Origin: a virus | Strand: one strand, 5' to 3' | DNA length: 64,000 nt | Virus record (IMG/VR): IMGVR_UViG_3300028610_002494 | Coordinates: 32,001 to 96,000 of that record | Shown here: positions 1 to 64,000 of the stretch, in pieces | Layout: each line of letters opens with the position of its first letter | Numbering within the stretch: position 1 is the stretch's first letter | Notes under the pieces: model-generated | Told to the model about the DNA's origin: nothing | The model's input: the letters and a program-made list of their open reading frames with translations, nothing else | Database searches by the model: none | Made by a program: the position numbers and the translations under genes

Positions 1-141
1 AACAAAAAAAGGAGGAAAAGAATTATGGTAAATAAAAACAATCTTACAAAAAAGCAAAAAAAGATAAAAGAAGTCTTTAAAAATCATAAAGAACAAATGA
101 CTTGGGATGAAATAGAAAAAATATTTAAGGATTTGTAGATA

Positions 142-789
142 ATGGTAAAAATAATTAAACAGTCTTATGAAATACTTACTGATCTTGATGGATTAGTAAT
201 TCTCAAAAATATTGAGAAAGCTGCCAGAACTTGTTATAAATCTGAACATCTTATAATAGAAGATGGTGAATCTGCTAAGAAATTAGTTAAAAACTTAGTG
301 GAAAGAGGACATACTGCTATGTTAGAACATGGTGGAATGATTTCTGTTAAGATAATTTGTAATAGAGGACTAACCCATGAATTAGTAAGACATCGATTAT
401 GTAGTTATGCACAAGAAAGTACAAGATACTGTGATTATTCTAAAGATAAACATGGAAATGAAATAACAGTAATTAGACCATTAAATTTTCATAGTTATAG
501 TTCTATAGAAAAAGAAAATCAAATATATTGGGCTTGGTGTCAAGCAATGGATGCAGCTGAACAATCATATTTTAGATTAAGAAAACTTGGAGTATCACCA
601 CAAATAGCTCGTGGTGTACTTCCAATTGATATTAAAACTGAAATCATTATTTCTACTAATCCAACAGAATGGAGACACATACTAAAACTTAGAACTTCTC
701 CAGCTGCTCATCCACAAATAAGAGCTATTATGATTGGAATATTAAAAGATTTTAAAAATAAAATACCAATTATATTTGATGATTTATGA
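142..789 (+). CDS. thyX: Flavin-dependent thymidylate synthase ThyX
   Basis: ThyX signature ELVRHRLCSYAQESTRY; also GHTAMLEH, ARGVLP and AHPQIR. Confidence 0.95.
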   Translation: MVKIIKQSYEILTDLDGLVILKNIEKAARTCYKSEHLIIEDGESAKKLVKNLVERGHTAMLEHGGMISVKIICNRGLTHELVRHRLCSYAQESTRYCDYSKDKHGNEITVIRPLNFHSYSSIEKENQIYWAWCQAMDAAEQSYFRLRKLGVSPQIARGVLPIDIKTEIIISTNPTEWRHILKLRTSPAAHPQIRAIMIGILKDFKNKIPIIFDDL

Positions 790-938
790 TAATAAGAAAG
801 AAAGTATTAGCTTTTATGTATTGGAATAAATGTTATATGTCTAAATGTAATATATGCATTGAACGATGTAATTCTAAAACAAAAAATAAAATACTTAAAA
901 TTTTAACTAAAATAAGAAAAGTAAACAGGTGGTAAAAA

Positions 939-1469
939 TTGGGAAAAATAAAAATATATCAAGGAATATATAATATAATTAGCAATAAAGCTTTTTATAG
1001 AGATGGATATTTCCATAGAGAAACAAGAAGATCTTTTTTAACATTACATAATAGATTTAAAAATTTGCTGAGTAGAAAACGTATCAAATTCTTTTTTAAG
1101 TATAATTCCTATAAGAATATTGTTTTAAGGGAATTTTATTTTACATTTGGAGAAGATTTGGAAAAAGGTATTTTCGTAATTAGTATTTGTCATCCTTTTT
1201 TTGATATGTTTGACGAAAAACTTGGTGAATCGATTGTTATTGGAAGAATCAAACGAATGCGTGGAGATGTGAAATACGAAACAAATAAACCTGTAAGAAA
1301 TATACATGGAGAAATTATTTTAGACAAAAATGGAAAACCAATAATGAAATATAGAAAAAAGTTTTATGAACCATATAATTTAGATGCTAAAGTTTTAGAT
1401 AAGAATGGAAATGAAACTGATAAATTAAAATATCCATACATAAGTAAAAATTTAAATAGAAGGATTTAG
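939..1469 (+). CDS. Hypothetical protein
   Basis: 176-aa ORF, TTG start after AGGTGG RBS. Confidence 0.6.
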   Translation: MGKIKIYQGIYNIISNKAFYRDGYFHRETRRSFLTLHNRFKNLLSRKRIKFFFKYNSYKNIVLREFYFTFGEDLEKGIFVISICHPFFDMFDEKLGESIVIGRIKRMRGDVKYETNKPVRNIHGEIILDKNGKPIMKYRKKFYEPYNLDAKVLDKNGNETDKLKYPYISKNLNRRI

Positions 1470-1474
1470 TAATC

Positions 1475-1789
1475 ATGAAAAATAATATACATATTTTGTG
1501 GGAAGAACTGGAACTTTTTTTGGAAAATGATAAAGATTTTCAAATTATTAAAATTGAAGATGATTGTATAGAGATTAAAGCATTACATATAAGAGCTTTT
1601 CATATAAATTATATATATGGTATTATTTTAGCTCGTATAATGCCTTTAAATTGTATTTTAGAATTGGAAAGTTCTTATATTCAAGCTGATGATTTGAAAA
1701 ATGATTCATTTTCATTTGATTTAACTATTAATACCAAAAAGAACCTTTTTTATAAAGGACTTATAAAAATAACTAAAAATGATAAATAG
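1475..1789 (+). CDS. Hypothetical protein
   Basis: 104-aa ORF in operon context. Confidence 0.55.
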   Translation: MKNNIHILWEELELFLENDKDFQIIKIEDDCIEIKALHIRAFHINYIYGIILARIMPLNCILELESSYIQADDLKNDSFSFDLTINTKKNLFYKGLIKITKNDK

Positions 1790-1823
1790 AAAGATATTGA
1801 ATAAAAAATAAAAATGTATAATT

Positions 1824-2651
1824 ATGACTTTTAAAATTACAGAATATATATATTTAACAGATTTTATTCCAGAATTCAAGAGAATTAAAGAATCATTAGA
1901 TAACTATAATTTAGTTATTATAGTTGGTGATGAAGGAACTGGAAAGACAGGATTTATTAATAATTATTTTAGTAATTTTAATGATTTTTTAATTAATAGA
2001 GTAGATTCAAATACACCAAAATTTCAAATTTTAAGCTATTTAAGGAACAAAAATATTTTTTATAAGAAAAAAGTATTAATTTATGATGATATAATGATTA
2101 AAAGCGATTTATTAACTGAAATAAGTAAATATATTCATCCAACAAGATCTGATAAAAAAATAGTTATAATAGTTAATAAGTTAAAATGGAATCCAATAAA
2201 GTATATAATTCATAATACACGATATCCAACAAAACAAGAAGTATTCAGATATATAAATGGTTATATGTTTAATATGGTTAGAAGAGAACATCAAGAACCA
2301 TTTGAGAACCCTGAACAACTAAGAAAAGATATATTGAAAATGGATATATACAATATGAGAAGAATACAATTTGCATTGGAAGATGGATTTTTAACACAAG
2401 AAATTAAAACTGATGAGAAAAAGTTCAATATTACAAAAATGAATCCTTATATGATTTCATTTTATATGGCAGAAAATTTATCAAATTTAAGAAGGATTAA
2501 AGATAATATAATTGATGCTGATAAGTTAAAGTACGTTAATGATCATTTTTATTTAGATTTCATTAAATTACATTATCCAAATATCGATAAAAAAAGGTTA
2601 AGATATCCAAAACAATTATTAGAAATAATAAAAAAAGGTAAAAAAGAATGA
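1824..2651 (+). CDS. Divergent AAA+ clamp-loader (RFC large subunit-like) protein
   Basis: Walker A GDEGTGKT, Walker B-like VLIYDD, NMRR sensor-like segment; RFC small subunit nearby. Confidence 0.55.
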   Translation: MTFKITEYIYLTDFIPEFKRIKESLDNYNLVIIVGDEGTGKTGFINNYFSNFNDFLINRVDSNTPKFQILSYLRNKNIFYKKKVLIYDDIMIKSDLLTEISKYIHPTRSDKKIVIIVNKLKWNPIKYIIHNTRYPTKQEVFRYINGYMFNMVRREHQEPFENPEQLRKDILKMDIYNMRRIQFALEDGFLTQEIKTDEKKFNITKMNPYMISFYMAENLSNLRRIKDNIIDADKLKYVNDHFYLDFIKLHYPNIDKKRLRYPKQLLEIIKKGKKE

Positions 2652-3022
2652 GTGAAACTACAGTTTTAATTATAATTTTTATAATCACCTTAATTCTTGA
2701 TAATGAATATCTAAAAAGAAAATTCCGTAGGATTAGAAGAAAATGCATATATTGTGGATATAGTAGAGATGATGAAGCAGATCAATGGAAACAACATTCA
2801 AGTTGTAAGTCGTTAATTCATTGTCAGGTATGTAGTGAGAAGAAGTATCAAAAGAATTGGAAGTTGATGAATAAAAAAAAGATAGAAAATATTTTTAATG
2901 AAACTGAATGTCTTACTGAAGGTTGTAATGGAGAATTTAAAATAATAATGTGGCGTTCTCGTTATAAATGTTTAAAATGTGGAGATAGTAGATCACTCTC
3001 GGATATTGGATTAGAAACCTAA
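2648..3022 (+). CDS. Membrane-anchored Zn-finger protein
   Basis: N-terminal hydrophobic helix followed by several CxxC pairs. Confidence 0.55.
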   Translation: MSETTVLIIIFIITLILDNEYLKRKFRRIRRKCIYCGYSRDDEADQWKQHSSCKSLIHCQVCSEKKYQKNWKLMNKKKIENIFNETECLTEGCNGEFKIIMWRSRYKCLKCGDSRSLSDIGLET

Positions 3023-3262
3023 AAAAACAGAGAAAATGTTTTAAAATGAAATTAAAAAAATTATATAAAAAATTAGAAAAAAAATTTGATAAATATTATA
3101 AACGATCCTTTCGTTTTAATGGAAGTATTAGGGAATTTACTTTTGATCCTTATCTTGGATTAAAAAATGATGTTCATCAAGAAATAATTGTTAAGTTAAT
3201 ATCTAATAAAGAAGATTTAAGAAAATTTATAAAAGATATGGAGAAAAAGAGGTAAATTAAAA

Positions 3263-4696
3263 ATGGAAACAAGATATCATTTTAAACATGATACAATTTA
3301 TTGTGGAGATAATTTAAGGGTTTTAAAATACTTTCCAGATGAGTGTGTAGATTTAATTTATATAGATCCACCATTCTTTAGTGGAAAGAATTATGATTTA
3401 GTATTTGGAGATAAATATGCAATTAGAGCATTTCAAGATACTTTTGAAGGAAAGAAAGAAACATATCTTTCGTTTATGGAAGACAGAATACGACATTTAC
3501 ATAGAATCTTAAAACCTACAGGAAGTTTTTATTTACATTGTGATCATCATGCATCTCATTATCTAAAGGTAATATGTGATGCAATATTTAATAAAGAAAA
3601 TTTTAAAGCTGATATAATATGGAAAAGAACGATTCAAGTGAAAAATGTAAAGAAAAATTATAGTAGGAATATAGATTATATATTATTTTATACTAAAAGT
3701 AATTCTTATACATTTAATACACAATATACACCACTAAGAAAAGAACAAATAAAAAAATATTATAATAATATAGAAAAAGAAACTGGTAGAAGATATAATC
3801 ATTCAGGATTAACAAGAAAAGGAAGTGGGATTAATAAATTAAAATTTCATGATAAAGGAACTATATCCACTCCTCTTGGTGTGTCTTTTGGTTGGTCTCA
3901 AGAAACATATGAAAAAGAATATAAAAAAAATCCACTCTGTATTCACTGGTCAAAAAATAATAAACCTCGAAAAAAGATATATTTAGATGAACATAAAGGT
4001 ATTCCTTTAACTATTTTATGGGATGATATACCAGAACTGCCAACAAATAGTAGTGAGAGACTTGGTTATCCAACACAAAAACCTGAAGCTTTATTAGAGA
4101 GAATCATTAAAGCAAGTTCAAATGAAAAAGATATAATTCTTGATTCTTTTTGTGGTTGTGGAACAAGTTTGGTTGTTGCAGAAAAACTAAATAGAAAATG
4201 GATTGGAATAGATGTTTCACCAATTGGTTGCACTGTTATGGCAAAAAGAATAGGATACCAACTAAAAAATATACAGGGAATGAAATATTCATTAAAACAA
4301 GCAAAAGAGTTAGATTGGATGGATTTCCAAAAATGGACAATTAAATCAATAGATGGAATTCCTCTAACAAAGAAAGGAGCAGATAAAGGAATAGATGGTT
4401 GGCAAAACAACAATAAATTCAATGAAAGTGTTCCAGTTGAAGTAAAACAACATAAAATAAACTATAATGATGTATTAAAGCTTAATTCTGTTATTGAAAG
4501 AGAAAAGAAGAAAGGTGGGTTTATGATTGCTTTTGAAATAACTAAACCTGCTTCAATAGAAATAAAAAGATTAAAAAGAACAACTAAAAGAGATATTGTA
4601 TTCATTAGTTTTGATGATTTATTTAATAGAGAAACCTTGTTAAAAAAAGGTGCTATTAAACCAACAATGTTAGAAAGACATTTTAAAGTAAAATAA
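3263..4696 (+). CDS. N6A/N4C DNA methyltransferase (beta class) with C-terminal Mrr/REase-like domain
   Basis: IYIDPPF motif IV, YPTQKP, DSFCGCG motif I; C-terminal GADKGIDG...VEVK PD-(D/E)xK-like segment. Confidence 0.9.
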   Translation: METRYHFKHDTIYCGDNLRVLKYFPDECVDLIYIDPPFFSGKNYDLVFGDKYAIRAFQDTFEGKKETYLSFMEDRIRHLHRILKPTGSFYLHCDHHASHYLKVICDAIFNKENFKADIIWKRTIQVKNVKKNYSRNIDYILFYTKSNSYTFNTQYTPLRKEQIKKYYNNIEKETGRRYNHSGLTRKGSGINKLKFHDKGTISTPLGVSFGWSQETYEKEYKKNPLCIHWSKNNKPRKKIYLDEHKGIPLTILWDDIPELPTNSSERLGYPTQKPEALLERIIKASSNEKDIILDSFCGCGTSLVVAEKLNRKWIGIDVSPIGCTVMAKRIGYQLKNIQGMKYSLKQAKELDWMDFQKWTIKSIDGIPLTKKGADKGIDGWQNNNKFNESVPVEVKQHKINYNDVLKLNSVIEREKKKGGFMIAFEITKPASIEIKRLKRTTKRDIVFISFDDLFNRETLLKKGAIKPTMLERHFKVK

Positions 4697-5074
4697 AAGA
4701 GGTAAACTAAATAATGGAAGCTTGTATTAAATGTTCTAAACAACAAGAAGAAAAGGTATTAAAACAAATCAAAAAAGAATTACTTGGTTTCTTAAAAAAA
4801 CCAAATAGCTATAAAATACACTATAATCCATTTAATGGACTTTATAGATTAGAAAAGGTGAAACAATGAAAATTCCAGATAAATGTAAAGAATGTATGCA
4901 TAGGATTAATGATTTCTGTAAAGGTTATGGATTTAAACTTGAAGTCCTTAGTGTAGAAAACTGTAAAAGAAGAAAAACTGAAAAACAAACTAAAAAAAAA
5001 ATTGTTAAACATGCACGTGCTCGTTATCGTAATAGTAAAATAGGATTTGCTGGAAATAATAGTAATTATATGGG

Positions 5075-5443
5075 ATGATAATCATGGCAGAAGAATTCGC
5101 AGATATTTTAGATGATATCAAAAGAAAACCAATGGAAGAAAGAATACAGGCTTTAGGAAGTATAGTTGAAAAATTAATTCAAACAATATTAAATGTCTCA
5201 AATAATACAGAAATAATGTTAAACTCTTTTAGAAATGAAATTGATATTTTAAAACAACAAATTAAAGTAATGAGAGTATCACAAACTAATATTGATATAA
5301 AACAATTAAAACTTAAACCACCAGAACCATTACAACCATCACAATTTACACCTAAACCAACTCCACCAATACCAACACGAAGTATGCTTGTTGGTGAATT
5401 AAATGAATTATTTAAAGCTAATAAGAAAAAAGAGAATAAATAA
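5075..5443 (+). CDS. Coiled-coil protein with proline-rich segment and C-terminal amphipathic helix
   Basis: KPPEPLQPSQFTPKPTPPIPTRSMLVGELNELFK. Confidence 0.6.
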   Translation: MIIMAEEFADILDDIKRKPMEERIQALGSIVEKLIQTILNVSNNTEIMLNSFRNEIDILKQQIKVMRVSQTNIDIKQLKLKPPEPLQPSQFTPKPTPPIPTRSMLVGELNELFKANKKKENK

Positions 5444-5444
5444 A

Positions 5445-5735
5445 ATGATAACAACTAAGAATAATATTCCAGTAGCAACTGATTTTGTAAGAATAGTTCA
5501 CGGAGGAAGAGGAGATTTTGTGGAATTCACAAAAAAACAAATGATATTAATGAATATTAGTATTCCATACATTACGAAATGGAGATTATCCAAAAGATGG
5601 AAAGATAAAATTTATTATATTGAATATAGAACTAAAGATAATATTATGGTTTATTATCAAAAAAGATTAGTTAAATATGCTGATTATAAACTAAATCATT
5701 TTTATATAGCTTTAGAAGATTTAAAAATAACATAA
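5445..5735 (+). CDS. Conserved phage-type hypothetical protein
   Basis: RIVHGGRGDFVEF...YYQKRLVKYADYK; ATG at 5445 preferred over 5403. Confidence 0.55.
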   Translation: MITTKNNIPVATDFVRIVHGGRGDFVEFTKKQMILMNISIPYITKWRLSKRWKDKIYYIEYRTKDNIMVYYQKRLVKYADYKLNHFYIALEDLKIT

Positions 5736-5750
5736 GGAGAAAAATAAAAA

Positions 5751-6068
5751 ATGAATGAAAAAAGAAAAATAAAATTTAGAAAATTTAGTGATGAATATAA
5801 TATTAAAACATCTAAAGACTTTGAAAAACGAGAATATATACATAAAATAACAGAAAGATATTTTATTCCCACTTTTATAATATGTTTGTTATTATTATGT
5901 ATAGGATTGGTACTTTTATTAGATTGGTTAGTGGTTGTTGTATTAATATTATCTTCAATATCTATTATAATTTTAGCAATTAGTCTTATATATTCTATTA
6001 TAAATATGAATAAAAGTAAGAAAAAATGGAAAGAATATACGAAAAAAATAGAAAGCTTAAAGGTGTAA
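5751..6068 (+). CDS. Small membrane protein
   Basis: Two hydrophobic helices; AGGAG RBS. Confidence 0.6.
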   Translation: MNEKRKIKFRKFSDEYNIKTSKDFEKREYIHKITERYFIPTFIICLLLLCIGLVLLLDWLVVVVLILSSISIIILAISLIYSIINMNKSKKKWKEYTKKIESLKV

Positions 6069-6070
6069 AA

Positions 6071-7048
6071 ATGAGTAAAAGATTAACAAAAAGTTTTTTG
6101 GAAAAATATAGACCAAGAGTTAGGAAAGATATAGCTGGTAATTCTGTAGTTTTAGAAAGAATATTTAGCCAAATCGATCAAGGAACACTTGTGAATATGA
6201 TTCTCACAGGAGATTCTGGGTTAGGAAAAACTACAACAGCTGAAATTATAGCCAAAAAAATTATTGGAAAAGAACATTATTATACAGACTGTGTAATTTT
6301 CAATTGTAGTGATAAAACTGGTGTTAATAACATAAGAACTGAAATCATATCATTAGAAAAACTGAGACCACCAAGTGGCATAAGAATTTTTTTAATGGAA
6401 GAAAGTGAACAACTCAGTAAAAAAGCACAATTTGCACTTAAGAAAGCAATGGAATATCCTTATGATAAATCTAATAGGTTTATATTCTTAAGTAATAATA
6501 TAACTAAATTTATTCCAGCAATTAAAGACAGGTGTAGAATATATAATTATATGGCAATAAAACCAGATGAAATGTTTCCAAGACTTAAATATATTGTAGA
6601 ACAAGAAGAAATTGATATTTCTGGTAAATTATTACATACACTTGCTGAACTTTCAAATGGAAGTATGAGATATCCTATAATACAACTCGAGGAATTTAAA
6701 GCATTAAATAGAAAAATAATTGAAAAAGATATACAATTAGAAGAAAGTCTTGAAACAATTAAAATCATATTTAGTTTACTTAAATCAAGAAAAATTCCAC
6801 CTGCAAGGAATAAAATACTGGATTTATATCAAGATGGAAGTAATTTTAATAACATAATTAAGTATTTCCACGATTTTACGATGATGTCTTTAGGAAATAA
6901 CCTAAATTATAAATCTAAAGCAAAATGTTTGATTAAAATAGCTAAAACAGAACGAAATGTTAAGGAAGGATGTAATGAATTTATCCAAATAAGCTTTTTA
7001 TTATCAAATATAAGCATATTATTACAAAAAACAAAAACAGGTAATTAG
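6071..7048 (+). CDS. rfcS: Replication factor C small subunit (clamp loader)
   Basis: EKYRP, GDSGLGKTT, NCSD..G...IR, AQFALKKAME and IKDRC (SRC-like) motifs; ATG 6071 follows AGGTG. Confidence 0.9.
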   Translation: MSKRLTKSFLEKYRPRVRKDIAGNSVVLERIFSQIDQGTLVNMILTGDSGLGKTTTAEIIAKKIIGKEHYYTDCVIFNCSDKTGVNNIRTEIISLEKLRPPSGIRIFLMEESEQLSKKAQFALKKAMEYPYDKSNRFIFLSNNITKFIPAIKDRCRIYNYMAIKPDEMFPRLKYIVEQEEIDISGKLLHTLAELSNGSMRYPIIQLEEFKALNRKIIEKDIQLEESLETIKIIFSLLKSRKIPPARNKILDLYQDGSNFNNIIKYFHDFTMMSLGNNLNYKSKAKCLIKIAKTERNVKEGCNEFIQISFLLSNISILLQKTKTGN

Positions 7049-7585
7049 ATGTCAAAAAAGAATAAAAAAAATAAGAAATCATTTACGAATTTCTTTAGAG
7101 AAGGTAAAAATAAGAAATCATTTACGAATTTCTTTAGAGAAGGTATTTCTTGTGTTTTAGGTATTCCATCTGATGAAATAACTGATGAAAGTATCTATGA
7201 AAGTATAAAATCAATCAAAGAAATAAAATTTGATGTAAAAAGGATAAAAAGGAAGACAATTAAATGTGAAAATTGTTATAGTGATTTACTTGAGGATATT
7301 TCTAATATAGAAGATTTAGATTATAGAGGTGAAATGTTTAACGAATTCTGCCAAAAACTTCAAGAAATTACGAAAATAGAAACAACAATAGAAATGCTAA
7401 GAAATTGGAGAAAAGCTTTTAATAAAAAACAACAAGAAGACTCAATAATACCAAGAAAATGTTGTGAATGTAGTAATGAAAACAATATAACAAGAATACC
7501 ACAATGTTATGCTGGTAATTATAGAGGTTATGGAATTAAATATAAATGTGATGATTTTAAACCGAAGGTGATTAAGGATACCTAA
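7049..7585 (+). CDS. Hypothetical Cys-containing protein with duplicated N-terminal peptide
   Basis: 178-aa ORF; KNKKSFTNFFREG occurs twice. Confidence 0.6.
   Translation: MSKKNKKNKKSFTNFFREGKNKKSFTNFFREGISCVLGIPSDEITDESIYESIKSIKEIKFDVKRIKRKTIKCENCYSDLLEDISNIEDLDYRGEMFNEFCQKLQEITKIETTIEMLRNWRKAFNKKQQEDSIIPRKCCECSNENNITRIPQCYAGNYRGYGIKYKCDDFKPKVIKDT
7067..7144 (+). repeat. Perfect in-frame 39-bp tandem duplication
   Basis: AAAAATAAGAAATCATTTACGAATTTCTTTAGAGAAGGT at 7067-7105 and 7106-7144. Confidence 0.95.
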
Positions 7586-7772
7586 TTTAGATGATGTATT
7601 ATCTGATTTATATAGGTTTAAAAAATCATTAGAAAATAGTATAAAATTTATAGACAAACTCATAAAACTATTTGGTTCTTGGAGTACTGCTGTTGATATG
7701 GGTTGCGAACAAGAAACAACTATGAATGATATTTTAGATACAATACATAATGTTTTAATAAAAGGTAAATAA
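7578..7772 (+). CDS. Small hypothetical protein with non-canonical (ATA) start, absent from the ORF track
   Basis: Open frame IPNLDDVLSDLYRFKK...IKGK* fills the gap between neighbours; AGGTGA RBS just upstream; in-frame TGA at 7569. Confidence 0.55.
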   Translation: MPNLDDVLSDLYRFKKSLENSIKFIDKLIKLFGSWSTAVDMGCEQETTMNDILDTIHNVLIKGK

Positions 7773-7773
7773 A

Positions 7774-8049
7774 ATGAAAATTGAAAAAAAATTCTGCCCA
7801 ATATGTAATAATGAATTAGCAACTATTTGTATATATTGGTGTTATAAATGTAAAAAATGGTTTGAAGATATTGACTTTCTTGATCCAGAAATAAAATTTG
7901 ATGAAGATTGTAAAAAATGTAGTTGGCTTGCTGAAACTGGTTTTGAAAAGAATAATTTAACTATGTTTGTTTGTAATAGTTTAAAATCAAAAAGAAAAAT
8001 GGAAAAAATTAGAGATTTTAGAAGATGTAAAGAATTTGATGGTGAATAA
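7774..8049 (+). CDS. Small Zn-finger protein
   Basis: CPIC, CYKC, CKKC motifs. Confidence 0.6.
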   Translation: MKIEKKFCPICNNELATICIYWCYKCKKWFEDIDFLDPEIKFDEDCKKCSWLAETGFEKNNLTMFVCNSLKSKRKMEKIRDFRRCKEFDGE

Positions 8050-8407
8050 ATTGGCAAAAAAGAAAAAAGTAGAAAAAATATTAATCCTAAAAGGAGAATT
8101 ATTAGAAATAGTAGTATTATATAATACATTGAATGAACAGAAGAAAGATGCAGAAGATGATATGAAACCTATAAAAAAACAAATAATAGAAATATTAAAT
8201 AAAGTAAATATGACAAAAGGTAAAAGTCAAATTTACACCTTAAATTTATCTCACATTGAACAAGAAAAACTTTCAGAAAAAAAACTAAAAGAAGAATTAT
8301 TTGCACTTGAAGACCAAAAAATAAAGGAAATATGGAAAAGATGTTTATACAAAATTAAATATGACAGACTAACAGTCAAAAAAAGAAAAGGTGGTGAAAA
8401 CATCTTT

Positions 8408-8448
8408 TAATGGATTCATCTAAAATCCATTATTTTTATTTTTTTATT
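8408..8448 (+). terminator. Hairpin plus T-tract terminator
   Basis: TAATGGATT/AATCCATTA inverted repeat followed by T-runs, directly after the stop at 8410. Confidence 0.5.
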
Positions 8449-8516
8449 GTTTATATAAACCTTGTTTATAAAAATCTTACCTGAAATGCACAAATAAGGT
8501 TTATATAAACAATAAA
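8443..8516. repeat. 21-bp perfect inverted repeat built from GTTTAT/ATAAAC units
   Basis: TTTATTGTTTATATAAACCTT (8443-8463) / AAGGTTTATATAAACAATAAA (8496-8516). Confidence 0.9.
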
Positions 8517-8597
8517 TTTAAATAAAACAAAAATAACTTAATCTTACTAAAAAAAAGTTAATTTAAATAAAAAAAAGTTAAAAAGAGGCTAAAAATA

Positions 8598-8798
8598 ATG
8601 ACAGAAGAAATTCTAACAGTGAAAGAAGTTGTATTAAAATTGAGAAATTCTAAATATAGATATCTCAAAATTACTGAAAACCATTTTAATGAAATTTCAC
8701 GTGGTGATACTGCTGAAGTTATAAGAAGAGAAACTGATGACTATTTAGATTTAATATATAGATTCAAAAAACAAAAAACAACAAAAAAGGTAAAATAA
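8598..8798 (+). CDS. Small putative ribbon-helix-helix DNA-binding protein
   Basis: YLKITE...DTAEVIRRETDDYL resembles the CopG/RHH pattern. Confidence 0.4.
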   Translation: MTEEILTVKEVVLKLRNSKYRYLKITENHFNEISRGDTAEVIRRETDDYLDLIYRFKKQKTTKKVK

Positions 8799-8799
8799 A

Positions 8800-10593
8800 A
8801 TGGCAAAAAAACCAGTTAAAAAAAATGTGATACCACAAGAAATTCTTACTAAATTAAAAAGAGTTAAAACAAAATTTTTTAAAGAAGATACTCTTAAAGT
8901 TGTAAAAGAAGCATATTTAGAAATATATAAAGAAGATAAATTAGAACATAAAAATAAAAAATGGAGTAATCTAATATTCCATAAACGAGCACTTACCAAA
9001 TTAAAAAACAGGAAAAAATCTGAAAAACTTGGTGGAGCAATTGATAAATATTATATGATTGTTTTTGGTGCTTCAAATGTAAGAGATCTAAGTCAAAATA
9101 GAAGAAATAATATAATAGATCTTTGGGATGCTGATCCACAAAAAGCTATGTCTGATGGTCTTATTATGTTTATAAAAGAAACAAATCCTAAAACTGGAGA
9201 AATTGAAAAAGTACCAATATTAGATGATACAGGTGGTATCATACCGAGAGATAATGTAGAATTCGGTAAAAGAAAAAATGGAACTAAATTTAAAAATCCA
9301 AATCATGATCACGCAATTGCTCATGCTTATAGGAGAAATGTTATTGGTGCTTGTTCTAATTTACAAGGAGTAAAAGGAGTTTTTATACATGAACTAAGAG
9401 ATAAATCTGCAACTGATTTGGATATTCCAATGAATACTTTGGTAAAATCTTCTGGTAAAACATTAGGTACTGAAGTTATTACATTAGACAAAAATATATA
9501 TATCGATAGAGAGTTATTGGAAGAAATGATTACAAACTTAGAAGATGATATTGAACAAGGAATCATAACTGAAGAATATGCAAATGAAATGAAAAAACAT
9601 TATATCAACTTACTATTGATTACAAAGAAAAAGAAGAAAGAAGAAGATGATGAAGAAGAGGAAGAAGATGAAGTAAAACACGAAGAAATAGAAACCACAC
9701 TATTTAAACTTAGAAGTACAAAAGGGACAGCATTTATTAAAGTAGAAAATGAAAAAGAATTTGAAATTGCTGATTTTCCTATGAGAGATCATATGCAACC
9801 TAATATTAATCTAATATATAAAAAGTATTTCTATCCATTCACATCTGATTGTTCTAATTTACTAAACTACCACGAAGATCATAGATTTATTGATGGTGAT
9901 CCTGAACAAATTAATTGGGATGAATTTGTAAGTTTACAAGACGTTAATCTAATTCAAATTAACATGGAAGCATCCATAGCAGGAAACTATACCTTATTTG
10001 TAGAAGATGAATCTTTATTTAATAAAGATATAATTCATTTAGATGAAGACATTGATGCAATAAAACTATTAGTTCCAAGTCATGTTGATCTAAATTTTGC
10101 ACAAGACAGTAAACTAAATATTATAGGTTCACCAGTTCAATTCCAAGCACAAGATGATGAAAGAAAAGAATTATGGGAAACCAAACTAAACGAAGAAGGA
10201 GAACCTGAATTAGATAAAAATGGTAAAGAAATTAAAATTCCTGTATTTGCTTTCCCTATAATTATGATTCAAGGTATCTTTCCAATACCAGAATATATGA
10301 TTAAAGTAGATACTCTTGACTTAACTCTTGATGACGAAGTTAATGTTGACACTATATTTGAAGATTCAGATAAAAAACCTAAAGTTTCAGATGAAATTGA
10401 AGAAATACCTGAAGTAATAGATGAGCTGGAAAAACTTGAAAAAGAAGTGGAATCTGAAATAATAGAAAAAAAACCAGCGAAAAAAACCACAAAGAAACCA
10501 GCGAAAAAAACCACAAAGAAACCAATAGAAGAAACTGAAGAAACTGAAGAAATTAGTGATGAAGATGAATTTGAAGACAAAGAAATATGGTAA
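8800..10593 (+). CDS. Large acidic protein, putative ssDNA-binding/RPA-like replication protein
   Basis: Beta-rich core, very acidic C-terminal tail ending in W, first in an operon with an ATPase and a clamp; function inferred. Confidence 0.4.
   Translation: MAKKPVKKNVIPQEILTKLKRVKTKFFKEDTLKVVKEAYLEIYKEDKLEHKNKKWSNLIFHKRALTKLKNRKKSEKLGGAIDKYYMIVFGASNVRDLSQNRRNNIIDLWDADPQKAMSDGLIMFIKETNPKTGEIEKVPILDDTGGIIPRDNVEFGKRKNGTKFKNPNHDHAIAHAYRRNVIGACSNLQGVKGVFIHELRDKSATDLDIPMNTLVKSSGKTLGTEVITLDKNIYIDRELLEEMITNLEDDIEQGIITEEYANEMKKHYINLLLITKKKKKEEDDEEEEEDEVKHEEIETTLFKLRSTKGTAFIKVENEKEFEIADFPMRDHMQPNINLIYKKYFYPFTSDCSNLLNYHEDHRFIDGDPEQINWDEFVSLQDVNLIQINMEASIAGNYTLFVEDESLFNKDIIHLDEDIDAIKLLVPSHVDLNFAQDSKLNIIGSPVQFQAQDDERKELWETKLNEEGEPELDKNGKEIKIPVFAFPIIMIQGIFPIPEYMIKVDTLDLTLDDEVNVDTIFEDSDKKPKVSDEIEEIPEVIDELEKLEKEVESEIIEKKPAKKTTKKPAKKTTKKPIEETEETEEISDEDEFEDKEIW
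10471..10524 (+). repeat. 24-bp in-frame tandem repeat (KPAKKTTK x2)
   Basis: AAACCAGCGAAAAAAACCACAAAG x2 plus AAACCA. Confidence 0.9.
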
Positions 10594-10624
10594 ATTATTA
10601 AAAAACATAAAAAGGTAAGCGAAA

Positions 10625-11635
10625 ATGTCTAAAGTTAAAGTTTATTCAATACAAAAACTACAGAAACAATTAAAATTGGAAAAGAACTTAGAAAAAAGAG
10701 AACAATTAAGATTAATTTTAGACGAGATGGCAGAAGTATATCCTGATGAATCTGAAATACCATCTGATCCAAGATCACTTTTTACAGTTCCCAAACAATG
10801 GAAAAGTAGTAATATGAAAAGAAAACTTGTAATGGCAGTATTAGGAGAAAGTTTCACTGGAAAAACATTTACTGCTTTAAGTTCAAGTCATCTCACTGCT
10901 AAACATATAAAGAATGATTTTAAAGTTGGTTTAACTATTGAAGAAATAGAATATTTCTTACAACAAATGAAAAGATACATTCCTTTTACACCAGTTTGGG
11001 TTATAGGCACAGAAGAAAGCACTTATGAATGCTTAACCAGTGATGATAATGAAGAATATTTTGAACATGCAAACATTAATTATGTTGAAGTATTGGCAAA
11101 AGGAAGTGGTTTAACACTATTAGACCAAATTAGAACCTATAAAAACTTTCTTATTGCAATTTATGCATTGTCTAACCTAAAAAGAGGAACAGTCATACTT
11201 GACAGTTCAAGTGGTGTACTTAGTGCTCAACATGAAATTGTTCGTAGAGTAATTGGTAAACTTCCTTCACTCAAAAAAGAACAAGGAATATTGCCAAGAC
11301 ATTGGTTCTGGAGAAATGTAGAAAGAGAAGGTATTATGTTCTGGGGAAGAATTATGCCTGTACATTTCATATTCACCATTAAAATCATAATGCAATCAGT
11401 TGAAGGTGGAAAAGACATAGAAAAAATAAAATGGTGGGAAGAAACTGACAGACATCTTTCGTCTATTATTATAAAGAACAAAAGAATCGGAAAACAAGCC
11501 AATTTTAATAGTACAATAGAAAAATGTAGGATAAACACAACTTTATATAATAAAACCTATAAAAATTTAACTATGCCACTTTTTATGTGGAGTTTAATAA
11601 ATGCCAAAAAAAGAAAAATAAAAGAGGAAATATAA
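10625..11635 (+). CDS. RecA/Sak4-like P-loop ATPase
   Basis: Walker A GESFTGKT, Walker B TVILDS, C-terminal IEKCR. Confidence 0.65.
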   Translation: MSKVKVYSIQKLQKQLKLEKNLEKREQLRLILDEMAEVYPDESEIPSDPRSLFTVPKQWKSSNMKRKLVMAVLGESFTGKTFTALSSSHLTAKHIKNDFKVGLTIEEIEYFLQQMKRYIPFTPVWVIGTEESTYECLTSDDNEEYFEHANINYVEVLAKGSGLTLLDQIRTYKNFLIAIYALSNLKRGTVILDSSSGVLSAQHEIVRRVIGKLPSLKKEQGILPRHWFWRNVEREGIMFWGRIMPVHFIFTIKIIMQSVEGGKDIEKIKWWEETDRHLSSIIIKNKRIGKQANFNSTIEKCRINTTLYNKTYKNLTMPLFMWSLINAKKRKIKEEI

Positions 11636-11637
11636 AA

Positions 11638-12495
11638 ATGTTAAAAGAAATGAACAAAAAAGATTTAATAACCATAAACAATCTTGTAAGAGTATCAACA
11701 GCATCTGGTGATGATAAAATTGAAAAATATATAATAGAGCTTAATAAAGAAGAAAAAGCACTATTTGTTGAAATTTTCCAACCATCAGGTAAATTTGCTG
11801 TGTGTCTAAGAAAAGAAATGGAAGATATAGTTAAAGATGAACTAATTCCAATTGTTGATAGTGGAGAACTTAATGAAATACTTACTAAAATTATAGAAGG
11901 TGATGATATTGATCTTTCTGTTAAAAATAATAAAGTTCTCATTAAATCAAGCAAAGATAATATTGACGACAACATTGAACTTCCATATTATGAAGAAACC
12001 AAAGATGAAAAAGAATCAAGAGAAATGGTAAAGAAATCCTTTAAAACAAGAAAATATGGAAATGTAAACAACATCCTTACTTTTTATGGAATAGCAAATA
12101 AAGAAGACCCAAAACCTGATGCAGTATGTAAGGTTGACCTAAAAAGACTTAACATCAAAAATATTGCAACTGTATTTAATAAAGGTGCAATAGAAGTTGG
12201 CACCAAAAAAGGAACTTTTTACATTACTGTTGGTGGAGGAACACAAAAGCAGAGTAAAAACATAAAAAGAACAATAAAAAAAGGAGAAACTAAAGACCCA
12301 ATGAACATAAAAGGAGAAAGTACAGCATTACTTCAAGACATAAATTGTTTTTCCTTACTTTCTGGTTTCTCAGGACTTGTACACATTGATATGAAAGAAG
12401 ATTTTCCATTTGTGTTAAAAAAGAAAATAGCTGAACATAGAATTGGAATTTGTTATTTGATAAGCTTATTAGAAGTTGAAGAAACAGAAGAATAA
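11638..12495 (+). CDS. Divergent DNA sliding clamp (PCNA-like)
   Basis: About 285 aa; C-terminal VHIDMKEDFPFVL...ICYLISLLEVE matches the PCNA end pattern; RFC and a PIP-box PolB are in the same genome; ATG 11638 after GAGG. Confidence 0.6.
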   Translation: MLKEMNKKDLITINNLVRVSTASGDDKIEKYIIELNKEEKALFVEIFQPSGKFAVCLRKEMEDIVKDELIPIVDSGELNEILTKIIEGDDIDLSVKNNKVLIKSSKDNIDDNIELPYYEETKDEKESREMVKKSFKTRKYGNVNNILTFYGIANKEDPKPDAVCKVDLKRLNIKNIATVFNKGAIEVGTKKGTFYITVGGGTQKQSKNIKRTIKKGETKDPMNIKGESTALLQDINCFSLLSGFSGLVHIDMKEDFPFVLKKKIAEHRIGICYLISLLEVEETEE

Positions 12496-12510
12496 TTAAT
12501 TAATTTTTTA

Positions 12511-12552
12511 TTTTATTGTAAGTGTGTTTAGGTTTCCTGAGCACCAATAAAA
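12511..12552 (+). repeat. Bulged-hairpin repeat A, copy 1
   Basis: TTTTATTG-TAAGT-GTGTTTAGG-TTT-CCTGAGCAC-CAATAAAA. Confidence 0.95.
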
Positions 12553-13020
12553 ATTGAATTAAAGAAAAAAAGGTTAAAAAATGAAAGAAATAGTAAAAGT
12601 ATTTGCTGAAGAAATGGAAAAAATATTAGATGAAAAGTTTGAAAAATATCAAGACAGTTGGAAAGATGAAGACTTAGATTCACTTGTGAGATATTTAAAT
12701 GAACAAGTCCGAAAACTTAATAAACTCTTATTAAAACGAATTATTAATAAAAAAGACCTAAGAAGACTGGTTCATATAGCAAACCAATGTTTAATTCTTT
12801 TCACCAGACTAAATAAATAAATAAATAAATAAATATTTTATTATACAAAAACGGAAAATGGTGATTGATGGTACACAGTAAAGGATGTAGAAAAATTAAC
12901 ATTTTGGAACTCTCTGCATCGTCTGATACATATTTTCTGTTGGTTTTTACAGTTATGTATTATGTGGGATTCAATTATTTGCCGAAATTTTTGTGAATAA
13001 TAGATAAAAAAATAAGAAAA

Positions 13021-13542
13021 ATGGAAAAAATAAAAAAGATAAAATTTGAACTAATTCAAATGGAAAAGAATTATCAAACAAACAAGTCCATTTTCGTGAA
13101 AGACAGAACAATATTTATAGTTGGAAGATCAAATAAGTTAGGTAAAAAAATATTTTTCGTAAATGATTTTTATCCAAGGTTTTATGTAGAAAAAGGAGAA
13201 AATATAGATTTCATCATTGAAGAACATAAAGATAAAATAAAAGAAATTAAAACTAAAGAAGATGGTGAAGAATATAACTACAAAAATCTTGGAGGAAAAG
13301 AAGAACTTATTACAATTTACATTTATAAAACTTCAGATATTGAGATAAGAGATTTGTTTAGCAAAACATATCAAGCAAATATTAAATTTACTGAAGTTTT
13401 TAAAAGGGAAAAACTCATAAAAGATAATTTTTATGTTCCAGAATACGTTTTTGAAATGAAAACAAGAACTTTCAAAATATATGGAATAGAATACATAATG
13501 ATAAAAGAAAATGAGATTGATGGAGGAGAATTGATATTTTAA
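13021..13542 (+). CDS. Stand-alone family B DNA polymerase N-terminal domain
   Basis: IFIVGR...VNDFYPRFYV and IRDLFSKTYQANIKF match PolB NTD motifs (F.PYFY; T.EADI.F); the PolB at 28024 lacks this domain. Confidence 0.7.
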   Translation: MEKIKKIKFELIQMEKNYQTNKSIFVKDRTIFIVGRSNKLGKKIFFVNDFYPRFYVEKGENIDFIIEEHKDKIKEIKTKEDGEEYNYKNLGGKEELITIYIYKTSDIEIRDLFSKTYQANIKFTEVFKREKLIKDNFYVPEYVFEMKTRTFKIYGIEYIMIKENEIDGGELIF

Positions 13543-13907
13543 AAATATACATCTCAGGTGCTGTAGAAGACTCAGAAATAATAAATGAATTAGCAAGATA
13601 TTTTGAAAAATGTAAATGTAAAATAACTCGAAAATGGTGGCACTTTACTACTGAAGATATAATGAGATATCCATTATATATAGAAGAAGATATTAAAGCA
13701 ATCAGAAAATGTGACTTATTTATAATGTATAATACCAATAAAAAAACAAGTGGTAAATTTATAGAACTTGGCATGGCTATTATATTGAATAAACCTATTT
13801 TAATTTATGGAAAAGACATAACAAGTATGTTTAAATCAAGAACACAATATTGTGGAGAATTTAATATTCAAAAAGAGGAGAAAAGATGGAAACTAAAAAA
13901 GAATTAA
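13536..13907 (+). CDS. Nucleoside 2-deoxyribosyltransferase / N-glycosidase-like protein (extended upstream, non-canonical start)
   Basis: LKIYISGA...EDIKAIRKCD...SGKFIELGMAIILNKP; frame open back to TGA at 13518; GGAGG at 13522. Confidence 0.75.
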   Translation: MLKIYISGAVEDSEIINELARYFEKCKCKITRKWWHFTTEDIMRYPLYIEEDIKAIRKCDLFIMYNTNKKTSGKFIELGMAIILNKPILIYGKDITSMFKSRTQYCGEFNIQKEEKRWKLKKN

Positions 13908-14362
13908 GTGTTAAAGATATAGTTAAAAAATTCATAGATGATGAAAAAACTGCTTTCTTTCAACTCATTTATGATAGTATTACACGTGCATCTTCAACAA
14001 AAAGACCAGCAAGAGCAACTATAAGATTGCCAAAATATATTTGTGATACAGACACAAGGGATTTAAGAAAATGGGAAATTATTTGTGTTGCTATTCCAAA
14101 AGAGAAAGTAATGAAACTTTTAGAGGAATAAAATTATGAGATGGAAAATACAAATCATTAATTTAGGAAGTAAAAAGAAAAGAAAGATTAAAGACCTAAA
14201 AGACTATATATATGAAATCGCAGCAAAAATACAGATTTTTGTTGTTGAATTAGCAGAAGAAGATGAAACAATACCACTAACAAAACAAGAAAAATTAAAA
14301 AGAACTGGTGATTTCCTTTTAAAATTACAAAAAGAAATATTAGAATTTAGGAGAAATAAATA

Positions 14363-15022
14363 TTGTCGTTAATGGATTTTATTGGAAATAAAAAACCATT
14401 GGAAGAATTTATCAAATCTAATAAAGAAGATATTAAATTCAAGAAAATTAAATTTGAAGATATAATCTTTAGTGCTTTCGTTCATTTAAAATGTATGAAT
14501 TGTGGAATGTATAAAAGAAATTATCACTGTTTAGCAACTCCAAGATGGAAAAAATCTAAAGAAAACTTATCAAAATATAATAATTATTACTTAGTTTACA
14601 TACAATTTGATAATAAACCAAGAATAAAGGATTATTTCAAGAAAAGAGAAGTGTTTAGAGCACAAGGAAGTAAAGGAATGAATGATTGGTTAATTTATAG
14701 GAATGCTTGTGGTGCAAATCAAGCAATCATAGTTAGTAAATTAAGAAAATTCTTGATAAATGTTAAAACACACTATTCTAAAGAAAAATTAAAACTTTTT
14801 GGTGCAGGTGGTGGATGTCGTGGTTGTAGAGTTTGTGGGTTGGTTAAACCACAAATGATTAAAGAACCAAGAGAACCATGTAAAAAACCAAACAAGACTT
14901 TTGGAGCACCTGAAAGTATCGGAATAGACGTATATGCAACTTTAAAGAGAAATAAAATAGAATATGATGTCATACCAAAAAATAAATTAATAACAGTAGG
15001 GTTGATATGTCAAAAACAATAA
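14363..15022 (+). CDS. DUF2284-like Cys-rich metal-binding protein
   Basis: CMNCGMY...C, GGCRGCRVC...C...APESIGIDVY. Confidence 0.7.
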   Translation: MSLMDFIGNKKPLEEFIKSNKEDIKFKKIKFEDIIFSAFVHLKCMNCGMYKRNYHCLATPRWKKSKENLSKYNNYYLVYIQFDNKPRIKDYFKKREVFRAQGSKGMNDWLIYRNACGANQAIIVSKLRKFLINVKTHYSKEKLKLFGAGGGCRGCRVCGLVKPQMIKEPREPCKKPNKTFGAPESIGIDVYATLKRNKIEYDVIPKNKLITVGLICQKQ

Positions 15023-15451
15023 ATTGTAATCTAAATTGTCCAGCTTGTCATACAAACATAACTAAGATGAAAGAACATCATTTAAATGAAGATTTAGCTG
15101 TATTTAGATGTTTTTATTGTGGATATACTCAAACTATTTCAAATAATGGAGAATTTGAACCACAAGAAGAATTGAATATATATTATAATGAATATATAAA
15201 AAAAGAAATTATGAAGTGAAAAAAGAAAATGGCATGGAAATTAAGAACTTTTAAATGTAAAATTAAAAATAGAGACTATATCTCTGAGATGTTTAAGATA
15301 AATAAAAGAACTTATAATTACACAACAACCTTAGATGGTAAAGTTATTGCTCATGAAGAAAATCTCGAAATGGAGACAGCAGTTATACTTGAAGATCACA
15401 TTAAAGAAATAATTAAAAAAGAAAAAAGAATTTATCAAATGGAAAATTAAA

Positions 15452-16066
15452 ATGAGTCTTGAAAAATTTATAGGTATAAAAAGAGTAATAGATAACACAA
15501 TACCATCAGTTTTTATACATATTTTAGGTGGTCATAGTACTGGAAAGTCTGGAATAGTTGGAAGAATAAAACAAAAATATGGTGCTAAAATTATGGCACT
15601 TGGTAAGTATTCAAGAAGTAGAACAACAAAAGGACTGCTAACTGGTGGAATGGATGGAATACAGATGACCAACAAAGAACGATTTAAATACATTAAAAGA
15701 CATTTTCTTTCAAATAAACAAGTGTTATTGTGTGAAGGAATGATGGTTATTTATTATGATTCTTTTTTAAGCAAATACTATGAACTACAGAAAATAAAAC
15801 ACAGAACTGTTTATGTAATATTACTACAAACTGATATTGAAACAATGCGAAAAAGAATATCTAAAAGAAGTAAAGGAAAAGAACATAGTGAAAAAAGAGA
15901 AAGAAATTTAAGATCAAAAGCAAGTTGTTCTGAATCAACTTATAATAGACTTGAAGAAAATAGTACATTTATTAAAACTAAATTCGATACATCAGATTCT
16001 AAGATTTTTGATAATATAGTTATATATATATCTGAAATTATTGACAAAACACTAAAAAAGGAATAA
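15452..16066 (+). CDS. P-loop nucleotide/DNA-base kinase of the type associated with aGPT-PPlase systems
   Basis: GGHSTGKS, LGKY...GGMDGI, LLCEG, RISKRS lid; near the amino acid:DNA transferase gene. Confidence 0.75.
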   Translation: MSLEKFIGIKRVIDNTIPSVFIHILGGHSTGKSGIVGRIKQKYGAKIMALGKYSRSRTTKGLLTGGMDGIQMTNKERFKYIKRHFLSNKQVLLCEGMMVIYYDSFLSKYYELQKIKHRTVYVILLQTDIETMRKRISKRSKGKEHSEKRERNLRSKASCSESTYNRLEENSTFIKTKFDTSDSKIFDNIVIYISEIIDKTLKKE

Positions 16067-16068
16067 AT

Positions 16069-16641
16069 ATGGATTTTTTGATAAGAAAAATTAAAAATGA
16101 AAATGATAAAACACAAATTAAAATAATTTGTGAAAGTGTGGACAATAAAACAGTGAAATCTTTTCCTAATATTTGGGAAAGATTTAATAACTGGGAAAAG
16201 AATCCACCTTATGTTGTTGAAATAGATGGAAAGATAATTGCTTTTATGGGATTCACGATTAATAGAAATAATTATATTAATTTTTATGATTTTGCAGTTT
16301 TACCTGAATACCAAAGAAAAGGTATTGGTTCAGCTTTATGGGATAAGGTTATTAAAATTGCAACAGAAAATAGTAAAACAAGAATAAAATGTTCTGCTCA
16401 CATAGATTATGGTGGATATTTCTTTTACACTAAGAAAGTTAATTGGAAACCAATTGCAAGAAAAGGGAAAGAATATAAATTTGATGCTTTAATTGAAGGA
16501 ATTGATAATATTAATGATTTTACAAAAAGTATAAAGAAACAAACTCCACCAGATAAAAAAGAGATTGAAAGATATCAGAGATTAGATGAGTATTTTTATA
16601 ACTTAACTAAAAAAATATGGGAGTACTTTAAAAAATGTTAG
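16069..16641 (+). CDS. GNAT acetyltransferase
   Basis: FAVLPEYQRKGIGSAL acetyl-CoA motif; GYFFY. Confidence 0.85.
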   Translation: MDFLIRKIKNENDKTQIKIICESVDNKTVKSFPNIWERFNNWEKNPPYVVEIDGKIIAFMGFTINRNNYINFYDFAVLPEYQRKGIGSALWDKVIKIATENSKTRIKCSAHIDYGGYFFYTKKVNWKPIARKGKEYKFDALIEGIDNINDFTKSIKKQTPPDKKEIERYQRLDEYFYNLTKKIWEYFKKC

Positions 16642-17240
16642 AAACAATTGATGAAGAAGATAAAATAATTAGGAAATTAACTTTTAAAGAAAAATTAGAA
16701 ATTGGAAAATGTGGAGAAAAAATTACAGATGAGAGAATAGTAGATATAATCCATTTCTTTACAGCTTATAATTCACCAAGAAGATGGTATATAGAAAAAA
16801 GTGTATATCAAAAACTATCTCCATATGAAAGATATAAAAAATACCAAGGCAACGGAATTGATGGATTACTTCATTATGATAGCTTATTAGTTCAAGTAAA
16901 AACAAGACAACTTGCATATCTCTTAGAAGAAGACATATATTTTGAATTAGGAAGAAGTATAAAAGGAATAAATAAATATAGTGGATGGTATTGGAAAAAT
17001 ATTGATTTATTATTATATTATTTTTATAGCTTAACAAAAAAGAAGATAATGTGTGGATATGTTATACTTCTGGATGAATTTAAGAAAACATATAACACTC
17101 CTGTAAAAATTAATAAGAAGTTTGAAATAAAATGTGATTGGAACTTTAATCCAACAAAAATATATTTTTGTCCTAAATTTAAAGATTTTCCAAATAATTC
17201 ATTTTATGATATAACACCAATAGTAAAGGAGCTGGAATAA
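16635..17240 (+). CDS. PD-(D/E)xK nuclease-fold protein
   Basis: GE...GIDGL...VQVKTR...DIYFE. Confidence 0.65.
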   Translation: MLETIDEEDKIIRKLTFKEKLEIGKCGEKITDERIVDIIHFFTAYNSPRRWYIEKSVYQKLSPYERYKKYQGNGIDGLLHYDSLLVQVKTRQLAYLLEEDIYFELGRSIKGINKYSGWYWKNIDLLLYYFYSLTKKKIMCGYVILLDEFKKTYNTPVKINKKFEIKCDWNFNPTKIYFCPKFKDFPNNSFYDITPIVKELE

Positions 17241-17241
17241 A

Positions 17242-17658
17242 ATAAAACTAATTCCTGATGTAACAGATAAAACATTAGAAACAAAGAAATTTAATCCAAA
17301 ATTAATTTATGAATCTATATTAAGAGAAACTGATATTTCTGAAGAAGATGCTAAAAGAATTATGGAAGAAGTTGTAAGAAAATTAGTTTTTATGGGTAAA
17401 AAAATAAAGTTCCTATCTGCTCGAATGATAAGAGAAACGACAAATGCAACATTTCCAGAATATGGATTTGAAGAAGAAAGAAAAAAATATACAGTAATTG
17501 GAATTCCATTCTATGATTTAAAAAATTGGGTTGAAGATAAAACCTTAATTCAAACAGAAATTGATAAAAAAATAGTAGAACATATTAGAACTGAATATTT
17601 AAATGTAGAAAACCTAATAGAAACAATAAGAAATGGAGAAAATAATGAGAGATTATAA
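17242..17658 (+). CDS. Stand-alone ATP-cone protein (archaeal NrdD N-terminus-like), extended upstream from an ATA start
   Basis: FNPKLIYESILRETDISEEDAKRIMEEV...FLSARMIRE; frame open from 17227; AGGAG RBS. Confidence 0.7.
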   Translation: MKLIPDVTDKTLETKKFNPKLIYESILRETDISEEDAKRIMEEVVRKLVFMGKKIKFLSARMIRETTNATFPEYGFEEERKKYTVIGIPFYDLKNWVEDKTLIQTEIDKKIVEHIRTEYLNVENLIETIRNGENNERL

Positions 17659-18763
17659 TATAACAGACTACAGAACTGAAAGATGGAATGGTTTTAAGGA
17701 TTATTATATTAAAGAAATGTACTGTGGTGATGATCCAAATTATCCTGCTTTAAATTATATTTGTGATAAATTAAAACTAACTGAAGAACAGAGATATTGG
17801 ATTGCATTCTTATATGGAACTAATTATTGTGTTCCAACAACATATTACATTTTTAAGGAATTTCCTGATTATGAAAGAATAGATATTGACGAACTACAAC
17901 ATTGGTGGGATAAAAATAAAGAAAAAACACATTTCCAAACAGACAGAGCAAAAGTAAAGAACTTTAATTATTTTGTAAAATGTGTTGAAAGCTATCAAGA
18001 TTTAGTAGGAAAAAACCAAGTAGAAACTTTTGATATATTTACTGAAATAGATGATAATCAAGAAAAATATAAAATGGTTTATGATTTTACTAATGAAATA
18101 TTTTATTTTGGAAGATTTAGTTTATTTAATTATCTTGAAACAATTAATAAACTCACTAATTTAGAAATGGAACCAGATGGTTTAGATCTTAAATATGCAG
18201 AGAGTGCACGTAATGGACTATGTTATGCTTGTAATAAAGAAGAGTTTATCACATTACATCACAAAAAATCAAAAGAAAAGATAAATTATAGGTATTTACA
18301 AGAAAAACTCGAAACAATTGTATATGAATTAAAAGAAGAGAACCCTGAGATTGATGTAAACTACTGGAATGTTGAAACTGTTTTATGTGCATATAAAAAA
18401 CTATTCTGGAACACAAGATATCTTGGTTATTATATTGATAGACAAATGGAAGATATAATTAAATTGCAGAATAATGTAGATATAATAGATTGGAAAATTC
18501 TATGGGATTTTAGAGCTGAATTTCATCATCCACAATTTCTTGGTGAATTTAATGACTGGAATGGGATAAGAGAAGAGAACAAGTATTATGTAACAAAACA
18601 TGGAATACTTGATATTAAAGAATTTCCTAAATATAAAACCTGTTTAAGAAAAGTTGATTTACAATCTACTAAAAAACCAAAATTAATAAACAACTTAGAA
18701 CATTATAAAAGAAGAATAATAAGCAAAAAACCTAAACCAAAAAAAATATGGGAATATTTTTAA
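17633..18763 (+). CDS. Amino acid:DNA transferase (alpha-glutamyl/putrescinyl-thymine pyrophosphorylase clade 2-like)
   Basis: QRYWIAFLYG, F.TDR, FGRFSLFNYLE (HhH-like), ETVLCAYKK and YLGYYIDRQ motifs; start may be 17645. Confidence 0.8.
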   Translation: MEKIMRDYNITDYRTERWNGFKDYYIKEMYCGDDPNYPALNYICDKLKLTEEQRYWIAFLYGTNYCVPTTYYIFKEFPDYERIDIDELQHWWDKNKEKTHFQTDRAKVKNFNYFVKCVESYQDLVGKNQVETFDIFTEIDDNQEKYKMVYDFTNEIFYFGRFSLFNYLETINKLTNLEMEPDGLDLKYAESARNGLCYACNKEEFITLHHKKSKEKINYRYLQEKLETIVYELKEENPEIDVNYWNVETVLCAYKKLFWNTRYLGYYIDRQMEDIIKLQNNVDIIDWKILWDFRAEFHHPQFLGEFNDWNGIREENKYYVTKHGILDIKEFPKYKTCLRKVDLQSTKKPKLINNLEHYKRRIISKKPKPKKIWEYF

Positions 18764-18776
18764 AAAGAGGTGAAAT

Positions 18777-19016
18777 ATTATAACAAATCATAAAGAAATA
18801 AGATACAAAATCTGTTTTAATTGTAAGGTGTTTATGCCAATTTTCACTTGTGATGCCATTAATCTACAAGAACTAACAAATTTCGAAAGAATACATAATG
18901 AACATATGGTTCAAACTATAAACTACAACGAAATACCTACAAATTATATATTTATTAAAGGCAAAAATGCAAGAGAAAGAACTTTAACACAAATTCAAAA
19001 AATGTTAGAAGTATGA
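18777..19016 (+). CDS. Small Cys/His Zn-binding protein (ATT/ATA start)
   Basis: YKICFNCKVFMPI...HNEH; GAGGTGA RBS at 18767. Confidence 0.6.
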   Translation: MITNHKEIRYKICFNCKVFMPIFTCDAINLQELTNFERIHNEHMVQTINYNEIPTNYIFIKGKNARERTLTQIQKMLEV

Positions 19017-19174
19017 AAAAATGTAAGGGATGTGGATATCCTCAAAATCCACCAAATAGCAATAAAATTTGGTTATCTGAGGATGGTCTATGTTCAATAT
19101 GTTATTCAAAACAAATAAAACTTAAAAAAAATAATAAAAAACCTAAAAAAATATGGGAATATTATGATAATTAA
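19013..19174 (+). CDS. 53-aa Zn-finger protein ending in KKIWEYY, absent from the ORF track
   Basis: MKKCKGCG...CSIC...KKPKKIWEYYDN*. Confidence 0.7.
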   Translation: MKKCKGCGYPQNPPNSNKIWLSEDGLCSICYSKQIKLKKNNKKPKKIWEYYDN

Positions 19175-19655
19175 AATAAAGAAAATGGGAAGAAATGTAA
19201 AATTACCAACAAAACAAAGAGAAGGAGATGCTGGATATGATGCTTATATTTATGGTTTCCAGAAATATACTCAAAATAAAATTAATAAAAATAAAAATCC
19301 AGTTAATTTGAATAGATCAGAATATATTTTAGAACCATTAGAAAGGGTTGATTGTAGATTAGGATTTGCCACAGAAATTCCTGAAGGATATTATGCTCAA
19401 ATTGTACCAAGAAGTGGTTTAGCAATTTGGAATGGTTTAACTGTATTAAATACACCTGCTACAATTGATTCTGGTTTCAGAAATGAATGGATGGTGATAA
19501 TTGTTAATATTTCTGATAAAAAAGTGAAGTTAATAGTTGGAGACAGAATTTGTCAAATAATCATAAGAAAATTGGTGGAATTTGAATTTAAAGAAGTTAA
19601 AAAATTAAATAAATCTGAAAGAAATTTAAATGGATTAGGGAGCACAGGAAAATGA
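19164..19655 (+). CDS. dut: Trimeric dUTPase
   Basis: AGYD, PRSGLA, TIDSGFR, GDRICQ, GLGSTG. Confidence 0.95.
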   Translation: MIIKIKKMGRNVKLPTKQREGDAGYDAYIYGFQKYTQNKINKNKNPVNLNRSEYILEPLERVDCRLGFATEIPEGYYAQIVPRSGLAIWNGLTVLNTPATIDSGFRNEWMVIIVNISDKKVKLIVGDRICQIIIRKLVEFEFKEVKKLNKSERNLNGLGSTGK

Positions 19656-20854
19656 AAATATTAGTAATAGCAGGATATCTTGAAGCAAATATCAAGAATG
19701 AAACACACAAAACTCAAAGTATTAAAGGTGGAGCATCTAAAAGTATTACAAACATAGTTAATAGCTTAAGAGATATAAAAGGTATCCAAATAAAAGTTTT
19801 AACACAAAAATTTAGAAACAAACTCTTAAAATCACTTGATCTTGATGCTTATATATTAATTCCAAGAATAATAAAAAATATTTCGAAATTTAAACCTAAC
19901 ATTATTATAACACAAGACAGAATTGCTTTTCCAACAATTCTCATTTCCAAAATAATGAAAATTCCTGTTATTTATATAATCAGATCTCCCACAGAGTTTT
20001 GTCCAAAATATGTAGATGTTGTTAACTATGGAAAAGCATGTTCAGGAATAAATAACAGGAGACAATGTTTTAAATGTATTAATAAATGGAAAACCTTGCG
20101 GATTTTAATTGATAATAGACCAAAAGGTTCAGAATATTCCATTAAAGCTTCTTTATTAAATGTTTTTTTTAAAATACGATATTTTATATGTTTATTCAAT
20201 TTGTATTTAACTAAAAAAGCTAATATGATTCTGGTTGCTTCTACATTAATGAAAGAATTTTTTTCCAATAAGATAAACCAAGATAAAATTAAAATAATTA
20301 ATATAACTCCAATCCACAAATATATAAATAATGTAAATAGAAAAAAGAAACAATTGATATTTATCAGAACCCATTATAATGCTGCACATAAAGGTTTAAA
20401 TTTCATTTTAAAATTATCAAAAATTATACCTGAAAAATATCGTATTTTAATAGTTGGCAGTTCTGAGGACAAACAACAAGAAAATAATCCAAAAATATTA
20501 AATGTTGGATATATTTCTTCTAAAATATTACTTAACAAAATGTTTGCAGAATCCAAGATCACTTTAGTTCCATCTTTCTTTACTGAAGCTTTTGGAAGGA
20601 TTATTCCTGAAAGTTTGTCAAATAAAACTCCAGTTATCTCTTCTCCACAATGTGGTGCAAACCAATTTTTTAAGGAAAAAGATTTTTTAAGGGTTGTTCC
20701 TTTAAAATTAAACTTATGGATAAAAACAATTGAAGATATTATCCAAAATCCTCCAATTATTACTGATAATGATATTTCTCAAATTTATGAGCAATTCTCA
20801 TTAGAAAAGAGTAAAAAAGATTTAATGAATATAATAAAAAATATTAAAAGGTGA
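19652..20854 (+). CDS. GT4-family glycosyltransferase
   Basis: GGA, HKGL, VPSFFTEAFGRIIPESL...PVI. Confidence 0.9.
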   Translation: MKILVIAGYLEANIKNETHKTQSIKGGASKSITNIVNSLRDIKGIQIKVLTQKFRNKLLKSLDLDAYILIPRIIKNISKFKPNIIITQDRIAFPTILISKIMKIPVIYIIRSPTEFCPKYVDVVNYGKACSGINNRRQCFKCINKWKTLRILIDNRPKGSEYSIKASLLNVFFKIRYFICLFNLYLTKKANMILVASTLMKEFFSNKINQDKIKIINITPIHKYINNVNRKKKQLIFIRTHYNAAHKGLNFILKLSKIIPEKYRILIVGSSEDKQQENNPKILNVGYISSKILLNKMFAESKITLVPSFFTEAFGRIIPESLSNKTPVISSPQCGANQFFKEKDFLRVVPLKLNLWIKTIEDIIQNPPIITDNDISQIYEQFSLEKSKKDLMNIIKNIKR

Positions 20855-21437
20855 TTAAAATAAAAGAATGGAAAGAATGGAATTCATTTATACAATGGAT
20901 ATGTATTATTGGTTTTTTTTTAATAATTATAATGGTATTTATTGAAGTTTTTTATTTTATTATAAATATTCCAGATGAACTTATTCTTGGGATTCGTGAA
21001 AATAGTATAGGGAAACATTATCTCAATAATCCAGAATTAGTAGCTGAGATGGAAGCTTTAGCATCATCATCTGAGTTTTTACATTATACAATAGTATTTT
21101 TATTATATACATTGATATGTATAGTATTATTTTTTTCATATAATGAGGTTAGAGAAAATGAAAAAATATTTAAAAAAAGGAAAAAACATAGAAAAAAATA
21201 AATTGAAACACATTTTTAAATCTATTTTATTCTATACTAAACTTGTGTTTTATGTTTCAATAGGAATTTTAAGTTTAGGAATGATATTTGTATTGTTTAT
21301 GGGTTCGGATTTAGAAGAAGAAATATTTGAAGATGAATATGAATTAATGAGGAGAAGAGAACAATTAGAAGATGATTTAATATCAGAAAAGACAAAAAAA
21401 TACAATAAATTAACTTTAATAAAAAAAGAGGAAAATA

Positions 21438-22181
21438 ATGAAAGAGAAATATAAAGATTGGAAAGAAGCATTTCAAATGAAAAAAAAGTATTCAAAAAAC
21501 TTTCCATTTTGTTTCTATGATTTAGCTGCAAAATATTTACCTGAAGATGAGAAAGCTATAGTTATTGATGTTGGTTGTGGAGAATGTAGATTTGAGGATT
21601 ATCTTGATCTATGGAACAAATATAAAAATTTATTTGTTTTAGATGGAAATCTTGAAACTGTTGATAAAATAAAAGAAAAAACAAGATTGATACATGAATT
21701 TGATTATACAATTGAATATATAGCACCAAATAGAATGTTATTTGAAAATGAATCAGTGGATTATATATTTTGTGGACACTTAATAGAACATCTTGATTTC
21801 AAGGAATTATATAAATTATTTAAAGAATTTGATCGAGTTTTAAAAAATGATGGAATTCTTGTTGTAAGCACTCCTATGTTATGGAATGGTTTTTATGGGA
21901 CACTTAGTCATGTAAAACCTTATCATCCAGCACTTTTCAAGGATTATTTTTATACTGATGATGAAAATATAAACCCATCATATAAACCTATTTCCAGAAA
22001 ATATAAACTTGAGGAACTTGTTTATAGATACCATACATTTGTAGATATACATAATACAATGGGATCATCTATAAAAGCATTTGATTTTCTAATTCAATTC
22101 TCGAAGTATGTTTTGAGAGCTTTAGGAATAAAAAAATATACTCAAACTGGATATACAATAATTTTAAGGAAACAAAAATGA
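21438..22181 (+). CDS. Class I SAM-dependent methyltransferase
   Basis: IDVGCGE, HLIEHL, RVLKNDG...STP. Confidence 0.9.
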   Translation: MKEKYKDWKEAFQMKKKYSKNFPFCFYDLAAKYLPEDEKAIVIDVGCGECRFEDYLDLWNKYKNLFVLDGNLETVDKIKEKTRLIHEFDYTIEYIAPNRMLFENESVDYIFCGHLIEHLDFKELYKLFKEFDRVLKNDGILVVSTPMLWNGFYGTLSHVKPYHPALFKDYFYTDDENINPSYKPISRKYKLEELVYRYHTFVDIHNTMGSSIKAFDFLIQFSKYVLRALGIKKYTQTGYTIILRKQK

Positions 22182-22858
22182 ATAACATTAAAGATACAAG
22201 CTGGATTTCATATAAAACACTTCAATCACATTTTATGCAAATTTATTTAACAATAAAACTAAAAGCTAAAGATGTTCTTGAGATTGGAGTATTAAGGAAA
22301 ATTGTCACTTCTATTTTAAATCAATATTGTAATTTAACCACTCTTGATTTTAAAGAAGAGTTTAATCCAGACTTGATTATTGATATTACTGATTCTAAAC
22401 AGCTTGATACCATTAAAAATAATGCTTATGATTTAATATTACTCTGTGAAGTGTTAGAACATATTTCTTATGAAAAAATAGATAAAATACTCAAAATATT
22501 AAAAAAGAAAACAAGAAAATACCTAATAATTTCAGTTCCAAATCAAACTACATATATAAATCTAACTTTCTTTAATCACAGTAATAATAGAATACTTAAA
22601 AAAATAAAAGATTATTTTAATTTATTTTTTATTAAAATAGGAAACTTAATTTCAAAATTAGACTATAATATAAGGAAAAAACATAGAAAATATAAATCCG
22701 AAGGGACTTTCTTTCCTCATTGTTGGGAATTAGGAGTAGATAAATATAGTATAAACACATTTAAAAAACTATTAGAAAAGTATTTTACAATTATAAAAGA
22801 AGAAAGACTTAGAGATCATCCTTTTCACCATTTTTTTATATTAAAAAAGAGGTTATAA
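22178..22858 (+). CDS. Class I SAM-dependent methyltransferase
   Basis: VLEIG, CEVLEHI, IISVP, HCWELG. Confidence 0.85.
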   Translation: MNNIKDTSWISYKTLQSHFMQIYLTIKLKAKDVLEIGVLRKIVTSILNQYCNLTTLDFKEEFNPDLIIDITDSKQLDTIKNNAYDLILLCEVLEHISYEKIDKILKILKKKTRKYLIISVPNQTTYINLTFFNHSNNRILKKIKDYFNLFFIKIGNLISKLDYNIRKKHRKYKSEGTFFPHCWELGVDKYSINTFKKLLEKYFTIIKEERLRDHPFHHFFILKKRL

Positions 22859-22859
22859 A

Positions 22860-23594
22860 ATGGGATTAACAAATGTTATCATTGATTTTCAAGAAGAAAT
22901 CATTCAAAAAATAGGTTTTCAATGGCAAAACATAAGAATATGTGAACTTGGTGCTATGTATATGAGAACAGTTGATATTCCTGCAAAAGAATATTATATT
23001 AAAGAAAAAAAAGTATTAGAACATATATCTATTGATTGGAATGGTATGTATGATTCACTTCCAATTGATTTATGTTTTCCTGTTCCTGAAGAATTATTAA
23101 ATAGATTTCATTTAATAACTGATTTTGGAACAATAGAACATGTAGATAATCAATATCAAGTTTTTAAAAATACACATGATATATGTACTAAAAATGGAAT
23201 TATGATCCACATCTTACCAACCTTAAATTATTGGAAATTTCATTGTCGTTATTTTTATACAAAAGAATTCTTTTTAAAATTAGCAGAATTATGTAAATAT
23301 AAAACTCTTGATTTAAAAGAAGGAAATTGTTGTGATCCACCAATATTTAAGAGAGATTTGATTTATGTAGCATTTTTAAAACTAAATAATAATAAATTTA
23401 CTTCAGAAAAAGAATTTAATAAGCTTAATATATTTGATATAAAAGAACCAGATAATACTAACAAACTTAGAACAGAAAATATTGTTTACATTTTATGGAA
23501 ATTAACAGAACACCAATTTTTTTTGAAGGGTTTTCGTAAAATACTTAAAAATATCTATAAGATATATATAAATGTTAAAAAAGGTATAAAATGA
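22860..23594 (+). CDS. Class I SAM-dependent methyltransferase-like protein
   Basis: ICELG, SIDWNG, DFGTIEHV, GIMIHILP. Confidence 0.8.
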   Translation: MGLTNVIIDFQEEIIQKIGFQWQNIRICELGAMYMRTVDIPAKEYYIKEKKVLEHISIDWNGMYDSLPIDLCFPVPEELLNRFHLITDFGTIEHVDNQYQVFKNTHDICTKNGIMIHILPTLNYWKFHCRYFYTKEFFLKLAELCKYKTLDLKEGNCCDPPIFKRDLIYVAFLKLNNNKFTSEKEFNKLNIFDIKEPDNTNKLRTENIVYILWKLTEHQFFLKGFRKILKNIYKIYINVKKGIK

Positions 23595-24466
23595 AAACAA
23601 GAATATTCATACTCTGTGCAGGGAAAAATGTAAAATATTATGGAATTACAAGACAATTATTAAAGATAAATGGAGAAGAAATATTAGGAAGAATGATTAG
23701 ATTAATAAAAGAAGAATGTAATTATGAGATTTTTATAATCACCAATAATGATATTATAGAGAATTATATTAAAAGTATTAGAAATAATAAAATTATACTT
23801 TTTCATCCTGCTGCTGAACGATATCATATGGAAAGCTTATATTCAACTAAAGAAGAATGGGTTGAAAGAAATATATTCTTATTTGGTGATGTAGTGTTCT
23901 CTAAACATGCTATAAAAAAAATATTAAATTCTGATAATAAATTAAGTTTCTTCTTTAGAATAAAACCACATTTATATTTAAACAAACGTTATCCTGAAGG
24001 TTTTGGTATGTTAATTCCATTGAATGAAACTAATAGGATGTCAGATATCATTTTAAGATCCTATAAAAGAGCATCTATACATGGTGGAGTATTTATATTT
24101 AATAGTATTTGGAAAGAACTTAATTTAAGATTAGGAGAAGAACATTTAGAATTTGAATCTTATAAAACACGTGATTTAATCAGTAAACTATGCTTAAATG
24201 AATTTATAAGAGGTATTTTTTATGGAATAATACGATCCATTGAAGGAAAAATAATACGATTTATTTTTTATAAAGCTAAAATATCTGATAAATGGAAAAA
24301 TAAACTTGTTAAATTATTTTTAGGGAAAAAAATTCCAGATTATAATAAAAACTTATTATCATCTAAATACATTGTAGAAATACATGATATAACTGATGAT
24401 ATAGATCATCCAAGAGAGTATAAAGATTATATTAAACTAATAGTGAAAAAAGGTTTATTACAATGA
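23591..24466 (+). CDS. Nucleotidyltransferase (sugar/choline-phosphate NTP-transferase fold)
   Basis: ILCAG...RQLLKINGE, FGDV, DDID..EY. Confidence 0.75.
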   Translation: MKTRIFILCAGKNVKYYGITRQLLKINGEEILGRMIRLIKEECNYEIFIITNNDIIENYIKSIRNNKIILFHPAAERYHMESLYSTKEEWVERNIFLFGDVVFSKHAIKKILNSDNKLSFFFRIKPHLYLNKRYPEGFGMLIPLNETNRMSDIILRSYKRASIHGGVFIFNSIWKELNLRLGEEHLEFESYKTRDLISKLCLNEFIRGIFYGIIRSIEGKIIRFIFYKAKISDKWKNKLVKLFLGKKIPDYNKNLLSSKYIVEIHDITDDIDHPREYKDYIKLIVKKGLLQ

Positions 24467-25377
24467 TGGATGCTACTGATAAATTTACTACAATTGGTTT
24501 TGAAATAACGAACCACTGTAATAAAAACTGTAAATTTTGCACTAAGATGACAGGATATAAATATAAAATCAGATATACAAAATTAGATGATTATGAATAT
24601 GTTGTGTCTTGTATAAACAAGAAAGACAGAGAAAAATTTAGAAAAGTAGTGATCACTGGTGGAGAACCACTTTTACATCCACATTTTATAGAATTAATGA
24701 ATTTAGTAAGAAAAGATTTTCCGAAAGCTGAGATTAAAGTACAATCAAATGGAAGATTAATTAAAAGATTGCCACAAAAGAAATTAAGAATTTTACCTAA
24801 TATAAAAAAAGTAATATTTTCAGTATCCCATTATCCAAGCTGGAACGATGAAATAAAGAAAATATATGACGGAAATATTAAAACACCGTTAATTTATAGA
24901 AGAGTAATCAGAAAACTAACCAAAAATAACAAATTTATAAAATTACTCAATTTAGATTATAGAATTCCATTTATAAAAAAAGTAAGACGATTTATTAGCA
25001 ATCCTTTTAAAAGAGGAAATGTTTACTTTAAGAATTTCACAGGATTTCGTGATCCTTATGTAGATCCAAATCTAACGAAAGAAAATGCAAAAATAGTTAG
25101 AAAAACATGTCATTATTTTATTTGGATAATAGACAGAAAGCTTTATAGCTGTTGTGTAGATTCTGTTTATGAAAGATATTATAACACCAAATCTGTTGGT
25201 ATTAAATTTGATAAAAACTGGAAAAAAAATTATTTCAAATTACCAACATGGAGAGCTTGTGCTCATTGTCCACAAGGATATAATAGGTACATAGTAATTA
25301 GTTCAGGATTTGAAAAATATAAATTAATTAGTTTAAGAAAAAGATTAGAATTTGTGAGGATTAAAACCCATGTTTAA
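24463..25377 (+). CDS. Radical SAM protein
   Basis: CNKNCKFC, TGGEPLLHP, SNG; C-terminal Cys cluster. Confidence 0.9.
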   Translation: MMDATDKFTTIGFEITNHCNKNCKFCTKMTGYKYKIRYTKLDDYEYVVSCINKKDREKFRKVVITGGEPLLHPHFIELMNLVRKDFPKAEIKVQSNGRLIKRLPQKKLRILPNIKKVIFSVSHYPSWNDEIKKIYDGNIKTPLIYRRVIRKLTKNNKFIKLLNLDYRIPFIKKVRRFISNPFKRGNVYFKNFTGFRDPYVDPNLTKENAKIVRKTCHYFIWIIDRKLYSCCVDSVYERYYNTKSVGIKFDKNWKKNYFKLPTWRACAHCPQGYNRYIVISSGFEKYKLISLRKRLEFVRIKTHV

Positions 25378-25804
25378 AAAAATAAAATTATCACAATTCA
25401 TTGGCAGACAATTATCAAGATTAAAAATGGGTCAAGTATATTATGTAATGGGAATGTATTCTATAACAGCTGTAGGAATATTAAAAGTAGCATTTCCACA
25501 AATAAGTATTTGGACATTTATACTTTTTATTCCATTTATGTTTGTTGGAGCTTTTTTAATTGGTTTTATTGCAGATAGAAGTAATGTTACAACGATGGAT
25601 TATCAGAAGACAATAGAGATGACAAACAGATATTTAACCATTTTAGACTTTAAAAATAATGATTTTAGAATACTCCAAATGGAAACTATGTTTGAATGGA
25701 TAAAATCCTTAAAAGAAAATAAACCTTTAGATAAAAATATATTAAATGAGAAATATAAAGAATTTTTAAATAAATGGAGTCCTAAAAAAGAAAATGAAAA
25801 ATAA
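25370..25804 (+). CDS. Membrane protein
   Basis: Two hydrophobic helices. Confidence 0.6.
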   Translation: MFKKIKLSQFIGRQLSRLKMGQVYYVMGMYSITAVGILKVAFPQISIWTFILFIPFMFVGAFLIGFIADRSNVTTMDYQKTIEMTNRYLTILDFKNNDFRILQMETMFEWIKSLKENKPLDKNILNEKYKEFLNKWSPKKENEK

Positions 25805-25968
25805 AATAATAACACCTAAAAACTTAACAAATCAACAAAAATGTGATATTGATTGGATTATAAATGTATTAACCAAATCAACAAAAAACTCAATAAGTTC
25901 TGTAAATATTTATTTTAATGGGTTTGATATTAAATTTAATTATAAAATAAAAATTAAGCTGAGGAAAA

Positions 25969-26424
25969 ATGGAAAAAAATAAAGATTTAATTGATACTTT
26001 AGATCCACTACATTATTACACTAAAAAGGATTTATGTGGAAATTGTAAATATATAAAATCATTTTTATGTGATAAGAGATATGCTGAAGGAATTAACATA
26101 ACCTATTTAGAACAATATCAAATTAAAATATATATATATAAATTTATATCAAATAATTTAAGAAAGATAATTGATTCATTACACGACAAAGAACTATATC
26201 ATCATAGACAAGGTGGATATTTTGCTTTAAAATCAACCAATTTCCATTGTGGTGAATCTTGTGATTGTGATTGTTCTACAGAAAGATGCTGGGAATTTGA
26301 AAGAGTACCAAGTAGAAGACAGCCACATTGCATCAAGTTTTTTGGTTTGGATTTACCTGAAAAATATAAAGAGAACAATATTACATTTATTTTAGGCAAT
26401 TTAGAGTTTGAGAAAATAATATAA
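25969..26424 (+). CDS. Cys-rich protein, possibly a degenerate DUF2284-like paralogue
   Basis: CGNC...C, CGESCDCDC...C...R..CIKFFGLD. Confidence 0.45.
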   Translation: MEKNKDLIDTLDPLHYYTKKDLCGNCKYIKSFLCDKRYAEGINITYLEQYQIKIYIYKFISNNLRKIIDSLHDKELYHHRQGGYFALKSTNFHCGESCDCDCSTERCWEFERVPSRRQPHCIKFFGLDLPEKYKENNITFILGNLEFEKII

Positions 26425-26450
26425 ACAAGGTTTATATAAACAAGGTTTAT
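26421..26450 (+). repeat. Palindromic motif B (ATAAAC-AAG-GTTTAT), tandem x2
   Basis: ATAAACAAGGTTTAT twice; overlaps the stop codon of the upstream ORF. Confidence 0.9.
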
Positions 26451-26462
26451 ATAAAATAAAAT

Positions 26463-26500
26463 AAAGTTAAATAGTAAAATAGTCTTTAAATAATTATAGA
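26463..26500 (+). promoter_or_regulatory. Conserved archaeal-type promoter (motif C)
   Basis: TTAAATA TATA-like box followed by AAATAGTCTTTA (26477-26488). Confidence 0.6.
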
Positions 26501-26515
26501 GGTTAAAAATTAAAT

Positions 26516-27805
26516 ATGAAATATAAAATGAAAGAATTAAGTATTGAAATAACATATAAATGTCCAATGAATTGTATTCATTGTAGCAGTAGAGCAGAAC
26601 TTGAAAATGAGACAATGATACCAACAGAAAAGATTTTAGAAATGATTGGAAGATGTAAAATATACTGTGGAACTGAATGTGTTTCTCTTTCAGGTGGAGA
26701 ACCATTTGAACATCCTGATTTCTGGAAAATATTAAAACACATTAAAGCTCAAGGTTTAAAAAGTATAGTTTATTCTTGTGGAATTGAGATGTCACCTGAT
26801 GGATATTATTGGTGTTTTAGTGATGAAAGAATAAAAAAACTAAAAACCTTATGTGATGTGTTAATAATAAGTTTACATGGAACTGGTGATAAACATAATA
26901 AAATATTAAATATTGGAGATACTGCTTTTTGGAATGTATTATATACAATAATGAAAGCAGTGCGTGAAAGTATTAAAGTTGAAATTCACTTTGTTCCTAT
27001 GTCTTTTAACTATAAAGACATTAAAATTATATATGGAGTCTGTATGGCACTTGGTGTTTCTAAAATGTCAATATTACGATATGTACCACAAGGAAGAGGA
27101 TTAGAAACAAGTAAAACTGAAGGAGAAATAAACCTAAATAAACCACAATTTATCGAACTACAATATGATATGAGATATATAAGAGATTTATCTAAAATCA
27201 CTGGTATGACTGAATTTAGAATTGGTATTCCAGCAGACTTTACATTTTTACTTGATTATCTTGAAGGGAATAATGATGCCAAAAAAACTAAAGCTTGTAC
27301 AGGTGGAAAAACTAAAATACTTGTAAAAGCTGATGGGTTTGTTCAAGTATGTCCTGCTTGGAAAGAACTTGATCACCTTTCAGCAGGAAATATTTATAAA
27401 GAAGATATTGTAGATATATGGAAAAAAGGAAATACTTATTGTAAATTTAGAGAATTTACCTATAAAGATTTAGGAGAACCATGTAAAAATTGTAAACTTG
27501 TTGAAAGTTGTTTAGGTGGTTGTGGAGCTCAAAGAATTTTGAATTCAACCTTTAAAGAAATAAATGGACTAAAAATTGCTCCTGATCCATTATGTTTTTA
27601 TGATGAAATAGAACTTACTAAAAAAGGGTTGATTGAATTAATAGATATATTAGAACTAAAGAAATGGTTAATCAATAAAAAAGAAGAATATGAAGAAATT
27701 GCTGTTAATTCAATGTCAGATTCACGAGCAGTTAATTATATGGCAAGAACAACTACTATTAAAGAAATCCTTAAATATATTGAAGAAATAAAAGAGATTA
27801 ATTAA
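26516..27805 (+). CDS. Radical SAM/SPASM protein
   Basis: CPMNCIHC, SGGEP; SPASM-like CTGG...CP...CKNC...CLGGC. Confidence 0.9.
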   Translation: MKYKMKELSIEITYKCPMNCIHCSSRAELENETMIPTEKILEMIGRCKIYCGTECVSLSGGEPFEHPDFWKILKHIKAQGLKSIVYSCGIEMSPDGYYWCFSDERIKKLKTLCDVLIISLHGTGDKHNKILNIGDTAFWNVLYTIMKAVRESIKVEIHFVPMSFNYKDIKIIYGVCMALGVSKMSILRYVPQGRGLETSKTEGEINLNKPQFIELQYDMRYIRDLSKITGMTEFRIGIPADFTFLLDYLEGNNDAKKTKACTGGKTKILVKADGFVQVCPAWKELDHLSAGNIYKEDIVDIWKKGNTYCKFREFTYKDLGEPCKNCKLVESCLGGCGAQRILNSTFKEINGLKIAPDPLCFYDEIELTKKGLIELIDILELKKWLINKKEEYEEIAVNSMSDSRAVNYMARTTTIKEILKYIEEIKEIN

Positions 27806-28023
27806 ATGTATGCAATCCCAAGGAAGAAAAGGAAAAATAAATCAATAGAAATCTCTGAGAAATTATTTTCAGAAGCTATACATAATCAAGATTATGAAAA
27901 AGCAGCATCGGTTGTTTTTTGGTGTGTTCTTAAAGAATTTGCTCAAGAAGGAATTATAAGTGCATTAGAAAATGGAAATTCATTCTATGAAAGAAAAAAA
28001 TATAGAAATAGAGGTTTATAATA

Positions 28024-30381
28024 TTGAGAAGAAGATTCACATTTGATATAGAAATTAATTATGATGAAATAGACCCATTTGATTTAGTAATTAAAAAAGG
28101 ATCAAGTCCTATTCAAATGTTTGGTTGTTATGATTATTATAAAAATAAATTTTATTCCTTTTTTTATCATAAAAACGTGAAATTAATACCTGCAGAAGAA
28201 ATTAAAAATAAAATTGATAAAAAAATATATTTAATGCTTAAAAAACATTTTGGAAATCAAAAATTTGTTGTTAAAGAAGGATTTTTTAATTCTACTGAAA
28301 GTGGAAGAAAATGGAAATGTAGATATCTTTCTTTTAATAATGAAAAAATAATGATTAGAGCATTTATGAAATTTGTTAAAGATATCAGTCCAGACATTTG
28401 GTCTGGGTTCTTTATTGAAACATTTGATCTTGTTTATATTATGAACAGATGTAAAACACTAAAAGTTAGTTATAAATATTTAAGTCCACTTTATGAAGCT
28501 TATATAAGTCATGGAAGAGCTAAAATAAGAGGAAGTATAATATATGACACTCCTAAAACTTATGCTAAATATATGGGAACTCATCGTCATGCTAATTCAC
28601 TGAAAAAAATAGCTGAATCACATCTGAAAAGAGATGATGACCACAAAATAACTAAAACATCTGAAAGTATTATAAACGAAGATTGGTATGATAATGATTG
28701 GAAAAAATTCATAGAATATTGTTTAGTAGATGTAGAATTATGTGTTTTATTAGAAGAAGAACTTGAACTAATAAGCATGGCAGAAGGATTTGAAAAATTT
28801 ACTGGAACCAACCCTGAATTTGTATTTTTTCCTTCTCATCTAATTGAAAGTACATTTAATTTCATTAAACCTATTTATGAAGAACAAGTATTAAAAAATG
28901 AATATAAAATTGCATTTAACACTAAAAAGAGAAGAAAATTTGAGAAAGCAGCAGGTGCAAAAGTATTAGAAAGTAAAAAAGGATTTTATCGAAAAGGATT
29001 AATGATAATCCTTGATCTTGCAAAAGAATATCCAAAAATAATAGAAAGTATAAATATATCACCTGAAACTTTAGTTAAAATAATAGATCAAAATGAGAAA
29101 GACAAATACAATTATTGTAAAGAAAATGATGTATATTATGTTAAAGAACCAATAGGATTTGTTCCTTTTGCTTTTAAATTTCTTTATTTAATAAGAGATC
29201 GTATAGAAAAAGAAAGAGATAAATTTGAATTTGGTTCTGATAAATTTAATGATATGAACAAAAAAAGACAAACAGTAAAAGATTTGATAAATGCTGTCAC
29301 AGGTCAAGCTGATTATGCAGACTCAATTATTCTTAGTCCAATATGTGCTAATTCATGTAGATTAACTGGACAAAAAGAAATAGTAATATCTGTTAATTAC
29401 ACAAAAAAATTTGGTATTGAATTAAAATTAAAACTTAAGGTTATTTATGGTGATACTGATTCTATTTTTGTTTGGTTAGAAAATGTACAAGATGTTGAGA
29501 TTGCAAAGAAAATAGCTAAAGAAATATGTAAATGGATACAAGTTGGGTTTGATAAATATGCAAAAGAACTAAATTTAAAATCTCACCAATTTGAAATAGG
29601 TTTAGAAAAAATATTAGATATTTTTGTTAGTATAGGCAAAAAGAAAAAGTATTTTGGGCATATTTTATGGGCAGATGGTAATTATGTAAAAGAAGAAAGC
29701 AGTTTACTTGTAAAAGGATTTGAGACAAGAAGATCAGACAGTAGTGATTTTACAGATAAAATACAAAAAGAAATATTTGGATTAATAAACAAAACAAGAA
29801 TATTAGGATGGCATAAAGTAAGAAAAAAAATACTACATAAAATAAAAGTGGAATATCCAGATGGGTTTTCAGAAGATAATTTACTTACAATTGGAATACC
29901 TAAAAAAATAAATAAACGATTTAAAGATTACAAAGTGACAAATGCTCATCTAAGAGGATGTGAATATGCTAATAAATATGTTAATGCTAATTTTCATGCT
30001 GGTTCTAAACCTAAATTGATTTATATTAAAGAGGTTAAACAAAAAGGTGATATAACTTTTCCAAAAAAATATCCACCAACAGATGTATTATGTGTGCAAG
30101 AAGGTATGAAAATTCCAGAAGGAGTTTTTATTATTGACAAAAAAACAATGCTGGAAAAAACAGTTTATAAAAAATTAAGACAAACACTTGATGTTGTAGG
30201 AATACCAATATCACAAATACAAAGTGGATTGAAACAAACTAATATAAAAGATTATTTTAATAAATTTAGTAATGACAAAAAAATAACGAAAAAACATATT
30301 TTAACTATAAATAAAGAAAAGTTAGGTAAAATATTAATTAACTCTAAAAATATTCTTAAAACTATGAAAAAAGAGGTTTAA
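28024..30381 (+). CDS. polB: Family B DNA polymerase (exonuclease and polymerase domains, no NTD)
   Basis: ExoI FDIE, ExoIII YCLVD, motif C YGDTDS, KKKY, KGFE.RRSD, C-terminal PIP box QTNIKDYF. Confidence 0.95.
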   Translation: MRRRFTFDIEINYDEIDPFDLVIKKGSSPIQMFGCYDYYKNKFYSFFYHKNVKLIPAEEIKNKIDKKIYLMLKKHFGNQKFVVKEGFFNSTESGRKWKCRYLSFNNEKIMIRAFMKFVKDISPDIWSGFFIETFDLVYIMNRCKTLKVSYKYLSPLYEAYISHGRAKIRGSIIYDTPKTYAKYMGTHRHANSLKKIAESHLKRDDDHKITKTSESIINEDWYDNDWKKFIEYCLVDVELCVLLEEELELISMAEGFEKFTGTNPEFVFFPSHLIESTFNFIKPIYEEQVLKNEYKIAFNTKKRRKFEKAAGAKVLESKKGFYRKGLMIILDLAKEYPKIIESINISPETLVKIIDQNEKDKYNYCKENDVYYVKEPIGFVPFAFKFLYLIRDRIEKERDKFEFGSDKFNDMNKKRQTVKDLINAVTGQADYADSIILSPICANSCRLTGQKEIVISVNYTKKFGIELKLKLKVIYGDTDSIFVWLENVQDVEIAKKIAKEICKWIQVGFDKYAKELNLKSHQFEIGLEKILDIFVSIGKKKKYFGHILWADGNYVKEESSLLVKGFETRRSDSSDFTDKIQKEIFGLINKTRILGWHKVRKKILHKIKVEYPDGFSEDNLLTIGIPKKINKRFKDYKVTNAHLRGCEYANKYVNANFHAGSKPKLIYIKEVKQKGDITFPKKYPPTDVLCVQEGMKIPEGVFIIDKKTMLEKTVYKKLRQTLDVVGIPISQIQSGLKQTNIKDYFNKFSNDKKITKKHILTINKEKLGKILINSKNILKTMKKEV

Positions 30382-30383
30382 AT

Positions 30384-31175
30384 ATGAAAAAAACAAAAAT
30401 TAGCAGTAGTAAAATTGATGGATATGATTGGTGTAATAGAAAATATAGAATTAGAGAAATAGAAAAAATTCCATCTGGAGTTCCACCACATCCTTCATTA
30501 ATACTTGGAAAAGTAAGTCATAAAGAAATACATAATTTTTGGGAAAGATATAACCTTGATCTGGATAATTATGTTTTTCATATACAAAATTACTATACTA
30601 AAACCATTAAAAGAATTAGAGGATTAAGTGAAGAAAATTATATAAAATTCCAGTTGTATTTCTCAAATTTTATTAGTTTCCAGAAAAGAAGAATTGATAC
30701 TTACATAAAAAAATATGATGATGAATATTATATTATTGATAAGCTGTTTTTTCCCATAATCTCCGAAAAATATGGAAAAGTAAATATAACAAGTGATATT
30801 ACTTTTGGATTCATTATAGATTCTTTATTTTGGAATCCTACTGGCAATATCCTAATAGACTGGAAAACAGATAAGGATTGTACTGAGGAAAAATTCAAGA
30901 GTCATATACCTCAACTTAATAGATATTCAGAATGTTTACCACATATTAACCATAGTTGTAAAAAAATAGGGATATACTTCCTAAAAGACTCATTATTTTT
31001 TAACAGGTTAAACACAATAGGATATTCACTTGAAAAAGAAGTATTGACTTTTATAAGAAAAATACAGATCTCTAAATTTCCAAAGGTGTCAAAAAGAGAT
31101 AAATGGAAATGTCATAATGCAGATCTCAGTTATACTTGTGAATATTATCCAGAAATATGTACAGGAGTTGAATAA
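30384..31175 (+). CDS. Cas4/RecB-like PD-(D/E)xK exonuclease
   Basis: N-terminal C, G...H, IIDS...IDWKT, QLNRY, C-terminal C..C..C. Confidence 0.8.
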   Translation: MKKTKISSSKIDGYDWCNRKYRIREIEKIPSGVPPHPSLILGKVSHKEIHNFWERYNLDLDNYVFHIQNYYTKTIKRIRGLSEENYIKFQLYFSNFISFQKRRIDTYIKKYDDEYYIIDKLFFPIISEKYGKVNITSDITFGFIIDSLFWNPTGNILIDWKTDKDCTEEKFKSHIPQLNRYSECLPHINHSCKKIGIYFLKDSLFFNRLNTIGYSLEKEVLTFIRKIQISKFPKVSKRDKWKCHNADLSYTCEYYPEICTGVE

Positions 31176-31530
31176 AACGGTTTATAAAATAATTTGTTCT
31201 AAATGTAGTAAATATACAAATATTTATTATACAAAAATTAAAAATCATTATATACGATGTCCAAAATGTGGTGCTTCTACATTTAAAATAGAAATCATAA
31301 AAGGATCTCATCAAGAAAATACAATTTATAAAATAAACTGTGTTCGATGTAATGAGTATTTTACACTTAATTATTCGAAAGTCAAAGAATTATCTTTCCC
31401 ATTTATACAATGTCCTATATGTAAACAATTTATATTTAAAATAGAAATTATGAAAGGAAATAGAATTGAGATATTAAAATTAAATAGAAGAACAAAAGAC
31501 ATTTACGAGAAATATGATACTTCAACTTAA
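31168..31530 (+). CDS. Double Zn-ribbon protein
   Basis: Two repeats of YKI.C..C...CP.C...FKIEI; TTG start after GGAG. Confidence 0.65.
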   Translation: MNKTVYKIICSKCSKYTNIYYTKIKNHYIRCPKCGASTFKIEIIKGSHQENTIYKINCVRCNEYFTLNYSKVKELSFPFIQCPICKQFIFKIEIMKGNRIEILKLNRRTKDIYEKYDTST

Positions 31531-31570
31531 AGTAGTAATAAGAAAAATATTATAAAGAAGATAAATGTAA

Positions 31571-32329
31571 ATGAGAATATTTAAGAACAAAATTATCTTA
31601 GGAAATTGTTTAGATATCTTAAAATTTATAGATGATCAAGTAGATTTAGTTTTAACTGATCCACCACAATATAGATTAATTAATGATGATATTAAACTAA
31701 ATAATAGAAAAGATTTTGTAAGAAAAGCCAATTTTGATTTATTTAATTCATATAAAGATTTCCTTATTTTCACTGAAAAATGGATTAAATTAACATCAGA
31801 ACTGATGACTAATAACTCAACAATATATATTTCATATGCTGAACAATTCTCAAATGACCTAATTAATATTTGTAAAAACTATGATTTATCATATTTTGAT
31901 ACATTTTATTGGCATAAAACCAACCCAATGCTACAGATCAGAAAAAGAAACTTTAGATCATCAGTAGAGACAACCCTAATATTTACAAGAGGAAAATACA
32001 CATTTAATTTCTTAGAACAGAGTAAAATGCATGATTTTATGGAATTGCCAATATGTTTAGGAAAAGTAAGACTAAAGAATAAAAAAGGTGGAACATTACA
32101 TCCAACACAAAAACCATTAAAACTAATCAAGCATTTTGTTAGAATCTCATCTAACATTGGAGATAAAGTATTGGATCCATTCTCTGGCACTGGAACAACA
32201 AATGTTGCCTGTAAAATGTTAAATAGAAAATGTTTAGGTATAGAAATTAATGAGGAATATTATTTAGCAAGTATTAAAAGATTAAATAAAATAAATACCA
32301 CAAAATCAGGTGTATTAGGTTGGTTATAA
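31571..32329 (+). CDS. N4C/N6A DNA methyltransferase (beta class)
   Basis: TDPPQY, HPTQKP, DPFSGTG. Confidence 0.9.
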   Translation: MRIFKNKIILGNCLDILKFIDDQVDLVLTDPPQYRLINDDIKLNNRKDFVRKANFDLFNSYKDFLIFTEKWIKLTSELMTNNSTIYISYAEQFSNDLINICKNYDLSYFDTFYWHKTNPMLQIRKRNFRSSVETTLIFTRGKYTFNFLEQSKMHDFMELPICLGKVRLKNKKGGTLHPTQKPLKLIKHFVRISSNIGDKVLDPFSGTGTTNVACKMLNRKCLGIEINEEYYLASIKRLNKINTTKSGVLGWL

Positions 32330-33446
32330 AAGTATTTGGTCTTTATGAACAATTTCCAAGAAGATATGGAAAATCTAATAAAGTAATATATTCCAAAAAA
32401 GAATTTCTAAGACTTATTAATAGAGATAATGGATATAATGATGTTTTTGTAAGTGTTTTTAGTTATGCTTATTTAAAGGAAGGAACAAATGGAACATATA
32501 AAATAGATTCTGAATCTGCTATTATTGATAAAACATATATTGATATGGACACTAAAGATTTTGTAGATTATTATGATTTTTATGCAAATAATCCTGATTT
32601 TGAAAAAATAAAAGAAAAGACAAAATTCTAAGAATTTATGTTTATAGTGGTGGTGGATTTCATCTATATAGTTATATTGGGAATAGACCAGAAAACAAAA
32701 AATACTTTTGCAGGAATGCTATTGATTATATAAATAAACTGGTATGTAAAGATGAAGAAAAATATACAGATATAAATGGAAAAGAAAGAATAAGAAAAAT
32801 ATGGGATCCGCATAGTCCTCTTAAGCTCTCTCAAATGGCACGTGTAATTGGAACATATAATCCTAAAAGAAAACTATTTTGTACATCTTTAGATGAACAT
32901 GATTTAGATATGGGAATAAAATGGATAAAAATAAAAGCAAAAGAACAACATGATAAAATCCATTACTTAGGAAATAAATTAATGTATTTTGACAGTTCTT
33001 TTGACCAATCTAATATCTTAGAAAAATGTTCTGAAGTTTTAGAATTAAATTTAGAAGATTACTCTTCAGACATTAAAGAACTCCTCGAATCATTAGGTAT
33101 TTTATGGAAAGAAATATCGTTATGTATGAAATATTTTCTAAAAGAAAAACAAAAGCTAAACTATAATGAAAGATACCTAATAATAACCTTTCTATATAGA
33201 TGTGGACTCAGCAAAAAAGAAATAATAGAAGTATTAAAATTAATATTAACTCCAGATAAATTATACCACTGTTGTGGTGTAATCACAAATAATTATAGAT
33301 CAACATCACGACAAAAAAGTAGAATAGAATATCAACCAGATGATATAATAGAAAATGATTATTATATCTCATGTTCTCAGATTAAAAATTATGGAATGTG
33401 TAATGTTTTATGTAAAATAAAGGATGTATTATATTATTTTTCTTAA
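32320..33446 (+). CDS. Archaeo-eukaryotic primase PriS fused to a PriL-like Cys domain, interrupted by a -1 frameshift near 32604-32628
   Basis: Motif I YIDMD in frame 1; SGGGFH and D...RVIGTYN in frame 3; C-terminal CM...LNYNERYLIITFL...SC...GMC. Confidence 0.8.
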
Positions 33447-33477
33447 GTAAAAGAAATGGATAAACAAAAAAAGAAAT

Positions 33478-33513
33478 AATTTTAAATAGTTAAATAGTCT
33501 TTAAATAATTAAG
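33478..33513 (+). promoter_or_regulatory. Conserved promoter (motif C)
   Basis: TTTAAATAGTTAAATAGTCTTTAAATAATTAAG. Confidence 0.6.
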
Positions 33514-33901
33514 AAATAGAAAAAATTAATATATATTATTATATATGGAGTTGTAGTGTTGGAAGTTGATAACTCAGATGAATCCAAAAATAAAAAAACT
33601 CTGTGTGCTGTTAAGAACCCATCAATAAGATCCAATCAGAGTTGGTTCTATAACATATTTTTAGGGAATATATCAAAAAATAAACCAGATCACTCACACA
33701 TAAAAGTAAATTGGATTATGCAACTTAATGAAAATGAAATTAATCTATTAAAAGAAAAAAGTTGTAAAGTAATAGAAATAGAAACTAAAATAAAAAAATC
33801 AATTAAAACAGGTGTGGAGATAAATGAACTCTAAATTAAACCAACTCCATAATTTATTTCTTGTCTCCACATCTGACCTAATTAAGAGTTGAATTAAAAA
33901 A

Positions 33902-34219
33902 ATGGAAAAAGTAGTAAACTTGCATATGGTTAATGGAATAAGACCATATTATGATATTTATATTGGTCGTAGATTAAATTATCCTAAAGCAACATTTCCA
34001 CTAAGTAAATGGCATAACCCATTTATTATAAAATTTATGAAATATAGTATTGAAGAAAATTTAGAACTTTATGAAAAACACATTAGAAATACTCCTAAAT
34101 TATGGAAAGATTTGGATGAACTGGAAGGAAAGATTTTGGGATGTTGGTGTAAACCTGATCCATGCCATGGAGATATACTTATAAAATTATTAAAAGAAAA
34201 ACGAAGACGGACAAGATAA
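33902..34219 (+). CDS. DUF4326-like protein
   Basis: YDIYIGR...SKWHNPF...LEGKILGCWCKPDPCHGDIL. Confidence 0.9.
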   Translation: MEKVVNLHMVNGIRPYYDIYIGRRLNYPKATFPLSKWHNPFIIKFMKYSIEENLELYEKHIRNTPKLWKDLDELEGKILGCWCKPDPCHGDILIKLLKEKRRRTR

Positions 34220-34222
34220 AAA

Positions 34223-35413
34223 ATGCAGGCTAAATTAAAAAGAATGGAATCTTTAATTTCACCATTACAATATGAAATACTGGAATGTTTATCTACTGGA
34301 TCTAAAATAAGAGAAGATCTGGTAAAAGAACTAAATACATCAAGAACTACTGTGTATGATAATCTTGAAAAACTTGAAAATAAAGGTATTATATTTAAAA
34401 GTTCTATATCAAATGGTTGTTGTGGAAGACCGCCAGTTCATTGGCAAATCAAACAAGCTCATGATTTGGTATTATTTAATGTTATAACTAAAAAAATTGG
34501 TGTTATAGGTTCAGGAGAATATAAAAAGAAAAAAATTGTTATTAGAAAACTTGAACAACTAATAGATAAACAAAGAGATATAATTGTTTCAGGACATAGT
34601 CCAAGAAATCCAATCTTTAAAGATGGTATATTAATACGTTATAATAACGCTGATATATGGTCAGAAGATTGGGCATATGTATGGTGTCAAAATCCACCAA
34701 TCATTCATCCAACTAAAGAATTTACAAGGGATGGATTTTTTGCAAGAAATAAATTAATTGCATTAGATTCAGAAGAATTAATTGTATTTATAAATAAACA
34801 CCAATATCAATCTGGAGCTTGGAACACTGTAAAATACTTTTTAGAAAAACCAGATTTTGACTATAATAACTTAACTATTTATGATGAATTTGGTAAAGAA
34901 TTTGGAATACATGATTTACCAGAATGGTGCCAAAATAAAATAAAAATACCTGAACAAGAAACTCAATTATATAAATATTTATCTCAAATACGTTATTTAA
35001 AATCATTAGAAAAAGAAAAGAAAAAACAGAAAAAATCTTTAAATCCACAAAAAAAAGAAAAAGACTTAAAATCAACAAAATCTCTTAATAAAATAAATTC
35101 TTATATTTTAAATAATAGAAATTCAAAAATAACTAAATTTGCTTTAGAAGAAATAGATAAATATACTTATTTTAGAACAACAACAATAAGTAAAATTTAT
35201 ATTAAGAAAATCTTGAAAATCAATAATATAAATGGAACACTTAAGAGAAGTGTATCTAATAAAATTGGTCAAATTGTTGGAGAACTTAGAAAATTAGGAA
35301 TTATTATAATGCATTCAAAAAGTACATGGAAAAATCTACATAAAGATCAATTACATGTTGTTCTTAGTGAAAAAATGAAGAAAAATTATAATAAAACAAT
35401 TAAAAAAGGCTAA
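34223..35413 (+). CDS. wHTH + SLOG (YspA/DprA-like) + HTH multidomain protein
   Basis: N-terminal SRTTVYDNLEKLENKG...GRP; IGVIGS, IVSG, NAD, FFARNKLIA, SGAWNT. Confidence 0.75.
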   Translation: MQAKLKRMESLISPLQYEILECLSTGSKIREDLVKELNTSRTTVYDNLEKLENKGIIFKSSISNGCCGRPPVHWQIKQAHDLVLFNVITKKIGVIGSGEYKKKKIVIRKLEQLIDKQRDIIVSGHSPRNPIFKDGILIRYNNADIWSEDWAYVWCQNPPIIHPTKEFTRDGFFARNKLIALDSEELIVFINKHQYQSGAWNTVKYFLEKPDFDYNNLTIYDEFGKEFGIHDLPEWCQNKIKIPEQETQLYKYLSQIRYLKSLEKEKKKQKKSLNPQKKEKDLKSTKSLNKINSYILNNRNSKITKFALEEIDKYTYFRTTTISKIYIKKILKINNINGTLKRSVSNKIGQIVGELRKLGIIIMHSKSTWKNLHKDQLHVVLSEKMKKNYNKTIKKG

Positions 35414-35416
35414 TTA

Positions 35417-36070
35417 ATGTCTAAAAAGAAAAAAGTAAGAGTTAGAAAAGAAAAAATTGCACTTACAGAAGAACAAGTTAAAGATTATCTTAAAACTATA
35501 AAAGAAGAAGATAAAAAACATAGTCATAGGAATTATTTGATGGCATTAACTTGGTTCAGCACAGGATTAAGAGTTGGAGAAATGTGTAATTTTATAGTTG
35601 GTTGGATTGAAAAAAGTAATGATAATTATATACACGTGAAACAAAATGAAGCACCATTTGTATTCGCACCAAAATATGGATCTACAAGAAGAATAGCTGT
35701 CCAAAAGGATTTAATTAAAGAACTGAGAAAATATTTAGCTGGAAGAACTAAAGGATATGTATTTAAACCACAATCTAACAATCAAACAAATCCTTATGCT
35801 AAATTTCATGACAAATCTCCAAATCCAATATTTAATAAATATTTCAGAGAAACAAAATCAATTGGAAGAAACCTTGGCACACATACATTTAGAAGAACTT
35901 TTGCTACTCAATTAGCATATAGTAAACCACCAGTTCCATTGCCTAAAATTAGTTATTATCTTGGTCATAGAGACATACAAACAACATTAAATTATCTAAA
36001 GCAGATCACGAACGATGACCATACTGAACTCTTGAATGTAGATTATATTAAAGATATATATAAATATTGA
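35417..36070 (+). CDS. Tyrosine recombinase (catalytic domain only)
   Basis: TGLRVGE (R), PK, HTFRR (HxxR), LGH, TLNY (Y). Confidence 0.9.
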   Translation: MSKKKKVRVRKEKIALTEEQVKDYLKTIKEEDKKHSHRNYLMALTWFSTGLRVGEMCNFIVGWIEKSNDNYIHVKQNEAPFVFAPKYGSTRRIAVQKDLIKELRKYLAGRTKGYVFKPQSNNQTNPYAKFHDKSPNPIFNKYFRETKSIGRNLGTHTFRRTFATQLAYSKPPVPLPKISYYLGHRDIQTTLNYLKQITNDDHTELLNVDYIKDIYKY

Positions 36071-36071
36071 G

Positions 36072-36617
36072 ATGATTAAAAAAATGGCAAAAACAGATTT
36101 TGATGAATTAGCTGTTGAAAGTTATAATGGAAAACATTATGATCGATCTAAATCAAATAAATACAAGAAAAATATTCCAGAGACGAATAGTATATATACT
36201 AAAGAATGTATTAAATGTAAAAAAGTTTTACCTGCTACAGCAGATAATTTTTATAGAGATCGTTATAGATATGATGGATTTATGCCTAAATGTAAAGAAT
36301 GTAAAAAAAGAGAATATCACGAAAAAAAAGCTAAACAAAAAAGTAAAATTATTTCATTTCGAGTACAAAAAGATGTCTATAATAACAATAAAAAAGAAAT
36401 TAGAAAGAAGATTAATGAACTTCTTAAATCAGAATTCGAAAATAATGTTGACGAAAAAATAGTTGAATTAGAAAAGGAATTAAACAAACTCAAATCAGAT
36501 AATTTAGATAATGAAGATGGTATTTATGAATGGGTTAAAACACTTACAAAAGATAAGAGAAATTTATTAGACCAAACAAAAATTAGTGAGAAAATTAAAG
36601 AAGAATTATTTAAATAA
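36072..36617 (+). CDS. Zn-binding hypothetical protein
   Basis: KECIKCK...FY...CKEC. Confidence 0.6.
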   Translation: MIKKMAKTDFDELAVESYNGKHYDRSKSNKYKKNIPETNSIYTKECIKCKKVLPATADNFYRDRYRYDGFMPKCKECKKREYHEKKAKQKSKIISFRVQKDVYNNNKKEIRKKINELLKSEFENNVDEKIVELEKELNKLKSDNLDNEDGIYEWVKTLTKDKRNLLDQTKISEKIKEELFK

Positions 36618-36638
36618 AATAAATGAGTTGATTAAAAG

Positions 36639-37208
36639 TTGACTAAAATACTTAAAATTAATACAAAAGAGATACATATTTTTGATATTGATGGTTGTAT
36701 ATTTCCTGCTAAAAATAATAATGGAAAACAAATCATACCAAATGAATATGGATTTAAAGAGATCCCAGCTGAAATAATACTTGATAACATGAAATCCATA
36801 AAATTATTTCCAAAATTTGTTGATTTTTATAAACTAATTACTAAAAGTAAACCTATTGAAATTTATTTTATAACAGGAAGAAAGAAAAAAGATTATCTGA
36901 ATATAACATTAAAACAATTATCTATTCTGAAAATAAAAAAGAACAAGGATTCTTTAATATTTTTTCCTGATGAAAAAATTCTAACAAGAAGATCTTATTA
37001 TGAATTTAAACTTTATAATACTTTAAAAATAATTATTAAAGATAATTCATCTTCTAAAATAAACATTTATGATGATAAATACTCATACTTCTCTGTCTTA
37101 AAAAATAGGTTAAATGATATAGAAATTAATAGTATAAATTATAATAAAATAAACCAACCTGAGTATTTTTGGAACTTGAAATATAATGAATACAAGAACT
37201 TTAGTTAA
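36639..37208 (+). CDS. HAD-superfamily phosphatase
   Basis: FDIDG, ITGR, K, IYDD motifs. Confidence 0.75.
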   Translation: MTKILKINTKEIHIFDIDGCIFPAKNNNGKQIIPNEYGFKEIPAEIILDNMKSIKLFPKFVDFYKLITKSKPIEIYFITGRKKKDYLNITLKQLSILKIKKNKDSLIFFPDEKILTRRSYYEFKLYNTLKIIIKDNSSSKINIYDDKYSYFSVLKNRLNDIEINSINYNKINQPEYFWNLKYNEYKNFS

Positions 37209-37244
37209 TATATATAATAATAACAACAAAAAGAGGAATTAAAA

Positions 37245-38006
37245 ATGGTTAGTAAAAAAGAATTAAAGAAAATGAAAAAAACTAAGATGGTATGGCAAGA
37301 TTTGGATGAATTGGCTATTAAATTCTTAAAAACAACAAATCTAAAAGACACTGATAAATTAAAAATGATATTTATTAAATTTCCGAGACCAATTATGATA
37401 TCTAACATCTTTATTAGTGATAATTATTATAAGAGAATCCAAATTAAAGAAGCAACACTATTCTCTGATGAAAAAGCACCACCAAATTGTTTTACTATGC
37501 CAAAAATCTTTAATACACATATTTTAAAATATTTTCCTAATAAAAATCAAGCAATAATAATTGTAAAAAGAAGGAAAACAACAAAAATATCATCAACAAA
37601 TATAAAATTTAAGATAAGTTTGGTATCGTTTGAGAACTTGAATTTTATAAGATATCAATTTATTCTAAAACCAAGTTATCCTTTTGATTATCTCTTAAGA
37701 TTTATTGGTTATAACATAGAAAGTCCAAGTGAAGGAATATTCAGATTTAAGTTTCTTTTAGAAATGGAAAATATTGGAAAGTTAAATTTTATTGGTGCTT
37801 GTAATGTTTTATCAGATAACCAAAAAGAAATAGAAATTTTATTGGAAAATAAAACCAAGAAATTAGAAGACAGATTTTTTGAAAAGATAATATTTAGATC
37901 TTTTCTCAAGTGTAAAGAATTTTTACAGGTTGAAGGATTACCATTTCCAGATCCTGAACTATTAATGAAACAAATGAAAGTTAAATATCAACAAGGGATT
38001 GATTAA
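37245..38006 (+). CDS. Hypothetical protein
   Basis: 253-aa ORF with GAGG RBS. Confidence 0.6.
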   Translation: MVSKKELKKMKKTKMVWQDLDELAIKFLKTTNLKDTDKLKMIFIKFPRPIMISNIFISDNYYKRIQIKEATLFSDEKAPPNCFTMPKIFNTHILKYFPNKNQAIIIVKRRKTTKISSTNIKFKISLVSFENLNFIRYQFILKPSYPFDYLLRFIGYNIESPSEGIFRFKFLLEMENIGKLNFIGACNVLSDNQKEIEILLENKTKKLEDRFFEKIIFRSFLKCKEFLQVEGLPFPDPELLMKQMKVKYQQGID

Positions 38007-38209
38007 AAATGAGTAAAAAAAGAATAGGAATAAGGATATTTAGTGAAGGTGTAGAACTAAATTTAACTCCTGAAGAAAAAACAAATTCAGAAAAAGATAT
38101 GTGGAATCAATACACCAAATGTCCTTTTTGTAAAAAAGAAATGAGAATAATAAAATGGATTGAAGAATTAAGTATGATTAAATTTTAAAATATAAACAAG
38201 GTTTATAAT

Positions 38210-38728
38210 ATGCCAACTATTGGACACTTAATAATAGGAATAATAATACCTATTTTAATATATTTTGCTTTAAATAAGAAATATTCAGTTGAAGTTGGTT
38301 TGTACTTTTTAGCTGGAAGTATTTTACCAGATATTTACACAATCATCAAAATGTTTATTTTTACAGACATTAGAAAATATGTGTCTTGGAACATAACACA
38401 TGGAATTGTGGCTTGGATCGTATGGGGATTTATATTCACCATTATCATTTTTATCTCATTTAGAAAAATTTCCAAATTGAAATTTACTCAAATATATATC
38501 ATATTATTATTAGCTGGATGGTTGCATCTAACTATTGATATGATGACACAACCTGTTAGAATAATAGGAAATGTTCATTTATCATTTTCAGATTTTTTTA
38601 CAACAGAAACAATATTATGTGAACAGGATTTTATAATAGTTTTTTATATTATTTTAATAATCCCAATAATATTATTAACAAGATACATAAAAGAAATAAA
38701 AAAAGGTGAAATAAAAACATGGGATTAA
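38210..38728 (+). CDS. Membrane metal-dependent hydrolase (YdjM-like)
   Basis: GH, GSILPD, THG, HL.ID motifs within TM helices. Confidence 0.75.
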   Translation: MPTIGHLIIGIIIPILIYFALNKKYSVEVGLYFLAGSILPDIYTIIKMFIFTDIRKYVSWNITHGIVAWIVWGFIFTIIIFISFRKISKLKFTQIYIILLLAGWLHLTIDMMTQPVRIIGNVHLSFSDFFTTETILCEQDFIIVFYIILIIPIILLTRYIKEIKKGEIKTWD

Positions 38729-39205
38729 AAAATTGGTTAAAAAATAATAAAAAATGGATACTTCTCGTAATATACATCATAATAATAACATATATTGCAT
38801 TATTTGTTGATTTTGTTATTTTTGTTATTATTGCTGGTATTGTAATAACATGTAGTATAATTGTTTATATAAGATTTGAATATCAAACAAGAAAAAAAGA
38901 AAAAGATCTTGAAGATTTTTTAAATAAGGTTTATAAAAATGAGTGATAAAAGAAAAAGAATGGAAACAAAGTATTGTGTAGAACATACACAACATTACTC
39001 TATTGAATTTCCATGTGTTCTTTGTAAAATTAAAAAATTAGAAGAACAAAACTCAAAAATTATACAAACATTTAAGAAAATCATTGGTTTTCATATTGGT
39101 ATAAATGCACCACTTGGAATGAAACAATTGATTATTTTTCTAAAAGAAATACTAAATGAATTACAGGAATTAGAATAAAATTATAAAAAAGAGATGAAAT
39201 AAAAA

Positions 39206-39880
39206 ATGTTAGAAAAGGTTATATTTGATTTAAAAACTGAAAAACTAAAAGATAAATATAAAGATCATAACTCAATGATGTATGATCTTAATTTTGGAGA
39301 AATAGAAAAAATAAAGGAAAAAGCAAATTGTATTACATCTGTTGGTATTTATTCCGCAGCTATTTTTTTTACAATATTCACTTCTAATTTAGGATTTTTA
39401 ATAACCATACCAACAATTATTCTTGTATCACTTTTCTTTTTGTTATATAAAGCTATAATAGATGATATCATTGTTCAAGATAAACTTAAAGAAATTTATA
39501 GAACTGGTGTTTATATTTATGGACACATTGAACATTCATCATCCTTAAATGAAATTATCGAAGATGTTATTTTTGAACCTGAATCCATTGATTCTTATGT
39601 AAAAGAAAAATTAGAAGAATTTAAACAATTAACAGAAAAAGAAAAACAAATAAAAAGGGATTTTGCTGCATCAATTAGGAACAATATAGTTTTAGAGAAA
39701 CAAAAATGTTTTAAATGCCAAACAGAAATATATTATACTGAGTTTTATAGTAATAATATTTCCAAGATACCAATACAACAATTGGAAAAAATATGGAATT
39801 CTCCTTATATTCGGCTATATTGTTGTAGATGTTTTAATAAAAAACAATTAGGTTATTATTTAAAAAAATTAAAAATTTAA
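39206..39880 (+). CDS. Membrane protein with C-terminal CxxC...CCxC Zn motif
   Basis: Two TM helices; CFKC...IWNS...YCCRCF. Confidence 0.6.
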   Translation: MLEKVIFDLKTEKLKDKYKDHNSMMYDLNFGEIEKIKEKANCITSVGIYSAAIFFTIFTSNLGFLITIPTIILVSLFFLLYKAIIDDIIVQDKLKEIYRTGVYIYGHIEHSSSLNEIIEDVIFEPESIDSYVKEKLEEFKQLTEKEKQIKRDFAASIRNNIVLEKQKCFKCQTEIYYTEFYSNNISKIPIQQLEKIWNSPYIRLYCCRCFNKKQLGYYLKKLKI

Positions 39881-40124
39881 AAAAATTAAAGAGGTGATAA
39901 TAATTGGAATCATTAGAAAGAATGATACATAAACAAAATATGGAAGATAAATATAGTGAATATTTATTAGAATTAGATACTTATGTTAGAGGAATTTGCA
40001 GATTAGAAGAAAACACAGAATATTTAGAAAAACTAATTAATAAATGCAGAAAGAAACGTAAGAAATTAAAATACAAAATAATTAAAAAAATAAGTAAAAA
40101 AATTATATAAACAAGGTTTATAAA

Positions 40125-40538
40125 ATGAAAGAACAATTAGATGGATTGACTGTATATAAAAACGCAGGTAATGGATATGATTATATAAAAATTAGTGAAG
40201 GATATCATATTCCTCTACATGATTATATAATACAGAAAAAAATTGGTAGAGAACTAAAACAAACAGAAGTTGTTCATCATATTGATCGTAATACCAAAAA
40301 CAATAATTTAGATAATTTATTTTTATGTGATACTCGAACAAAACACTCAAAAATACACACCAGCTTAAGGAGATTGTTTCTAAATAAAATATTTAAAGTA
40401 TTATTTGATAATAATATACTTTATTTTGATTGTAAACACGGAAAATACAAAATAAATGATATAAAATTACTTGAATTAAAAAATATATTAGATAAAAATG
40501 AAGAATTAAAAAATATTACCTTTATTCATGAAAGGTAA
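40125..40538 (+). CDS. HNH endonuclease
   Basis: VVHHIDRNTKNNNLDNL...H..IH. Confidence 0.85.
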   Translation: MKEQLDGLTVYKNAGNGYDYIKISEGYHIPLHDYIIQKKIGRELKQTEVVHHIDRNTKNNNLDNLFLCDTRTKHSKIHTSLRRLFLNKIFKVLFDNNILYFDCKHGKYKINDIKLLELKNILDKNEELKNITFIHER

Positions 40539-41431
40539 TATTATTTAAAATTAAAAAGAGGTAAAATATATTAGAATAAGGATTGGAGTTGTTTTAAAAA
40601 TTATAAATCGTAATATTTTATTTAAAAAATAAAAAATAAAAAATAGAGATTAAAAATGGGATTAATAATTGAGATAATTGATGTTATTCTTACTTTATTA
40701 GCAGTAATAAGTCCTTATATAATAATGTATATAATTAAACGCAGAAAGAAGTGTTATAACTGTGGAAGTAATTTATTTACGTGGAGTAAATATGAGTATA
40801 TTGAGTATGATGATTTTAATTTATATAATAAATGGAAATGTATTAGGGTTGGTTGTAATCAATCTATTATTACTATGGAAATTAAGAAATATATCCTTAT
40901 TTCTGAGCAGATTCCATCAAAACGTTATAACCTTAAACAACGTATAAAAATACGGATTAGAGTATGGTATATTAGAAAGAAAGGAAAATCTCATAAGATA
41001 TACTCGTTTGAACCGCAAATATAATAGAAAAAGAAAAAGTGAAAAAGATGATAAATAAATAAATGACAAGTTTTTTAAGTTATATTATAAAACCAATTCC
41101 TAAAGAAGCTAAAACTTTTTGCGATTATCCAAAATGTAAAAATAGAGGTTGGTGGAACATTCAAAATGGTAATGCAATTTACTGTGATAAACATTTATGT
41201 AAATGGATAAAAGATAATGAAGGAAATTATTTAATCGTAAATAGATCGTTAAAAACATTATTAAAGGAGATAAAAAAATGAGTTGGGAAATAAAAATAGA
41301 TTGGGATGAATGCCCATATCTTAGATGTTATCCAGATGATTTATTTGTATGTACACATTTAGAAAAACAAAAACGTCATCGTTTATGTGAAGAGAAAAAT
41401 TGTCCAATAAAAATTAAAAAAGGTTAAAATT

Positions 41432-41605
41432 ATGACCAAAAATAAAAAAGTAATTATCTGGTGTGGTGGTGAATATACCTTAAAAGAAGGAGAAACTATT
41501 GACAGTGTTATGAAGGATTACAATGAAGAAGTTTTTGATTTAGAACTTGATTACACAAAAATTACTGATTTGGAAGGAAATACCCTAAAAGAAGAAAAAA
41601 TATAA
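41432..41605 (+). CDS. 57-aa protein, paralogue of the C-terminal half of 55527-55919
   Basis: VIIW...EGETID...KITDLEG..LKE shared with that ORF. Confidence 0.7.
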   Translation: MTKNKKVIIWCGGEYTLKEGETIDSVMKDYNEEVFDLELDYTKITDLEGNTLKEEKI

Positions 41606-41812
41606 ACAAAGTTTATAAAAATTAAAATTAAAGAGGTGAAAAAATGGAGAATGGAGATTTGAAGATACAATATAAAGTAGAACAGAGTATAGATTCTGTA
41701 TTAGATAAAAAAATAGAAATTTTATTAAGATCTCTTGGATATAAATGGACAGGCAGTGGTATTTCTGTTCATGAAAACATAAGAGATATACAATTCATTA
41801 AAGAAAATTAAA

Positions 41813-41853
41813 TTTTTTTGTAAGTGTGCCAGACTTCCTGAGCACCAAAAAAA
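41813..41853 (+). repeat. Bulged-hairpin repeat A, copy 2
   Basis: TTTTTTTG-TAAGT-GTGCCAGACTTCCTGAGCAC-CAAAAAAA. Confidence 0.9.
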
Positions 41854-42106
41854 TAAAACTAAAAGAGGTTAAAAAGATGAACTTAAAAAGAGAAATAATC
41901 TGTGAATATCTTATAATGTTTGGATGTATTATTATAATCGGACTATATATAGGTGGACTCATAACAACAGCTGATTTCTATGTTTCAAATTTCTTAGATT
42001 CAACAATAATTATGATTCTTACAATTATAATTTTTATGTTGGTATTTGAAAGACATTCACATAGTCTTAAATTATTAGCAGAAAAAGAAATAAAATAATA
42101 ATTATT

Positions 42107-42147
42107 TTTTTTTGTAAGTGTGCTGGATTTCCCAAGCACCAAAAAAA
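42107..42147 (+). repeat. Bulged-hairpin repeat A, copy 3
   Basis: TTTTTTTG-TAAGT-GTGCTGGATTTCCCAAGCAC-CAAAAAAA. Confidence 0.9.
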
Positions 42148-42479
42148 TTAAATTAAAAGAGGTTTAAAATGACTGAATGTGAAAAAAGACTTGAAATCGT
42201 GAAAAAATGTTTTACTTATATTATATTACTTGTTTGTAGTGCTTTCCTTCTAACAGGAACTATATTATTTATCATACAATGGTATTACTATATTCCAAGT
42301 GATGCTATAACAGATATAATGATTATGATAGTTATTACATGTGTTATTTATACAATGATTCCAACCATATGTTGGGTGATTTGGTATGTAAATGTATATT
42401 CCAAAATGTATATTCCTGTTAAAAAAAGCAAATATACAGAAATGAAAAAGAAAATAAAAGAAATTGAAAAATAATATAT

Positions 42480-42521
42480 TTTTTTTGTAAGTGTGTTTAG
42501 GTTTCCTGAGCACCAATAAAA
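42480..42521 (+). repeat. Bulged-hairpin repeat A, copy 4
   Basis: TTTTTTTG-TAAGT-GTGTTTAGGTTTCCTGAGCAC-CAATAAAA. Confidence 0.95.
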
Positions 42522-43158
42522 ATAAAGAAAAGAGTTGATAATAAAATATGGGAAAATTACTGGAAAGATTTATTGATTTCTTTCATTATACACCAATTAA
42601 AGACGGTATTAGACAATCCTCTAAAAATATAGAAAGGAATGAATTAAATATAGAATACACAAATAAAGAAATAAAATCAACTGAACGACAATTATTTTAC
42701 TTAAACAGTCTGAAAAACCACTTACTGGCAGAAATTGATAAACTAAATGAGTGGAAAAAAGTTCTTAGTGATAAATTAGAAGACGAAAATAAAGAAAGAA
42801 TAGTAGAAAAAAGTTTATTGTAAAAAAATTATATCCTGAATACAAAAAATATAAACAAGGTTTATAAAAATGAGTAAAAAAGAAAATAGATTTATAAAAA
42901 TGAGTAAAAAAGAAAATAAAAAAGAAAAAAAAGAAAGATTTTTTTTTAATTTAGAAAATTTAGAAATAGGAGATAATATATCAATGGAACCACTTAAAGT
43001 TGGAAGAATTTCTATTCCTATTCCAGAAGAAAATTTAGAACCACATTTTACTGAATTCGATAAAATTAAGGATGATTTTATTGATGATTTTTTATGGAAA
43101 AATTTAACAAATTCAAATAATAAAAAGGAAAAATAAATATAAACAAGGTTTATAAAAA

Positions 43159-43473
43159 ATGATATTTTTAGGGTTTATTTTAATGATACTTCAAATTTTG
43201 GATATTATTACAACAAATATAGGACTAAAAAATGGATGTAGAGAAAGAAATCCACTTATGAGAAAAATATATAAAACAAAAGTTCCACTTGGGATGATAA
43301 TAATATTACAATTAAGTATGAGTATTTTACTTATTTGGGTTTTATCACTTAATTTTATAATAATAGCTTGGATTGTTTTTGGTCTTAATATTTTTCTGGT
43401 TGTTATAGTATCGTTAAATTTAATAAGTATTTATATTCAAAAAAAATATAATAAAAATGAGTGGTTGAAATGA
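43159..43473 (+). CDS. DUF5658-like membrane protein
   Basis: LDIITT.IGL..G..E.NPLM plus TM helices. Confidence 0.65.
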   Translation: MIFLGFILMILQILDIITTNIGLKNGCRERNPLMRKIYKTKVPLGMIIILQLSMSILLIWVLSLNFIIIAWIVFGLNIFLVVIVSLNLISIYIQKKYNKNEWLK

Positions 43474-46205
43474 GTTGGCAGGAATTTAATGATATATTAT
43501 TTGAGAAATTAAAAATCGAGAATCTTAAACCTGAATGGGTTGAGAATGGTTGTATAAAAATAAAAGACAAATATATATCTGTGATTATTAGAGTGTTAGA
43601 AGGTTATTTTGACAAGAAAGTAAATGGATTAATGATTGTTTGGGGATATGATAAAACATATAGGGAAATTGAACTTATAAATTTTACAATAGATGAATTA
43701 ATAGAAAAAATAAAATTAATGATATTATGGTGAATGATTATAAAAATGGATGGAAATTAAAAATGAATGATTTGATTTTTGTTGGATTAGTATTTGGTCT
43801 TGTTGGTTGGTTATTACATTTTATATTTATTATGACAGCTATGTTTAGCAAGATAAAATGGTTTATTTGGGTTGATTATAATAAATATCATGAAGGATAC
43901 TTGGAAGTCATTTTAATCTCAATGGTTATAGGACTTTATATAATAATTATAATTTTAGAATTTTAAGAGGATAATAATGAAATTAAACAAAACAGATTTT
44001 AACACATTGGATAAACTACTGAACAAAATAGGATTTGGTTCTTATTATGATCTGATTCAAATGCTAAAAGATACAGCATATAATATTCAACCAAAACTAC
44101 AAGATAAATTAGAAAAAGAAACAGATTTATTAAAAATAGTTAATTTGATTAGTAGATTATCACGTATTCTAAATAAAGAAAATAAAAAAAGTTATTTAAC
44201 ATGTTGTTGTGGTGGAATAGATTTTAAATTATTGAGAGAAATGTTAGTTTTAGATGACATAACTTCAGTGTGGAAATGCTTAAAATGTGGAAAAATAATA
44301 GAGGTTTAAAATGTTGGAAGAATTGCTTAAACGTATAAATAAATTACGTACTGAGTTATTTTTAGATGTTGACTTAAAAAGATATGAATATTCGAACGAT
44401 GAACAAAGAGCAGAATTAAGAGAAAAATATAGATTATTAAAGGACACAAATTGTTCACGTTGTGGTAAGAATTCAAGATTATTGAAAGTATTCTATGAAC
44501 ATTATAAAAAATACAAATTATTTATGTTTATTTATTATAATATACCAAGAGAAATTGATATAAATCGTCTTAGATTATTGAGAGAATGTTAAAATGAGTA
44601 AAAAAGAAAATAAAAAGAAAGAACTAAAAAAATATTTTGATAAATGGAAAAATGAAGTAATAAATAATCCAAATTATGATGAACCAACCAAAAAATTTCT
44701 GCTCAGTTGTAAAAAAGATCTATATAGTTTGAATAAAAAAGCACTTAAAAATGGAATAACAATAGAAGAAATTGAAAAAATTGAAAGATATGCAAGTTAT
44801 TTTTATTCTAAAACTTATGACAATTATCTTATAAGAGAATATAATGGTTTTGTTGCAGCAGGTATTTTTAAAATTCCTGCAGATCATAAAACTAAAGAAG
44901 TTAATCCAATTTTTATTTATGCTTGTGGTCATAATAAAGAATGGGATGATATTGAAGAACAAATTAATGTAGAACTAACTTTAGGAGAAGCAGAAGATTT
45001 AGTTAAATGTATTAATATATGTATAAAAATATTTAAAGAAAAAGAAAAAAATAAAAATGAGTAAAAAAGAACAACATATAGGAATTACTGAAGAAGATAT
45101 AGAATTCTACAAGAAGTATCATCAATCTCGTATTGATTCTGAAAAAAATGAAGAAAATATAATAGATGGAGAAGAATGTCCATATTGTAATGAACCAATA
45201 GATCCAATAGATATTATGGGAGACTCAGATTGGGATGACCAACAATATAATTGGTATGAAGCTGAATGTGGTAAATGTGGCAAACAATACAAGATTAGAC
45301 AATATGATGTAGAAACAATAAGAAGTTTTGAAACTAAAAAAGATGATTAAAAATGATTCATAAACCACAATCAATCAAAGAAATATTAGGAAGAATAGAA
45401 GTCATGGCTAAATTATATGAAGCTTGGAATGTTCTAACTCTATTATATATTAAAACATTAAAAATTGGTAAAGATGATTGGGGAATGGACAGAAATAGAG
45501 AAATGTTAATATTTAGAGCTAAAGAATTCATACCAAAAATAAGAAATTTAATAGAACAAGTCATAGAATTATTTAAAAAAGATATAAAAGAAATGGTATA
45601 AAAATGAGAAAACTAAAAACAATACAAGAACCTGAAAAGAAATGTTATTATTGTTATTTCTTTCCATTTGATCAAGAATTTTCAACTGAAATGATTAAAC
45701 GATGTGCAGAAAATTGGCTAAAAGCTGAAGACTGTCCTAATTGGAAACCATATAATGTATATTCATATATGAAAAACCGAAGGAAATTCAAAAAAGTTAA
45801 AATGATAAAAGGTTGAAAATATGATTGAAATTATAGATAAAATTAATTATACCTGTAAAACAGTTGAAGATGATATTGATATGGTTATACATCCATTAAA
45901 TAAAGAAACCACCTTTCTAAAAGATGTTGAATTAGAAGGACACCAAATTATAGGTGTAATATTTAAATAAAAATAAAAAAAGAGGTTAAAAAATATGAAC
46001 CTAAAAAATTGGTTGAAGAAACACTACAAATCCTTAATATGTTTGATAATTAATAGTGTTATACTATTAATTACTATAATATTAGCAAATCTTGTTTTTG
46101 CATATATTGTATTTGGAATATTTCTAATTATTACTATATATTTTTTGATTAGTGTTATAATCCTTGAATACCAAATAAAAAAATCAAATAAGGAAATTGT
46201 TGAAA

Positions 46206-46457
46206 ATGAGTAAAAAAGAAACAATTAACCATCCAAAACATTATAACATAGGAATATTTGAAGTTATAGATATTATTGAAGACTGGGATCTTGGATTCCA
46301 CCTTGGAAATGCTGTAAAATACATTGCCAGAGCTAAACATAAAGATAATGAAGAAGAAGATATAAAGAAAGCTATATGGTATTTGAAAAGATACTTAAAA
46401 AGAGAAAAATATAAAAAAATAAGAAAACTAATTAAAGAGGATTTAGATAATGTCTAA
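46206..46457 (+). CDS. DUF3310-like phage protein
   Basis: INHPKHYN...FHLGNAVKYIAR...EDIKKAIWYL. Confidence 0.9.
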   Translation: MSKKETINHPKHYNIGIFEVIDIIEDWDLGFHLGNAVKYIARAKHKDNEEEDIKKAIWYLKRYLKREKYKKIRKLIKEDLDNV

Positions 46458-46660
46458 AAAAGAAATACAAAATTTATCAAATCAAATTGACAAGCTTTCA
46501 CCAATGGAATTTTCTAAGTTATGCCTAAAGGTTATTAAAAAAATAATGAGAAGGCAAAATAGTGAAACAATTGAAAATTCAACTGAAAAAAATGATAAAA
46601 GGGTTTTAATTGACCTAATGATTAAAAATGATATAAAAATAGATGAAAAAGAGGAAAAAA

Positions 46661-47380
46661 TTGATTCTTAAATTGTCAAAACAGTTTATTGAGGAAATTA
46701 CTCCATTTGAAACAATTTATTGTCAACAATCAGGTGGAATTCATTCTTCTGCTATTGCATATTTATTAAAAGATTATGGTTTTAAAAATGTTTCACTCAT
46801 TCATAACTTAACATATTTAGAATATCCAGAATGTTTGAATCTAATTCAAAGAATTATTTATGATACAGATTATTCTTATAATTTGATATATCCTAATCTT
46901 AAAGGAAAGAGAATGTCTGAAATTATGAAAGAATCATTTTTAGCAATACCAAAAATAAAAAAAGGACTAAAAGATGGAACAATTAAATCAGGAAACGTCC
47001 GAGACCATATAACTTGTTGTAAATTCCTTAAAAAGACTTCAAGTAGAATATGGTACACTAAAAACATTAATAAAGAGACCAGTGTTGTTATTATGGCAAT
47101 AACACCATATGAAAGTAAGAATAGAAAGAGACATCTTACTGAATTAAGAAGAAAAAGGACTTATCTTAGACTACACAAAAAACACGGAAATGTATGGCAT
47201 GCATATCCATTTAGAGATATTTATAGTGGATATCATTTTTATAAATATTTAATGAGTAAAAATGTAGTTCCAATACATAGTAGTTGTCAAATCTGTCCTA
47301 TGAGAATAATTTTTAATATGACTTATCCAGATGATAAGACACTTTTGTATTACAGAAAACTAAAATCAGCTGGAGATTGA
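46661..47380 (+). CDS. PAPS reductase-like (PP-loop) protein
   Basis: SGGIHSS, CCKFLKK, ES..R, SSCQICP. Confidence 0.7.
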   Translation: MILKLSKQFIEEITPFETIYCQQSGGIHSSAIAYLLKDYGFKNVSLIHNLTYLEYPECLNLIQRIIYDTDYSYNLIYPNLKGKRMSEIMKESFLAIPKIKKGLKDGTIKSGNVRDHITCCKFLKKTSSRIWYTKNINKETSVVIMAITPYESKNRKRHLTELRRKRTYLRLHKKHGNVWHAYPFRDIYSGYHFYKYLMSKNVVPIHSSCQICPMRIIFNMTYPDDKTLLYYRKLKSAGD

Positions 47381-47597
47381 AATTAAATCAAAAAACTTAC
47401 CTGAAGAATGAAAAAATGTGAAAAATAATGGAAGGCATAAGAAAACCAAGAATAAATAATAAATTAAGGGATGTAATGATAACACTTAATAAACTTAATA
47501 AAGAAGGAACAATTAATAGTTTAAGTGTAATTCCAAGTGGTATAAATGCTTGTGCTAATTATGATTATATTTCGTTTAAAATACCAAAAAATAATAT

Positions 47598-47627
47598 ATA
47601 AACCTTGTTTATATAAACCTTGTTTAT
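47598..47627 (-). repeat. Palindromic motif B, tandem x2 (inverted orientation)
   Basis: ATAAACCTTGTTTAT twice. Confidence 0.9.
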
Positions 47628-48022
47628 ACAATCCTATTATAATAAAAATATTTATATTTAAAAGTAGTTATTAAATAATTAAGGAAAAATAGTTAAATTA
47701 AAATATAAATAGAGTTGAAAAAATGTTTGCAATAGAACATGAAACAGATTGGATAGAAGGAGAATGTATTTCTATAAGTTTAAAAGAAGAAGAAACATTT
47801 CTTGGTAATCATAATGAAGATTTTAAATGGATCGCAGAAAAAACACTTCATTATGGTGGTGATACTATTGATAAAACATATTATAGAATCACAAAGAATG
47901 GAATATATATTAAGTTCTTCAGAAAAGAAGATGAAGGAATATATGGTATCCATTTTGTTCCACACGATAATATAATATTATTTGAAGTATATGAAAAAAA
48001 GAATAACTAAAAAAATGATAAA

Positions 48023-48919
48023 ATGTCAAAAAACACATTTAAAAACACATTTAAAAATAGGAAAAAGATAAGAAATCTTCAACAAAATAAAAGAAAACCT
48101 AAGAAATTAGTTTTTAATCCTAAAAAATATAAATTCAAGTGTTTACAATGTGGAAATTGTTGTAGTACACTTTTAGATAATGCAATGATTAGTCCTATTC
48201 CATCTTTCAATCATAAAGGAATTTTTGTAAAAAAACCAAAAAATGGAGTTATTATATTTCAGTTTGAGATTGATAAAATAAAACGAAATCTTACTCAAGA
48301 ACAATTATCAAAAATTAATTATGGAACTACTATTTTTTTGAAAGATTATCCTGTTGGGTTTGTTGCTACATATCAAATAGAATACAACAAATATGGTCAT
48401 TGTAGTTTTTTTGATTTCAGGACAAAAAAATGTAATATCTACAATTTTCGACCTTTTTCATGCAGACTACATCCTCTTTTTTATTCAGGTAATTTTACGT
48501 TTACTATGGGTGGTGGCGACTTAAGTAGATGCAAATCAATTCAATCAGAAATTGCACACCAAAATTCTATAAATATTGAAAATATAGATATAACCCATTT
48601 TGAGTTTTCAGATAATGAATTAATACATTCCTTTCCTTCTTTTACACAAGAAAAATTAAAGATAGTACAAATAGACTTAGTTGGACATATATTTTTAGAT
48701 TATTTTTTTGATATTATTATATTAGATCCAATCCAATTAACTCCAAATAGAATAGAAATATATAAACTTTTAGATTTTAAAAATTTTACAAAATGGTTTA
48801 AAATTAATATAAAAAATAAAAAATTATTAGAAAGATTAAATAAATACCAAGAAGAATTAAATGATTTCAACCAAACAGGAGATATATTTAATAAAAAATA
48901 TTTAAAAATAATTAAATAA
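48023..48919 (+). CDS. YkgJ-family cysteine-cluster protein
   Basis: CLQCGNCC...CSFF...CNIYNFRPFSCRLHP. Confidence 0.85.
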   Translation: MSKNTFKNTFKNRKKIRNLQQNKRKPKKLVFNPKKYKFKCLQCGNCCSTLLDNAMISPIPSFNHKGIFVKKPKNGVIIFQFEIDKIKRNLTQEQLSKINYGTTIFLKDYPVGFVATYQIEYNKYGHCSFFDFRTKKCNIYNFRPFSCRLHPLFYSGNFTFTMGGGDLSRCKSIQSEIAHQNSINIENIDITHFEFSDNELIHSFPSFTQEKLKIVQIDLVGHIFLDYFFDIIILDPIQLTPNRIEIYKLLDFKNFTKWFKINIKNKKLLERLNKYQEELNDFNQTGDIFNKKYLKIIK

Positions 48920-48930
48920 AAGGTATAAAA

Positions 48931-50724
48931 ATGAGTAAAAGATTAAGAAAATATATAATAACATCTAAAGAAGAAGAAAAATTAATAAAAAGGGCACTGA
49001 AAAAAAGAGAAGAAAAAATAATTGATTATTATTCACAACAAAAAGAAAATGAAGATTTAAACGAAATAGAAGATGATATTTTAGCTTATTTTGATGTTGA
49101 TGATGAATGGTATCATTGTAAAGGATATAATTATTATGGTGAAACAGAAGGATTATTCTTGAATTCTTGGAAATTATTAGTTGATAGTTATTTAAAATCT
49201 GATTTAATAGAAGATTTTCTTTATATCCTTGAAGATCTTTCAGTTGGTATAATTTGTGGATGGACTAAAGAAACAAAAAAATTTGATGAAATAATAAAAA
49301 AAATAAACAAGTATTCTATAGAAGTTCATAATATTGATATTAATGAATGTTTAGAAGAAATTGGTAAAACAAAAAGAAAACAATATAAAATAGATAAAAA
49401 GAACTATGATGAAAGAAAAGAAGAACAAAGAAAACATGAAGAAAAAATACTAAAAGAATCAGAAATTGATTTTAGTAAGTTTGATAAAAAAGACTTTGAA
49501 TTGTGGAACAAAATAAAAAAAAGATTACATCCTTCTAATTATTTAAGACTAAATGAAGAAGTTTATAGAAAAAAAACCAATAAAGAAATACAGGAAATAT
49601 TTAACATAATCAAAGAAAATGAATTAAAAAATGACAATAAATCAAAAGAACAAGTTTTAAAAGAAAAAAATTATTGGAAATTAGATGTATATGATTTAGA
49701 AAGATATAATGGGATTTCTTTACAACAATTAACTAAAATTGAGATTAGTTTTTTAACATTTAATGGAATTATATTATGGAAAGATGTATTATTATTCTTA
49801 AAAGATGAAATTGATGCATCGGATGGATTTCTTGACGATGAATTTCATACAGGTGGTTATTCTTATTCTCATGTTGGTCAAGAAGGTAATGAATTACAAG
49901 AATTAACATCAATTGGTGTAATTAAACCAAGTCTTGATTATGATTGTAATTTAGGAAATAAACACTATACACATGGATGCAAACATATGTATTATTTTCA
50001 TTTAACAATAGAAGGAAAAAGATTTATTGATTTTATGAATTGGCATAATGAACACTATACTTCAGAAGAAATAAATATCATAAAAAATGAATCATTAAAT
50101 TATTTTTATTATGATCCTGAATTTAAAGAGATATATCAAGAATATCTACAATTAAGAAAAAAAGAAGAATATAAAATTGAAGAAAATGAAGAAATATTAC
50201 AAATAAGTAAAATAAAAAAATTAGGTTATTCTAAAAGTTATCCTAAAGAAAAAATCTATAAATCTGATAACTGGAAAATAAGATCAGAAGAAATTAGAAA
50301 AAGAGATTCACAAATAGACTTATTAAGGTTATTTGATGATGGTATTATAACAAAAAGTGAACCTATTCACCATATATTTCCTATAAAGTTTTTTCCTGAA
50401 ATAGCTTTAGAACCATATAATTTAATAGCATTAGATATATCTCATCATAAAAGTATTTATAAGGATTACAGAAATCCTTTAGATTTATTTAAAAGAATGA
50501 TTGAAATACATAAAATTTGGAGAAATCATAAGAAAAAATATGGGGAAAAAATATTAATGAAAATAATTTCTATTATTTCAAGACAGTATGAAATAACAAC
50601 CAACCTTGAAAAAATAAAAACTAAAAAGAAAAATTATACAAAAGAATTAGGAACACTAACAAAAAAGATTGATGTTCTTGAAAAAAAAACAATAAATAAT
50701 ATTAAGAAAATCTTACCTATATAA
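48931..50724 (+). CDS. Large protein with C-terminal HNH-like nuclease domain
   Basis: YKSDNWK.R..I..RD...IHHIFP...NLIAL...HH. Confidence 0.65.
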   Translation: MSKRLRKYIITSKEEEKLIKRALKKREEKIIDYYSQQKENEDLNEIEDDILAYFDVDDEWYHCKGYNYYGETEGLFLNSWKLLVDSYLKSDLIEDFLYILEDLSVGIICGWTKETKKFDEIIKKINKYSIEVHNIDINECLEEIGKTKRKQYKIDKKNYDERKEEQRKHEEKILKESEIDFSKFDKKDFELWNKIKKRLHPSNYLRLNEEVYRKKTNKEIQEIFNIIKENELKNDNKSKEQVLKEKNYWKLDVYDLERYNGISLQQLTKIEISFLTFNGIILWKDVLLFLKDEIDASDGFLDDEFHTGGYSYSHVGQEGNELQELTSIGVIKPSLDYDCNLGNKHYTHGCKHMYYFHLTIEGKRFIDFMNWHNEHYTSEEINIIKNESLNYFYYDPEFKEIYQEYLQLRKKEEYKIEENEEILQISKIKKLGYSKSYPKEKIYKSDNWKIRSEEIRKRDSQIDLLRLFDDGIITKSEPIHHIFPIKFFPEIALEPYNLIALDISHHKSIYKDYRNPLDLFKRMIEIHKIWRNHKKKYGEKILMKIISIISRQYEITTNLEKIKTKKKNYTKELGTLTKKIDVLEKKTINNIKKILPI

Positions 50725-50750
50725 ACCTTGTTTATATAAACTCTGTTTAT
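50721..50750 (-). repeat. Palindromic motif B, tandem with one variant
   Basis: ATAAACCTTGTTTAT followed by ATAAACTCTGTTTAT. Confidence 0.85.
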
Positions 50751-50790
50751 AATTATCCTTTTAAACCCATAAGATAATATATATTTATCT

Positions 50791-52869
50791 ATGTCTATTT
50801 TTAGTCAACTTAAAAAAATTAATCCACTTAAATTGGATGAATATTTAGAAGACTCTTGGTTGTTGAGTTATGAAGAAGGAATTAATTTAACTCATTATTA
50901 TGTCAAAAAACTCATTAAAAACATCCATGTTGATTCCCATTTAAAATTAAGATGGTTGATACTTAACGATAAATATAAAAAAGCTTTTTTTAGTTCTACA
51001 AGAATCCATTTATTCCGAACCCATACAGGTTCAGGGAAAACTGTCACAAGTGTGATGTGGGTTAAATTTTTGACACAATTAAGTTCCAAAATTGAAGGAT
51101 TTGTGGTGCTTTCTGCTGAATATGATCATGGCACTACTGAGATAGAAAAAATTATAATAAAACACGGAAATCAGGTTGATTATATTAGGTTTGAAGGAAA
51201 AAATAGGTTATGTACTCAACGACATATCAAAATAAACAAAAAAGGAACAACAATTGAGACTTTAATGAAAAATGGAATCTCAATCAAGAGATATTGTGAA
51301 AATGATTGTCCAGAATTAAAAACCTGTATATATAAATGTAATTGTGCTCAAGTTATAGCACCAATAGAAAAAGGTGGTATTAAGAATTGGATTGGAGTCC
51401 AACACCAAATTGGTCATTTCTTACCAATTTTTATGTATCATGTTGGAAATATTTTCCTTGTTATAGACGAGAATTTTTCAGACGCAATTAAGGAACACCA
51501 CAAATATGGAGTACCAATACTAAAAGAAAATATTAAGTTTTTAAATATGATATTAAAAAATATAAATCCAATAGTTGAAGAGAATTATTGGTATTTTGTG
51601 AATGAATTTAAAAAGCTTTTAACTAATTTTAAACAATATTTATTTAAACACTTAACAGAACTTGATTATGAATTAATTGGAGATATTTTAGACAATATAG
51701 ACGATTCTAAAGGAATAGATAATCTTTATACTGATAAACTAAATGAACAAGCATTTGATTATGTAAAAAATGGTAAAATTAAACCATTTAAATTCATTTT
51801 TGGAGAAATCTGTAATTTCATAGATAACTATGAGGAATTATTAAACTCTAATTATGATGATATTAATAACTGGATGAGAGCGAGTTTCTATAAAAAACAA
51901 GATAAGTATGAGATAACATTTTTGTACTATGATAAATATAAACTGGATGCTTTGTTTAACAGAGATAATTTAACCAAATTGATAATTAATGATGCCACTG
52001 CTAATAAGATTGAATTAAGCTATTTAATTGGTGATAAAGAACCAGTAATTGAACACAATGAAAATTGGATGTATGAGAATTGTGAGTTTCATCAACTTAA
52101 TAAAAGAGTTAATGTACAAAAAATTAATGCCAAAAATAATAGAGAATATAAGAAATTTGCTCATTACCCTAAAACATCATTTATGTTTGAAAAGACTTTT
52201 TTTTATTTGATTGGAGATCTAAAAGTAATCTTAGAGCGACACAAGGATGAACCTGTGCTTGTTGTGGCAAGAGAAATAGAAGGAAAAGATCTCAAATTCA
52301 ATGGTGGAATAAAACTTTCTGATTATATTCAAACTTTAGGATATAATAATGTTATTTTTGAGGATTATCCACTCAAAGCAACTAATGAATATTCTGATAT
52401 TAATGTAGTGGTATTATTAGGTAAACCAGAATTGCCAACAGCAGTAATTAAAAGACAATCCACTTTAATAGGTATGGAACATAATGAATATAGAGAAATG
52501 TACTCTAAGACTAATATGGTTCAAGCAATAGGACGTATTATGCGTGGAAATGAACTAAAATATGTTTATATTCTTACTGGGTTTGATTTGAAGTTGAATA
52601 GACCAGTAAAAAGCTATAAAAGTCATACAGATTTGAGAAATAGTCTTTTGGCTGAGATTAAAGCTATTAAAATAAAAAAAATTGAGATCTTTAGATATAA
52701 TATAATATCAACCTATATAAAAAAACACAAATATATCACAATAAAAAAATGTGAAGAACTGTTTAAGATATCAAACTATAAAGCAAGTATAATCCTTAAA
52801 AATTTTGAAAAGCAAGGAAAACTTAAATCCAAGAAAATTGAGAGAGGAAGGTTTGTTTTCACATTTTAG
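50791..52869 (+). CDS. SF2 helicase-like protein with Cys cluster and C-terminal wHTH (candidate origin-binding/initiator)
   Basis: TGSGKT, VIDE, DATA, QAIGRIMRG; C...C...C...C.YKC; C-terminal HTH-wing. Confidence 0.7.
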   Translation: MSIFSQLKKINPLKLDEYLEDSWLLSYEEGINLTHYYVKKLIKNIHVDSHLKLRWLILNDKYKKAFFSSTRIHLFRTHTGSGKTVTSVMWVKFLTQLSSKIEGFVVLSAEYDHGTTEIEKIIIKHGNQVDYIRFEGKNRLCTQRHIKINKKGTTIETLMKNGISIKRYCENDCPELKTCIYKCNCAQVIAPIEKGGIKNWIGVQHQIGHFLPIFMYHVGNIFLVIDENFSDAIKEHHKYGVPILKENIKFLNMILKNINPIVEENYWYFVNEFKKLLTNFKQYLFKHLTELDYELIGDILDNIDDSKGIDNLYTDKLNEQAFDYVKNGKIKPFKFIFGEICNFIDNYEELLNSNYDDINNWMRASFYKKQDKYEITFLYYDKYKLDALFNRDNLTKLIINDATANKIELSYLIGDKEPVIEHNENWMYENCEFHQLNKRVNVQKINAKNNREYKKFAHYPKTSFMFEKTFFYLIGDLKVILERHKDEPVLVVAREIEGKDLKFNGGIKLSDYIQTLGYNNVIFEDYPLKATNEYSDINVVVLLGKPELPTAVIKRQSTLIGMEHNEYREMYSKTNMVQAIGRIMRGNELKYVYILTGFDLKLNRPVKSYKSHTDLRNSLLAEIKAIKIKKIEIFRYNIISTYIKKHKYITIKKCEELFKISNYKASIILKNFEKQGKLKSKKIERGRFVFTF

Positions 52870-52902
52870 AAAAAATTAAATTATATTTTAATACTTCCAA
52901 CC

Positions 52903-53008
52903 TCTAAAACCCAGTTTTAAATTTTTTCTCCTCTCTATAAAATTATTATATTCTTTTCTCTTTACTATTTTGTAGAGAGAACAACTTCTTTTAAAACTGG
53001 GTTTTAGA
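52903..53008. repeat. Nested inverted repeats (19-bp perfect outer, 13-bp inner); candidate origin
   Basis: TCTAAAACCCAGTTTTAAA/TTTAAAACTGGGTTTTAGA; CTCTCTATAAAAT/ATTTTGTAGAGAG. Confidence 0.85.
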
Positions 53009-53384
53009 AACTTCTATTCATATCAAGTGATACCCAAAAAATCAAAAAAATTATTTTTTCCATTATCTGGTGTACATTTAGTATTTTATTTATATTGTTC
53101 TGGTATCTTGTTTCATAATTTAAGTGTTCTAATTGTGTAAACAAAACTAAACAAGGTTTAATTTTTTTAAAAAAAATAATTATTTTTTATGATTATTTTT
53201 TGATAGAAAACCATAGTAGAAGATTTAAGTACATAATAGAACATATAAACATTGCAGACACAATAATTTTTCAAAAGTTGGTGTAAAGCTTGTAAAAAAA
53301 AATGTATGTAAAAAATTAAGAAAAACGACATTTTAAACGATTTTTTATTTTTTTTAGAATATTTATATTTTTAAAGAAATGCAT

Positions 53385-53428
53385 TTCACAAAAGTATATA
53401 TGTATAAATAGTCTTTATAGAATTAAGG
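53385..53428 (+). promoter_or_regulatory. Conserved promoter (motif C)
   Basis: CACAAAAGTATATATGTATAAATAGTCTTTATAGAATTAAG. Confidence 0.65.
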
Positions 53429-53474
53429 AAAAAAAATTTAAAAAATAACCTAAAAAACTAAGGAGTTGGTTTAA

Positions 53475-55031
53475 ATGGGAGAAAGAACAGATTTTGTAAT
53501 GGCACAGGAACTTTTAAAGAGTGTTATTTTTGATCAAGCAGGCAGTGTTATTAAAGCTATTGAAGAACTATTCCAAAATAGTATTGATGCTGGTGCTACT
53601 AAAATAGAAATTATAATAAATAAGGAAGGAATGATATTTTCAGATAATGGAAAAGGAATGAACAAAAAAGAAATTAATACTTATTTTAGACAATTTGGAA
53701 ATTCAGCAAAAGCAGGAGACTCAACCAAAATAGGTAAATATGGAATTGGAAGAGGTCAAGTATTTGCTCAAGGATGGAATAGGTGGAGAACTCAAACTTT
53801 TATGATGAGAACAAATTGTAAACAGAGTTTATCATACAGACTAAAAGAAAGATTAATACATTTAAATGGAATGAGTGTTTATGTCATGTTCTATGAAAAA
53901 ATGGATAATTGGACATATGACAGAACTGTTTCATTAATTAAGGAATATGTTATTCCTAAAAGAATTGAAATAACTATAAATGGATCAAAATTCACTGAGG
54001 AAGATGCTGGAATAACAAGAATTGATGATTATAGTAATGAGTCTTTTGAAGTATTTGAAAGTTGTTTGTATGAAAGACGAATTTTTGCCCAAGCATTATT
54101 TGTAAAGAAGTTTAATACTACAACTAAATACAATATTAATTGTAAAGGAAAAATGAAGTTAAATACCGCAAGAAATGATTTACACGAAGACAGGAAATCA
54201 ACTAAAGAACTTTATGATTTAATTGCAAGAATTGAAAGAGAAGAACTTTTGAAAGCTAAACGATTTGATGCAACAACAGGAAAACAAATTCTTAAATACA
54301 TAAGGAATGGAAAGCTAAACATAATTGATTTTATGGATAAAAAAATAATTGAATTAGCTGATGGAGAATTGGTTTCGATAAAAGATATTAATGGTAAAAA
54401 AGTGATGTTTGGTGAAAAGAATGATACTTCTGATCGAGCAATTCAAGCAGGATATATAGTAGTTAATAACAATTTTAAATGGGTTCTAACTGAATTAAGT
54501 AAACAGAAAAAAGTTGGATATACAAGAGATTATAGAAGTCCTGCTGAAGTAGTTCCAAAAGGTTATCGTAAACAAATAGAAGAAGCAAGACTTTTTAAAA
54601 CTCACGGTAAAAAAGCTTTATTACATTGGTATTTAGCAAAAGAAATGAACAAAAGAATATTTGGAGATGAAAGAGAACTTTCAATTGGTTCTTCTGATAT
54701 TGCAGAAGCTTGGACTGATGGACATTATAATATAACACTAAATGCAAGTATGTTTAAGAAAAGAGACAAACGAGGAGTGGTTGTTATGAATGTTTTTCAT
54801 GTTCTTTGTCATGAGTATGCTCACGAGAATGATGATACAAATGAAACAAGTCATGATGGAAACTTTTACAAACGATACTATGAATTGGTTGAACAAAAGA
54901 AGAGAAGAATTGGTGATTTTGTTGTTTTTGTTGGTCTTAGAGAAATTGAGAGAAATTATAAACAAGATATTGAAGATGATATCTTTAGTGCAAAATTATT
55001 AAAAACTAATAGAAAAAAAAGAAGTGGTTAA
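53475..55031 (+). CDS. GHKL (Hsp90/MORC-like) ATPase fused to a C-terminal zincin HExxH domain
   Basis: ELFQNSIDAGA, DNGKGM, IGKYGIG; HVLCHEYAH...HDGNFY. Confidence 0.85.
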   Translation: MGERTDFVMAQELLKSVIFDQAGSVIKAIEELFQNSIDAGATKIEIIINKEGMIFSDNGKGMNKKEINTYFRQFGNSAKAGDSTKIGKYGIGRGQVFAQGWNRWRTQTFMMRTNCKQSLSYRLKERLIHLNGMSVYVMFYEKMDNWTYDRTVSLIKEYVIPKRIEITINGSKFTEEDAGITRIDDYSNESFEVFESCLYERRIFAQALFVKKFNTTTKYNINCKGKMKLNTARNDLHEDRKSTKELYDLIARIEREELLKAKRFDATTGKQILKYIRNGKLNIIDFMDKKIIELADGELVSIKDINGKKVMFGEKNDTSDRAIQAGYIVVNNNFKWVLTELSKQKKVGYTRDYRSPAEVVPKGYRKQIEEARLFKTHGKKALLHWYLAKEMNKRIFGDERELSIGSSDIAEAWTDGHYNITLNASMFKKRDKRGVVVMNVFHVLCHEYAHENDDTNETSHDGNFYKRYYELVEQKKRRIGDFVVFVGLREIERNYKQDIEDDIFSAKLLKTNRKKRSG

Positions 55032-55267
55032 AAAATGTTATACAAATTATTTATTGATGATATGAGAAATGCTATTTCTCATGCTTATTTAACTCGAAGT
55101 GTTCAAGAGAATATTAAAATAAAGATTAGAGCTATTGAATCTTGTTTTAATACTTGGGTTAATCGATTAAATAAATCTGAGAAAAGAGTATATAAGGAAG
55201 ACATAAATTCTTTCAGAGAGGATTTAAAAGCAATACTAAAAGAAATTTATAAAAACTAATTGATTTA

Positions 55268-55309
55268 TTTTTTTGTAAGTGTGTTTAGGTTTCCTTAACA
55301 CCAATAAAA
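55268..55309 (+). repeat. Bulged-hairpin repeat A, copy 5
   Basis: TTTTTTTG-TAAGT-GTGTTTAGGTTTCCTTAACAC-CAATAAAA. Confidence 0.9.
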
Positions 55310-55526
55310 ATAAAATTACAAAAAGAAGGTAAATAAAAATGAATTTAACAGAAAAAGGAAAAGAACAAACAAAATTAATCTCGAAAATGTTAGCTGATAT
55401 TAGAACCGAATTTATGAAAGCTTTTCTTAATTTTGAAGAAAAGGATATTATCCTAATTCTTGATATAAAATATATGAAACAGAGTTTTATGAGATGGGTA
55501 AATAAAAAATAAGAGGTTAAAAGAGA

Positions 55527-55919
55527 ATGGAAAATATTAGACCAAGAAATGAAATAAGAGCTTTATGTCCACGGTGTGGAGGATCATATAGTGGATACCC
55601 TGCTTTAAGTCGTCGTGATAACAAAAGTAAGATATGTTCTGATTGTGGAAACGAAGAAGCGATATTTGATCTTAAGATGCATCTATGGGATGATGAAAAA
55701 GAAAAGAAAGAATTAATAATAAAAGAAAAGAAGTGGTTAGAAATGTCTAAAAAAAGTGAAGTAATTATATGGGAAGGATTTAAGTGGACAATGGAAGAAG
55801 GAGAAACTGTGGATGATGTTATAGATAAACTTAATGATGGTGCAATAACTTCCTATGCAAACCATTTCATAAAAATTACTGATTTAAATGGAATTGTACT
55901 TAAAGAAATAAATATTTAA
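55527..55919 (+). CDS. Zn-finger fused to a small paralogous domain
   Basis: CPRCG...YPALSRRDN..ICSDCG; second domain begins at an internal MSKK. Confidence 0.7.
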   Translation: MENIRPRNEIRALCPRCGGSYSGYPALSRRDNKSKICSDCGNEEAIFDLKMHLWDDEKEKKELIIKEKKWLEMSKKSEVIIWEGFKWTMEEGETVDDVIDKLNDGAITSYANHFIKITDLNGIVLKEINI

Positions 55920-55923
55920 TTTT

Positions 55924-55964
55924 TTTTATTGTTAGTGTGCCAGATTTCCTGAGCACCAATAAAA
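55924..55964 (+). repeat. Bulged-hairpin repeat A, copy 6
   Basis: TTTTATTG-TTAGT-GTGCCAGATTTCCTGAGCAC-CAATAAAA. Confidence 0.9.
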
Positions 55965-56239
55965 ATAAAGAAAAGAGTTGATTAAAAATGGTTAAAAAAG
56001 AGACTATGGAAAATTATAAAAAAGAACTTTTTGATTTAGCATTACATCTTGAAAATTGGTTAAATGGAATTGTTATTGAATCTTGGGATGCAGAAAATTT
56101 AAGAAATAGAGTAGTTAGTAAGATTCGTCTTTTTAAACAAGATGGACATACTGATGTATTTCATCCTGATATTGATCGTGGACAAGTAGTAGAAAGAATG
56201 AAGGAACAGAATGTTAAATCATAAATATAAAAATAAATT

Positions 56240-56281
56240 TTTTATTGTAAGTGTGTTTAGGTTTCCTGAGCACCAATAAAA
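56240..56281 (+). repeat. Bulged-hairpin repeat A, copy 7
   Basis: Identical to copy 1 over 42 bp. Confidence 0.95.
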
Positions 56282-56736
56282 ATAAAAAACTCAAAAGAGG
56301 TGTAAATTATGGTTGAAGAAGTTAAAGCTTATAAAACAACAGATAACGTTATATTTGAAAATGAAAAAAATGCTAAAAAACATCAAATAGAAATAGATTT
56401 TGATGATGGATTAAAAAAGTTAGTAGAAAAACACATATCATATTATGATAATGAAGTTATGGTATTTGATTTCATTAAAGAACATAAAATAGAAATATTT
56501 AATTTATTATTATTAAAAAACATTTAAAAGAGAATAAAAAATGCCAGAATGTATGGAATGTGGAAAGGATATTGAATTAACCCAATGGAACATTTGGAAT
56601 ATATTTCATATTTGTTATGAATGTGAAGAACATTTGAACGAAAAAGCAAGGTGTCCATATTGTAATGGATATTTTCCATGTCTTAGAGCATCAAAATTTA
56701 AGGAACATATTGAAAATTGCAGAAAAAATAAAAAAA

Positions 56737-56780
56737 TTCACAAAAATTTAAATGTATAAATAGTCTTTACAGATTATAGA
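56737..56780 (+). promoter_or_regulatory. Conserved promoter (motif C)
   Basis: TTCACAAAAATTTAAATGTATAAATAGTCTTTAC. Confidence 0.6.
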
Positions 56781-56950
56781 GAGAACGTCAGTAGTAAAAA
56801 AATTTTGAGTTTATATAAATAACCTATGAATAGAGACGAAATTATAAAACATGAGAAAAAAGCCTGTACTATGCGAAACATTTATATACTTTATTTCTAC
56901 AGAGGGATAATTTAAGTAAATTGAAAAATAAAATTAAAAGAGATAAAAAA

Positions 56951-58921
56951 ATGAAAAATATTGTAATAATTGCAGAAAAACCAAGTCAAGGAATCAATAT
57001 AGCTGAAGCATTTAATCTTACTGAAGTAATAGATGGAGCAAAGATTAAGGATGAAATATTTAATGTAAAGATTCATTGTGGTGAATTTCAAAATGATAAT
57101 TTAATTTTAATTTCAGCAAAAGGACATATAATGGAATTACGAGGTCGAAGTCCTAATATTATATATTTTGGTTTTGAATGGAAAGAACCAACAATAAGAG
57201 ATAAGGACAAACGTGCCAGATTTTTGTTATTAAAGAAATATATAAAAATAGCTGATGAAATTATAATTGCAACTGATGCAGATGATGAAGGAGAATTGAT
57301 TGGATATAATTTGGTGAAATATTTTGGTAAGTTAGGTATTACTACAAGAATGTTATTTATGTCTTTAACAGAACGAGAAGTTATAAGATCTTTTAATAAT
57401 AGAGCTGGATTAAGGATTAATATTGCTTTAGCTGCAGAATTAAGATCATGGGCAGATAAGGTTTTTGGATATATTTTTAGTAAGTTTTTGACAAAATCAT
57501 ATATGAGTGTTGTTGTTAATTCAGGTTATATTAAACTTCCTGTTGGAAGAGTAATGACTCCTATTTTAAGTTTAGTTGTTGACAGAATTAACTCAATAGA
57601 AAAAATAAAAAGTGAACTTAAAGATAAGAAACCAGTGATTAAGATTGATTTTGATATCATTCCAAAAATGCCTTCTATTTCTATGTTTGATGAGAAATTT
57701 GATTTAGATGAGGATCAATATGATATTTCAATGGAAGATGCATTAAAACTAAAAGAATTCTATGGTGTAATAGAAGGAAAAATTATTAAGGTATATAAAG
57801 AAGAACAAGAAAAAGAACCAAAAGAGTCTGGTTTAACAATAGATGATATAAGAGAGTGGTGTTACAAAAAAGGAATAGATTATCATGAGACAGACCAAGT
57901 ACTGCAAATGCTTTATAATAACAAGTTAATTACTTATCCAAGGAGTGAATCTACTATTTTACCTAATCCTGATGATAAAGATATAGGAACACAATATTAC
58001 AGAGAAATAATTGATAATTGTTTGGAACAATTAGGATTATTTGATTATAAAAATGATCTTATAGAGACCTATGTGCCAAGAATGGGAACTGAATCCGATG
58101 GTGCTCATTATGCAATACATCCAACTAATATAAAATTAGAAACTGAACTTCCTCATATCCATAAATTTATTTATGAGTTTATTATGAGGAAATTTATTAA
58201 AGGTTTTGGTTTTCCAAAAATGTGGACTAACTATGTGTGTGAGGCACAATTTGAAAATGAAAATATTATATTATCAAAAACTATGAAATCTATTTTTTGG
58301 CAAGAAATAGATGATTTTGGTTATAAATGTGTAGATAATCCTTCTAAGCTTAATTATGAGAGCTTAGAAGAAGATGAGATACCTATGATTGAAGTTGGAG
58401 ATAATGTACCATGTTTAACAAAAATAGAAGAAAGGGTTGCAGTTGTTGTTCCTCCTGAACGATTTTCTAAAGAAGAATTATATGCTTTTTTAAAAGATAA
58501 TCATTTAGGAACTGATGCAACACGTTCAATTATATTACAGAAATTGTGGAATGGAAATTTATTAAAAGGGAATCCACCTTTTCCTACTGTACTTGGTAAA
58601 AGAATAATTGAAGCAATTAAATTAATAAATATTAAATTAACTAAAACTCAATTAACAAGAGAATTTGAAGTGAATATGAAAAAGGTTAAAGATGGATCAC
58701 ATGAAGTTAATGATATTAAAAAAGATTTAAGAATTGAAATAATTAACATTGTAAATGCCAAAATTGGTATTATGGAAACAATTGGGAATAATATTGCTTT
58801 TTTTGGTAAATGTCAAAGATGTGAAGGAAGGATGAAACTCATTTCTTATGTTAAACAAGGTCAAACAGGGTTCTTTTTAGCCTGTGAAAAAGAAAATTGT
58901 AATTATACAATGCCAATATAA
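56951..58921 (+). CDS. topA: Type IA DNA topoisomerase
   Basis: IAEKPS, GH, ATDADDEGE, GRV.TP, catalytic ITYPRS, AHYAIHPT, GTDATR; C-terminal Zn ribbon. Confidence 0.95.
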   Translation: MKNIVIIAEKPSQGINIAEAFNLTEVIDGAKIKDEIFNVKIHCGEFQNDNLILISAKGHIMELRGRSPNIIYFGFEWKEPTIRDKDKRARFLLLKKYIKIADEIIIATDADDEGELIGYNLVKYFGKLGITTRMLFMSLTEREVIRSFNNRAGLRINIALAAELRSWADKVFGYIFSKFLTKSYMSVVVNSGYIKLPVGRVMTPILSLVVDRINSIEKIKSELKDKKPVIKIDFDIIPKMPSISMFDEKFDLDEDQYDISMEDALKLKEFYGVIEGKIIKVYKEEQEKEPKESGLTIDDIREWCYKKGIDYHETDQVLQMLYNNKLITYPRSESTILPNPDDKDIGTQYYREIIDNCLEQLGLFDYKNDLIETYVPRMGTESDGAHYAIHPTNIKLETELPHIHKFIYEFIMRKFIKGFGFPKMWTNYVCEAQFENENIILSKTMKSIFWQEIDDFGYKCVDNPSKLNYESLEEDEIPMIEVGDNVPCLTKIEERVAVVVPPERFSKEELYAFLKDNHLGTDATRSIILQKLWNGNLLKGNPPFPTVLGKRIIEAIKLINIKLTKTQLTREFEVNMKKVKDGSHEVNDIKKDLRIEIINIVNAKIGIMETIGNNIAFFGKCQRCEGRMKLISYVKQGQTGFFLACEKENCNYTMPI

Positions 58922-58933
58922 GAGGAAATAAAA

Positions 58934-59812
58934 ATGAATAGAAATATAACTGAAATATTAACACGTGTTTTATTTGTTGTTTTATATGTTTGTGTTGTTA
59001 TGTTATTATTTATATCAAACCTTATTTTTACTTATATTATAGCTGGTTGTATTATAATATGTTTTATCTTATTTTTTATCTTATTTGTAATAATAAATTA
59101 TGCAAAAATAAAGGATTATATACGTGGTTTTAATATAAGACGTTTAATAAAATGTCTTTCACAAGATATTCTAAAAAAAAGAAAACCTGAAAAAATATTT
59201 AAAATAAATGATATTGTTGAGTTGAAATTAATACAAGGTAAAACACATATTTATATTAAAGGTAAGGAGTTTATACAATGTATGTATCTTTTATTAAACA
59301 TTCCTGTTGAAGAGATTGAAGATTATGATGAATATGAAAGTATTGATGATATTGCTGAAAGATTGGATCATTCTTTAGAAGGTAATAGAGGTGATATTGT
59401 TATTAGAGATGATGTTTCTAATCTTAATGGAGTTGAATTTAGAGGTATTGAACTTAATATTGAACTTAATATTAATAGTAGAATAATTGATCCAGAAACT
59501 GAATTTATTGGACATTGTTCTAATTTACAGGTCTTTTTTGAAAATGGATTAGATACTAATATTTTACATTCAAATATTGCATTTCCATTATTAAAAAAGC
59601 TTTCAGAAGTAAAATATGAACCTGCTTTTCTTAGGTTTAGAGAAGAAATTGTAAAGAGGTTTAATGCTGGGAATGATAATGTAAGAGAGTTTCTTCATAT
59701 TGAGGGATATCTTAATTATCTTAATGAAGAAGAGTTAAAATGTTTGGATGTTGATAAATATAACGAAAGTGTAAGAAGTTTAGAAAATATTGAAGTTTGG
59801 AGGTTTGTATAA
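58934..59812 (+). CDS. Membrane-anchored protein with a Lokiarchaeia-type domain
   Basis: FKIND..ELKL..GKT.IYI.G.EFIQC.YLLLNIP...EFIGHCSNLQ...TNILHSNIAFPLLKKL; recalled as a family expanded in Lokiarchaeia, often with LRRs. Confidence 0.75.
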   Translation: MNRNITEILTRVLFVVLYVCVVMLLFISNLIFTYIIAGCIIICFILFFILFVIINYAKIKDYIRGFNIRRLIKCLSQDILKKRKPEKIFKINDIVELKLIQGKTHIYIKGKEFIQCMYLLLNIPVEEIEDYDEYESIDDIAERLDHSLEGNRGDIVIRDDVSNLNGVEFRGIELNIELNINSRIIDPETEFIGHCSNLQVFFENGLDTNILHSNIAFPLLKKLSEVKYEPAFLRFREEIVKRFNAGNDNVREFLHIEGYLNYLNEEELKCLDVDKYNESVRSLENIEVWRFV

Positions 59813-61409
59813 GATGTCAAAAAAAGAAGTAGAAAAATATTTGTATGAAATAAAACAAAAAAAGATAACAACACAATTATTTTACAGTCTATTAATAAGT
59901 TCAATAGAAAAGAATATGGATAAACTAATACAATTTAACGATCAACAACTTGATGAAATAATGGGTAATTTAAAAAGTAATATCCATACCAATGTTAATA
60001 GAATGTTAAAAATTACTATGAGAACCAAGTATGGATCAAGTAGTGCAAAACAAGCTATAATAAAAGGTTATTATACTTAAAAAATAAAAAGAGATGAAAT
60101 AAAAAATGGAAATGAAATTAATAAAAATATTATTAAAGAATCTAAATAATGATTCTCATACAGTAGAATTGATTTTTAAAGATAATACTATTATAAGACT
60201 TTATTTTTGTTGCAATATATTAATGGGTATAAAAGGAATAGATAACGTTTATTATATAAGTGAAAATATTAAATCAAATTCTATTATAGACGATTATATT
60301 AATACTATTAATATAAATAAAGACGTTCGTTTAAAACGTGAAATTTTTATAAAAATAGCTAATAAAATAATTAAAAAATATTTTTCAAATCATAAAATGT
60401 TTGAAATTAAATAAGAAAAAAGAGTGATAAGAAATGTCAGAAACAAAATTAAGCTGGGAAGAAGTTTTTCAAATAAGAAGTAAGTTATACGATAAATTAA
60501 TAGAAAAATACGGTAAATTACCTTCCAAGAAACAATACATTTTAGATGTAATTGAAGATCGAGGTGGATCAGTTTCTCTACAACTTCTAAGTAAAATAAT
60601 GCATTATAGAATAGATCTACTTGAGAATTGGGTATTAAAATTAAATGCTGAACATAAAATTAGTGTAAAAGGATTATATCCAGATTGGATATTAGTAAAA
60701 TATAAAGGAAGTGATAAAAAATGAGTAAAAAACATAAACTGTCTGAATTATTTTCAAGAAACTTTTTACTAAATAACCTAAAAGAAAAAAATATTGATGG
60801 TGAAACACATAGAATATTTAAATTTATTATACATAAAGATAAAATAAAAGAATTTATAGAACAGGTGAAATAAAATGGATAAAAAATATAAATTAATTGC
60901 TGAAGATTTAGAAGAATTTGAAGATGGAAGTATATTACATTCTCGATTATGTTGTAGACCATTAACATCGACAGAATTAGAAGAGAGAAGAACAGAAGAA
61001 GGTGAAAGACAACAAAGAATTGAAATTTATAAATTAAGATGTGAACAAATAAGAGACAAAATACCTAAAACTAAAAAAGCAAAATTAGAATTCTTAAGAA
61101 AAAAAAGTTCTGAGTATAATCATGAATATCCATCATTAAATCCAGATTTTCAGAGTGCTTGTAAAAATTGTTATTATTATAGAATCTATTATAATTTTGG
61201 TTATATAGATTTTGGTAAAAGTCAATATTCAGATGAAATTGATTTTGAAGGAGAAATAAGTATAGTTGGGAGTATAAAGCATATATGTAATTTCAATGGT
61301 TCTACAGAAATATGGATTAAATCCAAAAAATGTAAATATCATATACTTCGAAAACTTGAAGAGTTCAGAAGATTTCTTATGTTTAATATTTTGGATTGGA
61401 GTGGATATT

Positions 61410-61856
61410 ATGAAAATTAAAAACTTAAAAAGGATTCCTGTGATTATACTTACCATTGTTATATTTGTTTTATCTTCATTAAAACAAAAAATTCCACCTA
61501 TTGGAGCATATAAAATTGATTATCTTTTTATAGTTCTTCATATAGGTGAATTTGGATTATTTAGTATGCTTTTAATGTTAGGGTTTTATCCACAATTTAA
61601 ATCATATTATTTAGTGATGGGTTGTATATTATATGGGATATTGGATGAGATACATCAATATTTTGTTCCTACAAGATTTTTTGATGTTTTAGATATATTA
61701 TGTAATATTGTAGGAGCAATATTAGGTGTGCTTATTTATTTTTTGTTATTATATATAATAATAAAAATTAGGACTCCAAAATGGGCAATAAATATAATGT
61801 CAAATGAAGTAAATACTATTGAACAATTTATAAAAATATTAGAAAAAGAGGATTAA
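61410..61856 (+). CDS. VanZ-like membrane protein
   Basis: LHIGEF, YGILDEIHQYFVPTR...D...N.VG. Confidence 0.85.
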   Translation: MKIKNLKRIPVIILTIVIFVLSSLKQKIPPIGAYKIDYLFIVLHIGEFGLFSMLLMLGFYPQFKSYYLVMGCILYGILDEIHQYFVPTRFFDVLDILCNIVGAILGVLIYFLLLYIIIKIRTPKWAINIMSNEVNTIEQFIKILEKED

Positions 61857-61874
61857 TTTTAGTTAAAAATCCAT

Positions 61875-61918
61875 TTTACAAAAATTTATATGTATAAATA
61901 GTCTTTATAAAATTAAGA
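61875..61918 (+). promoter_or_regulatory. Conserved promoter (motif C)
   Basis: TTACAAAAATTTATATGTATAAATAGTCTTTATAAAATTAAG. Confidence 0.65.
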
Positions 61919-61924
61919 ATAAAA

Positions 61925-62158
61925 ATGATTGAAACAATTAATATTGATGATTTGTATATAGGAGTTCCAGAACATATTTATAATAAGGAAGAAATTGAAA
62001 ATGATTCTTATTTAATAAAAATGAAAGAAAATGTAGAAAATCTTCCTCCAATAGAAGTGATTGATTTAGGCAATGAATATTCACTTTCTAATGGTTATCA
62101 TCGTGTTTCAATCTATAAATATTTAGGTATAAAAAAAATTAAAGCAGAAGTTTATTAA
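61925..62158 (+). CDS. Minimal ParB/Srx-like domain protein
   Basis: LPPIEV...LSNGYHRV. Confidence 0.7.
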   Translation: MIETINIDDLYIGVPEHIYNKEEIENDSYLIKMKENVENLPPIEVIDLGNEYSLSNGYHRVSIYKYLGIKKIKAEVY

Positions 62159-62189
62159 AAATAAAAAAACTAAGGAGTTGGTTTAAAGA

Positions 62190-63290
62190 ATGGCAGAATT
62201 AAAAAAATTCAATACTAAACATGAAATCCATATAAAACTATGTCTAACATTAGCAAAACATGGTTTTAAGTTTTTAGGAACATGGGATCTTGGTGAGGTG
62301 TCTGGTTTTTGTCAGGAGTGCGGACATCTTATTAGGTATGAACAAAATTTTATAGATGTTCAAACTAAGGATGAATATACAATAGGATCAGATTGTATGT
62401 TTAAAATTTATATCTTAAGTCATTGGAGGACTCAAATTAAAGAAAAAGATTTAGAGAATAAAGATCTTCAAAGAGCTGGTAAGTGGCTCTGGATAATTCA
62501 TAGAGATGGTTATTTAAATAAGATGGATGAGATGCTTCCACAACCTAAAGATTATGATGGTGATTTCAAGAAATTAGCTGATGATTTGAAGGTTCTTGTA
62601 TTGAAGATCAGAATTAATATCAAGAAAGAAATGGAAGAAAAAAAAAGAAGAAAAGAATATGAACTAAAACAAAAAATATTAGAAGAACAAAAGAAAGTAC
62701 AAGAAGTATATTTTCAAGGTTGGATCATATCTCAAGAAATTAACATAAATAATTGTAATGACTGGGAAAAAAATTTCTTGGAAACAATGTATAAAGCTGA
62801 GATCAAGGATTGGGTATTATCTGATAAGCAAAAAAGCATATTTAATAGAATTAAAGATGAGAAAAATATTCAGCAGGTTGTTGAGAACAATCAAAATCTT
62901 GGTTCTGTTGCAATAGTTAATGAAGTCTCAAAAAAGGTTGATTATTCTGAGCTAAATGATTGGGAAAAAGAATTTATGGAATCCATAGGTCAACAGGTTG
63001 ATGCAGGAAGTGTTTTATCTCAAAAACAAATAGAAGTTTTAGATAAAATTGATGAGAAATTTACAAATGGTAAAGAAACTGAAGATTTTAGTGATTATAT
63101 CGGAAAGAGAGTTCAATCTTGGTTAATTAGTGATTTATCAGGAATTTATACAACAGGAATTGTAAAGGTTGTTAAGAAAGAAACTAATATGGCAATACTA
63201 TGTAATGTATTAGTTGAAGATGATTCAGAAACGATTCTTAATGAAGTTTGGATACCTAAATCTCAACTTATAATTGATATAACACTTTAA
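62190..63290 (+). CDS. Zn-binding protein with two internal NDWEKxF...LSxKQ repeats
   Basis: CQECGH...IGSDC; repeated helical module. Confidence 0.65.
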   Translation: MAELKKFNTKHEIHIKLCLTLAKHGFKFLGTWDLGEVSGFCQECGHLIRYEQNFIDVQTKDEYTIGSDCMFKIYILSHWRTQIKEKDLENKDLQRAGKWLWIIHRDGYLNKMDEMLPQPKDYDGDFKKLADDLKVLVLKIRINIKKEMEEKKRRKEYELKQKILEEQKKVQEVYFQGWIISQEININNCNDWEKNFLETMYKAEIKDWVLSDKQKSIFNRIKDEKNIQQVVENNQNLGSVAIVNEVSKKVDYSELNDWEKEFMESIGQQVDAGSVLSQKQIEVLDKIDEKFTNGKETEDFSDYIGKRVQSWLISDLSGIYTTGIVKVVKKETNMAILCNVLVEDDSETILNEVWIPKSQLIIDITL

Positions 63291-63497
63291 TTTTTTTATT
63301 TTATTTTTTCTAATTTTTTATTAATTTTAACTATTTTACCTTATAAATTTCTTTATTATTTTAAACTTTAATAGTAAAAGGTTGATTTTATTGATTATAT
63401 TTATAAACAAATGATTTAAATAATAGATAAATATATTTAACTTATATAAATTTAAATATAAATAAAATCAATAAAATTAAAAAAAGAGATAATAAAT

Positions 63498-64000
63498 ATG
63501 GATTTTAAACAAAAAAAACGTGCTAAATACTATGTAGCAGGTGGAATCTTAGCTCTTTGTTTAGTTATCGGTCTTGTAGTTGCTTTTTCTACAATGTCAC
63601 CTTGGTATATGTGGTGGGATGATGATGATGTCGCACCAACTCCTTTAGCTTATTCTACTTTTGTATTGACTTCAGCTGTTGACGGTGAAGATGTATCAAG
63701 TTGGGCAACAATGGATATTTGGGTTCCAAAATCTGATGCTGATTTTGATGAAGGTTATGAAGACATTACAGCTTTAACTCAAAACTTTGAAAGAGAGGAA
63801 ACAGGGAAAGATGCTGATGATATTTCTTTAGATTTAAGCATTTATCCTTATGTGTGGGCTGAAATTGTCGGAAATGCACCTTGGCAAAATCATTTTGAGT
63901 TAATCATTACTGGTGGAGTAAATAGGGTACATAGATACAATGTTCATGATGCAAGTGAAGCTGCTCCTTTTAATATCTTAGTAAGAAATACTGGAGCAAA
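63498..64000 (+). CDS. Partial ORF (runs off the window): acidic protein with an N-terminal membrane anchor, possibly virion or surface protein
   Basis: MDFKQKKRAKYYVAGGILALCLVIGLVVAFS...; open to the window end; follows a long AT-rich spacer. Confidence 0.7.
   Translation, partial: MDFKQKKRAKYYVAGGILALCLVIGLVVAFSTMSPWYMWWDDDDVAPTPLAYSTFVLTSAVDGEDVSSWATMDIWVPKSDADFDEGYEDITALTQNFEREETGKDADDISLDLSIYPYVWAEIVGNAPWQNHFELIITGGVNRVHRYNVHDASEAAPFNILVRNTGA

What the first reader, a model, noticed from the sequence alone, without database searches (positions are those of the whole stretch)
12511..56281. Seven-copy covarying bulged hairpin that separates gene cassettes
Seen: a 41-42 bp element at 12511, 41813, 42107, 42480, 55268, 55924 and 56240, always in the same orientation, just after a stop codon and just before the next RBS. 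It folds as an outer stem TTTT(A/T)TTG/CAA(T/A)AAAA, a 5-nt bulge T(A/T)AGT, and an inner stem GTG...CAC. Variants preserve pairing: TTTTATTG/CAATAAAA vs TTTTTTTG/CAAAAAAA; G.T swapped for A-T or G-C in the inner stem; three copies carry a bulged A. This points to selection on a single-stranded structure. Two clusters of three copies bracket units of 1-2 small ORFs (about 290-660 bp). Inference: an unknown RNA processing or protein-binding motif, or an attC/PeSL-like recombination site for cassette shuffling, possibly served by the tyrosine recombinase at 35417.
Basis: partly seen in the sequence, partly recalled or inferred. Interest (0 to 1): 0.8.

Follow-up and report, generated by a model that had tools for sequence, protein, structure and literature searches.

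The report
Bulged intergenic hairpin of Asgard viruses
A roughly 49-base bulged hairpin sits between small accessory genes in a virus of Asgard (Loki-type) archaea and in a few host genomes; its base-pairing is under selection, it matches no catalogued RNA family, and it most likely acts in the messenger RNA while also giving recombination a foothold.

Summary
An eighth copy lies 5.9 kb upstream of the window in the same 111.8-kb viral genome.

A covariance model found 18 more copies. Three are in about 80%-related viral contigs from marine sediment. Fifteen are in Asgard MAG contigs (Promethearchaeota, one labelled Bathyarchaeia), at 1-4 copies each: 6 of 41 genomes sampled in one genus, 2 of 151 in the phylum.

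Across 26 distinct copies the upper stem changes sequence but keeps pairing (covariation 0.215 against 0.107 in shuffles, 0/500). The junction UUG / YWAGU bulge / GUG...CAC / CAAU is nearly invariant. The commonest variant needs two G.U pairs, so it folds well only on the sense strand. No copy lies antisense to the gene it follows.

Best reading (about 0.5): a protein-recognised RNA element in polycistronic mRNA that marks processing or stabilisation sites. Host RNase III is one candidate enzyme, found in 36 of 41 genomes of the host family. As a repeat it also mediates cassette gain and loss, as PeSLs do in T4-type phages.

It is not an attC site, and I found no link to the recombinase at 35417. 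There is no Rfam match. The scan had read this stretch before in an overlapping window, and it has noted analogous but unrelated cassette joints in other Asgard genomes.

The parts
12508..12556 (+). Hairpin copy 1 (type 1 inner stem GUGUUUAGG/CCUGAGCAC with two G.U pairs). It lies between the stop codon of ORF 11587-12495 and the start of ORF 12581-12820.
41810..41857 (+). Hairpin copy 2 (type 2: GUGC-CAG / CUG-A-GCAC with a bulged A). It follows ORF 41644-41811 and precedes ORF 41877-42098.
42104..42151 (+). Hairpin copy 3 (type 2 with UGG/CCA in place of CAG/CUG, two compensated pairs). It precedes ORF 42169-42474.
42477..42525 (+). Hairpin copy 4 (type 1, with one U.U mismatch in the outer stem). 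It precedes ORF 42548-42823.
55265..55313 (+). Hairpin copy 5 (type 1 variant CCUUAACAC). It follows ORF 55035-55259. It is the left end of the segment missing in the related contig L029.
55921..55968 (+). Hairpin copy 6 (type 2, bulge UUAGU). It lies between ORF 55527-55919 and ORF 55988-56224.
56237..56285 (+). Hairpin copy 7 (type 1). It precedes ORF 56309-56527. It is the right end of the segment missing in L029.
55314..56236 (+). Cassette segment (ORFs 55339-55512, 55527-55919 and 55988-56224, plus copy 6) that lies between copies 5 and 7. In L029 it is absent and a single hybrid hairpin stands in its place.
41858..41876 (+). Example of the A-rich spacer with a Shine-Dalgarno motif (AAAAGAGGUU) that belongs to the repeated module. 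The equivalent stretch follows most copies, and in several host copies it reads AAUUUAAAUAAAAAAGAGGUU.
35417..36070 (+). It was examined and no link to the hairpins was found.

Best explanation
The element is a previously uncatalogued, sense-strand-specific structured module. It is carried by a lineage of viruses of Loki-type Asgard archaea (Promethearchaeota) and by variable, mobile-element-like regions of some host genomes. Its layout is: stop codon, U-tract, bulged hairpin, A-rich spacer with SD, next start codon.

Most likely it is transcribed within polycistronic mRNAs and acts as RNA. A protein would recognise the invariant junction (UUG/CAA closing pairs, the 5-nt YWAGU bulge and the GUG/CAC base of the upper stem), while the upper stem matters only as a helix. 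The proposed job is mRNA punctuation. Cleavage or exonuclease arrest at the hairpin would leave the upstream message with a protective 3' hairpin and the downstream cistron with an open, A-rich SD leader. Adjacent, horizontally acquired small genes would then be expressed independently.

Host RNase III is a concrete candidate enzyme, by analogy with the intercistronic sites of phage T7.

Because the 50-85-nt module is repeated in direct orientation, it also serves as homology for recombination that deletes, inserts or swaps the genes between copies, as PeSL modules do in T4-type phages.

What is shown: the structure, the covariation, the strand bias, the placement, the distribution, one hairpin-to-hairpin indel, and the presence of host RNase III. 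What is inferred: transcription through the element, protein binding, cleavage or stabilisation, and the recombination mechanism.
For: 1. Structure under selection. In 26 distinct copies 89.6% of cells pair, against 83.2% in shuffles. The covariation score is 0.215 against 0.107 (0/500 shuffles reach it). Six pairs show double changes in 26 cells. Slid-partner controls give 35-54% pairing. Upper stems such as CAG/CUG, UGG/CCA, UGA/UCA, CUC/GAG, UCUA/UAGA and CUCUGG/CCAGAA all keep pairing. Copy 8 carries a paired insertion in the outer stem.
2. Variants coexist. Several upper-stem variants occur in one genome, so the upper stem is read as shape rather than sequence. That argues against a double-stranded DNA operator.
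3. Strand specificity. The commonest variant (the four type-1 copies in the window and host copy L281) has two to four G.U pairs. As RNA it folds at -13.5 to -16.7 kcal/mol on the sense strand and -4.4 to -6.9 on the other. Copy 8 (two G.U pairs) gives -17.9 against -7.2. DNA parameters point the same way for copy 7 (-7.2 against -5.8) and copy 8 (-8.9 against -5.1), while the type-2 copy 6 folds about equally on both strands.
4. Placement. No copy lies antisense to the gene it follows, including copies on the minus strand of mixed-orientation host loci (L158, L289, L305, L307). An upstream ORF ending close by was confirmed for most copies. For L281, L290, L306 and one L289 copy my ORF call found none within 60 nt, and L282:9658 lies inside the 3' end of an ORF. 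A downstream SD-led start 16-45 nt after the model match was identified for most copies. Three copies have no co-directional downstream cistron. Two sit between convergent genes (L158; L307). One is followed directly by a promoter-like motif (L026). This ties the element to the upstream transcript's 3' side.
5. No gene-family link. No particular protein family flanks the copies, so it is not a gene-specific leader.
6. Candidate enzyme. RNase III-domain proteins of about 245-260 aa occur in 36 of 41 genomes of the host family, and in none of the four archaeal control genomes.
7. Recombination. L029 lacks the 972 bp between copies 5 and 7 and keeps one hybrid copy. L029 also has a copy between the homologues of ORFs 56309 and 56541, where the window has only a 13-nt spacer.
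8. No known family. No Rfam family matches even at E <= 1.
Against: - Transcription through the element, RNA ends and cleavage are therefore untested.
- Every copy begins with a run of 6-9 T. Archaeal RNA polymerase is known to terminate at oligo-T, so part of the transcripts may end before the hairpin is made.
- Type 2 copies have no G.U pairs and fold equally well on both strands. Overall the sense strand is the more stable in only 12 of 21 copies.
- The hairpin has 17 bp interrupted by a bulge, which is short for a classical RNase III substrate.
- G010 has three copies but no RNase III hit. That genome may be incomplete.
- A host RNA-processing signal might be expected in core operons too, yet copies are few and sporadic.
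Confidence: 0.5

Rival explanations
1. It is a folded single-stranded DNA recombination site. This would be an attC-like but non-integron cassette site, cut and rejoined by an unidentified recombinase, so that hairpin-bounded genes are captured, excised and reordered in Asgard viruses and mobile elements.
For: - The architecture parallels attC: an outer stem, an unpaired spacer, an inner stem with an extra-helical base in some copies, and a variable terminal part (for attC features).
- The copies form tandem arrays of short, co-oriented ORFs of unknown function.
- One indel has both ends in hairpins, and one junction has gained or lost a hairpin.
- The distribution is sporadic and low-copy, as with clusters of attC sites.
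- Integron-like arrays are reported in about 8% of Asgard genomes, most without an integrase (PMC9668308).
- Some host copies lie 17-28 kb from an integrase on the same contig.
Against: - There is no AAC/GTT R-box. The stem base is TTG/CAA.
- The element is 42-49 nt long, shorter than the attC size range as I recall it (not checked in a paper here).
- No integron integrase is present. The viral recombinase scores 29.8 against the 265-bit cut-off and does not co-occur with the hairpin. No Y1/HUH transposase was found.
- The sense strand, not the bottom strand, is the better folder.
- The conserved unit runs on through the SD of the next gene, even in different genomes with different downstream genes. 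A crossover fixed in the 3' arm would not predict that.
- Hairpin variants travel with neither the upstream nor the downstream gene.
- Related contigs vary just as much where they carry no hairpin (L025, L027, L028).
Confidence: 0.15
2. It is a DNA-level regulatory module, an archaeal counterpart of the PeSL. The T-run would terminate the upstream gene, the A-run (a T-run on the other strand) would block antisense transcription, and the hairpin region would bind a regulator or hold a promoter for the next gene. On this reading the RNA fold is incidental.
For: - Runs of 6-9 T stand at the 5' side of every copy, and the mirror-image arrangement exists on the other strand. Oligo-T is the known archaeal termination signal.
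- Two copies sit between convergent genes.
- The module ends in an SD and a start codon, as PeSLs do.
- The genome has other repeated intergenic motif classes that look like promoters or operators.
Against: - Compensatory changes, G.U-only differences between the two arms, and several upper-stem variants coexisting in one genome are not expected of a double-stranded protein site.
- No TATA-like box lies at a workable distance. The hairpin ends 16-35 nt from the ATG, and an SD lies in between, so a TATA downstream of the hairpin would put the transcription start inside the ORF.
- The hairpin is not followed by a T-run, so it is not a bacterial-type intrinsic terminator.
Confidence: 0.13
3. It is a selfish miniature mobile element (MITE- or REP-like) with terminal inverted repeats TTTTATTG/CAATAAAA. 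It spreads between stop and start codons and has no function for the carrier.
For: - One orthologous junction carries the element in L029 and lacks it in the window.
- It is shared by the virus and by unrelated host loci.
- A multi-frame stop motif of the TAATTA type stands upstream of 13 of 26 copies, against 26% of other viral stop regions.
Against: - Copy numbers are very low: 8 in the virus and 1-4 in hosts.
- No copy lies antisense to its neighbouring genes, and no target-site duplication is evident.
- No Y1 transposase was found in any carrier.
- Purifying selection on pairing, with many compensated variants, implies a function for the fold.
Confidence: 0.08

Closest known systems
PeSL (promoter-early stem-loop) regulatory cassettes of T4-type phages (Arbiol et al. 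2010, PMC2839356; Comeau et al. 2014, PMC4122927)
   Same: Both are repeated intergenic modules with a stem-loop and the SD and start codon of the next gene. Both cluster among small genes of unknown function in variable regions of a large virus genome. In both, indels between close relatives end in the modules.
   Different: A PeSL contains a sigma-70 promoter after the stem-loop, and its stem-loop is a terminator. Here no promoter is recognisable, and the hairpin has a U-tract before it and an A-tract after it. The hairpin also carries a conserved 5-nt bulge with strong covariation. The host is archaeal, and the same module occurs in host genomes as well.
RNase III processing signals between early genes of phage T7 (R0.3, R0.5, R1, R1.1, R1.3); from my own knowledge, not checked in a paper here
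   Same: Both are intercistronic hairpins made of a lower stem, an unpaired interruption and an upper stem. Both lie in polycistronic viral mRNA in one orientation and would be served by a host enzyme. The host family here does encode RNase III.
   Different: There is no sequence relation. Here the interruption is a one-sided 5-nt bulge, and the helix is shorter (8 + 9 bp). Cleavage has not been shown.
Integron attC sites, including the archaeal and Asgard arrays of Ghaly et al. 2022 (PMC9668308; attC features from PMC2727003)
   Same: Both are imperfect hairpins with unpaired spacers and a variable top. Both follow short, co-oriented ORFs in tandem arrays, have a patchy distribution, and mostly lack a nearby integrase.
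   Different: Here there is no AAC/GTT R-box and no IntI. The sense strand is the better folder. The element is shorter. The conserved unit includes the next gene's SD. See Membership tests.
REP/BIME extragenic palindromes of bacteria and their RAYT transposases (from my own knowledge)
   Same: Both are short imperfect palindromes just after stop codons inside operons. REPs are known to stabilise upstream mRNA and to serve as recombination substrates.
   Different: REPs occur in hundreds of copies, in both orientations, and go with a Y1 transposase. Here there are 1-8 copies in one orientation and no Y1 transposase.

Membership tests
Integron / attC | Integron integrase (IntI, with the IntI-specific extra domain) next to the array | tested here: not met
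   The only recombinase in the virus is 217 aa. It scores 29.8 bits on TIGR02249 (cut-off 265) and 66 bits on the XerA model (cut-off 220). It lies 5.7 kb from the nearest copy. With this query (E <= 1e-5) no homologue was found in the hairpin-bearing hosts G002, G010 and G155.
Integron / attC | Conserved R'' and R' boxes (RYYYAAC ... GTTRRRY) at the base of the stem | tested here: not met
   All 26 copies have ...TTG at the 5' arm and CAA... at the 3' arm. Neither strand shows AAC/GTT.
Integron / attC | The bottom strand folds into the recombinogenic hairpin, with 2-3 extra-helical bases on the R''-L'' arm | tested here: not met
   The sense (top) strand folds better in the commonest variant (RNA -13.5 to -16.7 against -4.4 to -6.9 kcal/mol; DNA -7.2 against -5.8 for copy 7). 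The single bulged base of type 2 copies is on the 3' arm, and type 1 has none.
Integron / attC | Tandem array of short co-oriented ORFs, each followed by a site | tested here: met
   There are two clusters of three copies in the window, three copies in G010 and two in G201. Singletons also exist.
PeSL cassettes | Stem-loop immediately upstream of a promoter | tested here: not met
   No promoter is recognisable. Sigma-70-like sites are no more frequent than chance (109 against 129 expected). No TATA-like box lies at a workable distance. Only the L026 copy is followed by the virus's promoter-like motif.
PeSL cassettes | The module ends with the SD and start codon of the downstream gene, and lies among small variable ORFs | tested here: met
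   neighbouring ORFs of 55-130 aa gave no family match where scanned
PeSL cassettes | Indels between close relatives are bounded by the modules | tested here: met
   One 972-bp difference between the window and L029 has both ends in copies. Other differences in the same region do not involve copies.
T7-type RNase III processing site | Intercistronic two-stem hairpin with an unpaired interruption | tested here: met
T7-type RNase III processing site | RNase III available in the host | tested here: met
   PF14622 is found over its cut-off in 36 of 41 genomes of the host family.
T7-type RNase III processing site | Cleavage at the site in vivo or in vitro | not testable with these tools
REP / RAYT | High copy number, both orientations, cognate Y1 (HUH) transposase | tested here: not met
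   There are 8 copies in the virus and 1-4 in hosts, all in one orientation. PF01797 was not found in G000, G001, G002, G010 or G155.
Rfam families | Match to any of the 4227 covariance models | tested here: not met
   There are no matches at gathering score over the window, and none at the hairpins at E <= 1 in four loci.
Bacterial-type intrinsic terminator | GC-rich hairpin followed by a U-run | tested here: not met
   The U-run precedes the hairpin and an A-run follows it. No copy is called by the terminator scan.
K-turn (L7Ae site) and bulge-helix-bulge (splicing endonuclease site) | K-turn: a 3-nt bulge followed by tandem G.A pairs. BHB: 3-nt bulge, 4-bp helix, 3-nt bulge. | tested here: not met
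   This was tested by inspection against the consensus as I know it. The strand opposite the bulge reads GCAC-CAA, with no GA before the outer stem. The bulge is 5 nt, and the second bulge is absent (type 1) or 1 nt (type 2).

The most novel reading that the evidence does not exclude
The hairpin is the recombination site of an undescribed cassette system that is not an integron. It would be shared by Loki-type Asgard archaea and their viruses, with the sense strand folding and an unknown enzyme cutting at the conserved bulge junction. Small accessory genes would move between virus and host as hairpin-bounded units.
Probability: 0.13. Interest if true: 0.85.

Novelty: new variant of a known kind. 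Interest (0 to 1): 0.6.

Why it matters
Almost nothing is known about how Asgard archaea and their viruses organise gene expression. These organisms are barely cultivable, so cis-elements have to be found by comparison.

- This element has strong covariation and a sharply defined recognition core, so it can be used directly as bait to find its binding protein or nuclease.
- If host RNase III processes it, that would show a bacterial- or eukaryote-style double-stranded-RNA processing step in the archaeal lineage closest to eukaryotes.
- It also marks the joints where accessory genes are gained and lost. Some neighbouring genes are shared between virus and host loci, for example one at 69% identity. 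It is therefore a handle on gene flow between Asgard viruses and their hosts.

Tried and rejected
- **Pattern scans.** Exact-pattern scans of IMG/VR gave only single chance matches.
- **Viral relatives.** The search for related loci with the topoisomerase found no relatives in IMG/VR. The metagenome scan gave the relatives used here.
- **Giant ORF.** I asked whether the 2994-aa terminal ORF could be an N4-like virion RNA polymerase that uses hairpin promoters. It has only a carbohydrate-binding domain.
- **Flanking genes.** No gene family recurs next to the copies.
- **HTH neighbour.** The 396-aa HTH protein upstream of the recombinase has a wHTH domain with homologues in 33 of 41 host-family genomes, so it does not track the hairpin.
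- **Cassette mobility.** I looked for the 341-aa gene that is hairpin-flanked in G201 in other contexts and found no close homologue.
- **Tandem duplication.** ORFs 41877 and 42169 are not detectably related.
- **Rejected by inspection.** K-turn, bulge-helix-bulge, C/D box and an anti-SD role for the UUUCC loop.
- **Earlier notes.** A look-up of the scan's own notes by sequence found no look-alike stretch.

Full report
**What the window is.** The window is bases 32001-96000 of a 111,837-bp IMG/VR virus record. The record has a 144-bp direct terminal repeat and 25% G+C, and essentially all its genes are on the + strand. It encodes a family B DNA polymerase, a type IA topoisomerase, a Hel308-like helicase, a thymidine-hypermodification set (ADDT/aGPT-type transferase), a radical SAM enzyme and a small Xer-like recombinase.

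The closest topoisomerase relatives (78-81% identity) come from marine-sediment metagenomes, including the LCGC14/LAZR data set. A more distant relative (46%) is labelled Thorarchaeota. Together with the host-side copies described below, this makes the record a virus of Loki-type Asgard archaea (Promethearchaeota). That assignment is an inference from relatives and shared elements, not from a CRISPR match.

**The observation.** All seven copies are present at the stated places and in one orientation. Each folds into an 8-bp U/A outer stem, a 5-nt bulge on the 5' side, and an inner stem. The inner stem is either 9 bp with a UUU loop (type 1) or 4 + 3 bp with a bulged A and a 5-nt loop (type 2). 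Fold energies are 2.4 to 4.5 standard deviations below shuffles.

A covariance model built from the copies found an eighth copy in the same genome, just outside the window (genome 26065-26113). Its outer stem is extended by an insertion on both arms that keeps pairing. Nothing else in the 112 kb matches.

**Relatives.** About 80%-related viral contigs carry homologous copies upstream of the topoisomerase gene: one in L026 and two in L029. A pattern scan of reference genomes, followed by model searches, found further copies in Asgard MAG contigs:

| Genome or locus | Copies | Notes |
|---|---|---|
| Promethearchaeota MAG JAUVXW01 (G002) | 4, on three contigs | |
| G010 | 3, clustered | |
| G201 | 2 | They flank a single 341-aa gene |
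| G155, G193, G199, G210 | 1 each | |
| L158 | 1 | A Promethearchaeia MAG contig |
| G001 | 1 | A contig binned as Bathyarchaeia |

Prevalence is low and patchy: 2 of 151 genomes sampled across the phylum, 3 of 41 in the family and 6 of 41 in the genus. All of these are incomplete MAGs, and only part of the first-look candidates were scored.

One host copy lies beside leuA, leuC and a leuD-sized ORF (the last not scanned against Pfam) and directly upstream of an RmuC-family gene. Other copies lie among hypothetical genes. Some are 17-28 kb from an integrase on the same contig, or next to genes with homologues in this virus. So the carriers look like mobile or variable regions.

**Covariation.** In the final alignment of 26 distinct copies, 89.6% of cells form standard pairs, against 83.2% in shuffles. 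The covariation score is 0.215 against 0.107, and 0 of 500 shuffles reach it. Sliding the partners by 1-3 columns drops pairing to 35-54%. Three adjacent upper-stem pairs each show three or more pair types:

| Pair | Pair types and counts |
|---|---|
| First | CG 10, UA 6, UG 5, GC 1 |
| Second | AU 15, UA 6, GC 2, plus wobbles |
| Third | GC 20, AU 3, CG 2 |

This alignment was fitted to the model, which favours the structure. However, the first MAFFT alignment gave the same picture, and each sequence folds into this shape on its own.

Against this variable upper stem, some positions are nearly invariant: the bulge (consensus U-W-A-G-U) and the closing pairs on either side of it (UUG/CAA and GUG/CAC). 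Several upper-stem variants coexist within the one viral genome. The upper stem must therefore be read as a helix, while the junction is read as sequence. This is what a structure-specific protein site on a single strand looks like.

**Which strand, and RNA or DNA.** The commonest variant (the four type-1 copies in the window and one identical host copy) contains at least two G.U pairs, which become A.C mismatches on the other strand. As RNA the sense strand folds at -13.5 to -16.7 kcal/mol, against -4.4 to -6.9 for the antisense. DNA parameters give the same direction for type 1 copy 7 and for copy 8, while type 2 copy 6 folds about equally on both strands. Type 2 copies are symmetric in this respect, so the strand argument rests on type 1 and a few others.

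No copy lies antisense to the gene it follows, including on the minus strand of host loci with mixed gene orientation. An upstream ORF ending close by was confirmed for most copies. For L281, L290, L306 and one L289 copy my ORF call found none within 60 nt. Copies are intergenic, with two exceptions: one (L282:9658) has been absorbed into the 3' end of a zinc-ribbon ORF, and one (L158) is overlapped by the end of a convergent gene.

Most copies are followed, 16-45 nt after the model match, by an SD-led start codon. The A-rich spacer with its SD is itself conserved between copies in different genomes. Three copies have no co-directional downstream gene (L158, L307, L026). This ties the element to the 3' side of the upstream message rather than to the leader of a particular gene. 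No protein family recurs next to the copies.

**Mechanism.** The simplest account of a sense-strand fold placed between cistrons is a cis-acting RNA element in polycistronic mRNA, recognised at its bulge junction. I propose mRNA punctuation: cleavage or exonuclease arrest at the hairpin. That would stabilise the upstream cistron with a 3' hairpin and leave the downstream cistron with an open A-rich SD leader.

A candidate enzyme exists. RNase III-domain proteins of bacterial size are found in 36 of 41 genomes of the host family, although none of the four archaeal control genomes has one. This is a feasibility argument, not evidence of cleavage.

The 6-9-nt T-run at the 5' arm is a caveat. Archaeal RNA polymerase terminates at oligo-T, so some transcripts may never include the hairpin.

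**Recombination.** Relative to the window, L029 lacks exactly the stretch between copies 5 and 7. That stretch holds three ORFs and copy 6, and the start-to-start distance is 972 bp. L029 keeps one copy. Its left flank matches that of copy 5, and its right flank and downstream gene match those of copy 7.

L029 also has a copy between the homologues of ORFs 56309 and 56541, where the window has a 13-nt spacer. Copies 4 and 5 look like hybrids, with the 5' arm of one outer-stem variant and the 3' arm of the other.

So the copies do act as joints. But the same region is equally variable in relatives that carry no copy (L025, L027, L028). Hairpin variants travel with neither neighbouring gene. The data fit homologous exchange between direct repeats at least as well as site-specific recombination.

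**Comparison with known systems.** Integron membership fails on three defining features. There is no IntI. There is no AAC/GTT R-box. The bottom strand is not the preferred folder. Only the array layout is shared.

PeSL modules of T4-type phages are the nearest functional analogue: a stem-loop plus SD and start codon, set among small variable genes, with indels ending in the modules. They differ in containing a promoter and a terminator hairpin, neither of which is seen here.

The T7 RNase III sites are the nearest structural and mechanistic analogue for the RNA reading. REP elements differ in copy number, orientation and transposase. Rfam has nothing similar, and the literature searches returned no description of this element.

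**Earlier notes of this scan.** The same stretch was read in an overlapping window. Other notes describe analogous but unrelated cassette-joint repeats in other Asgard genomes, and hairpin-plus-SD modules in a bacterium and in a phage-plasmid. A by-sequence look-up found no look-alike of this hairpin elsewhere. One note suggested a small Xer-like integrase with a partner protein. I tested that idea here and found no association.

**Verdict.** This is a real, well-supported and uncatalogued structured element. It has a clear recognition core and is shared by an Asgard virus lineage and host mobile regions. Its kind, an intercistronic hairpin module that also mediates modular shuffling, is known from phages and bacteria. 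Its architecture and host domain are new. The function is inferred, not shown.

Noticed in passing
window 26453-26529, 33468-33544, 53377-53435, 56729-56787, 61867-61925; genome 26726; L026:289-320; L029:1-50 and 935-975: A second repeated intergenic motif, (T)TTAAAT/TATATGTATAAATAGTCTTTA(T/C)AG, stands upstream of several gene blocks and is conserved in relatives. It looks like a virus-specific promoter or operator class with a TATA-like part.
   Followed up: partly
window 8420-8473, 26413-26454, 40084-40125, 42846-42886, 47578-47631, 50686-50739; genome 100052-100164: A third motif class consists of single or tandem copies of TATAAACCTTGTTTATA or its complement TATAAACAAGGTTTATA, mostly just after stop codons. 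At 47602 and at genome 100052 it heads a longer conserved intergenic region of about 110 nt.
   Followed up: no
host genomes, e.g. G002:C29:33569-33898 and G155:C60:2966-3331: RNase III-domain proteins of about 245-260 aa are present in 36 of 41 genomes of this Asgard family. All four archaeal control genomes lack the family.
   Followed up: partly
window 53475-55031 against L029:1-100: The related contig L029 lacks the 518-aa GHKL-ATPase gene. In L029 the promoter-like motif is joined directly to the homologue of ORF 55035-55259. This indel does not involve hairpins.
   Followed up: partly
genome 102855-111837 (L024:6855-15836), outside the window: A 2994-aa ORF with a sialidase-like carbohydrate-binding domain runs without a stop into the 144-bp terminal repeat. 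It is probably a giant fibre or adhesin that continues across the genome ends.
   Followed up: partly
window 41432-41605 and 55527-55919; window 41644-41811 and L305:147-320: The 57-aa ORF at 41432 is 43% identical to the C-terminal half of the 130-aa ORF at 55527, which therefore looks like a fusion of a zinc ribbon with this domain. The 55-aa ORF at 41644 has a 69% identical homologue next to a hairpin in host genome G201.
   Followed up: partly
32 nt upstream of the 5' arm of the copies, e.g. window 12486-12500: A TAATTA(ATTAA)-type motif, which gives stop codons in several frames, precedes 13 of 26 copies, against 26% of other viral stop regions. The module may bring its own stop signal.
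   Followed up: partly
window 12517-12528 and the same place in every copy: The invariant core reads GUAAGU followed by GUGUG or GUGCC. These resemble the spliceosomal 5' splice-site hexamer and the group II intron 5' end. I take this as coincidence, and no intron-like partner was sought.
   Followed up: no
L283:10790-11704 and L282:13622-14539 (host genome G002): Two RmuC-family genes in one host genome each lie just downstream of a hairpin copy. One is directly downstream and the other follows a 62-aa ORF.
   Followed up: no

Follow-up and report, generated by a model that had tools for sequence, protein, structure and literature searches.

A putative new variant of thymidine hypermodification in a probable Asgard archaeal virus

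Introduction

How could a virus make hypermodified thymidine when its genome encodes a kinase and a DNA transferase resembling those of phages, and no recognisable enzyme to supply the 5-hydroxymethyluracil (5hmU) on which they would act? The locus lies in a window of 64,000 nucleotides (positions 32,001 to 96,000 of IMG/VR record IMGVR_UViG_3300028610_002494), to which all coordinates refer. The virus genome itself is 111,837 bp (111.8 kb), looks complete with terminal repeats and has a very low GC content of 24%. The named relatives of the viral FEN1, at 45-49% identity, are all Asgard. This agrees with the first-pass annotation, which had proposed a probable Asgard archaeal virus, and the replication genes appear to be of Asgard-archaeal type. 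The putative host is thus assigned by gene similarity, to which two Thorarchaeota MAGs add indirect evidence through a DUF2284 fusion that they have together with a radical SAM/SPASM gene.

That annotation described one co-oriented run of base-modification genes at 13536-19655. The run is there, with all genes on the + strand and packed tightly or overlapping, but its end was set too early. The functional unit continues to 27805 and takes in a glycosyltransferase, two methyltransferases, a nucleotidyltransferase, a second DUF2284-like gene and two radical SAM enzymes, which had been overlooked 5-8 kb downstream. The unit contains the following features:

13536..13907, + strand: nucleoside 2-deoxyribosyltransferase/Rcl-like (NDT-like) gene (Pfam Nuc_deoxyrib_tr)
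14363..15022, + strand: DUF2284, a metal-binding protein rich in Cys whose core is nitroreductase/CblC-like (Pfam)
15007..15450, + strand: two small ORFs, of 70 aa with two CxxC pairs and of 73 aa
15452..16066, + strand: P-loop kinase like the 5-hmdU DNA kinases, of a divergent HMUD1/gp54 type (hhalign to M6 gp54)
16069..16641, + strand: GNAT acetyltransferase, between kinase and ADDT (Pfam)
16635..17240, + strand: 201-aa protein, possibly PD-(D/E)xK-like, a cassette companion (Atlas leads)
17362..17658, + strand: 98-aa ORF
17633..18763, + strand: ADDT/aGPT-Pplase2, an amino acid:DNA transferase that contains a disordered linker (Pfam PF18724)
18828..19174, + strand: 62-aa ORF and 53-aa zinc-ribbon ORF
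19164..19655, + strand: trimeric-type dUTPase (Pfam)
19652..24466, + strand: sugar block with a GT1/GT4 glycosyltransferase, two SAM methyltransferases, a sugar-1-phosphate nucleotidyltransferase-like gene and small ORFs
24463..25377, + strand: radical SAM enzyme, 304 aa (Pfam)
25969..26424, + strand: Cys-rich DUF2284 paralogue, 151 aa
26516..27805, + strand: radical SAM/SPASM enzyme, the conserved partner of the DUF2284 pair (Pfam)

The kinase, the transferase and the acetyltransferase

Taken as a whole, the region 15452-18763 is best explained as a thymidine-hypermodification cassette of the kind found in phages M6, ViI and PaMx11, a reading from sequence to which we give a probability of roughly 70%. 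The 19-sequence family profile of the P-loop kinase matches M6 gp54, an experimentally verified 5-HMUDK, over 138 columns (hhalign, 98.2%, E 2.7e-14), and the two proteins have in common Walker A, LG.Y, TGG.D and R..RS.GK. Profile comparison also relates the window kinase to the family of kinases neighbouring ADDT (97.9%). Pfam gives weak matches to AAA_17/18, and the kinase is the genome's only match to PF18748 (HMUDK_HMUD1), at 12.6 bits under a cut-off of 27. It does not match the HMUDK_hel type of ViI gp67.

The transferase, already recognised as such in the first-pass annotation, matches PF18724 with 72 bits (cut-off 26), and it is matched by 382 phage records, for the most part ViI-like. 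With 31% identity to the SFP10 gp247 homologue (E 3e-26) and only about 14% to PUGT, it appears closest to the ViI serine-transferase branch, and its conservation of catalytic residues is established for the GD.DP.Y.AL motif, which lines up with M6 gp51. In PUGT, the DNA-binding and active-site residues are D24, R94, H95, F173, D175, E243 and C247. The family of the window ADDT has invariant E248 and C252 with a PUGT-like E-x3-C spacing. The GNAT scores 56 bits in Pfam, as first annotated; GNATs adjoin ADDT in 38 of 80 loci, and GNAT-ADDT fusions are known in P0003 and P0005.

By homology, these three enzymes suggest an order of events. The gp54-type kinase would phosphorylate 5hmU already within the double-stranded viral DNA. 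The ADDT would then flip the base out and displace the phosphate by a free amino acid or amine, which would attack through its amino or hydroxyl group, and the leftover free amine would be acetylated by the GNAT.

A very different view takes the P-loop protein for a nucleotide (dNMP) kinase and sees in the ADDT homologue a DNA-glycosylase-like repair or anti-restriction protein, with no post-replicative hypermodification at all. The kinase profile does weakly match dNK, UMP-CMP kinase and thymidylate kinase structures in the PDB (E 1e-5 to 1e-2), "thymidylate kinase" is among the PHROG matches, and the ADDT fold is common to HhH glycosylases. However, the match to M6 gp54 is far stronger and covers family-specific motifs, the kinase family adjoins ADDT in 49 of 80 viral loci, and kinase, GNAT and ADDT come and go as a set, which makes this view very improbable. 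The core of the earlier reading, a thymidine-hypermodification system of kinase, ADDT and GNAT in a probable Asgard virus without an evident substrate source, is supported by the gp54 homology, the Asgard relatives of FEN1 and the genome-wide absence of ThyA, TET/JBP, PALP-type PLP enzyme and DAO-type lyase.

A cassette within a conserved module

Sister contigs help to separate the cassette from its surroundings. In L092 and L095 the kinase and the 201-aa gene come immediately after DUF2284, with ADDT present as well in L092, whereas the syntenic L093 and L094 lack kinase, 201-aa gene and ADDT. In these two, the genes after DUF2284 are the zinc ribbon, a DUF2284-like gene, the radical SAM enzyme, the radical SAM/SPASM enzyme and PolB. 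The stretch from kinase to ADDT (15452-18763) thus looks like a portable cassette within a lineage-conserved module just upstream of PolB, one made up of the NDT-like gene, DUF2284 and its small paralogue, two radical SAM enzymes, sugar enzymes and dUTPase. The NDT-like gene and DUF2284 had been counted among the cassette's accessory enzymes; since both are present in sister viruses without kinase and ADDT, they belong to the conserved backbone instead. NDT-like homologues occur in L093, L094, L095 and L098.

DUF2284 was called correctly at first (Pfam, 66 bits) and has cysteine motifs of Fe-S type. Its small paralogue is fused to it in distant loci, and the fusion in L104 contains two DUF2284 stretches. 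The 304-aa radical SAM enzyme scores 50 bits in Pfam, with every NCBIfam match far under cut-off. The radical SAM/SPASM enzyme (Radical_SAM 62 bits, SPASM 37 bits) has matches to maturase models for peptides, heme and PQQ and to no others, each with a score far under the cut-off. Its homologues lie no more than a few kb from DUF2284 in L093, L098, L100-L102, L104-L107, L111 and L112. Distant DUF2284 fusions, including those of two Thorarchaeota MAGs, adjoin dCTP-deaminase-like and Nmad3 genes as well as the radical SAM/SPASM gene. In L098 a ThyX gene adjoins the module, and in L093 a TET-associated glycosyltransferase (TAGT, 55 bits) lies within it, with no TET at the locus.

Short terminal peptides run across both parts of the cluster. 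DUF2284 and the kinase begin with an MSLxxFI tag, while GNAT and ADDT end in KKIWEYF and the zinc-ribbon ORF in KKIWEYY, giving a K-I/V-W-D/E-Y pattern for these three. Within the genome only these proteins carry the tags, which are kept in homologues: the zinc-ribbon homologue of L093 ends KRIWDYGE and the L093 TAGT ends RKVWDY. This suggests that the enzymes may dock on one partner, possibly the sliding clamp. A PCNA gene was looked for and not found, and the tags are unlike the canonical PIP box of the viral FEN1, QINLAKFL.

The source of 5hmU

One candidate for a source is the enzyme that acts on dUMP, encoded near the beginning of the window:

142..789, + strand: flavin-dependent thymidylate synthase ThyX, in which the RHR...S motif is canonical (Pfam Thy1)

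The Thy1 match (143 bits) confirms the first annotation of this gene, and alignment to solved ThyX structures finds RHRLCSYAQESTRY and the downstream Arg residues present, with all canonical motifs intact. That annotation had also seen no dUMP hydroxymethylase in the window, and this is now extended to all 111,837 bp, where ThyA (PF00303) is unmatched. The same genome-wide search, as proposed at the time, gave no match to TET/JBP (PF12851), nor did a profile of TET sequences taken from 56 related loci, and no C5-methylase was found in the whole genome. TET/JBP is present in 31 of the 45 viral records having this ADDT subfamily, an association already noted by Lee et al. 2021 (PMC8989533). Since the genome makes dTMP (canonical ThyX and dUTPase), without a ThyA-type hydroxymethylase or TET/JBP, 5hmU is most likely formed from thymine after replication.

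Could ThyX supply 5hmdUMP directly? Water would capture its exocyclic-methylene intermediate, and the product would enter the DNA during replication, as in SPO1 or M6. Quenching of this intermediate is known to give 5hmdUMP, ThyX is the genome's only C1-transfer enzyme acting on dUMP, and in L098 it sits beside the DUF2284 module. When the ADDT viruses with a completeness of 90% or more are compared, ThyX occurs in two of the five without TET (G003 and G007) and in no TET-bearing one. Yet the canonical motifs are all intact, the ThyX copies of ADDT viruses share only about 28% identity with that of the window and do not form a dedicated clade, and L095 has the kinase cassette without ThyX at the syntenic position. 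A dTTPase or dNMP kinase for remodelling of the nucleotide pool was also not found. This route is improbable.

For formation from thymine after replication, the best candidate for an O2-independent step is the DUF2284/radical SAM-SPASM module, a tentative assignment that draws on gene association. A fuller proposal, and a somewhat more doubtful one, is that DUF2284, its small paralogue and the radical SAM/SPASM enzyme substitute for TET/JBP and feed interchangeable, tag-recruited tailoring enzymes. If true, the C5-methyl group of thymine would be oxidised to 5-hydroxymethyluracil, at the DNA or nucleotide level, in anaerobic Asgard hosts. The same base would be used by kinase, ADDT and GNAT here and by the TET-associated glycosyltransferase in a sister virus.

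Alternatively, the cassette could be real and the module unrelated to it, serving peptide or metallocofactor maturation, glycan synthesis or a separate modification, with 5hmU coming from an unrecognised gene or the host. The module is found without kinase or ADDT in viruses L093, L094 and L098 and in the Thorarchaeota MAGs, small ORFs flank it, and the region upstream of PolB may be a mere insertion hot spot. Its radical SAM/SPASM enzyme matches only the maturase models named above, a generic likeness that leaves room for an unrelated function. An unrelated module is less likely than not, though hardly less probable than the thymine-oxidising one. Against it, the genes beside the module in other loci act on nucleotides or DNA bases (TAGT, Nmad3, DCD-like, HD, NDT, ThyX, dUTPase), the N-terminal tag of DUF2284 is common to the kinase and the C-terminal tag of the L093 TAGT to ADDT and GNAT, and 111.8 kb hold no alternative 5hmU source that could be found.

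Predicted product and known systems

Thymidine hypermodification systems, in the accounts of Lee et al. from 2018 and 2021, reportedly consist of a 5-HMUDK and an AADT. Measured against this, the virus has the ADDT, the gp54-homologous kinase and a clustered tailoring GNAT, and lacks an encoded 5-hmdU source of the ThyA-like or TET/JBP kind. Several later enzymes of the phage pathways are missing as well. PLP enzymes of the PALP type (PF00291) are unmatched genome-wide, in keeping with the earlier remark that no PLP enzyme was seen, and phmmer with M6 gp52 was negative. The FAD-dependent glycinylthymine lyase (gp47, DAO type, PF01266) has no match in the genome, and the family profile (c10) of the gp53-like radical SAM isomerase gave only 0.8% and 2.5% against the two radical SAM enzymes of the window. 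As the genome has no match to a PALP-type decarboxylase, an FAD lyase or a gp53-like isomerase, the pathway is predicted to end in an N-acetylated, still carboxylated amino-acid-thymine adduct, hitherto undescribed. By its predicted gene content, the system would be a new variant of thymidine hypermodification.

The closest parallels differ in informative ways. The 5-AcNmdU pathway of Pseudomonas phage PaMx11 uses gp49 kinase, gp46 PUGT, gp47 FAD lyase and gp48 acetyltransferase (PMC8989533, PMC11472151). The present genome, from a virus of a probably different host domain, has neither the FAD lyase nor a ThyA-type dUMP hydroxymethylase, and without the lyase its GNAT cannot act on lyase-made 5-aminomethyl-dU in the PaMx11 way. 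In Salmonella phage ViI, 5-NeOmdU is made by gp67/gp243 kinases, gp247 serine:DNA transferase and gp226 PLP decarboxylase. The window ADDT is most similar to the gp247 branch, but the genome has no HMUDK_hel-type kinase, PALP-type decarboxylase or ThyA.

The metavirome clusters of TET/JBP, ADDT and 5-HMUDK (Lee et al. 2021, Fig. 2) have the same ADDT subfamily, at 40-54% identity, with kinase and GNAT neighbours and 5hmU presumed to arise from T in DNA after replication. In contrast, the window lacks TET/JBP, GATase, ParB_N and amidoligase, and its cassette sits in a DUF2284/radical-SAM module. Base J and TET-TAGT systems combine a hydroxylase with a glycosyltransferase acting on 5-methylpyrimidines in DNA. 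The module likewise has glycosyltransferases, and L093 has a bona fide TAGT in the same position; the virus's own genome has no match to TAGT (PF20691), there is no 2OG/Fe(II) dioxygenase, and the window's own glycosyltransferase is of GT1/GT4 type, with DNA only a putative substrate.

Other genes of the cluster

The remaining first calls fared unevenly. The dUTPase is secure (Pfam, 77 bits). For the 201-aa protein, PD-(D/E)xK remains a lead, with PDDEXK_14/16 and NOV_C among Atlas neighbours (0.90-0.93) and no Pfam match; its homologues occur only in L092 and L095, both kinase-bearing. The 98-aa ORF was called an ATP-cone, for which Pfam, PHROG and Atlas give no match, and its homologues are placed elsewhere in L093 and L094. 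The deoxyribosyltransferase-like call stands, with Nuc_deoxyrib_tr at 30-31 bits, barely over the cut-off. In this NDT-like gene the first ATG, GTG or TTG start comes only at 13662, whereas homologues start with MKIYISG, aligned with an ATT at 13536 that has GGAGG 8 nt upstream, so that ATT is the probable start codon.

A probable thymidine-hypermodification cassette

The genes at 15452-18763, which encode a kinase, a GNAT, a 201-aa and a 98-aa open reading frame (ORF) and an amino acid:DNA transferase (ADDT, PF18724), appear to form a genuine thymidine-hypermodification cassette. To our knowledge, thymidine hypermodification has been worked out so far solely in bacteriophages. The kinase/transferase logic of the phage systems is also found here, in an Asgard-linked virus, and the novelty would lie in the host domain, the enzyme combination and the lack of a known source of 5-hydroxymethyluracil (5hmU). 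In the literature searched, ADDT/aGPT-Pplase is not reported from any archaeal virus. Pfam confirms several calls of the first-pass annotation:

142-789, + strand: ThyX (143 bits)
14363-15022, + strand: DUF2284 (66 bits)
16069-16641, + strand: GNAT (56 bits)
17633-18763, + strand: ADDT (72 bits, cut-off 26)
19164-19655, + strand: dUTPase (77 bits)

The ADDT is related to phage enzymes by both sequence and fold. By tblastn it matches 382 phage records, predominantly ViI-like Ackermannviridae, and it is 31% identical (E 3e-26) to the SFP10 homologue of ViI gp247, a serine:DNA transferase. An AlphaFold model built from 29 homologues (pLDDT 90.3) has PaMx11 gp46 (PUGT) entries as its top three matches in the Protein Data Bank (PDB), so the ADDT/HhH fold proposed for 17633-18763 holds. 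An ADDT profile run against PDB sequences missed PUGT, which the fold search recovered, and related ADDT loci in viral contigs were recovered with an alignment query, a single-protein query giving none.

The P-loop kinase (15452-16066) is matched by only 23 cluster representatives among 1.84 billion proteins and has no tblastn match in phages. Its family alignment carries a Walker A motif, LGKY, TGG.D and an R..RS.GK lid. In an HMM comparison, its profile matches the experimentally verified 5-hmdU DNA kinase M6 gp54 (98.2% probability, E 2.7e-14, 138 columns, with the motifs in common), which bears out the earlier call; M6 gp54 itself matches Pfam HMUDK_HMUD1. The profile also matches, at 97.9%, a family of kinases of about 175 aa that lies directly beside the ADDT in 49 of 80 viral loci. 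The cassette kinase is the sole match to PF18748 in the genome, at 12.6 bits, below the cut-off. Its weak matches to dNK/NMP kinases reflect a common fold. A kinase of the ViI gp67 HMUDK_hel type was considered and rejected, as profile comparison gave no match.

In 38 of the 80 loci a GNAT adjoins the ADDT, and two proteins of 540-550 aa (P0003 and P0005), 64% identical to the ADDT of the window, are natural fusions of an N-terminal ADDT with a GNAT. This argues for a GNAT and an ADDT that act consecutively on one substrate. The other two cassette genes are less clear. An ATP-cone had been proposed for the 98-aa ORF (17362-17658) and is rejected, since neither Pfam nor PHROGs nor the ESM Atlas supports it. 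The PD-(D/E)xK likeness claimed for the 201-aa ORF is not firm and is kept only as a lead.

The predicted pathway combines kinase, transferase and acetyltransferase steps, and no decarboxylase, lyase or gp53-like isomerase was found. Its end point should therefore be a uracil whose C5-methylene bears an N-acetylated amino acid (or amine). Such an adduct differs from 5-NeOmdU, 5-NedU and 5-AcNmdU alike. Decoration of DNA or of virion proteins is a possible role for a block of sugar genes at 19652-24466.

The inserted cassette and its backbone

A metagenome scan with a DUF2284 alignment yielded 19 loci, which were then compared; a DUF2284 query against viral contigs gave no loci. Four sister contigs (L092-L095) are syntenic relatives of the virus. 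In L092 and L095, the kinase and the 201-aa gene directly follow DUF2284, and L092 additionally has a GNAT, a HAD-like gene and the ADDT. All five genes are missing from L093 and L094. For example, the order in L093 is DUF2284, a zinc-ribbon ORF, a homologue of 25969-26424, radical SAM, radical SAM/SPASM and PolB. By this pattern, 15452-18763 is an inserted cassette, and the NDT-like gene (13536-13907), DUF2284, the 151-aa gene (25969-26424) and the radical SAM-SPASM gene (26516-27805) are the backbone. The NDT-like gene and DUF2284 had been listed as accessories of the modification cluster; both are real genes, but they belong to the backbone and not to the cassette.

The closest relative, L092, has in place of the single GNAT (2333-3953) a 328-aa HAD-type protein with a DxDxT start and a divergent 214-aa GNAT, which suggests that even near relatives differ in the tailoring step.

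The first standard start codon of the NDT-like gene is only at 13662. Four homologues open with MKIYISG exactly at the ILKIYISG of the window, and an ATT at 13536 lies 8 nt downstream of a GGAGG, so the start originally placed at 13536 is right. Directly upstream is a 173-aa ORF (13021-13542) with no Pfam or PHROG match, kept in that position in seven related loci.

The 151-aa protein is a degenerate form of DUF2284. Its homologue in more distant loci is fused to DUF2284, and Pfam detects two DUF2284 stretches. The fusion has a radical SAM-SPASM gene 1-2 kb away, and its neighbors include dCTP-deaminase/dUTPase-like genes (L104-L108) and Nmad3, “nucleotide modification associated domain 3” (L101, L102, L112). 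It is also present in two Thorarchaeota metagenome-assembled genomes (MAGs). In these MAGs (L111 and L112) and in L100, the fusion forms a conserved trio with a 516-aa Pfam-less protein and a radical SAM/SPASM protein, the Nmad3 homologue being near it in L112. The module of another locus, L098, contains an HD hydrolase, GT1, an FkbM methyltransferase, an NDT-like gene, ThyX and dUTPase. In L093, a TET-associated glycosyltransferase (TAGT; Pfam, 55 bits) lies within the module, and TET is not in the locus.

The source of 5hmU

We know of no phage system in which 5hmU comes from anything other than a ThyA-type hydroxymethylase or a presumed O2-dependent TET/JBP enzyme. A search that covered the whole genome, beyond the window, found no ThyA-like enzyme, TET/JBP, C5-cytosine methyltransferase, PALP-type PLP enzyme or DAO-type flavoenzyme, which upholds the reported lack of a dUMP hydroxymethylase and, for the PALP type, of a PLP enzyme. 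No TET or ThyA was found within +/-10 kb in the sister contigs either. Visible neofunctionalization of ThyX was also considered and rejected, since the canonical RHR...S...R motifs are intact; together with dUTPase, ThyX is predicted to provide an ordinary dTTP supply.

Among 45 viral records with an ADDT of this subfamily, TET/JBP is present in 31, ThyA in one and ThyX in two. The count of 31 agrees with the TET-associated ADDT group described by Lee et al. (PMC8989533) and suggests that the normal substrate of the subfamily is 5hmU derived from T in DNA. For the virus of an anaerobe, a dioxygenase that needs O2 would be of no use. The sole candidate source of 5hmU to point to is the module that surrounds the cassette.

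In the proposed route, the radical SAM/SPASM enzyme would abstract a methyl hydrogen and the electron would pass to the auxiliary clusters, as in anSME and BtrN. The resulting intermediate would next take up water, with DUF2284 serving either as a redox partner or, once matured, as the catalyst. From association only, the probability that the radical SAM-SPASM/DUF2284 module makes 5hmU is put at about 0.3-0.35, a tentative reading. Literature searches found no report of an anaerobic radical SAM route to 5hmU and no functional report on DUF2284.

A different role for either radical SAM protein of the window, as an isomerase like M6 gp53, is rejected because the gp53-like profile comparison was negative. 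Across the 80 ADDT-subfamily loci (L002-L081, L114; G001-G045), TET/JBP occurs in 56 and a gp53-like radical SAM in 14, never together (hypergeometric 1.3e-9, relatedness not corrected for). In the 16 records with a completeness of 90% or more, one and only one of the three is present: TET/JBP (11), ThyA (1) or gp53-like radical SAM (4), the last being found across the terminal repeat in one record (G008). The four radical SAM-bearing genomes likewise have neither TET/JBP nor ThyA as a source of 5hmU.

What is exposed is a substrate-consuming cassette without a known substrate-making enzyme, inside an uncharacterized Fe-S/radical SAM module that travels with DNA-base and nucleotide genes and is present in Thorarchaeota genomes as well. 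How strict anaerobes might hydroxylate 5-methylpyrimidines in DNA is thereby reduced to a few genes open to expression and assay. A route of this kind, if real, would offer oxygen-free enzymatic tools for DNA labeling and assign a function to DUF2284.

Shared terminal peptides

Genome-wide, two peptide families, K-I/V-W-D/E-Y(F) at C-termini and MSLxx[FY][IL] at N-termini, occur on modification enzymes alone. The C-terminus KKIWEY(F/Y) is found only on the GNAT, the ADDT and a 53-aa zinc ribbon (19013-19174), and the N-terminus MSL..FIG only on DUF2284 and the kinase. These peptides are kept in homologues; in L093, the TAGT (12458-13288) ends in RKVWDY and the zinc ribbon in KRIWDYGE. In the ADDT model, residues 346-367 are a disordered linker ahead of a short terminal helix, and the C-terminal tag comes after the linker.

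A common docking partner for the tagged enzymes is likely, and the host clamp is one possibility. Compared with a PIP box, the hydrophobic core of the tags fits and the glutamine is missing; a canonical PIP box, QINLAKFL, is the C-terminus of the viral FEN1 (genome 30188-31174; L090:10188-11174). Searches of the genome gave an RFC-like gene but no PCNA, so the virus presumably uses the host clamp.

The virus and its host

The window covers bases 32001-96000 of a single 111,837-bp virus record. The record has 144-bp direct repeats at its termini and a GC content of 22-28%, and almost all genes are on the + strand. No tRNAs were found in the genome. Replication genes of archaeo-eukaryotic type are encoded:

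Family-B polymerase, RFC-like clamp loader and primase large-subunit-like protein
Topoisomerase IA
Ski2/Hel308-like helicase and FEN1/XPG

In a search of 5.8 billion proteins, the FEN1 relatives that carry names are all from Asgard archaea (Promethearchaeota, Lokiarchaeota, Thorarchaeota, Hermodarchaeota and Hodarchaeota; 45-49% identity), nearer matches (50-87% identity) having no taxon name. The label of probable Asgard virus, as first given, is therefore reasonable, but indirect.

A Phage_integrase tyrosine recombinase (63 bits) and a winged-helix protein adjoin each other (35417-36070 and 34223-35413), and the virus may be capable of integration. Other genes include an N6/N4 DNA methylase (156 bits) fused with an Mrr-type restriction endonuclease domain (3263-4696), a second N6/N4 methylase (31571-32329), and a 518-aa protein (53475-55031) with an N-terminal GHKL/HATPase_c_3 domain and a weak C-terminal match to SprT-like metalloproteases.

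Follow-up and report, generated by a model that had tools for sequence, protein, structure and literature searches.

Family-B DNA polymerases (PolBs) need not carry an N-terminal domain (NTD): phi29-type enzymes function without one, their catalytic protein starting at the exonuclease domain. The same organization occurs in the NTD-less PolBs of minor bacterial groups (PMC12926913), and a separately encoded NTD was not found reported for any of these enzymes. Other PolBs are split over two genes, as is known for Methanobacteriales, magrovirus group B and cyanophage P-SSP7 (PMC4104785, PMC5434244). These splits interrupt the catalytic (palm) domain and leave the NTD on the exonuclease part. In Nanoarchaeum equitans the two parts of a split-intein PolB are non-adjacent and are joined by protein trans-splicing (PMC4104785). 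Finally, the PhiKZ PolB halves gp82 (DNAP-N) and gp50 (DNAP-C), also encoded by separate genes, form a stable 1:1 complex, showing that such pieces can assemble (PMC13648687).

We analysed a window of 64,000 nucleotides (positions 32,001 to 96,000 of IMG/VR record IMGVR_UViG_3300028610_002494) from an archaeal-type virus genome of 111.8 kb, obtained by metagenome assembly. The family-B DNA polymerase of this genome is divided between two distant genes: the NTD gene and the gene for the exonuclease-polymerase core lie on the same strand, 14.5 kb apart and with about 26 open reading frames (ORFs) between them. The features concerned are the following (window coordinates; L-numbers denote related loci):

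11587..12495, + strand: probable sliding clamp (protein-atlas feature matches to viral sliding-clamp/PCNA clusters, scores 0.92-0.95, as a lead only)
13021..13542, + strand: free-standing PolB N-terminal domain gene, 173 aa (NTD HMM, hhalign, predicted AF2 fold)
13545..13907, + strand: nucleoside 2-deoxyribosyltransferase-like (Ndt-like) gene, directly after the NTD gene (Pfam Nuc_deoxyrib_tr)
14363..15022, + strand: DUF2284 metal-binding protein, conserved (Pfam, E 4.3e-18; homologue at L007:3660-4331, 54% identical)
15452..16066, + strand: P-loop kinase-like protein, variable cargo (weak AAA_17/AAA_18 match under the Pfam cut-off)
16069..16641, + strand: GNAT acetyltransferase, variable cargo (Pfam Acetyltransf_1, E 4.9e-15)
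17633..18763, + strand: amino acid:DNA transferase/aGPT-Pplase of the thymidine hypermodification type (Pfam ADDT, E 6.9e-20)
19164..25377, + strand: dUTPase, GT1 glycosyltransferase, two membrane ORFs, methyltransferases, NTP transferase and radical SAM (Pfam)
25969..26424, + strand: Cys-rich 151-aa protein, conserved (homologues in L003, L007 and L009 54-73% identical; Pfam match absent)
26516..27805, + strand: radical SAM/SPASM protein, conserved upstream of polB (Pfam Radical_SAM and SPASM; about 70% identical in L003, L007 and L009)
27806..28021, + strand: conserved 71-aa ORF, with 2 nt between its end and polB (70-77% identical in L001, L006, L008 and L010)
28024..30381, + strand: PolB exonuclease-polymerase core, 785 aa, without NTD (Pfam DNA_pol_B, PF00136, and DNA_pol_B_exo1, PF03104)
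30384..31175, + strand: PD-(D/E)XK (Cas4-like) nuclease (Pfam PDDEXK_1, PHROG exonuclease)

When the whole genome was searched with a full-length archaeal PolB HMM (894 positions), two ORFs matched: the 173-aa ORF over HMM positions 43-177 and the 785-aa ORF over positions 196-893. The break falls between positions 177 and 196, 5' of ExoI, and the two pieces are complementary with zero overlap. The data support a single PolB that is divided over two genes at the NTD/exonuclease boundary. The neighbours on either side are conserved as well: the probable sliding-clamp gene upstream of the NTD gene has a homologue at L007:1774-2625 (47% identical), and the PD-(D/E)XK nuclease downstream of polB is syntenic in L001, L002, L003, L007 and L009.

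A first-pass annotation of this DNA had called 13021-13542 NTD-like. We checked whether PolB NTD homology might be lacking there, and found it to be present by profile as well as by predicted fold. When the genome's 816 six-frame ORFs were scanned with an HMM built from 105 archaeal PolB NTDs, this ORF was the sole match (E 4.5e-7, against E 2.7 for the runner-up), and profile-profile comparison with hhalign gives a probability of 97.85% (E 6.6e-13). Of the 25 matches in a profile search of the PDB with the NTD, 21 were to residues 19-126 of archaeal PolBs. The AF2 model of the NTD (pLDDT 82.9) has family-B polymerases only in its Foldseek top 50, the alignments covering the N-terminal 130-160 residues of the PolBs, with Z scores of 11.9 against E. 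coli Pol II residues 1-145, 10.3 against Pyrobaculum PolB residues 1-158 and about 9 against Thermococcales PolB residues 1-132. Conversely, a profile of stand-alone NTDs (A2) matches the N-termini of fused viral PolBs (E ~1e-8). The 173-aa protein extends 26 residues past the domain core. It is recognised by profiles and structure only: searches of Pfam and PHROGs and a single-sequence phmmer search of the PDB gave zero matches, and tblastn of the NTD against GenBank phages gave none either.

The same annotation had described the PolB at 28024 as beginning directly at ExoI, and this proved correct: the match to phrog_262 starts at position 117 of 856 and that to the archaeal HMM at position 196 of 894, leaving the core without the ~195 N-terminal positions of the profile from archaeal PolBs. 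The protein begins with L/M-RRRFTFDIE, from a TTG start at ExoI, and an in-frame start codon is absent further upstream. Family-B polymerases are recognised by ExoI (DxE), ExoII, ExoIII, motif A (DxxxLYP), motif C (YGDTDS) and KKKY; in an alignment with archaeal PolBs, ExoI-III, motifs A-C and KKKY of the core are invariant (D8/E10, F134/D135, Y232/D236, D331/Y336, Y475-S480 and K539-Y543). The alignment also shows that the core retains the second NTD segment, between ExoIII and motif A. Comparison with GenBank phages (tblastn) yielded distant matches only (<27% identity), and AlphaFold gave a poor model for the isolated core (pLDDT 50.9), which was left unused. The 216 nt directly upstream of polB encode the conserved 71-aa protein, for which a family match is absent in Pfam and PHROGs; a fused NTD hidden at this place, or behind a frameshift, was rejected on this ground.

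The split is clade-wide. The clade comprises 13 NTD-less PolBs of 748-823 aa, all with ExoI at the start, and 34 stand-alone NTD homologues were collected (53-218 aa), about 30 of which are full length (149-218 aa) and none of which has a Pfam domain. A second virus contig, L007, carries the NTD gene and polB 6.7 kb apart, in the order and on the strand seen in the window. Its NTD and PolB protein clusters each occur on 7 contigs, the longest being 67,207 bp in both; the longest contig of P0013 and of P0151 is likewise the same length (17,412 bp). At L009 the NTD gene is absent within 10 kb on either side of polB, which counts against a two-subunit polymerase. Scans of GTDB genomes with profiles A3 and A2 gave zero matches, and hence no provirus or host lead, and neither the core, the A2 profile, P0016 nor P0161 retrieved relatives when IMG/VR was scanned.

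Since the genome comes from a metagenome assembly and polB starts with TTG, it might be argued that the split is an artefact, in which an assembly error, a frameshift or an overlooked start conceals a fused gene. However, the homologous core start is conserved in relatives (as TTG, GTG or ATG, preceded by SD-like GAGGT), eight independent loci lack an NTD within 2.4-10 kb upstream of polB, one locus shows the same split order, and the two parts are separated by some 26 ORFs. We regard an artefact as scarcely credible. It is also very improbable that the 173-aa ORF is a functionless, decaying remnant of an old polB 5' end. Its distance from the core and the failure of standard family libraries to recognise it would suit a remnant, but the frame is intact in ~30 independent metagenome NTD proteins across 31-85% identity and the fold is confidently predicted. 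In addition, between the window and L007 (71% identical in the NTD, 59% in the core) dN is lower for the NTD (0.205) than for the core (0.294), with synonymous sites saturated. By these values, conservation of the NTD gene equals or exceeds that of the core.

A relative with a fused gene had been proposed as a further check. The nearest one found, P0016, is 30% identical to the core; a close fused relative was not found. P0016 also ranks first of 105 as the nearest fused relative of the NTD, and the fact that both halves share this relative points to fission of one gene.

Like the PolBs of Methanobacteriales, magrovirus B and P-SSP7, the window has two genes for one family-B polymerase, whose products would likewise have to cooperate. 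The position of the cut differs, being at the NTD/exonuclease boundary; the window PolB does not have the break of the known splits, which falls in the polymerase domain and keeps NTD and exonuclease joined. A palm-type split (555 + 303 aa) is seen at the IMG/VR loci L013 and L014, whose halves are adjacent (~430 nt apart) in contrast to the 6.7-14.5 kb of the window clade. A two-gene PolB is shared with PhiKZ and the non-adjacent placement of the parts with N. equitans. Unlike in N. equitans, however, neither piece has an intein or Hint match in Pfam or spare length for an intein, and in the absence of an intein the halves are not joined by splicing. The NTD-less PolBs have in common with the core that the catalytic protein starts at the exonuclease domain, whereas the window genome retains a matching NTD gene. 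Literature searches, mostly outside subscription journals, did not find a published PolB split at the NTD/exonuclease boundary; as far as this literature reaches, the window split has a previously unreported position.

We consider it likely that polB underwent fission at the NTD/exonuclease boundary and that the 173-aa NTD and the 785-aa core dock as a two-subunit polymerase. In this model an ancestral archaeal-type polB gene would have been split at the domain boundary, and the virus would now produce the NTD protein and the core from separate genes. The NTD protein may dock non-covalently on the core, against the retained second NTD segment, and docking would rebuild the template-strand entry cleft. 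The interval would later have become a site where nucleotide- and DNA-modification genes gather and turn over.

Alternatively, the core acts alone and the NTD protein has another job, such as binding of ssDNA, RNA or modified bases, or regulation of the modification genes. The phi29-type enzymes and the NTD-less bacterial PolBs cited above imply that the core might work alone. A separate role would also fit the tight coupling to the Ndt-like gene (whose homologue in L007 begins 2 nt past the NTD stop, and whose full-length frame in the window is open from 13545 after the stop, without a canonical start), the remodelled pocket discussed below, in which Y37 and R119 are jointly changed to R and V, and the finding of two relatives whose NTD copy follows a CoiA-like nuclease domain in the same frame. 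Against this, the core retains the second NTD segment, which, by domain limits reportedly drawn by Hopfner in 1999, folds together with the first in solved PolBs. Moreover, the two pieces are exactly complementary, with P0016 as nearest fused relative of both, and the NTD is conserved no less well than the core. We hold a separate role to be unlikely and prefer the docked two-subunit polymerase.

With respect to the interval, all its genes had been claimed to serve base or glyco-modification, and their insertion as an island to have split polB. About 13 of the ~26 ORFs have modification-type domains (ADDT/aGPT-Pplase, dUTPase, GT1, two methyltransferases, NTP transferase, two radical SAM, GNAT, DUF2284 and Ndt-like), and for these the first claim stands; the rest are small ORFs without a match, to which it does not extend. 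Four window interval genes (the Ndt-like, DUF2284, 151-aa and radical SAM/SPASM genes) recur in the L007 interval, relative to which the hypermodification and glyco genes of the window are additional cargo. Homologues of the cargo genes at 19164..25377 are absent from L003 and L007, and an ADDT/aGPT-Pplase homologue is also present upstream of polB in L003. By these comparisons the interval is a mosaic of four conserved genes and variable cargo. Insertion of the island is not borne out as the cause of the split: in L007, to which the glyco and hypermodification genes are extra, polB is split at a spacing of 6.7 kb, the flanks of the interval show no repeats beyond weak AT-rich matches, and a close fused relative was not found.

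In archaeal PolBs (Pfu/Tgo) the NTD is the uracil read-ahead domain, with Y7, P36/Y37, V93, 111-116, R119 and D123 as pocket residues (PMC2241895). The window NTD has this fold in common and retains equivalents of P36, R97, Y110, I114 and F116, with an aliphatic residue at V93, but Y37 is replaced by R, P115 by K, R119 by V and D123 by E in comparison to Pfu. The V93 loop varies (a 1-aa deletion in the window NTD, a 23-aa insert in P0166). Y37 and R119 change together, and a second stand-alone NTD subfamily (P0125) retains Y37, R119 and D123. That three canonical pocket residues are unlike those of archaeal PolBs is a point against the two-subunit explanation.

A thymidine hypermodification cluster is defined by aGPT-Pplase/ADDT, a 5-hmdU DNA kinase and a 5-hmdU source. 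In the window we find the ADDT gene and the dUTPase; the kinase match lies under the cut-off, a ThyA-type enzyme is absent and a ThyX homologue is present. It is conceivable, but in our opinion doubtful, that the detached NTD with its R/V pocket represents an adaptation to the copying of DNA with hypermodified pyrimidines: the NTD might then be an exchangeable or regulated template-reading subunit, which disables read-ahead stalling or retunes it to the viral modified base.

Summarizing, the natural PolB splits found in the literature all cut the catalytic domain, whereas the split described here removes the NTD cleanly. The role of the PolB NTD is 'not completely understood' (PMC7544198), and a natural enzyme with its NTD in trans would allow the polymerase to be assayed directly in the presence and absence of the domain, which could reveal the share of the NTD in template handling, fidelity and base sensing. 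The results also provide a family assignment for ~30 metagenome proteins (149-218 aa) that have no Pfam domain and are unnamed or 'hypothetical'. Gene callers and polymerase surveys demanding a single full-length PolB would overlook or mis-score this arrangement.

The DNA polymerase (PolB) of this virus lacks an N-terminal domain (NTD), and this domain is encoded by a separate ORF about 14.5 kb upstream. The features concerned are:

11587-12495, plus strand: probable sliding clamp (a protein atlas lead from protein-language-model features only, 0.92-0.95)
13021-13542: NTD ORF, 173 aa
27806-28021, plus strand: 71-aa ORF without family match, ending 2 nt before the polB start
28024-30381, plus strand: PolB core, 785 aa, N-terminus L/M-RRRFTFDIE, with Pfam DNA_pol_B and DNA_pol_B_exo1

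The first-pass annotation had this PolB begin directly at ExoI, and this holds: the core covers positions 196 to 893 of the 894 in a full-length archaeal PolB HMM, and its phrog_262 match begins at profile position 117 of 856. ExoI-III, motifs A and C and KKKY do not vary when the core is aligned with archaeal PolBs. All 13 PolBs of the clade without NTD (54-81% identity, 748-823 aa) share the start M-RR-x-x-[TSC]-[FL]-DIE. At six loci the start codon lies in the identical place (TTG in four, GTG or ATG in the others), in most cases with an SD-like GAGGT upstream. The 71-aa ORF, occupying the 216 nt directly 5' of polB, has homologues at 70-77% identity in four related loci, but does not adjoin polB in every case. 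Since clade start, start codon and upstream ORF are conserved, the missing NTD is a real and old trait. A frameshift or mis-called start is ruled out as its cause by the conserved start and upstream ORF.

Standard family libraries and single-sequence searches gave no match for the 173-aa ORF. Four independent lines identify it as a PolB NTD, which confirms the motifs noted there at first pass. We built an HMM from the N-termini of 105 archaeal PolBs and ran it over the 816 ORFs of a six-frame translation of the genome: the 173-aa ORF is the sole match (E 4.5e-7; next best E 2.7), with the hallmark blocks aligned (IFIVGR/PVIHVFGR, FYPRFYVE/FRPYFYVP and YQANIKFTEVF/YEADILFPNRF). Profile-profile comparison of its family of stand-alone NTD proteins with the 105 archaeal NTDs yields a probability of 97.85% (E 6.6e-13); against PDB, 21 of 25 matches are to archaeal PolB residues 19-126, and N-termini of fused viral PolBs are matched as well (E ~1e-8). 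With the AlphaFold model (pLDDT 82.9, pTM 0.76) all 50 top Foldseek matches are family-B polymerases. VIA-align places model residues 4-172 on E. coli Pol II 2-145 (Z 11.9, rmsd 3.2, 137 aligned), and the model on Pyrobaculum PolB 1-158 (Z 10.3) and Thermococcales PolBs 1-132 (Z ~9, 16-20% identity). Finally, only two ORFs in the whole genome match the full-length HMM, the core and the NTD ORF (positions 43-177); together they make up one polymerase's worth of sequence without overlap or missing part.

An exhaustive HMMER search for NTD relatives returned short ones only. Searching with a profile brought the number to 34, of which about 30 are full length (149-218 aa); none carries a Pfam domain, and they are unnamed or annotated 'hypothetical protein'. 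In L007, a related 67 kb locus (PolB 59% identical, dN 0.294), the NTD gene (2698-3222) and polB (9926-12340) keep the order and strand seen in the window, and their protein clusters are recorded on seven contigs each, the longest being 67,207 bp for both. The relative proteins P0013 and P0151 have a common longest contig value of 17,412 bp. No NTD gene was seen upstream of polB in eight loci with 2.4-10 kb visible, nor within 10 kb either side of polB in the related locus L009, which may reflect a larger gap or true absence. The NTD gene is under purifying selection; a mere remnant is ruled out by 71% identity to L007 at a dN of 0.205 with saturated synonymous sites.

The core's best match outside its clade is P0016, a 793-aa relative with fused NTD (E 6.7e-69, 30%), whose NTD also scores best among 105 fused NTDs compared with the profile of the stand-alone proteins. 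Because core and NTD agree on this nearest fused relative, the two parts more likely arose by fission of a single ancestral gene than by being acquired separately. Insertion of a modification island into polB, proposed initially as the cause of the split, was not borne out: the L007 interval shares four genes with the window (Ndt-like, DUF2284, a 151-aa Cys-rich protein and radical SAM/SPASM), and no repeats flank the interval in the window. Relative to L007 the window carries about 11 kb of extra cargo (roughly 15007-25982: kinase-like, GNAT, ADDT, dUTPase, GT1, methyltransferases, NTP transferase and radical SAM). The related locus L003 has the ADDT block and lacks the glyco block, and in other related loci methyltransferases lie directly 5' of polB. 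Overall, this interval has long been a mosaic hot spot.

Phage genes are known to be split when a mobile endonuclease gene inserts into them. Two metagenome relatives (P0166 and P0167) have a complete NTD copy preceded in frame by a CoiA-like nuclease domain (PF06054, ~340 aa). The two may be truly fused, or the gene caller may have run through a mobile nuclease gene; either way this offers no more than a hint on the origin of the split.

The Ndt-like gene (13545-13907) was mechanically annotated as 81 aa starting at 13662; the open, homologous frame reaches back to 13545, immediately past the NTD stop, where ATG, GTG and TTG are absent. Its 125-aa L007 homologue has a GTG start 2 nt past the NTD stop. 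The sequences suggest a non-canonical start or translational coupling. A repeated DNA block (16610-16643, 18725-18774 and 19113-19170) encodes one C-terminal peptide, ..KKIWEYF, at the ends of the GNAT and ADDT genes and again just 5' of the dUTPase gene. The peptide is PIP box-like, without Q; the window PolB has QTNIKDYF ~45 residues before its C-terminus.

The window spans bases 32001-96000 of the source IMG/VR virus record (111,837 bp), which has direct terminal repeats; G+C of the window is ~24%, with all ORFs of at least 180 aa on the plus strand. The virus has archaeal-type replication genes, among them a clamp loader resembling RFC and a primase subunit resembling PriL. The probable sliding clamp is syntenic with the NTD gene in L007, and the genome has no PCNA_N Pfam match. 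The nearest cellular relatives of the PolB are haloarchaeal and methanogen PolBs (26-30% identity); close relatives come from marine-sediment and other metagenomes. A 477-aa protein (3263-4696) fuses an N6/N4 DNA methylase domain to an Mrr-type restriction endonuclease domain. One further gene was noted:

142-789: ThyX-family gene (E 6.4e-43)

No ThyA-type enzyme is found in the genome; this combination bears on the feeding of a putative thymidine-hypermodification pathway.

In Pfu-Pol the uracil pocket comprises Y7, P36/Y37, residues 90-97 and 111-116, R119 and D123 (PMC2241895). The window NTD keeps P36 (P52) and F116, and has I107 for V93. Because Y37, P115, R119 and D123 are replaced (R53, K122, V126 and E130), the canonical pocket appears remodelled in the window's NTD subfamily. 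Across the family Y37 and R119 vary together (R and V in 28 sequences; Y and R retained in the 12 of the P0125 subfamily), and the V93 loop is variable, with a 23-aa insert in P0166.

Both PolB parts are intact, complementary and conserved, and the NTD protein would bind the core non-covalently; Pfam finds no intein in either. The core retains in alignment the segment that leads from ExoIII to motif A, which in Thermococcus gorgonarius PolB (residues 327-368) reportedly forms the second half of the NTD, according to Hopfner et al. 1999. This retained half-domain argues for a partner. The core could also work alone, since PolBs without NTD exist elsewhere (PMC12926913). A predicted structure of the core by itself was of too low quality to use. 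For the proposed two-protein enzyme PhiKZ offers a parallel: its PolB, likewise from two genes, forms a stable 1:1 enzyme (PMC13648687), a complex observed there and inferred here.

The papers found describe natural PolB splits in Methanobacteriales, magrovirus group B, cyanophage P-SSP7 and PhiKZ, all placed in the catalytic or palm region (PMC4104785, PMC5434244, PMC13648687), whereas the window split lies at the NTD/exonuclease boundary. N. equitans PolB is a split-intein case. Two IMG/VR viral contigs (L013:2547-5548 and L014:9971-12972) have a PolB broken within the catalytic domain (555 aa + 303 aa, ~430 nt apart), the known magrovirus type. In the literature searched, which lacks most subscription journals, we found no description of a PolB cut at the NTD/exonuclease boundary. 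The arrangement in this virus is a real and new form of split PolB, whose two proteins would assemble into one polymerase.

What the first reader, a model, noticed from the sequence alone, without database searches (positions are those of the whole stretch)
14363..19174. Modification enzymes share terminal PIP-box-like tags: a clamp-tethered modification machine?
Seen: three unrelated proteins end in almost the same peptide: GNAT TKKIWEYF(KKC), transferase PKKIWEYF*, and an unannotated 53-aa Zn finger (19013-19174) PKKIWEYY(DN)*. Two others start alike: DUF2284-like MSLMDFIG and kinase MSLEKFIG. PolB has a canonical PIP box (QTNIKDYF), the two DNA MTases end PTMLERHF and SGVLGWL, and the SLOG protein contains QETQLYKYL. 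Known: PIP boxes (QxxhxxAr-Ar) dock proteins on PCNA. Inference: the viral clamp (11638-12495) recruits the modification pathway to nascent DNA through a virus-specific PIP variant, giving replication-coupled hypermodification. I do not know of this being described.
Basis: partly seen in the sequence, partly recalled or inferred. Interest (0 to 1): 0.88.

Follow-up and report, generated by a model that had tools for sequence, protein, structure and literature searches.

The report
Clamp-docking tags on viral DNA-modifying enzymes
In this uncultured, probably archaeal virus, several unrelated enzymes that chemically decorate the viral DNA carry the same short peptide at one end; it most likely hooks them onto the virus's own ring-shaped DNA clamp so that new DNA is modified as it is copied, but binding is predicted, not measured.

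Summary
KKIWEY[FY] occurs three times in the 111.8-kb genome. Each copy ends a different, unrelated protein of a thymidine-hypermodification-type cluster: a GNAT, an amino-acid:DNA transferase (ADDT) and a 53-aa Zn ribbon.

- **Relatives:** A syntenic relative (clamp 47% identical) carries [KR][KR][IV]WDY on the Zn ribbon and on an unrelated DNA glycosyltransferase. In the ADDT family the tag ends a lineage-specific, variable, low-confidence extension.
- **Clamp:** 11638-12495 has no Pfam hit but folds as PCNA (Foldseek E about 1e-12).
- **Docking:** A complex prediction puts Zn-ribbon residues 41-51 at the topological equivalent of the PIP pocket. The score is ipSAE 0.73, best control 0.01 (mark reached by 58/80 solved complexes, 2/110 mismatched pairs). 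This is support, not proof, and may reflect likeness to solved PCNA-PIP complexes.
- **Known clamp clients:** The virus's FEN1-like nuclease ends in QINLAKFL. PolB has QTNIKDYF after its thumb.
- **N-terminal motif:** MSLxxF[IL]G is also an appended, conserved peptide, but its binding is untested.
- **At chance level:** The methyltransferase tails and the internal QETQLYKYL.

This scan has noted similar clamp tags on other genomes. I found no paper describing them.

The parts
11638..12495 (+). Divergent PCNA-fold sliding clamp (285 aa), the proposed hub
   Evidence: It has no Pfam, PHROG or PDB sequence match. The AF2 model has pLDDT 81 and pTM 0.84. Foldseek finds archaeal and eukaryotic PCNAs at E about 1e-12, prob 1.00, TM 0.6-0.74. 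There are 25 homologues in metagenomes.
6026..7048 (+). RFC small-subunit-like AAA+ clamp-loader protein
   Evidence: Pfam Rep_fac_C 8.8e-10, DNA_pol3_delta2 2.9e-9, AAA. It is 68% identical to its counterpart in L005.
14363..15022 (+). DUF2284 metal-binding protein with an appended N-terminal MSLMDFIG (nt 14363-14386)
   Evidence: PF10050 4.3e-18, with the match starting at residue 28. The L005 orthologue starts MSLNKFLG. The TTG start lies 9 nt behind AGGAG.
15452..16066 (+). P-loop kinase, a candidate 5-hmdU DNA kinase by context only, with an N-terminal MSLEKFIG (nt 15452-15475)
   Evidence: Only weak AAA_17/AAA_18 hits. Three of the closer homologues (42-58% identical, one a fragment) carry MSLKNYLN, (MIKL)SLNSFLG and MSLREFLK. 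Two others have N-terminal extensions without a clear motif. More distant homologues start right at the P-loop strand.
16069..16641 (+). GNAT acetyltransferase; tag KKIWEYF at nt 16609-16629, followed by KKC*
   Evidence: PF00583 4.9e-15. It is 58% identical to the GNAT half of the ADDT-GNAT fusion P0031. That fusion's tail is instead ..GNLSNWLNKK.
17633..18763 (+). Amino-acid:DNA transferase (ADDT/AADT); tag KKIWEYF at nt 18740-18760
   Evidence: PF18724 6.9e-20. The tag ends a clade-specific extension absent from most homologues. In the AF2 model, residues 330-363 have pLDDT below 50 and there is a one-turn helix at IWEY.
19013..19174 (+). 53-aa Zn-ribbon protein of no known family; tag KKIWEYY at nt 19145-19165
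   Evidence: Homologues P0028 (..SKKIWEYYKN) and L005:13153-13320 (..NKRIWDYGE). Residues 41-51 are predicted to contact the clamp.
30235..30258 (+). PolB (28024-30381) PIP-type motif QTNIKDYF, just after the thumb domain
   Evidence: PF00136 / PF03104. The motif aligns with RKSLFEYI in the L005 PolB, while the tail beyond it is not conserved.
32306..32329 (+). Tail KSGVLGWL* of N6/N4 DNA methyltransferase 31571-32329; a possible PIP-like tail, not verified
   Evidence: PF01555 2.9e-40. The motif fits xxxhxxWL, but such cores occur by chance in about 10% of windows. Homologues were not examined.
4661..4696 (+). Tail PTMLERHFKVK* of the DNA methyltransferase-Mrr fusion 3263-4696; a possible PIP-like tail, not verified
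   Evidence: PF01555 1.4e-45 plus Mrr_cat. The motif is at chance level.

Best explanation
KKIWEY[FY] is a lineage-specific, non-canonical PIP-type docking peptide. In the relative it reads [KR][KR][IV]WDY.

Shown directly:
- The virus encodes its own replication set: PolB, an RFC-like loader, a FEN1-like nuclease and a very divergent PCNA-fold clamp.
- Enzymes that work on the DNA polymer in a thymidine-hypermodification-type pathway have each acquired the peptide at the C-terminus. These are the amino-acid:DNA transferase and the GNAT acetyltransferase here, and a TAGT DNA glycosylase-type glycosyltransferase in the relative. A small Zn-ribbon protein carries it too.

Predicted: the peptide inserts its Ile, Trp and Tyr-Phe/Tyr side chains into the pocket between the two clamp domains, under the interdomain connector.

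Inferred:
- Clamps left on nascent DNA therefore carry the modifying enzymes along it. Up to three clients could ride one trimer.
- New DNA would then be modified processively and promptly.
- The kinase and DUF2284 proteins carry a second flavour at the N-terminus (MSLxxF[IL]G, resembling the LAKFL of the FEN1-like tail). It probably uses the same site.
For: 1. The tag is real and modular. There are three copies in the genome, all C-terminal, on non-homologous proteins.
2. It is conserved as a peptide, with conservative changes (K/R, I/V, E/D), in a syntenic virus whose clamp is only 47% identical. There it sits on the Zn-ribbon orthologue and on an unrelated PF20691 TAGT glycosyltransferase.
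3. In the ADDT family most homologues end at ..RKVxFxSIGDVY. Only the window's clade has a variable, K-rich extension, and in five of its seven members that extension ends in a PIP-like core: KKIWEYF (x3), KSIWDYV, NLNKWIKSK. A sixth ends GLGRWI and a seventh QKISDVIG. The linker has pLDDT below 50, with a one-turn helix at the tag.
4. The orthologous GNAT in an ADDT-GNAT fusion carries a different PIP-like tail, LSNWLNKK.
5. The hub candidate folds as PCNA. An RFC-like gene is present.
6. Known clamp clients in this genome carry PIP-type motifs at the expected places. The FEN1-like protein ends SKKQINLAKFLK*. PolB has QTNIKDYF, aligned to KSLFEYI in L005. The shared core is h-x-[DE]-Y-h.
7. 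Complex prediction of clamp plus Zn-ribbon protein:
   - ipSAE 0.73, best of 3 controls 0.01. The mark was reached by 58 of 80 solved complexes and 2 of 110 mismatched pairs.
   - The three runs share at least 88% of contacts, and the partner pLDDT is at least 68.
   - Contacts are partner residues 41-51 against clamp residues 47-54, 127-133, 256-257 and 274-281. By the order of secondary-structure elements these are the first-domain strand loop, the interdomain connector and the C-terminal strand and tail. I read that as the PIP site; no residue-level superposition on a PCNA-PIP structure was made.
   - PCNA-PIP complexes are solved, so this pass shows likeness rather than independent proof.
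8. All tagged enzymes belong to classes shown elsewhere to act on the DNA polymer after replication (PMC8989533).
Against: - No binding has been measured.
- The tag lacks the PIP glutamine.
- The L005 variants end ..WDY* or ..WDYGE, so the second aromatic is not conserved.
- The invariant Trp sits at a position that is variable in canonical PIP boxes. A different recognition mode or a different partner therefore remains possible.
- Predicted interface residues are only slightly more conserved than the rest of the clamp (0.80 vs 0.75, permutation p = 0.09).
- Genome context is available for only two tagged lineages.
- The controls were unrelated proteins, not scrambled or mutated tags.
- The kinase has no detectable similarity to characterised 5-hmdU DNA kinases. 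No thymidylate-synthase-type hydroxymethylase is present. The chemistry of the pathway is therefore uncertain.
Confidence: 0.6

Rival explanations
1. The shared peptides dock on a common partner other than the viral clamp. Candidates are a scaffold that assembles a multi-enzyme modification complex, PolB, the RFC-like loader, the acidic-tailed 8800-10593 protein, or the conserved 10625-11635 ATPase-like protein.
For: The motif departs from the PIP consensus: it has no Gln, it has an invariant Trp, and the second aromatic is dispensable in L005. Several conserved proteins of unknown function lie next to the clamp. The clamp interface is not significantly more conserved than the rest of the protein.
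Against: The only partner tested, the clamp, passes with a large margin over controls. The contacts fall on elements that correspond to the PIP site. PolB and the FEN1-like protein carry related motifs where clamp-binding motifs are expected.
Confidence: 0.17
2. The tags bind the host's PCNA rather than, or in addition to, the viral clamp. This would either use host clamps on viral DNA or compete with host clients.
For: PIP-type peptides are often promiscuous among PCNAs (established knowledge). The host is unknown, and the relatives come from marine sediment including Loki's Castle.
Against: The tag flavour changes together with the viral clamp between the two lineages. Pocket positions 47, 53, 54, 149, 184, 274, 275, 277, 278 and 280 differ in the L005-type clamp. 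The virus's own clamp is predicted to bind. No host sequence was available to test.
Confidence: 0.1
3. The conservation is at the nucleic-acid level. The tag-coding DNA (..AAAATATGGGARTAY..) would be a Shine-Dalgarno-like or regulatory element for the downstream gene, or a recently copied DNA cassette without peptide function.
For: In four of five cases the next gene starts within a few bases of the tag. The three window copies are nearly identical as DNA.
Against: - The Shine-Dalgarno motif enriched in this genome is GAGGT / AGGT, not TGGGA.
- The spacing from the tag to the next start varies: 2, 5 and 11 nt, and tens of nt after the ADDT gene.
- The motif never occurs between genes or in another frame.
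- At 24% GC, codon bias alone explains the DNA identity.
- In protein homologues the tag is kept at the end of linkers of different length and sequence, with conservative amino-acid changes.
Confidence: 0.04

Closest known systems
PIP-box clients of archaeal and eukaryotic PCNA (FEN1, PolB, DNA ligase, RFC large subunit; consensus QxxhxxAr-Ar)
   Same: It is a short terminal peptide with a hydrophobic residue three positions before an aromatic pair. In the ADDT it follows a flexible linker. It is predicted to sit at the topological equivalent of the PIP site on a PCNA-fold clamp. The virus's own FEN1-like protein has the canonical form QINLAKFL at its C-terminus.
   Different: There is no Gln (Pro, Thr or Lys instead). 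There is an invariant Trp and an acidic residue in the 'x x' positions. The second aromatic is lost in the relative. The clamp has no sequence similarity to PCNA. The clients are DNA-hypermodification enzymes.
Eukaryotic DNMT1-PCNA coupling (replication-coupled maintenance methylation; DNMT1 is listed among PCNA clients in PMC5264654, the rest is from my own knowledge)
   Same: A DNA-modifying enzyme is tethered to the replication clamp by a PIP-type motif.
   Different: Here a whole multi-step pathway (transferase, acetyltransferase, probably kinase) and a Zn-ribbon protein share one tag. The clamp is virus-encoded.
T4/RB69 gp45 clamp ligands, and the proposed T4 alpha-glucosyltransferase-gp45 interaction
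   Same: Phage proteins dock on a phage-encoded trimeric clamp through short terminal hydrophobic peptides. A base-modifying glucosyltransferase was proposed to ride the clamp.
   Different: The T4 alpha-GT-gp45 interaction was not reproduced in vitro or in vivo in a 2025 preprint (10.64898/2025.12.06.692756). No shared tag across T4 modification enzymes is described there. Foldseek ranks cellular PCNAs first for this clamp: all 46 hits printed are cellular PCNAs and no gp45 is among them.
Thymidine hypermodification pathways of phages M6, ViI and PaMx11 (5-hmdU DNA kinase, amino-acid:DNA transferase, then trimming and acetylation; PMC5889632, PMC8989533)
   Same: A PF18724 transferase, a P-loop kinase, a GNAT and radical SAM enzymes are clustered. 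The transferase is about 30% identical to ViI-type phage proteins.
   Different: Those papers do not mention a clamp, PCNA or the replisome. Most homologues, including MAG-derived ones labelled WOR-3 and Paceibacterota, lack the tagged extension. The kinase here is not detectably similar to the phage kinases. No hydroxymethylase gene was found.

Membership tests
PIP box (PCNA-interacting peptide) | Consensus Q-x-x-[ILM]-x-x-[FYW]-[FYWL] | tested here: inconclusive
   The tags read [PT]-K-K-I-W-E-Y-[FY]. Positions 4, 7 and 8 fit. Position 1 is not Gln. The L005 variants (RKVWDY*, KRIWDYGE*) lack position 8. The FEN1-like tail QINLAKFL and PolB QTNIKDYF fit fully.
PIP box (PCNA-interacting peptide) | Lies in a flexible terminal or linker region, outside the folded domain | tested here: met
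   In ADDT, residues 330-363 have pLDDT below 50, and the linker varies in length and sequence among homologues. In the Zn-ribbon protein the linker is variable. In the GNAT the tag follows the conserved domain after only 2-3 residues.
PIP box (PCNA-interacting peptide) | Binds the hydrophobic pocket under the interdomain connector loop of the clamp | tested here: inconclusive
   This is a prediction only. ipSAE is 0.73 against a best control of 0.01 (58/80 solved complexes and 2/110 mismatched pairs reach the mark). Contacts fall on clamp residues 47-54, 127-133, 256-257 and 274-281. The mapping to the PIP pocket rests on the order of secondary-structure elements, not on a superposition. The pass may reflect likeness to solved PCNA-PIP complexes. 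No measurement exists.
PCNA / sliding clamp | Two topologically similar beta-alpha-beta-beta-beta domains joined by a connector (PCNA fold) | tested here: met
   The AF2 model has pLDDT 81. Foldseek finds PCNAs at E about 1e-12, prob 1.00, TM 0.6-0.74.
PCNA / sliding clamp | Sequence membership in Pfam PCNA_N / PCNA_C | tested here: not met
   There is no Pfam, PHROG or PDB sequence hit, even with a 19-sequence profile. It is a fold-level relative only.
PCNA / sliding clamp | Forms a closed trimeric ring loaded on DNA by an RFC-type loader | not tested
   An RFC-like gene is present. Oligomeric state and loading were not modelled or measured.
Thymidine hypermodification cluster (Lee et al. 2018, 2021) | aGPT-Pplase / amino-acid:DNA transferase | tested here: met
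   PF18724 6.9e-20 and PF18746 8.2e-5. About 30% identity to proteins of ViI-type phages.
Thymidine hypermodification cluster (Lee et al. 2018, 2021) | 5-hmdU DNA kinase | tested here: inconclusive
   A P-loop kinase lies next to the transferase, but it has only weak AAA_17/18 hits and no tblastn match to any GenBank phage.
Thymidine hypermodification cluster (Lee et al. 2018, 2021) | Source of 5-hmdU (dUMP hydroxymethylase of the thymidylate-synthase family) | tested here: not met
   There is no PF00303 match in the 111.8-kb genome, while the controls were found. A dUTPase-like gene is present at 19164-19655.

The most novel reading that the evidence does not exclude
The viral PCNA-like trimer acts as a tool belt for an assembly line of DNA hypermodification. 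Kinase, transferase and acetyltransferase would dock side by side through interchangeable terminal tags and modify nascent DNA processively and in order.

The tag would then be a portable address label meaning 'acts on newly made viral DNA'. That label could be used to discover unknown DNA-modifying or DNA-protecting proteins in uncultured archaeal viruses and phages, such as the Zn-ribbon and DUF2284 proteins here. Similar tags noted by this scan on other genomes would make this a general, undescribed principle of viral DNA modification.
Probability: 0.3. Interest if true: 0.85.

Novelty: new variant of a known kind. Interest (0 to 1): 0.68.

Why it matters
- **A mechanism for fast modification.** Hypermodified bases protect viral DNA from host nucleases only if they are installed quickly and nearly completely. 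How post-replicative enzymes achieve this on a rapidly replicating genome is not explained in the pathway papers (PMC5889632, PMC8989533). A shared clamp-docking tag would give a simple answer.
- **An independent case for a disputed idea.** The proposal that modification rides the clamp is contested in T4. This would be a second, sequence-based case.
- **A handle for discovery.** The tag could mark new DNA-modification enzymes and accessory proteins in uncultured viruses.
- **An odd clamp.** It also shows a PCNA-fold clamp so divergent that sequence methods miss it.

Tried and rejected
The contigs of the tagged ADDT, kinase and clamp homologues could therefore not be fetched, and co-occurrence of tag and clamp could be checked in only one relative (L005).
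- The genome search by 'relatives' or by the L005 handle is not available for this record.

**Searches that found no close relatives**
- IMG/VR scans with the ADDT, the clamp profile and the PolB profile found none.
- A GTDB genome scan with the clamp profile found nothing.
- tblastn against GenBank phages gave nothing for the clamp or the kinase. PolB matched only at 23-26% identity, to haloarchaeal tailed viruses and cyanophages.
- A profile search of the clamp against PDB sequences gave only noise.
- PHROGs gave nothing useful.
- The protein atlas returned only unnamed small zinc-ribbon-like clusters for the 53-aa protein.

**Analyses that did not help**
- An IMG/VR scan for KKIWEY-coding DNA returned 118 stretches. 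All were internal or in short spurious frames of unrelated viruses. This looks like chance and is not evidence either way.
- Conservation of the predicted clamp interface was not significant (p = 0.09).

**Explanations rejected**
- A Shine-Dalgarno or DNA-element explanation.

**Not pursued**
- The C-terminal tails of the two methyltransferases and QETQLYKYL.

Full report
**What the DNA is.** The window is bases 32001-96000 of a 111,837-bp virus record with direct terminal repeats. It has 24% GC and essentially all genes lie on one strand. It encodes its own replication set:
- PolB at 28024-30381, and an RFC small-subunit-like AAA+ protein at 6026-7048;
- a topoisomerase IA and a DEAD-box helicase;
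- a FEN1/XPG-like nuclease just upstream of the window (L133:10188-11174).

PolB is most similar, at about 25% identity, to polymerases of haloarchaeal tailed viruses and T4-like cyanophages. There are TrmB/ArsR-type HTH hits. The closest protein relatives come from sediment metagenomes, including Loki's Castle LCGC14. An archaeal host is likely but not shown.

**The observation.**
- KKIWEY[FY] occurs three times in the whole genome in any frame, each time at the C-terminus of an ORF: GNAT 16069-16641, the PF18724 amino-acid:DNA transferase 17633-18763, and a 53-aa CxxC..CxxC protein 19013-19174.
- From amino-acid composition the hexamer is expected 0.003 times. A hexamer shared by three C-termini arose in 0.17% of simulations.
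- The N-terminal peptide MSL..FIG is shared by DUF2284 (14363) and the P-loop kinase (15452). A relaxed form of it occurs in 0.08% of internal windows but at 3 of 188 N-termini.
- A loose PIP core, by contrast, occurs in 10% of any 14-residue window in this K/I/F/Y-rich proteome. The methyltransferase tails (PTMLERHF, SGVLGWL) and the internal QETQLYKYL therefore carry no weight by themselves.

**Is it a peptide or a DNA signal?** It behaves as a peptide.
- The tag-coding DNA is nearly identical in the three copies, but at 24% GC codon choice is almost forced.
- The Shine-Dalgarno motif enriched upstream of genes here is GAGGT/AGGT, not TGGGA.
- The distance from the tag to the next start codon varies widely.
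- The motif never occurs between genes or out of frame.

**Comparative evidence.**
- *The relative L005.* One metagenomic relative with usable context (L005, clamp 47% identical) is syntenic from the helicase to PolB. Its Zn-ribbon orthologue ends NKRIWDYGE*. It lacks the transferase, kinase and GNAT. Instead it has a PF20691 TET-associated DNA glycosyltransferase that ends IRKVWDY*. The same tag, with conservative K/R, I/V and E/D changes, therefore sits on a different DNA-modifying enzyme in a diverged virus.
- *Zn ribbon.* A third Zn-ribbon homologue ends SKKIWEYYKN.
- *The ADDT family.* I inspected 120 homologues of 496 found. Most end at a conserved ..RKVxFxSIGDVY. Only the window's clade has a further variable, K-rich extension, and in five of its seven members it ends in a PIP-like core: KKIWEYF (three members), KSIWDYV, NLNKWIKSK. 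A sixth ends GLGRWI and a seventh QKISDVIG.
- *ADDT model.* In the AF2 model the core is confident, residues 330-363 have pLDDT below 50, and the last residues form a one-turn helix at IWEY.
- *Fusions.* Two relatives are ADDT-GNAT fusions. Their GNAT half is 58% identical to the window's GNAT up to ..Y[FL]YN, and then ends in a different PIP-like tail, LSNWLNKK.
- *Kinase.* Of the five closer full-length or fragmentary homologues (42-58% identical), three carry MSLKNYLN, (MIKL)SLNSFLG and MSLREFLK. Two have N-terminal extensions without a clear motif. More distant homologues start directly at the strand before the P-loop. The L005 DUF2284 orthologue starts MSLNKFLG.

Both termini thus behave as appended short linear motifs under selection.

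**The hub.**
- 11638-12495 has no Pfam, PHROG or PDB sequence match, even as a 19-sequence profile.
- Its AF2 model (pLDDT 81, pTM 0.84) matches archaeal and eukaryotic PCNAs at Foldseek E about 1e-12, probability 1.00, TM 0.6-0.74.
- Known clamp clients in this genome carry PIP-type motifs where they are expected. The FEN1-like nuclease ends SKKQINLAKFLK*. PolB has QTNIKDYF immediately after the conserved thumb, aligned with RKSLFEYI in the L005 PolB, while the tail beyond is unconserved.
- Aligned on the hydrophobic position, the motifs read: FEN1 L-A-K-F-L, PolB I-K-D-Y-F and L-F-E-Y-I, tags I-W-E-Y-F and V-W-D-Y, N-terminal peptides L-E-K-F-I and L-N-K-F-L.

**Docking test.** One complex prediction was allowed. 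I used the clamp profile and the whole Zn-ribbon protein, which belongs to no known family.
- The verdict was support: ipSAE 0.73 (three runs 0.71, 0.73, 0.75), best of three controls 0.01.
- In the tool's calibration that mark was reached by 58 of 80 solved complexes and 2 of 110 mismatched pairs. The runs share at least 88% of contacts, and the partner pLDDT is at least 68.
- The contacts are partner residues 41-51 (NKKPKKIWEYY) against clamp residues 47-54, 127-133, 149, 184, 231-233, 256-257 and 274-281.
- By the order of secondary-structure elements these are the loop and strand of the first domain, the interdomain connector region, and the last strand and C-terminal tail. I read that as the canonical PIP site. 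No residue-level superposition was made.
- Caveats: many PCNA-PIP complexes are solved, so the pass shows likeness and is not a measurement. The controls were unrelated proteins, not mutated tags. Interface residues are only marginally more conserved than average (p = 0.09).

**Most likely mechanism.**
- *Shown:* a PCNA-fold clamp, an RFC-like loader, PIP-bearing PolB and FEN1-like proteins, and modular conserved terminal tags on enzymes of classes known to act on the DNA polymer after replication. PMC8989533 describes the kinase, the amino-acid:DNA transferase and the acetyltransferase. The TAGT assignment rests on its Pfam description as a TET-associated DNA glycosyltransferase.
- *Predicted:* the tag occupies the PIP pocket.
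- *Inferred:* clamps left on nascent DNA recruit and carry the modifying enzymes, possibly several at once. Modification would then be coupled to replication and be processive. The Zn-ribbon protein could be an adaptor or a regulator competing for the same pocket.
- *Uncertain:* the chemistry. The kinase is not detectably related to characterised 5-hmdU DNA kinases, and no thymidylate-synthase-type hydroxymethylase is present.

I put this at about 0.6. The main rival is docking to a different common partner (about 0.17). Host PCNA as the target is about 0.1. A nucleic-acid-level explanation is unlikely.

**Comparison with what is known.**
- Clamp docking by PIP-type peptides is textbook. DNMT1-PCNA is the classical coupling of a DNA-modifying enzyme to the clamp.
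- In T4, an alpha-glucosyltransferase-gp45 interaction was proposed from in vitro data. A 2025 preprint did not reproduce it in vitro or in vivo (10.64898/2025.12.06.692756).
- The thymidine-hypermodification papers do not mention a clamp, PCNA or the replisome. Full-text searches for clamp-binding motifs on phage or archaeal-virus DNA-modification enzymes found nothing.
- Earlier notes of this same scan (unchecked AI notes) describe similar shared terminal tags on DNA-modifying enzymes in several T4-like phages and in an Asgard-archaeal element. The theme has been seen before on other DNA within this scan, with different tag sequences.

I class this as a new variant of a known kind: PIP-type clamp clients, with a new class of clients, a private tag and a very divergent clamp.

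Noticed in passing
L133:10188-11174 (genome 30188-31174, just upstream of the window): A FEN1/XPG-like flap endonuclease (PF00867 9e-30, PF00752) ends in a canonical C-terminal PIP box, SKKQINLAKFLK*. I used it as an internal positive control.
   Followed up: partly
window 8800-10593; L003:53-871; L005:7233-8951: A 597-aa protein of no family has a long acidic C-terminal tail. The tail ends ..EDKEIW*..EDPDLW* and ..EEPDIW* in the three viruses. This resembles the acidic docking tails of single-strand DNA-binding proteins.
   Followed up: no
window 13021-13542; L003:4039-4611; L005:10916-11440: A conserved 173-aa protein (70% identity to L005) has an invariant C-terminal GGEL[IK]F*. Other notes of the scan propose it is a detached PolB N-terminal domain. 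I did not test this.
   Followed up: no
proteins P0031 and P0033 (metagenomic relatives): These are ADDT-GNAT fusion proteins (540 and 550 aa). The GNAT replaces the ADDT tail and carries a different PIP-like end..LSNWLNKK or ..VLYWLNKK. The fusion links the two enzymes functionally.
   Followed up: partly
ADDT homologues P0038-P0148: Most homologues outside the window's clade end in a strongly conserved [KR]K[VI]xFxx[IV]G[DN][VI]Y(E). This could be part of the fold or a docking motif of its own.
   Followed up: no
window 18764-19016: The ORF after the transferase is probably longer than the GTG-started 62 aa. An in-frame ATA at 18780 lies about 6 nt behind a strong GAGGTGA Shine-Dalgarno site, and the added N-terminus contains a CFNC motif (read from the sequence). 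This fits another note of the scan on ATA/ATT starts.
   Followed up: no
whole genome G000: No thymidylate-synthase-family (PF00303) gene is present, although the cluster looks like a 5-hmdU-based hypermodification pathway. The precursor base is therefore unclear. L005 has a TET-associated-type glycosyltransferase instead of the transferase, kinase and GNAT set.
   Followed up: partly
L132:216-1901 (genome 216-1901): A 561-aa protein of no family starts MSPNSLKSFILG. It is the third N-terminal SLxxF[IL] match in the genome.
   Followed up: no
window 62190-63290 and genome 102855-111836: A C-terminal IDITL is shared by a 366-aa protein and a 2994-aa ORF that runs to the end of the record. They may share a domain, for example a fibre or adhesin module.
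   Followed up: no
window 13536-13907: A nucleoside 2-deoxyribosyltransferase-like gene (PF05014) appears to begin upstream of its first ATG, with no standard start codon. The L005 orthologue is 125 aa, against 81 aa from the ATG here.
   Followed up: no
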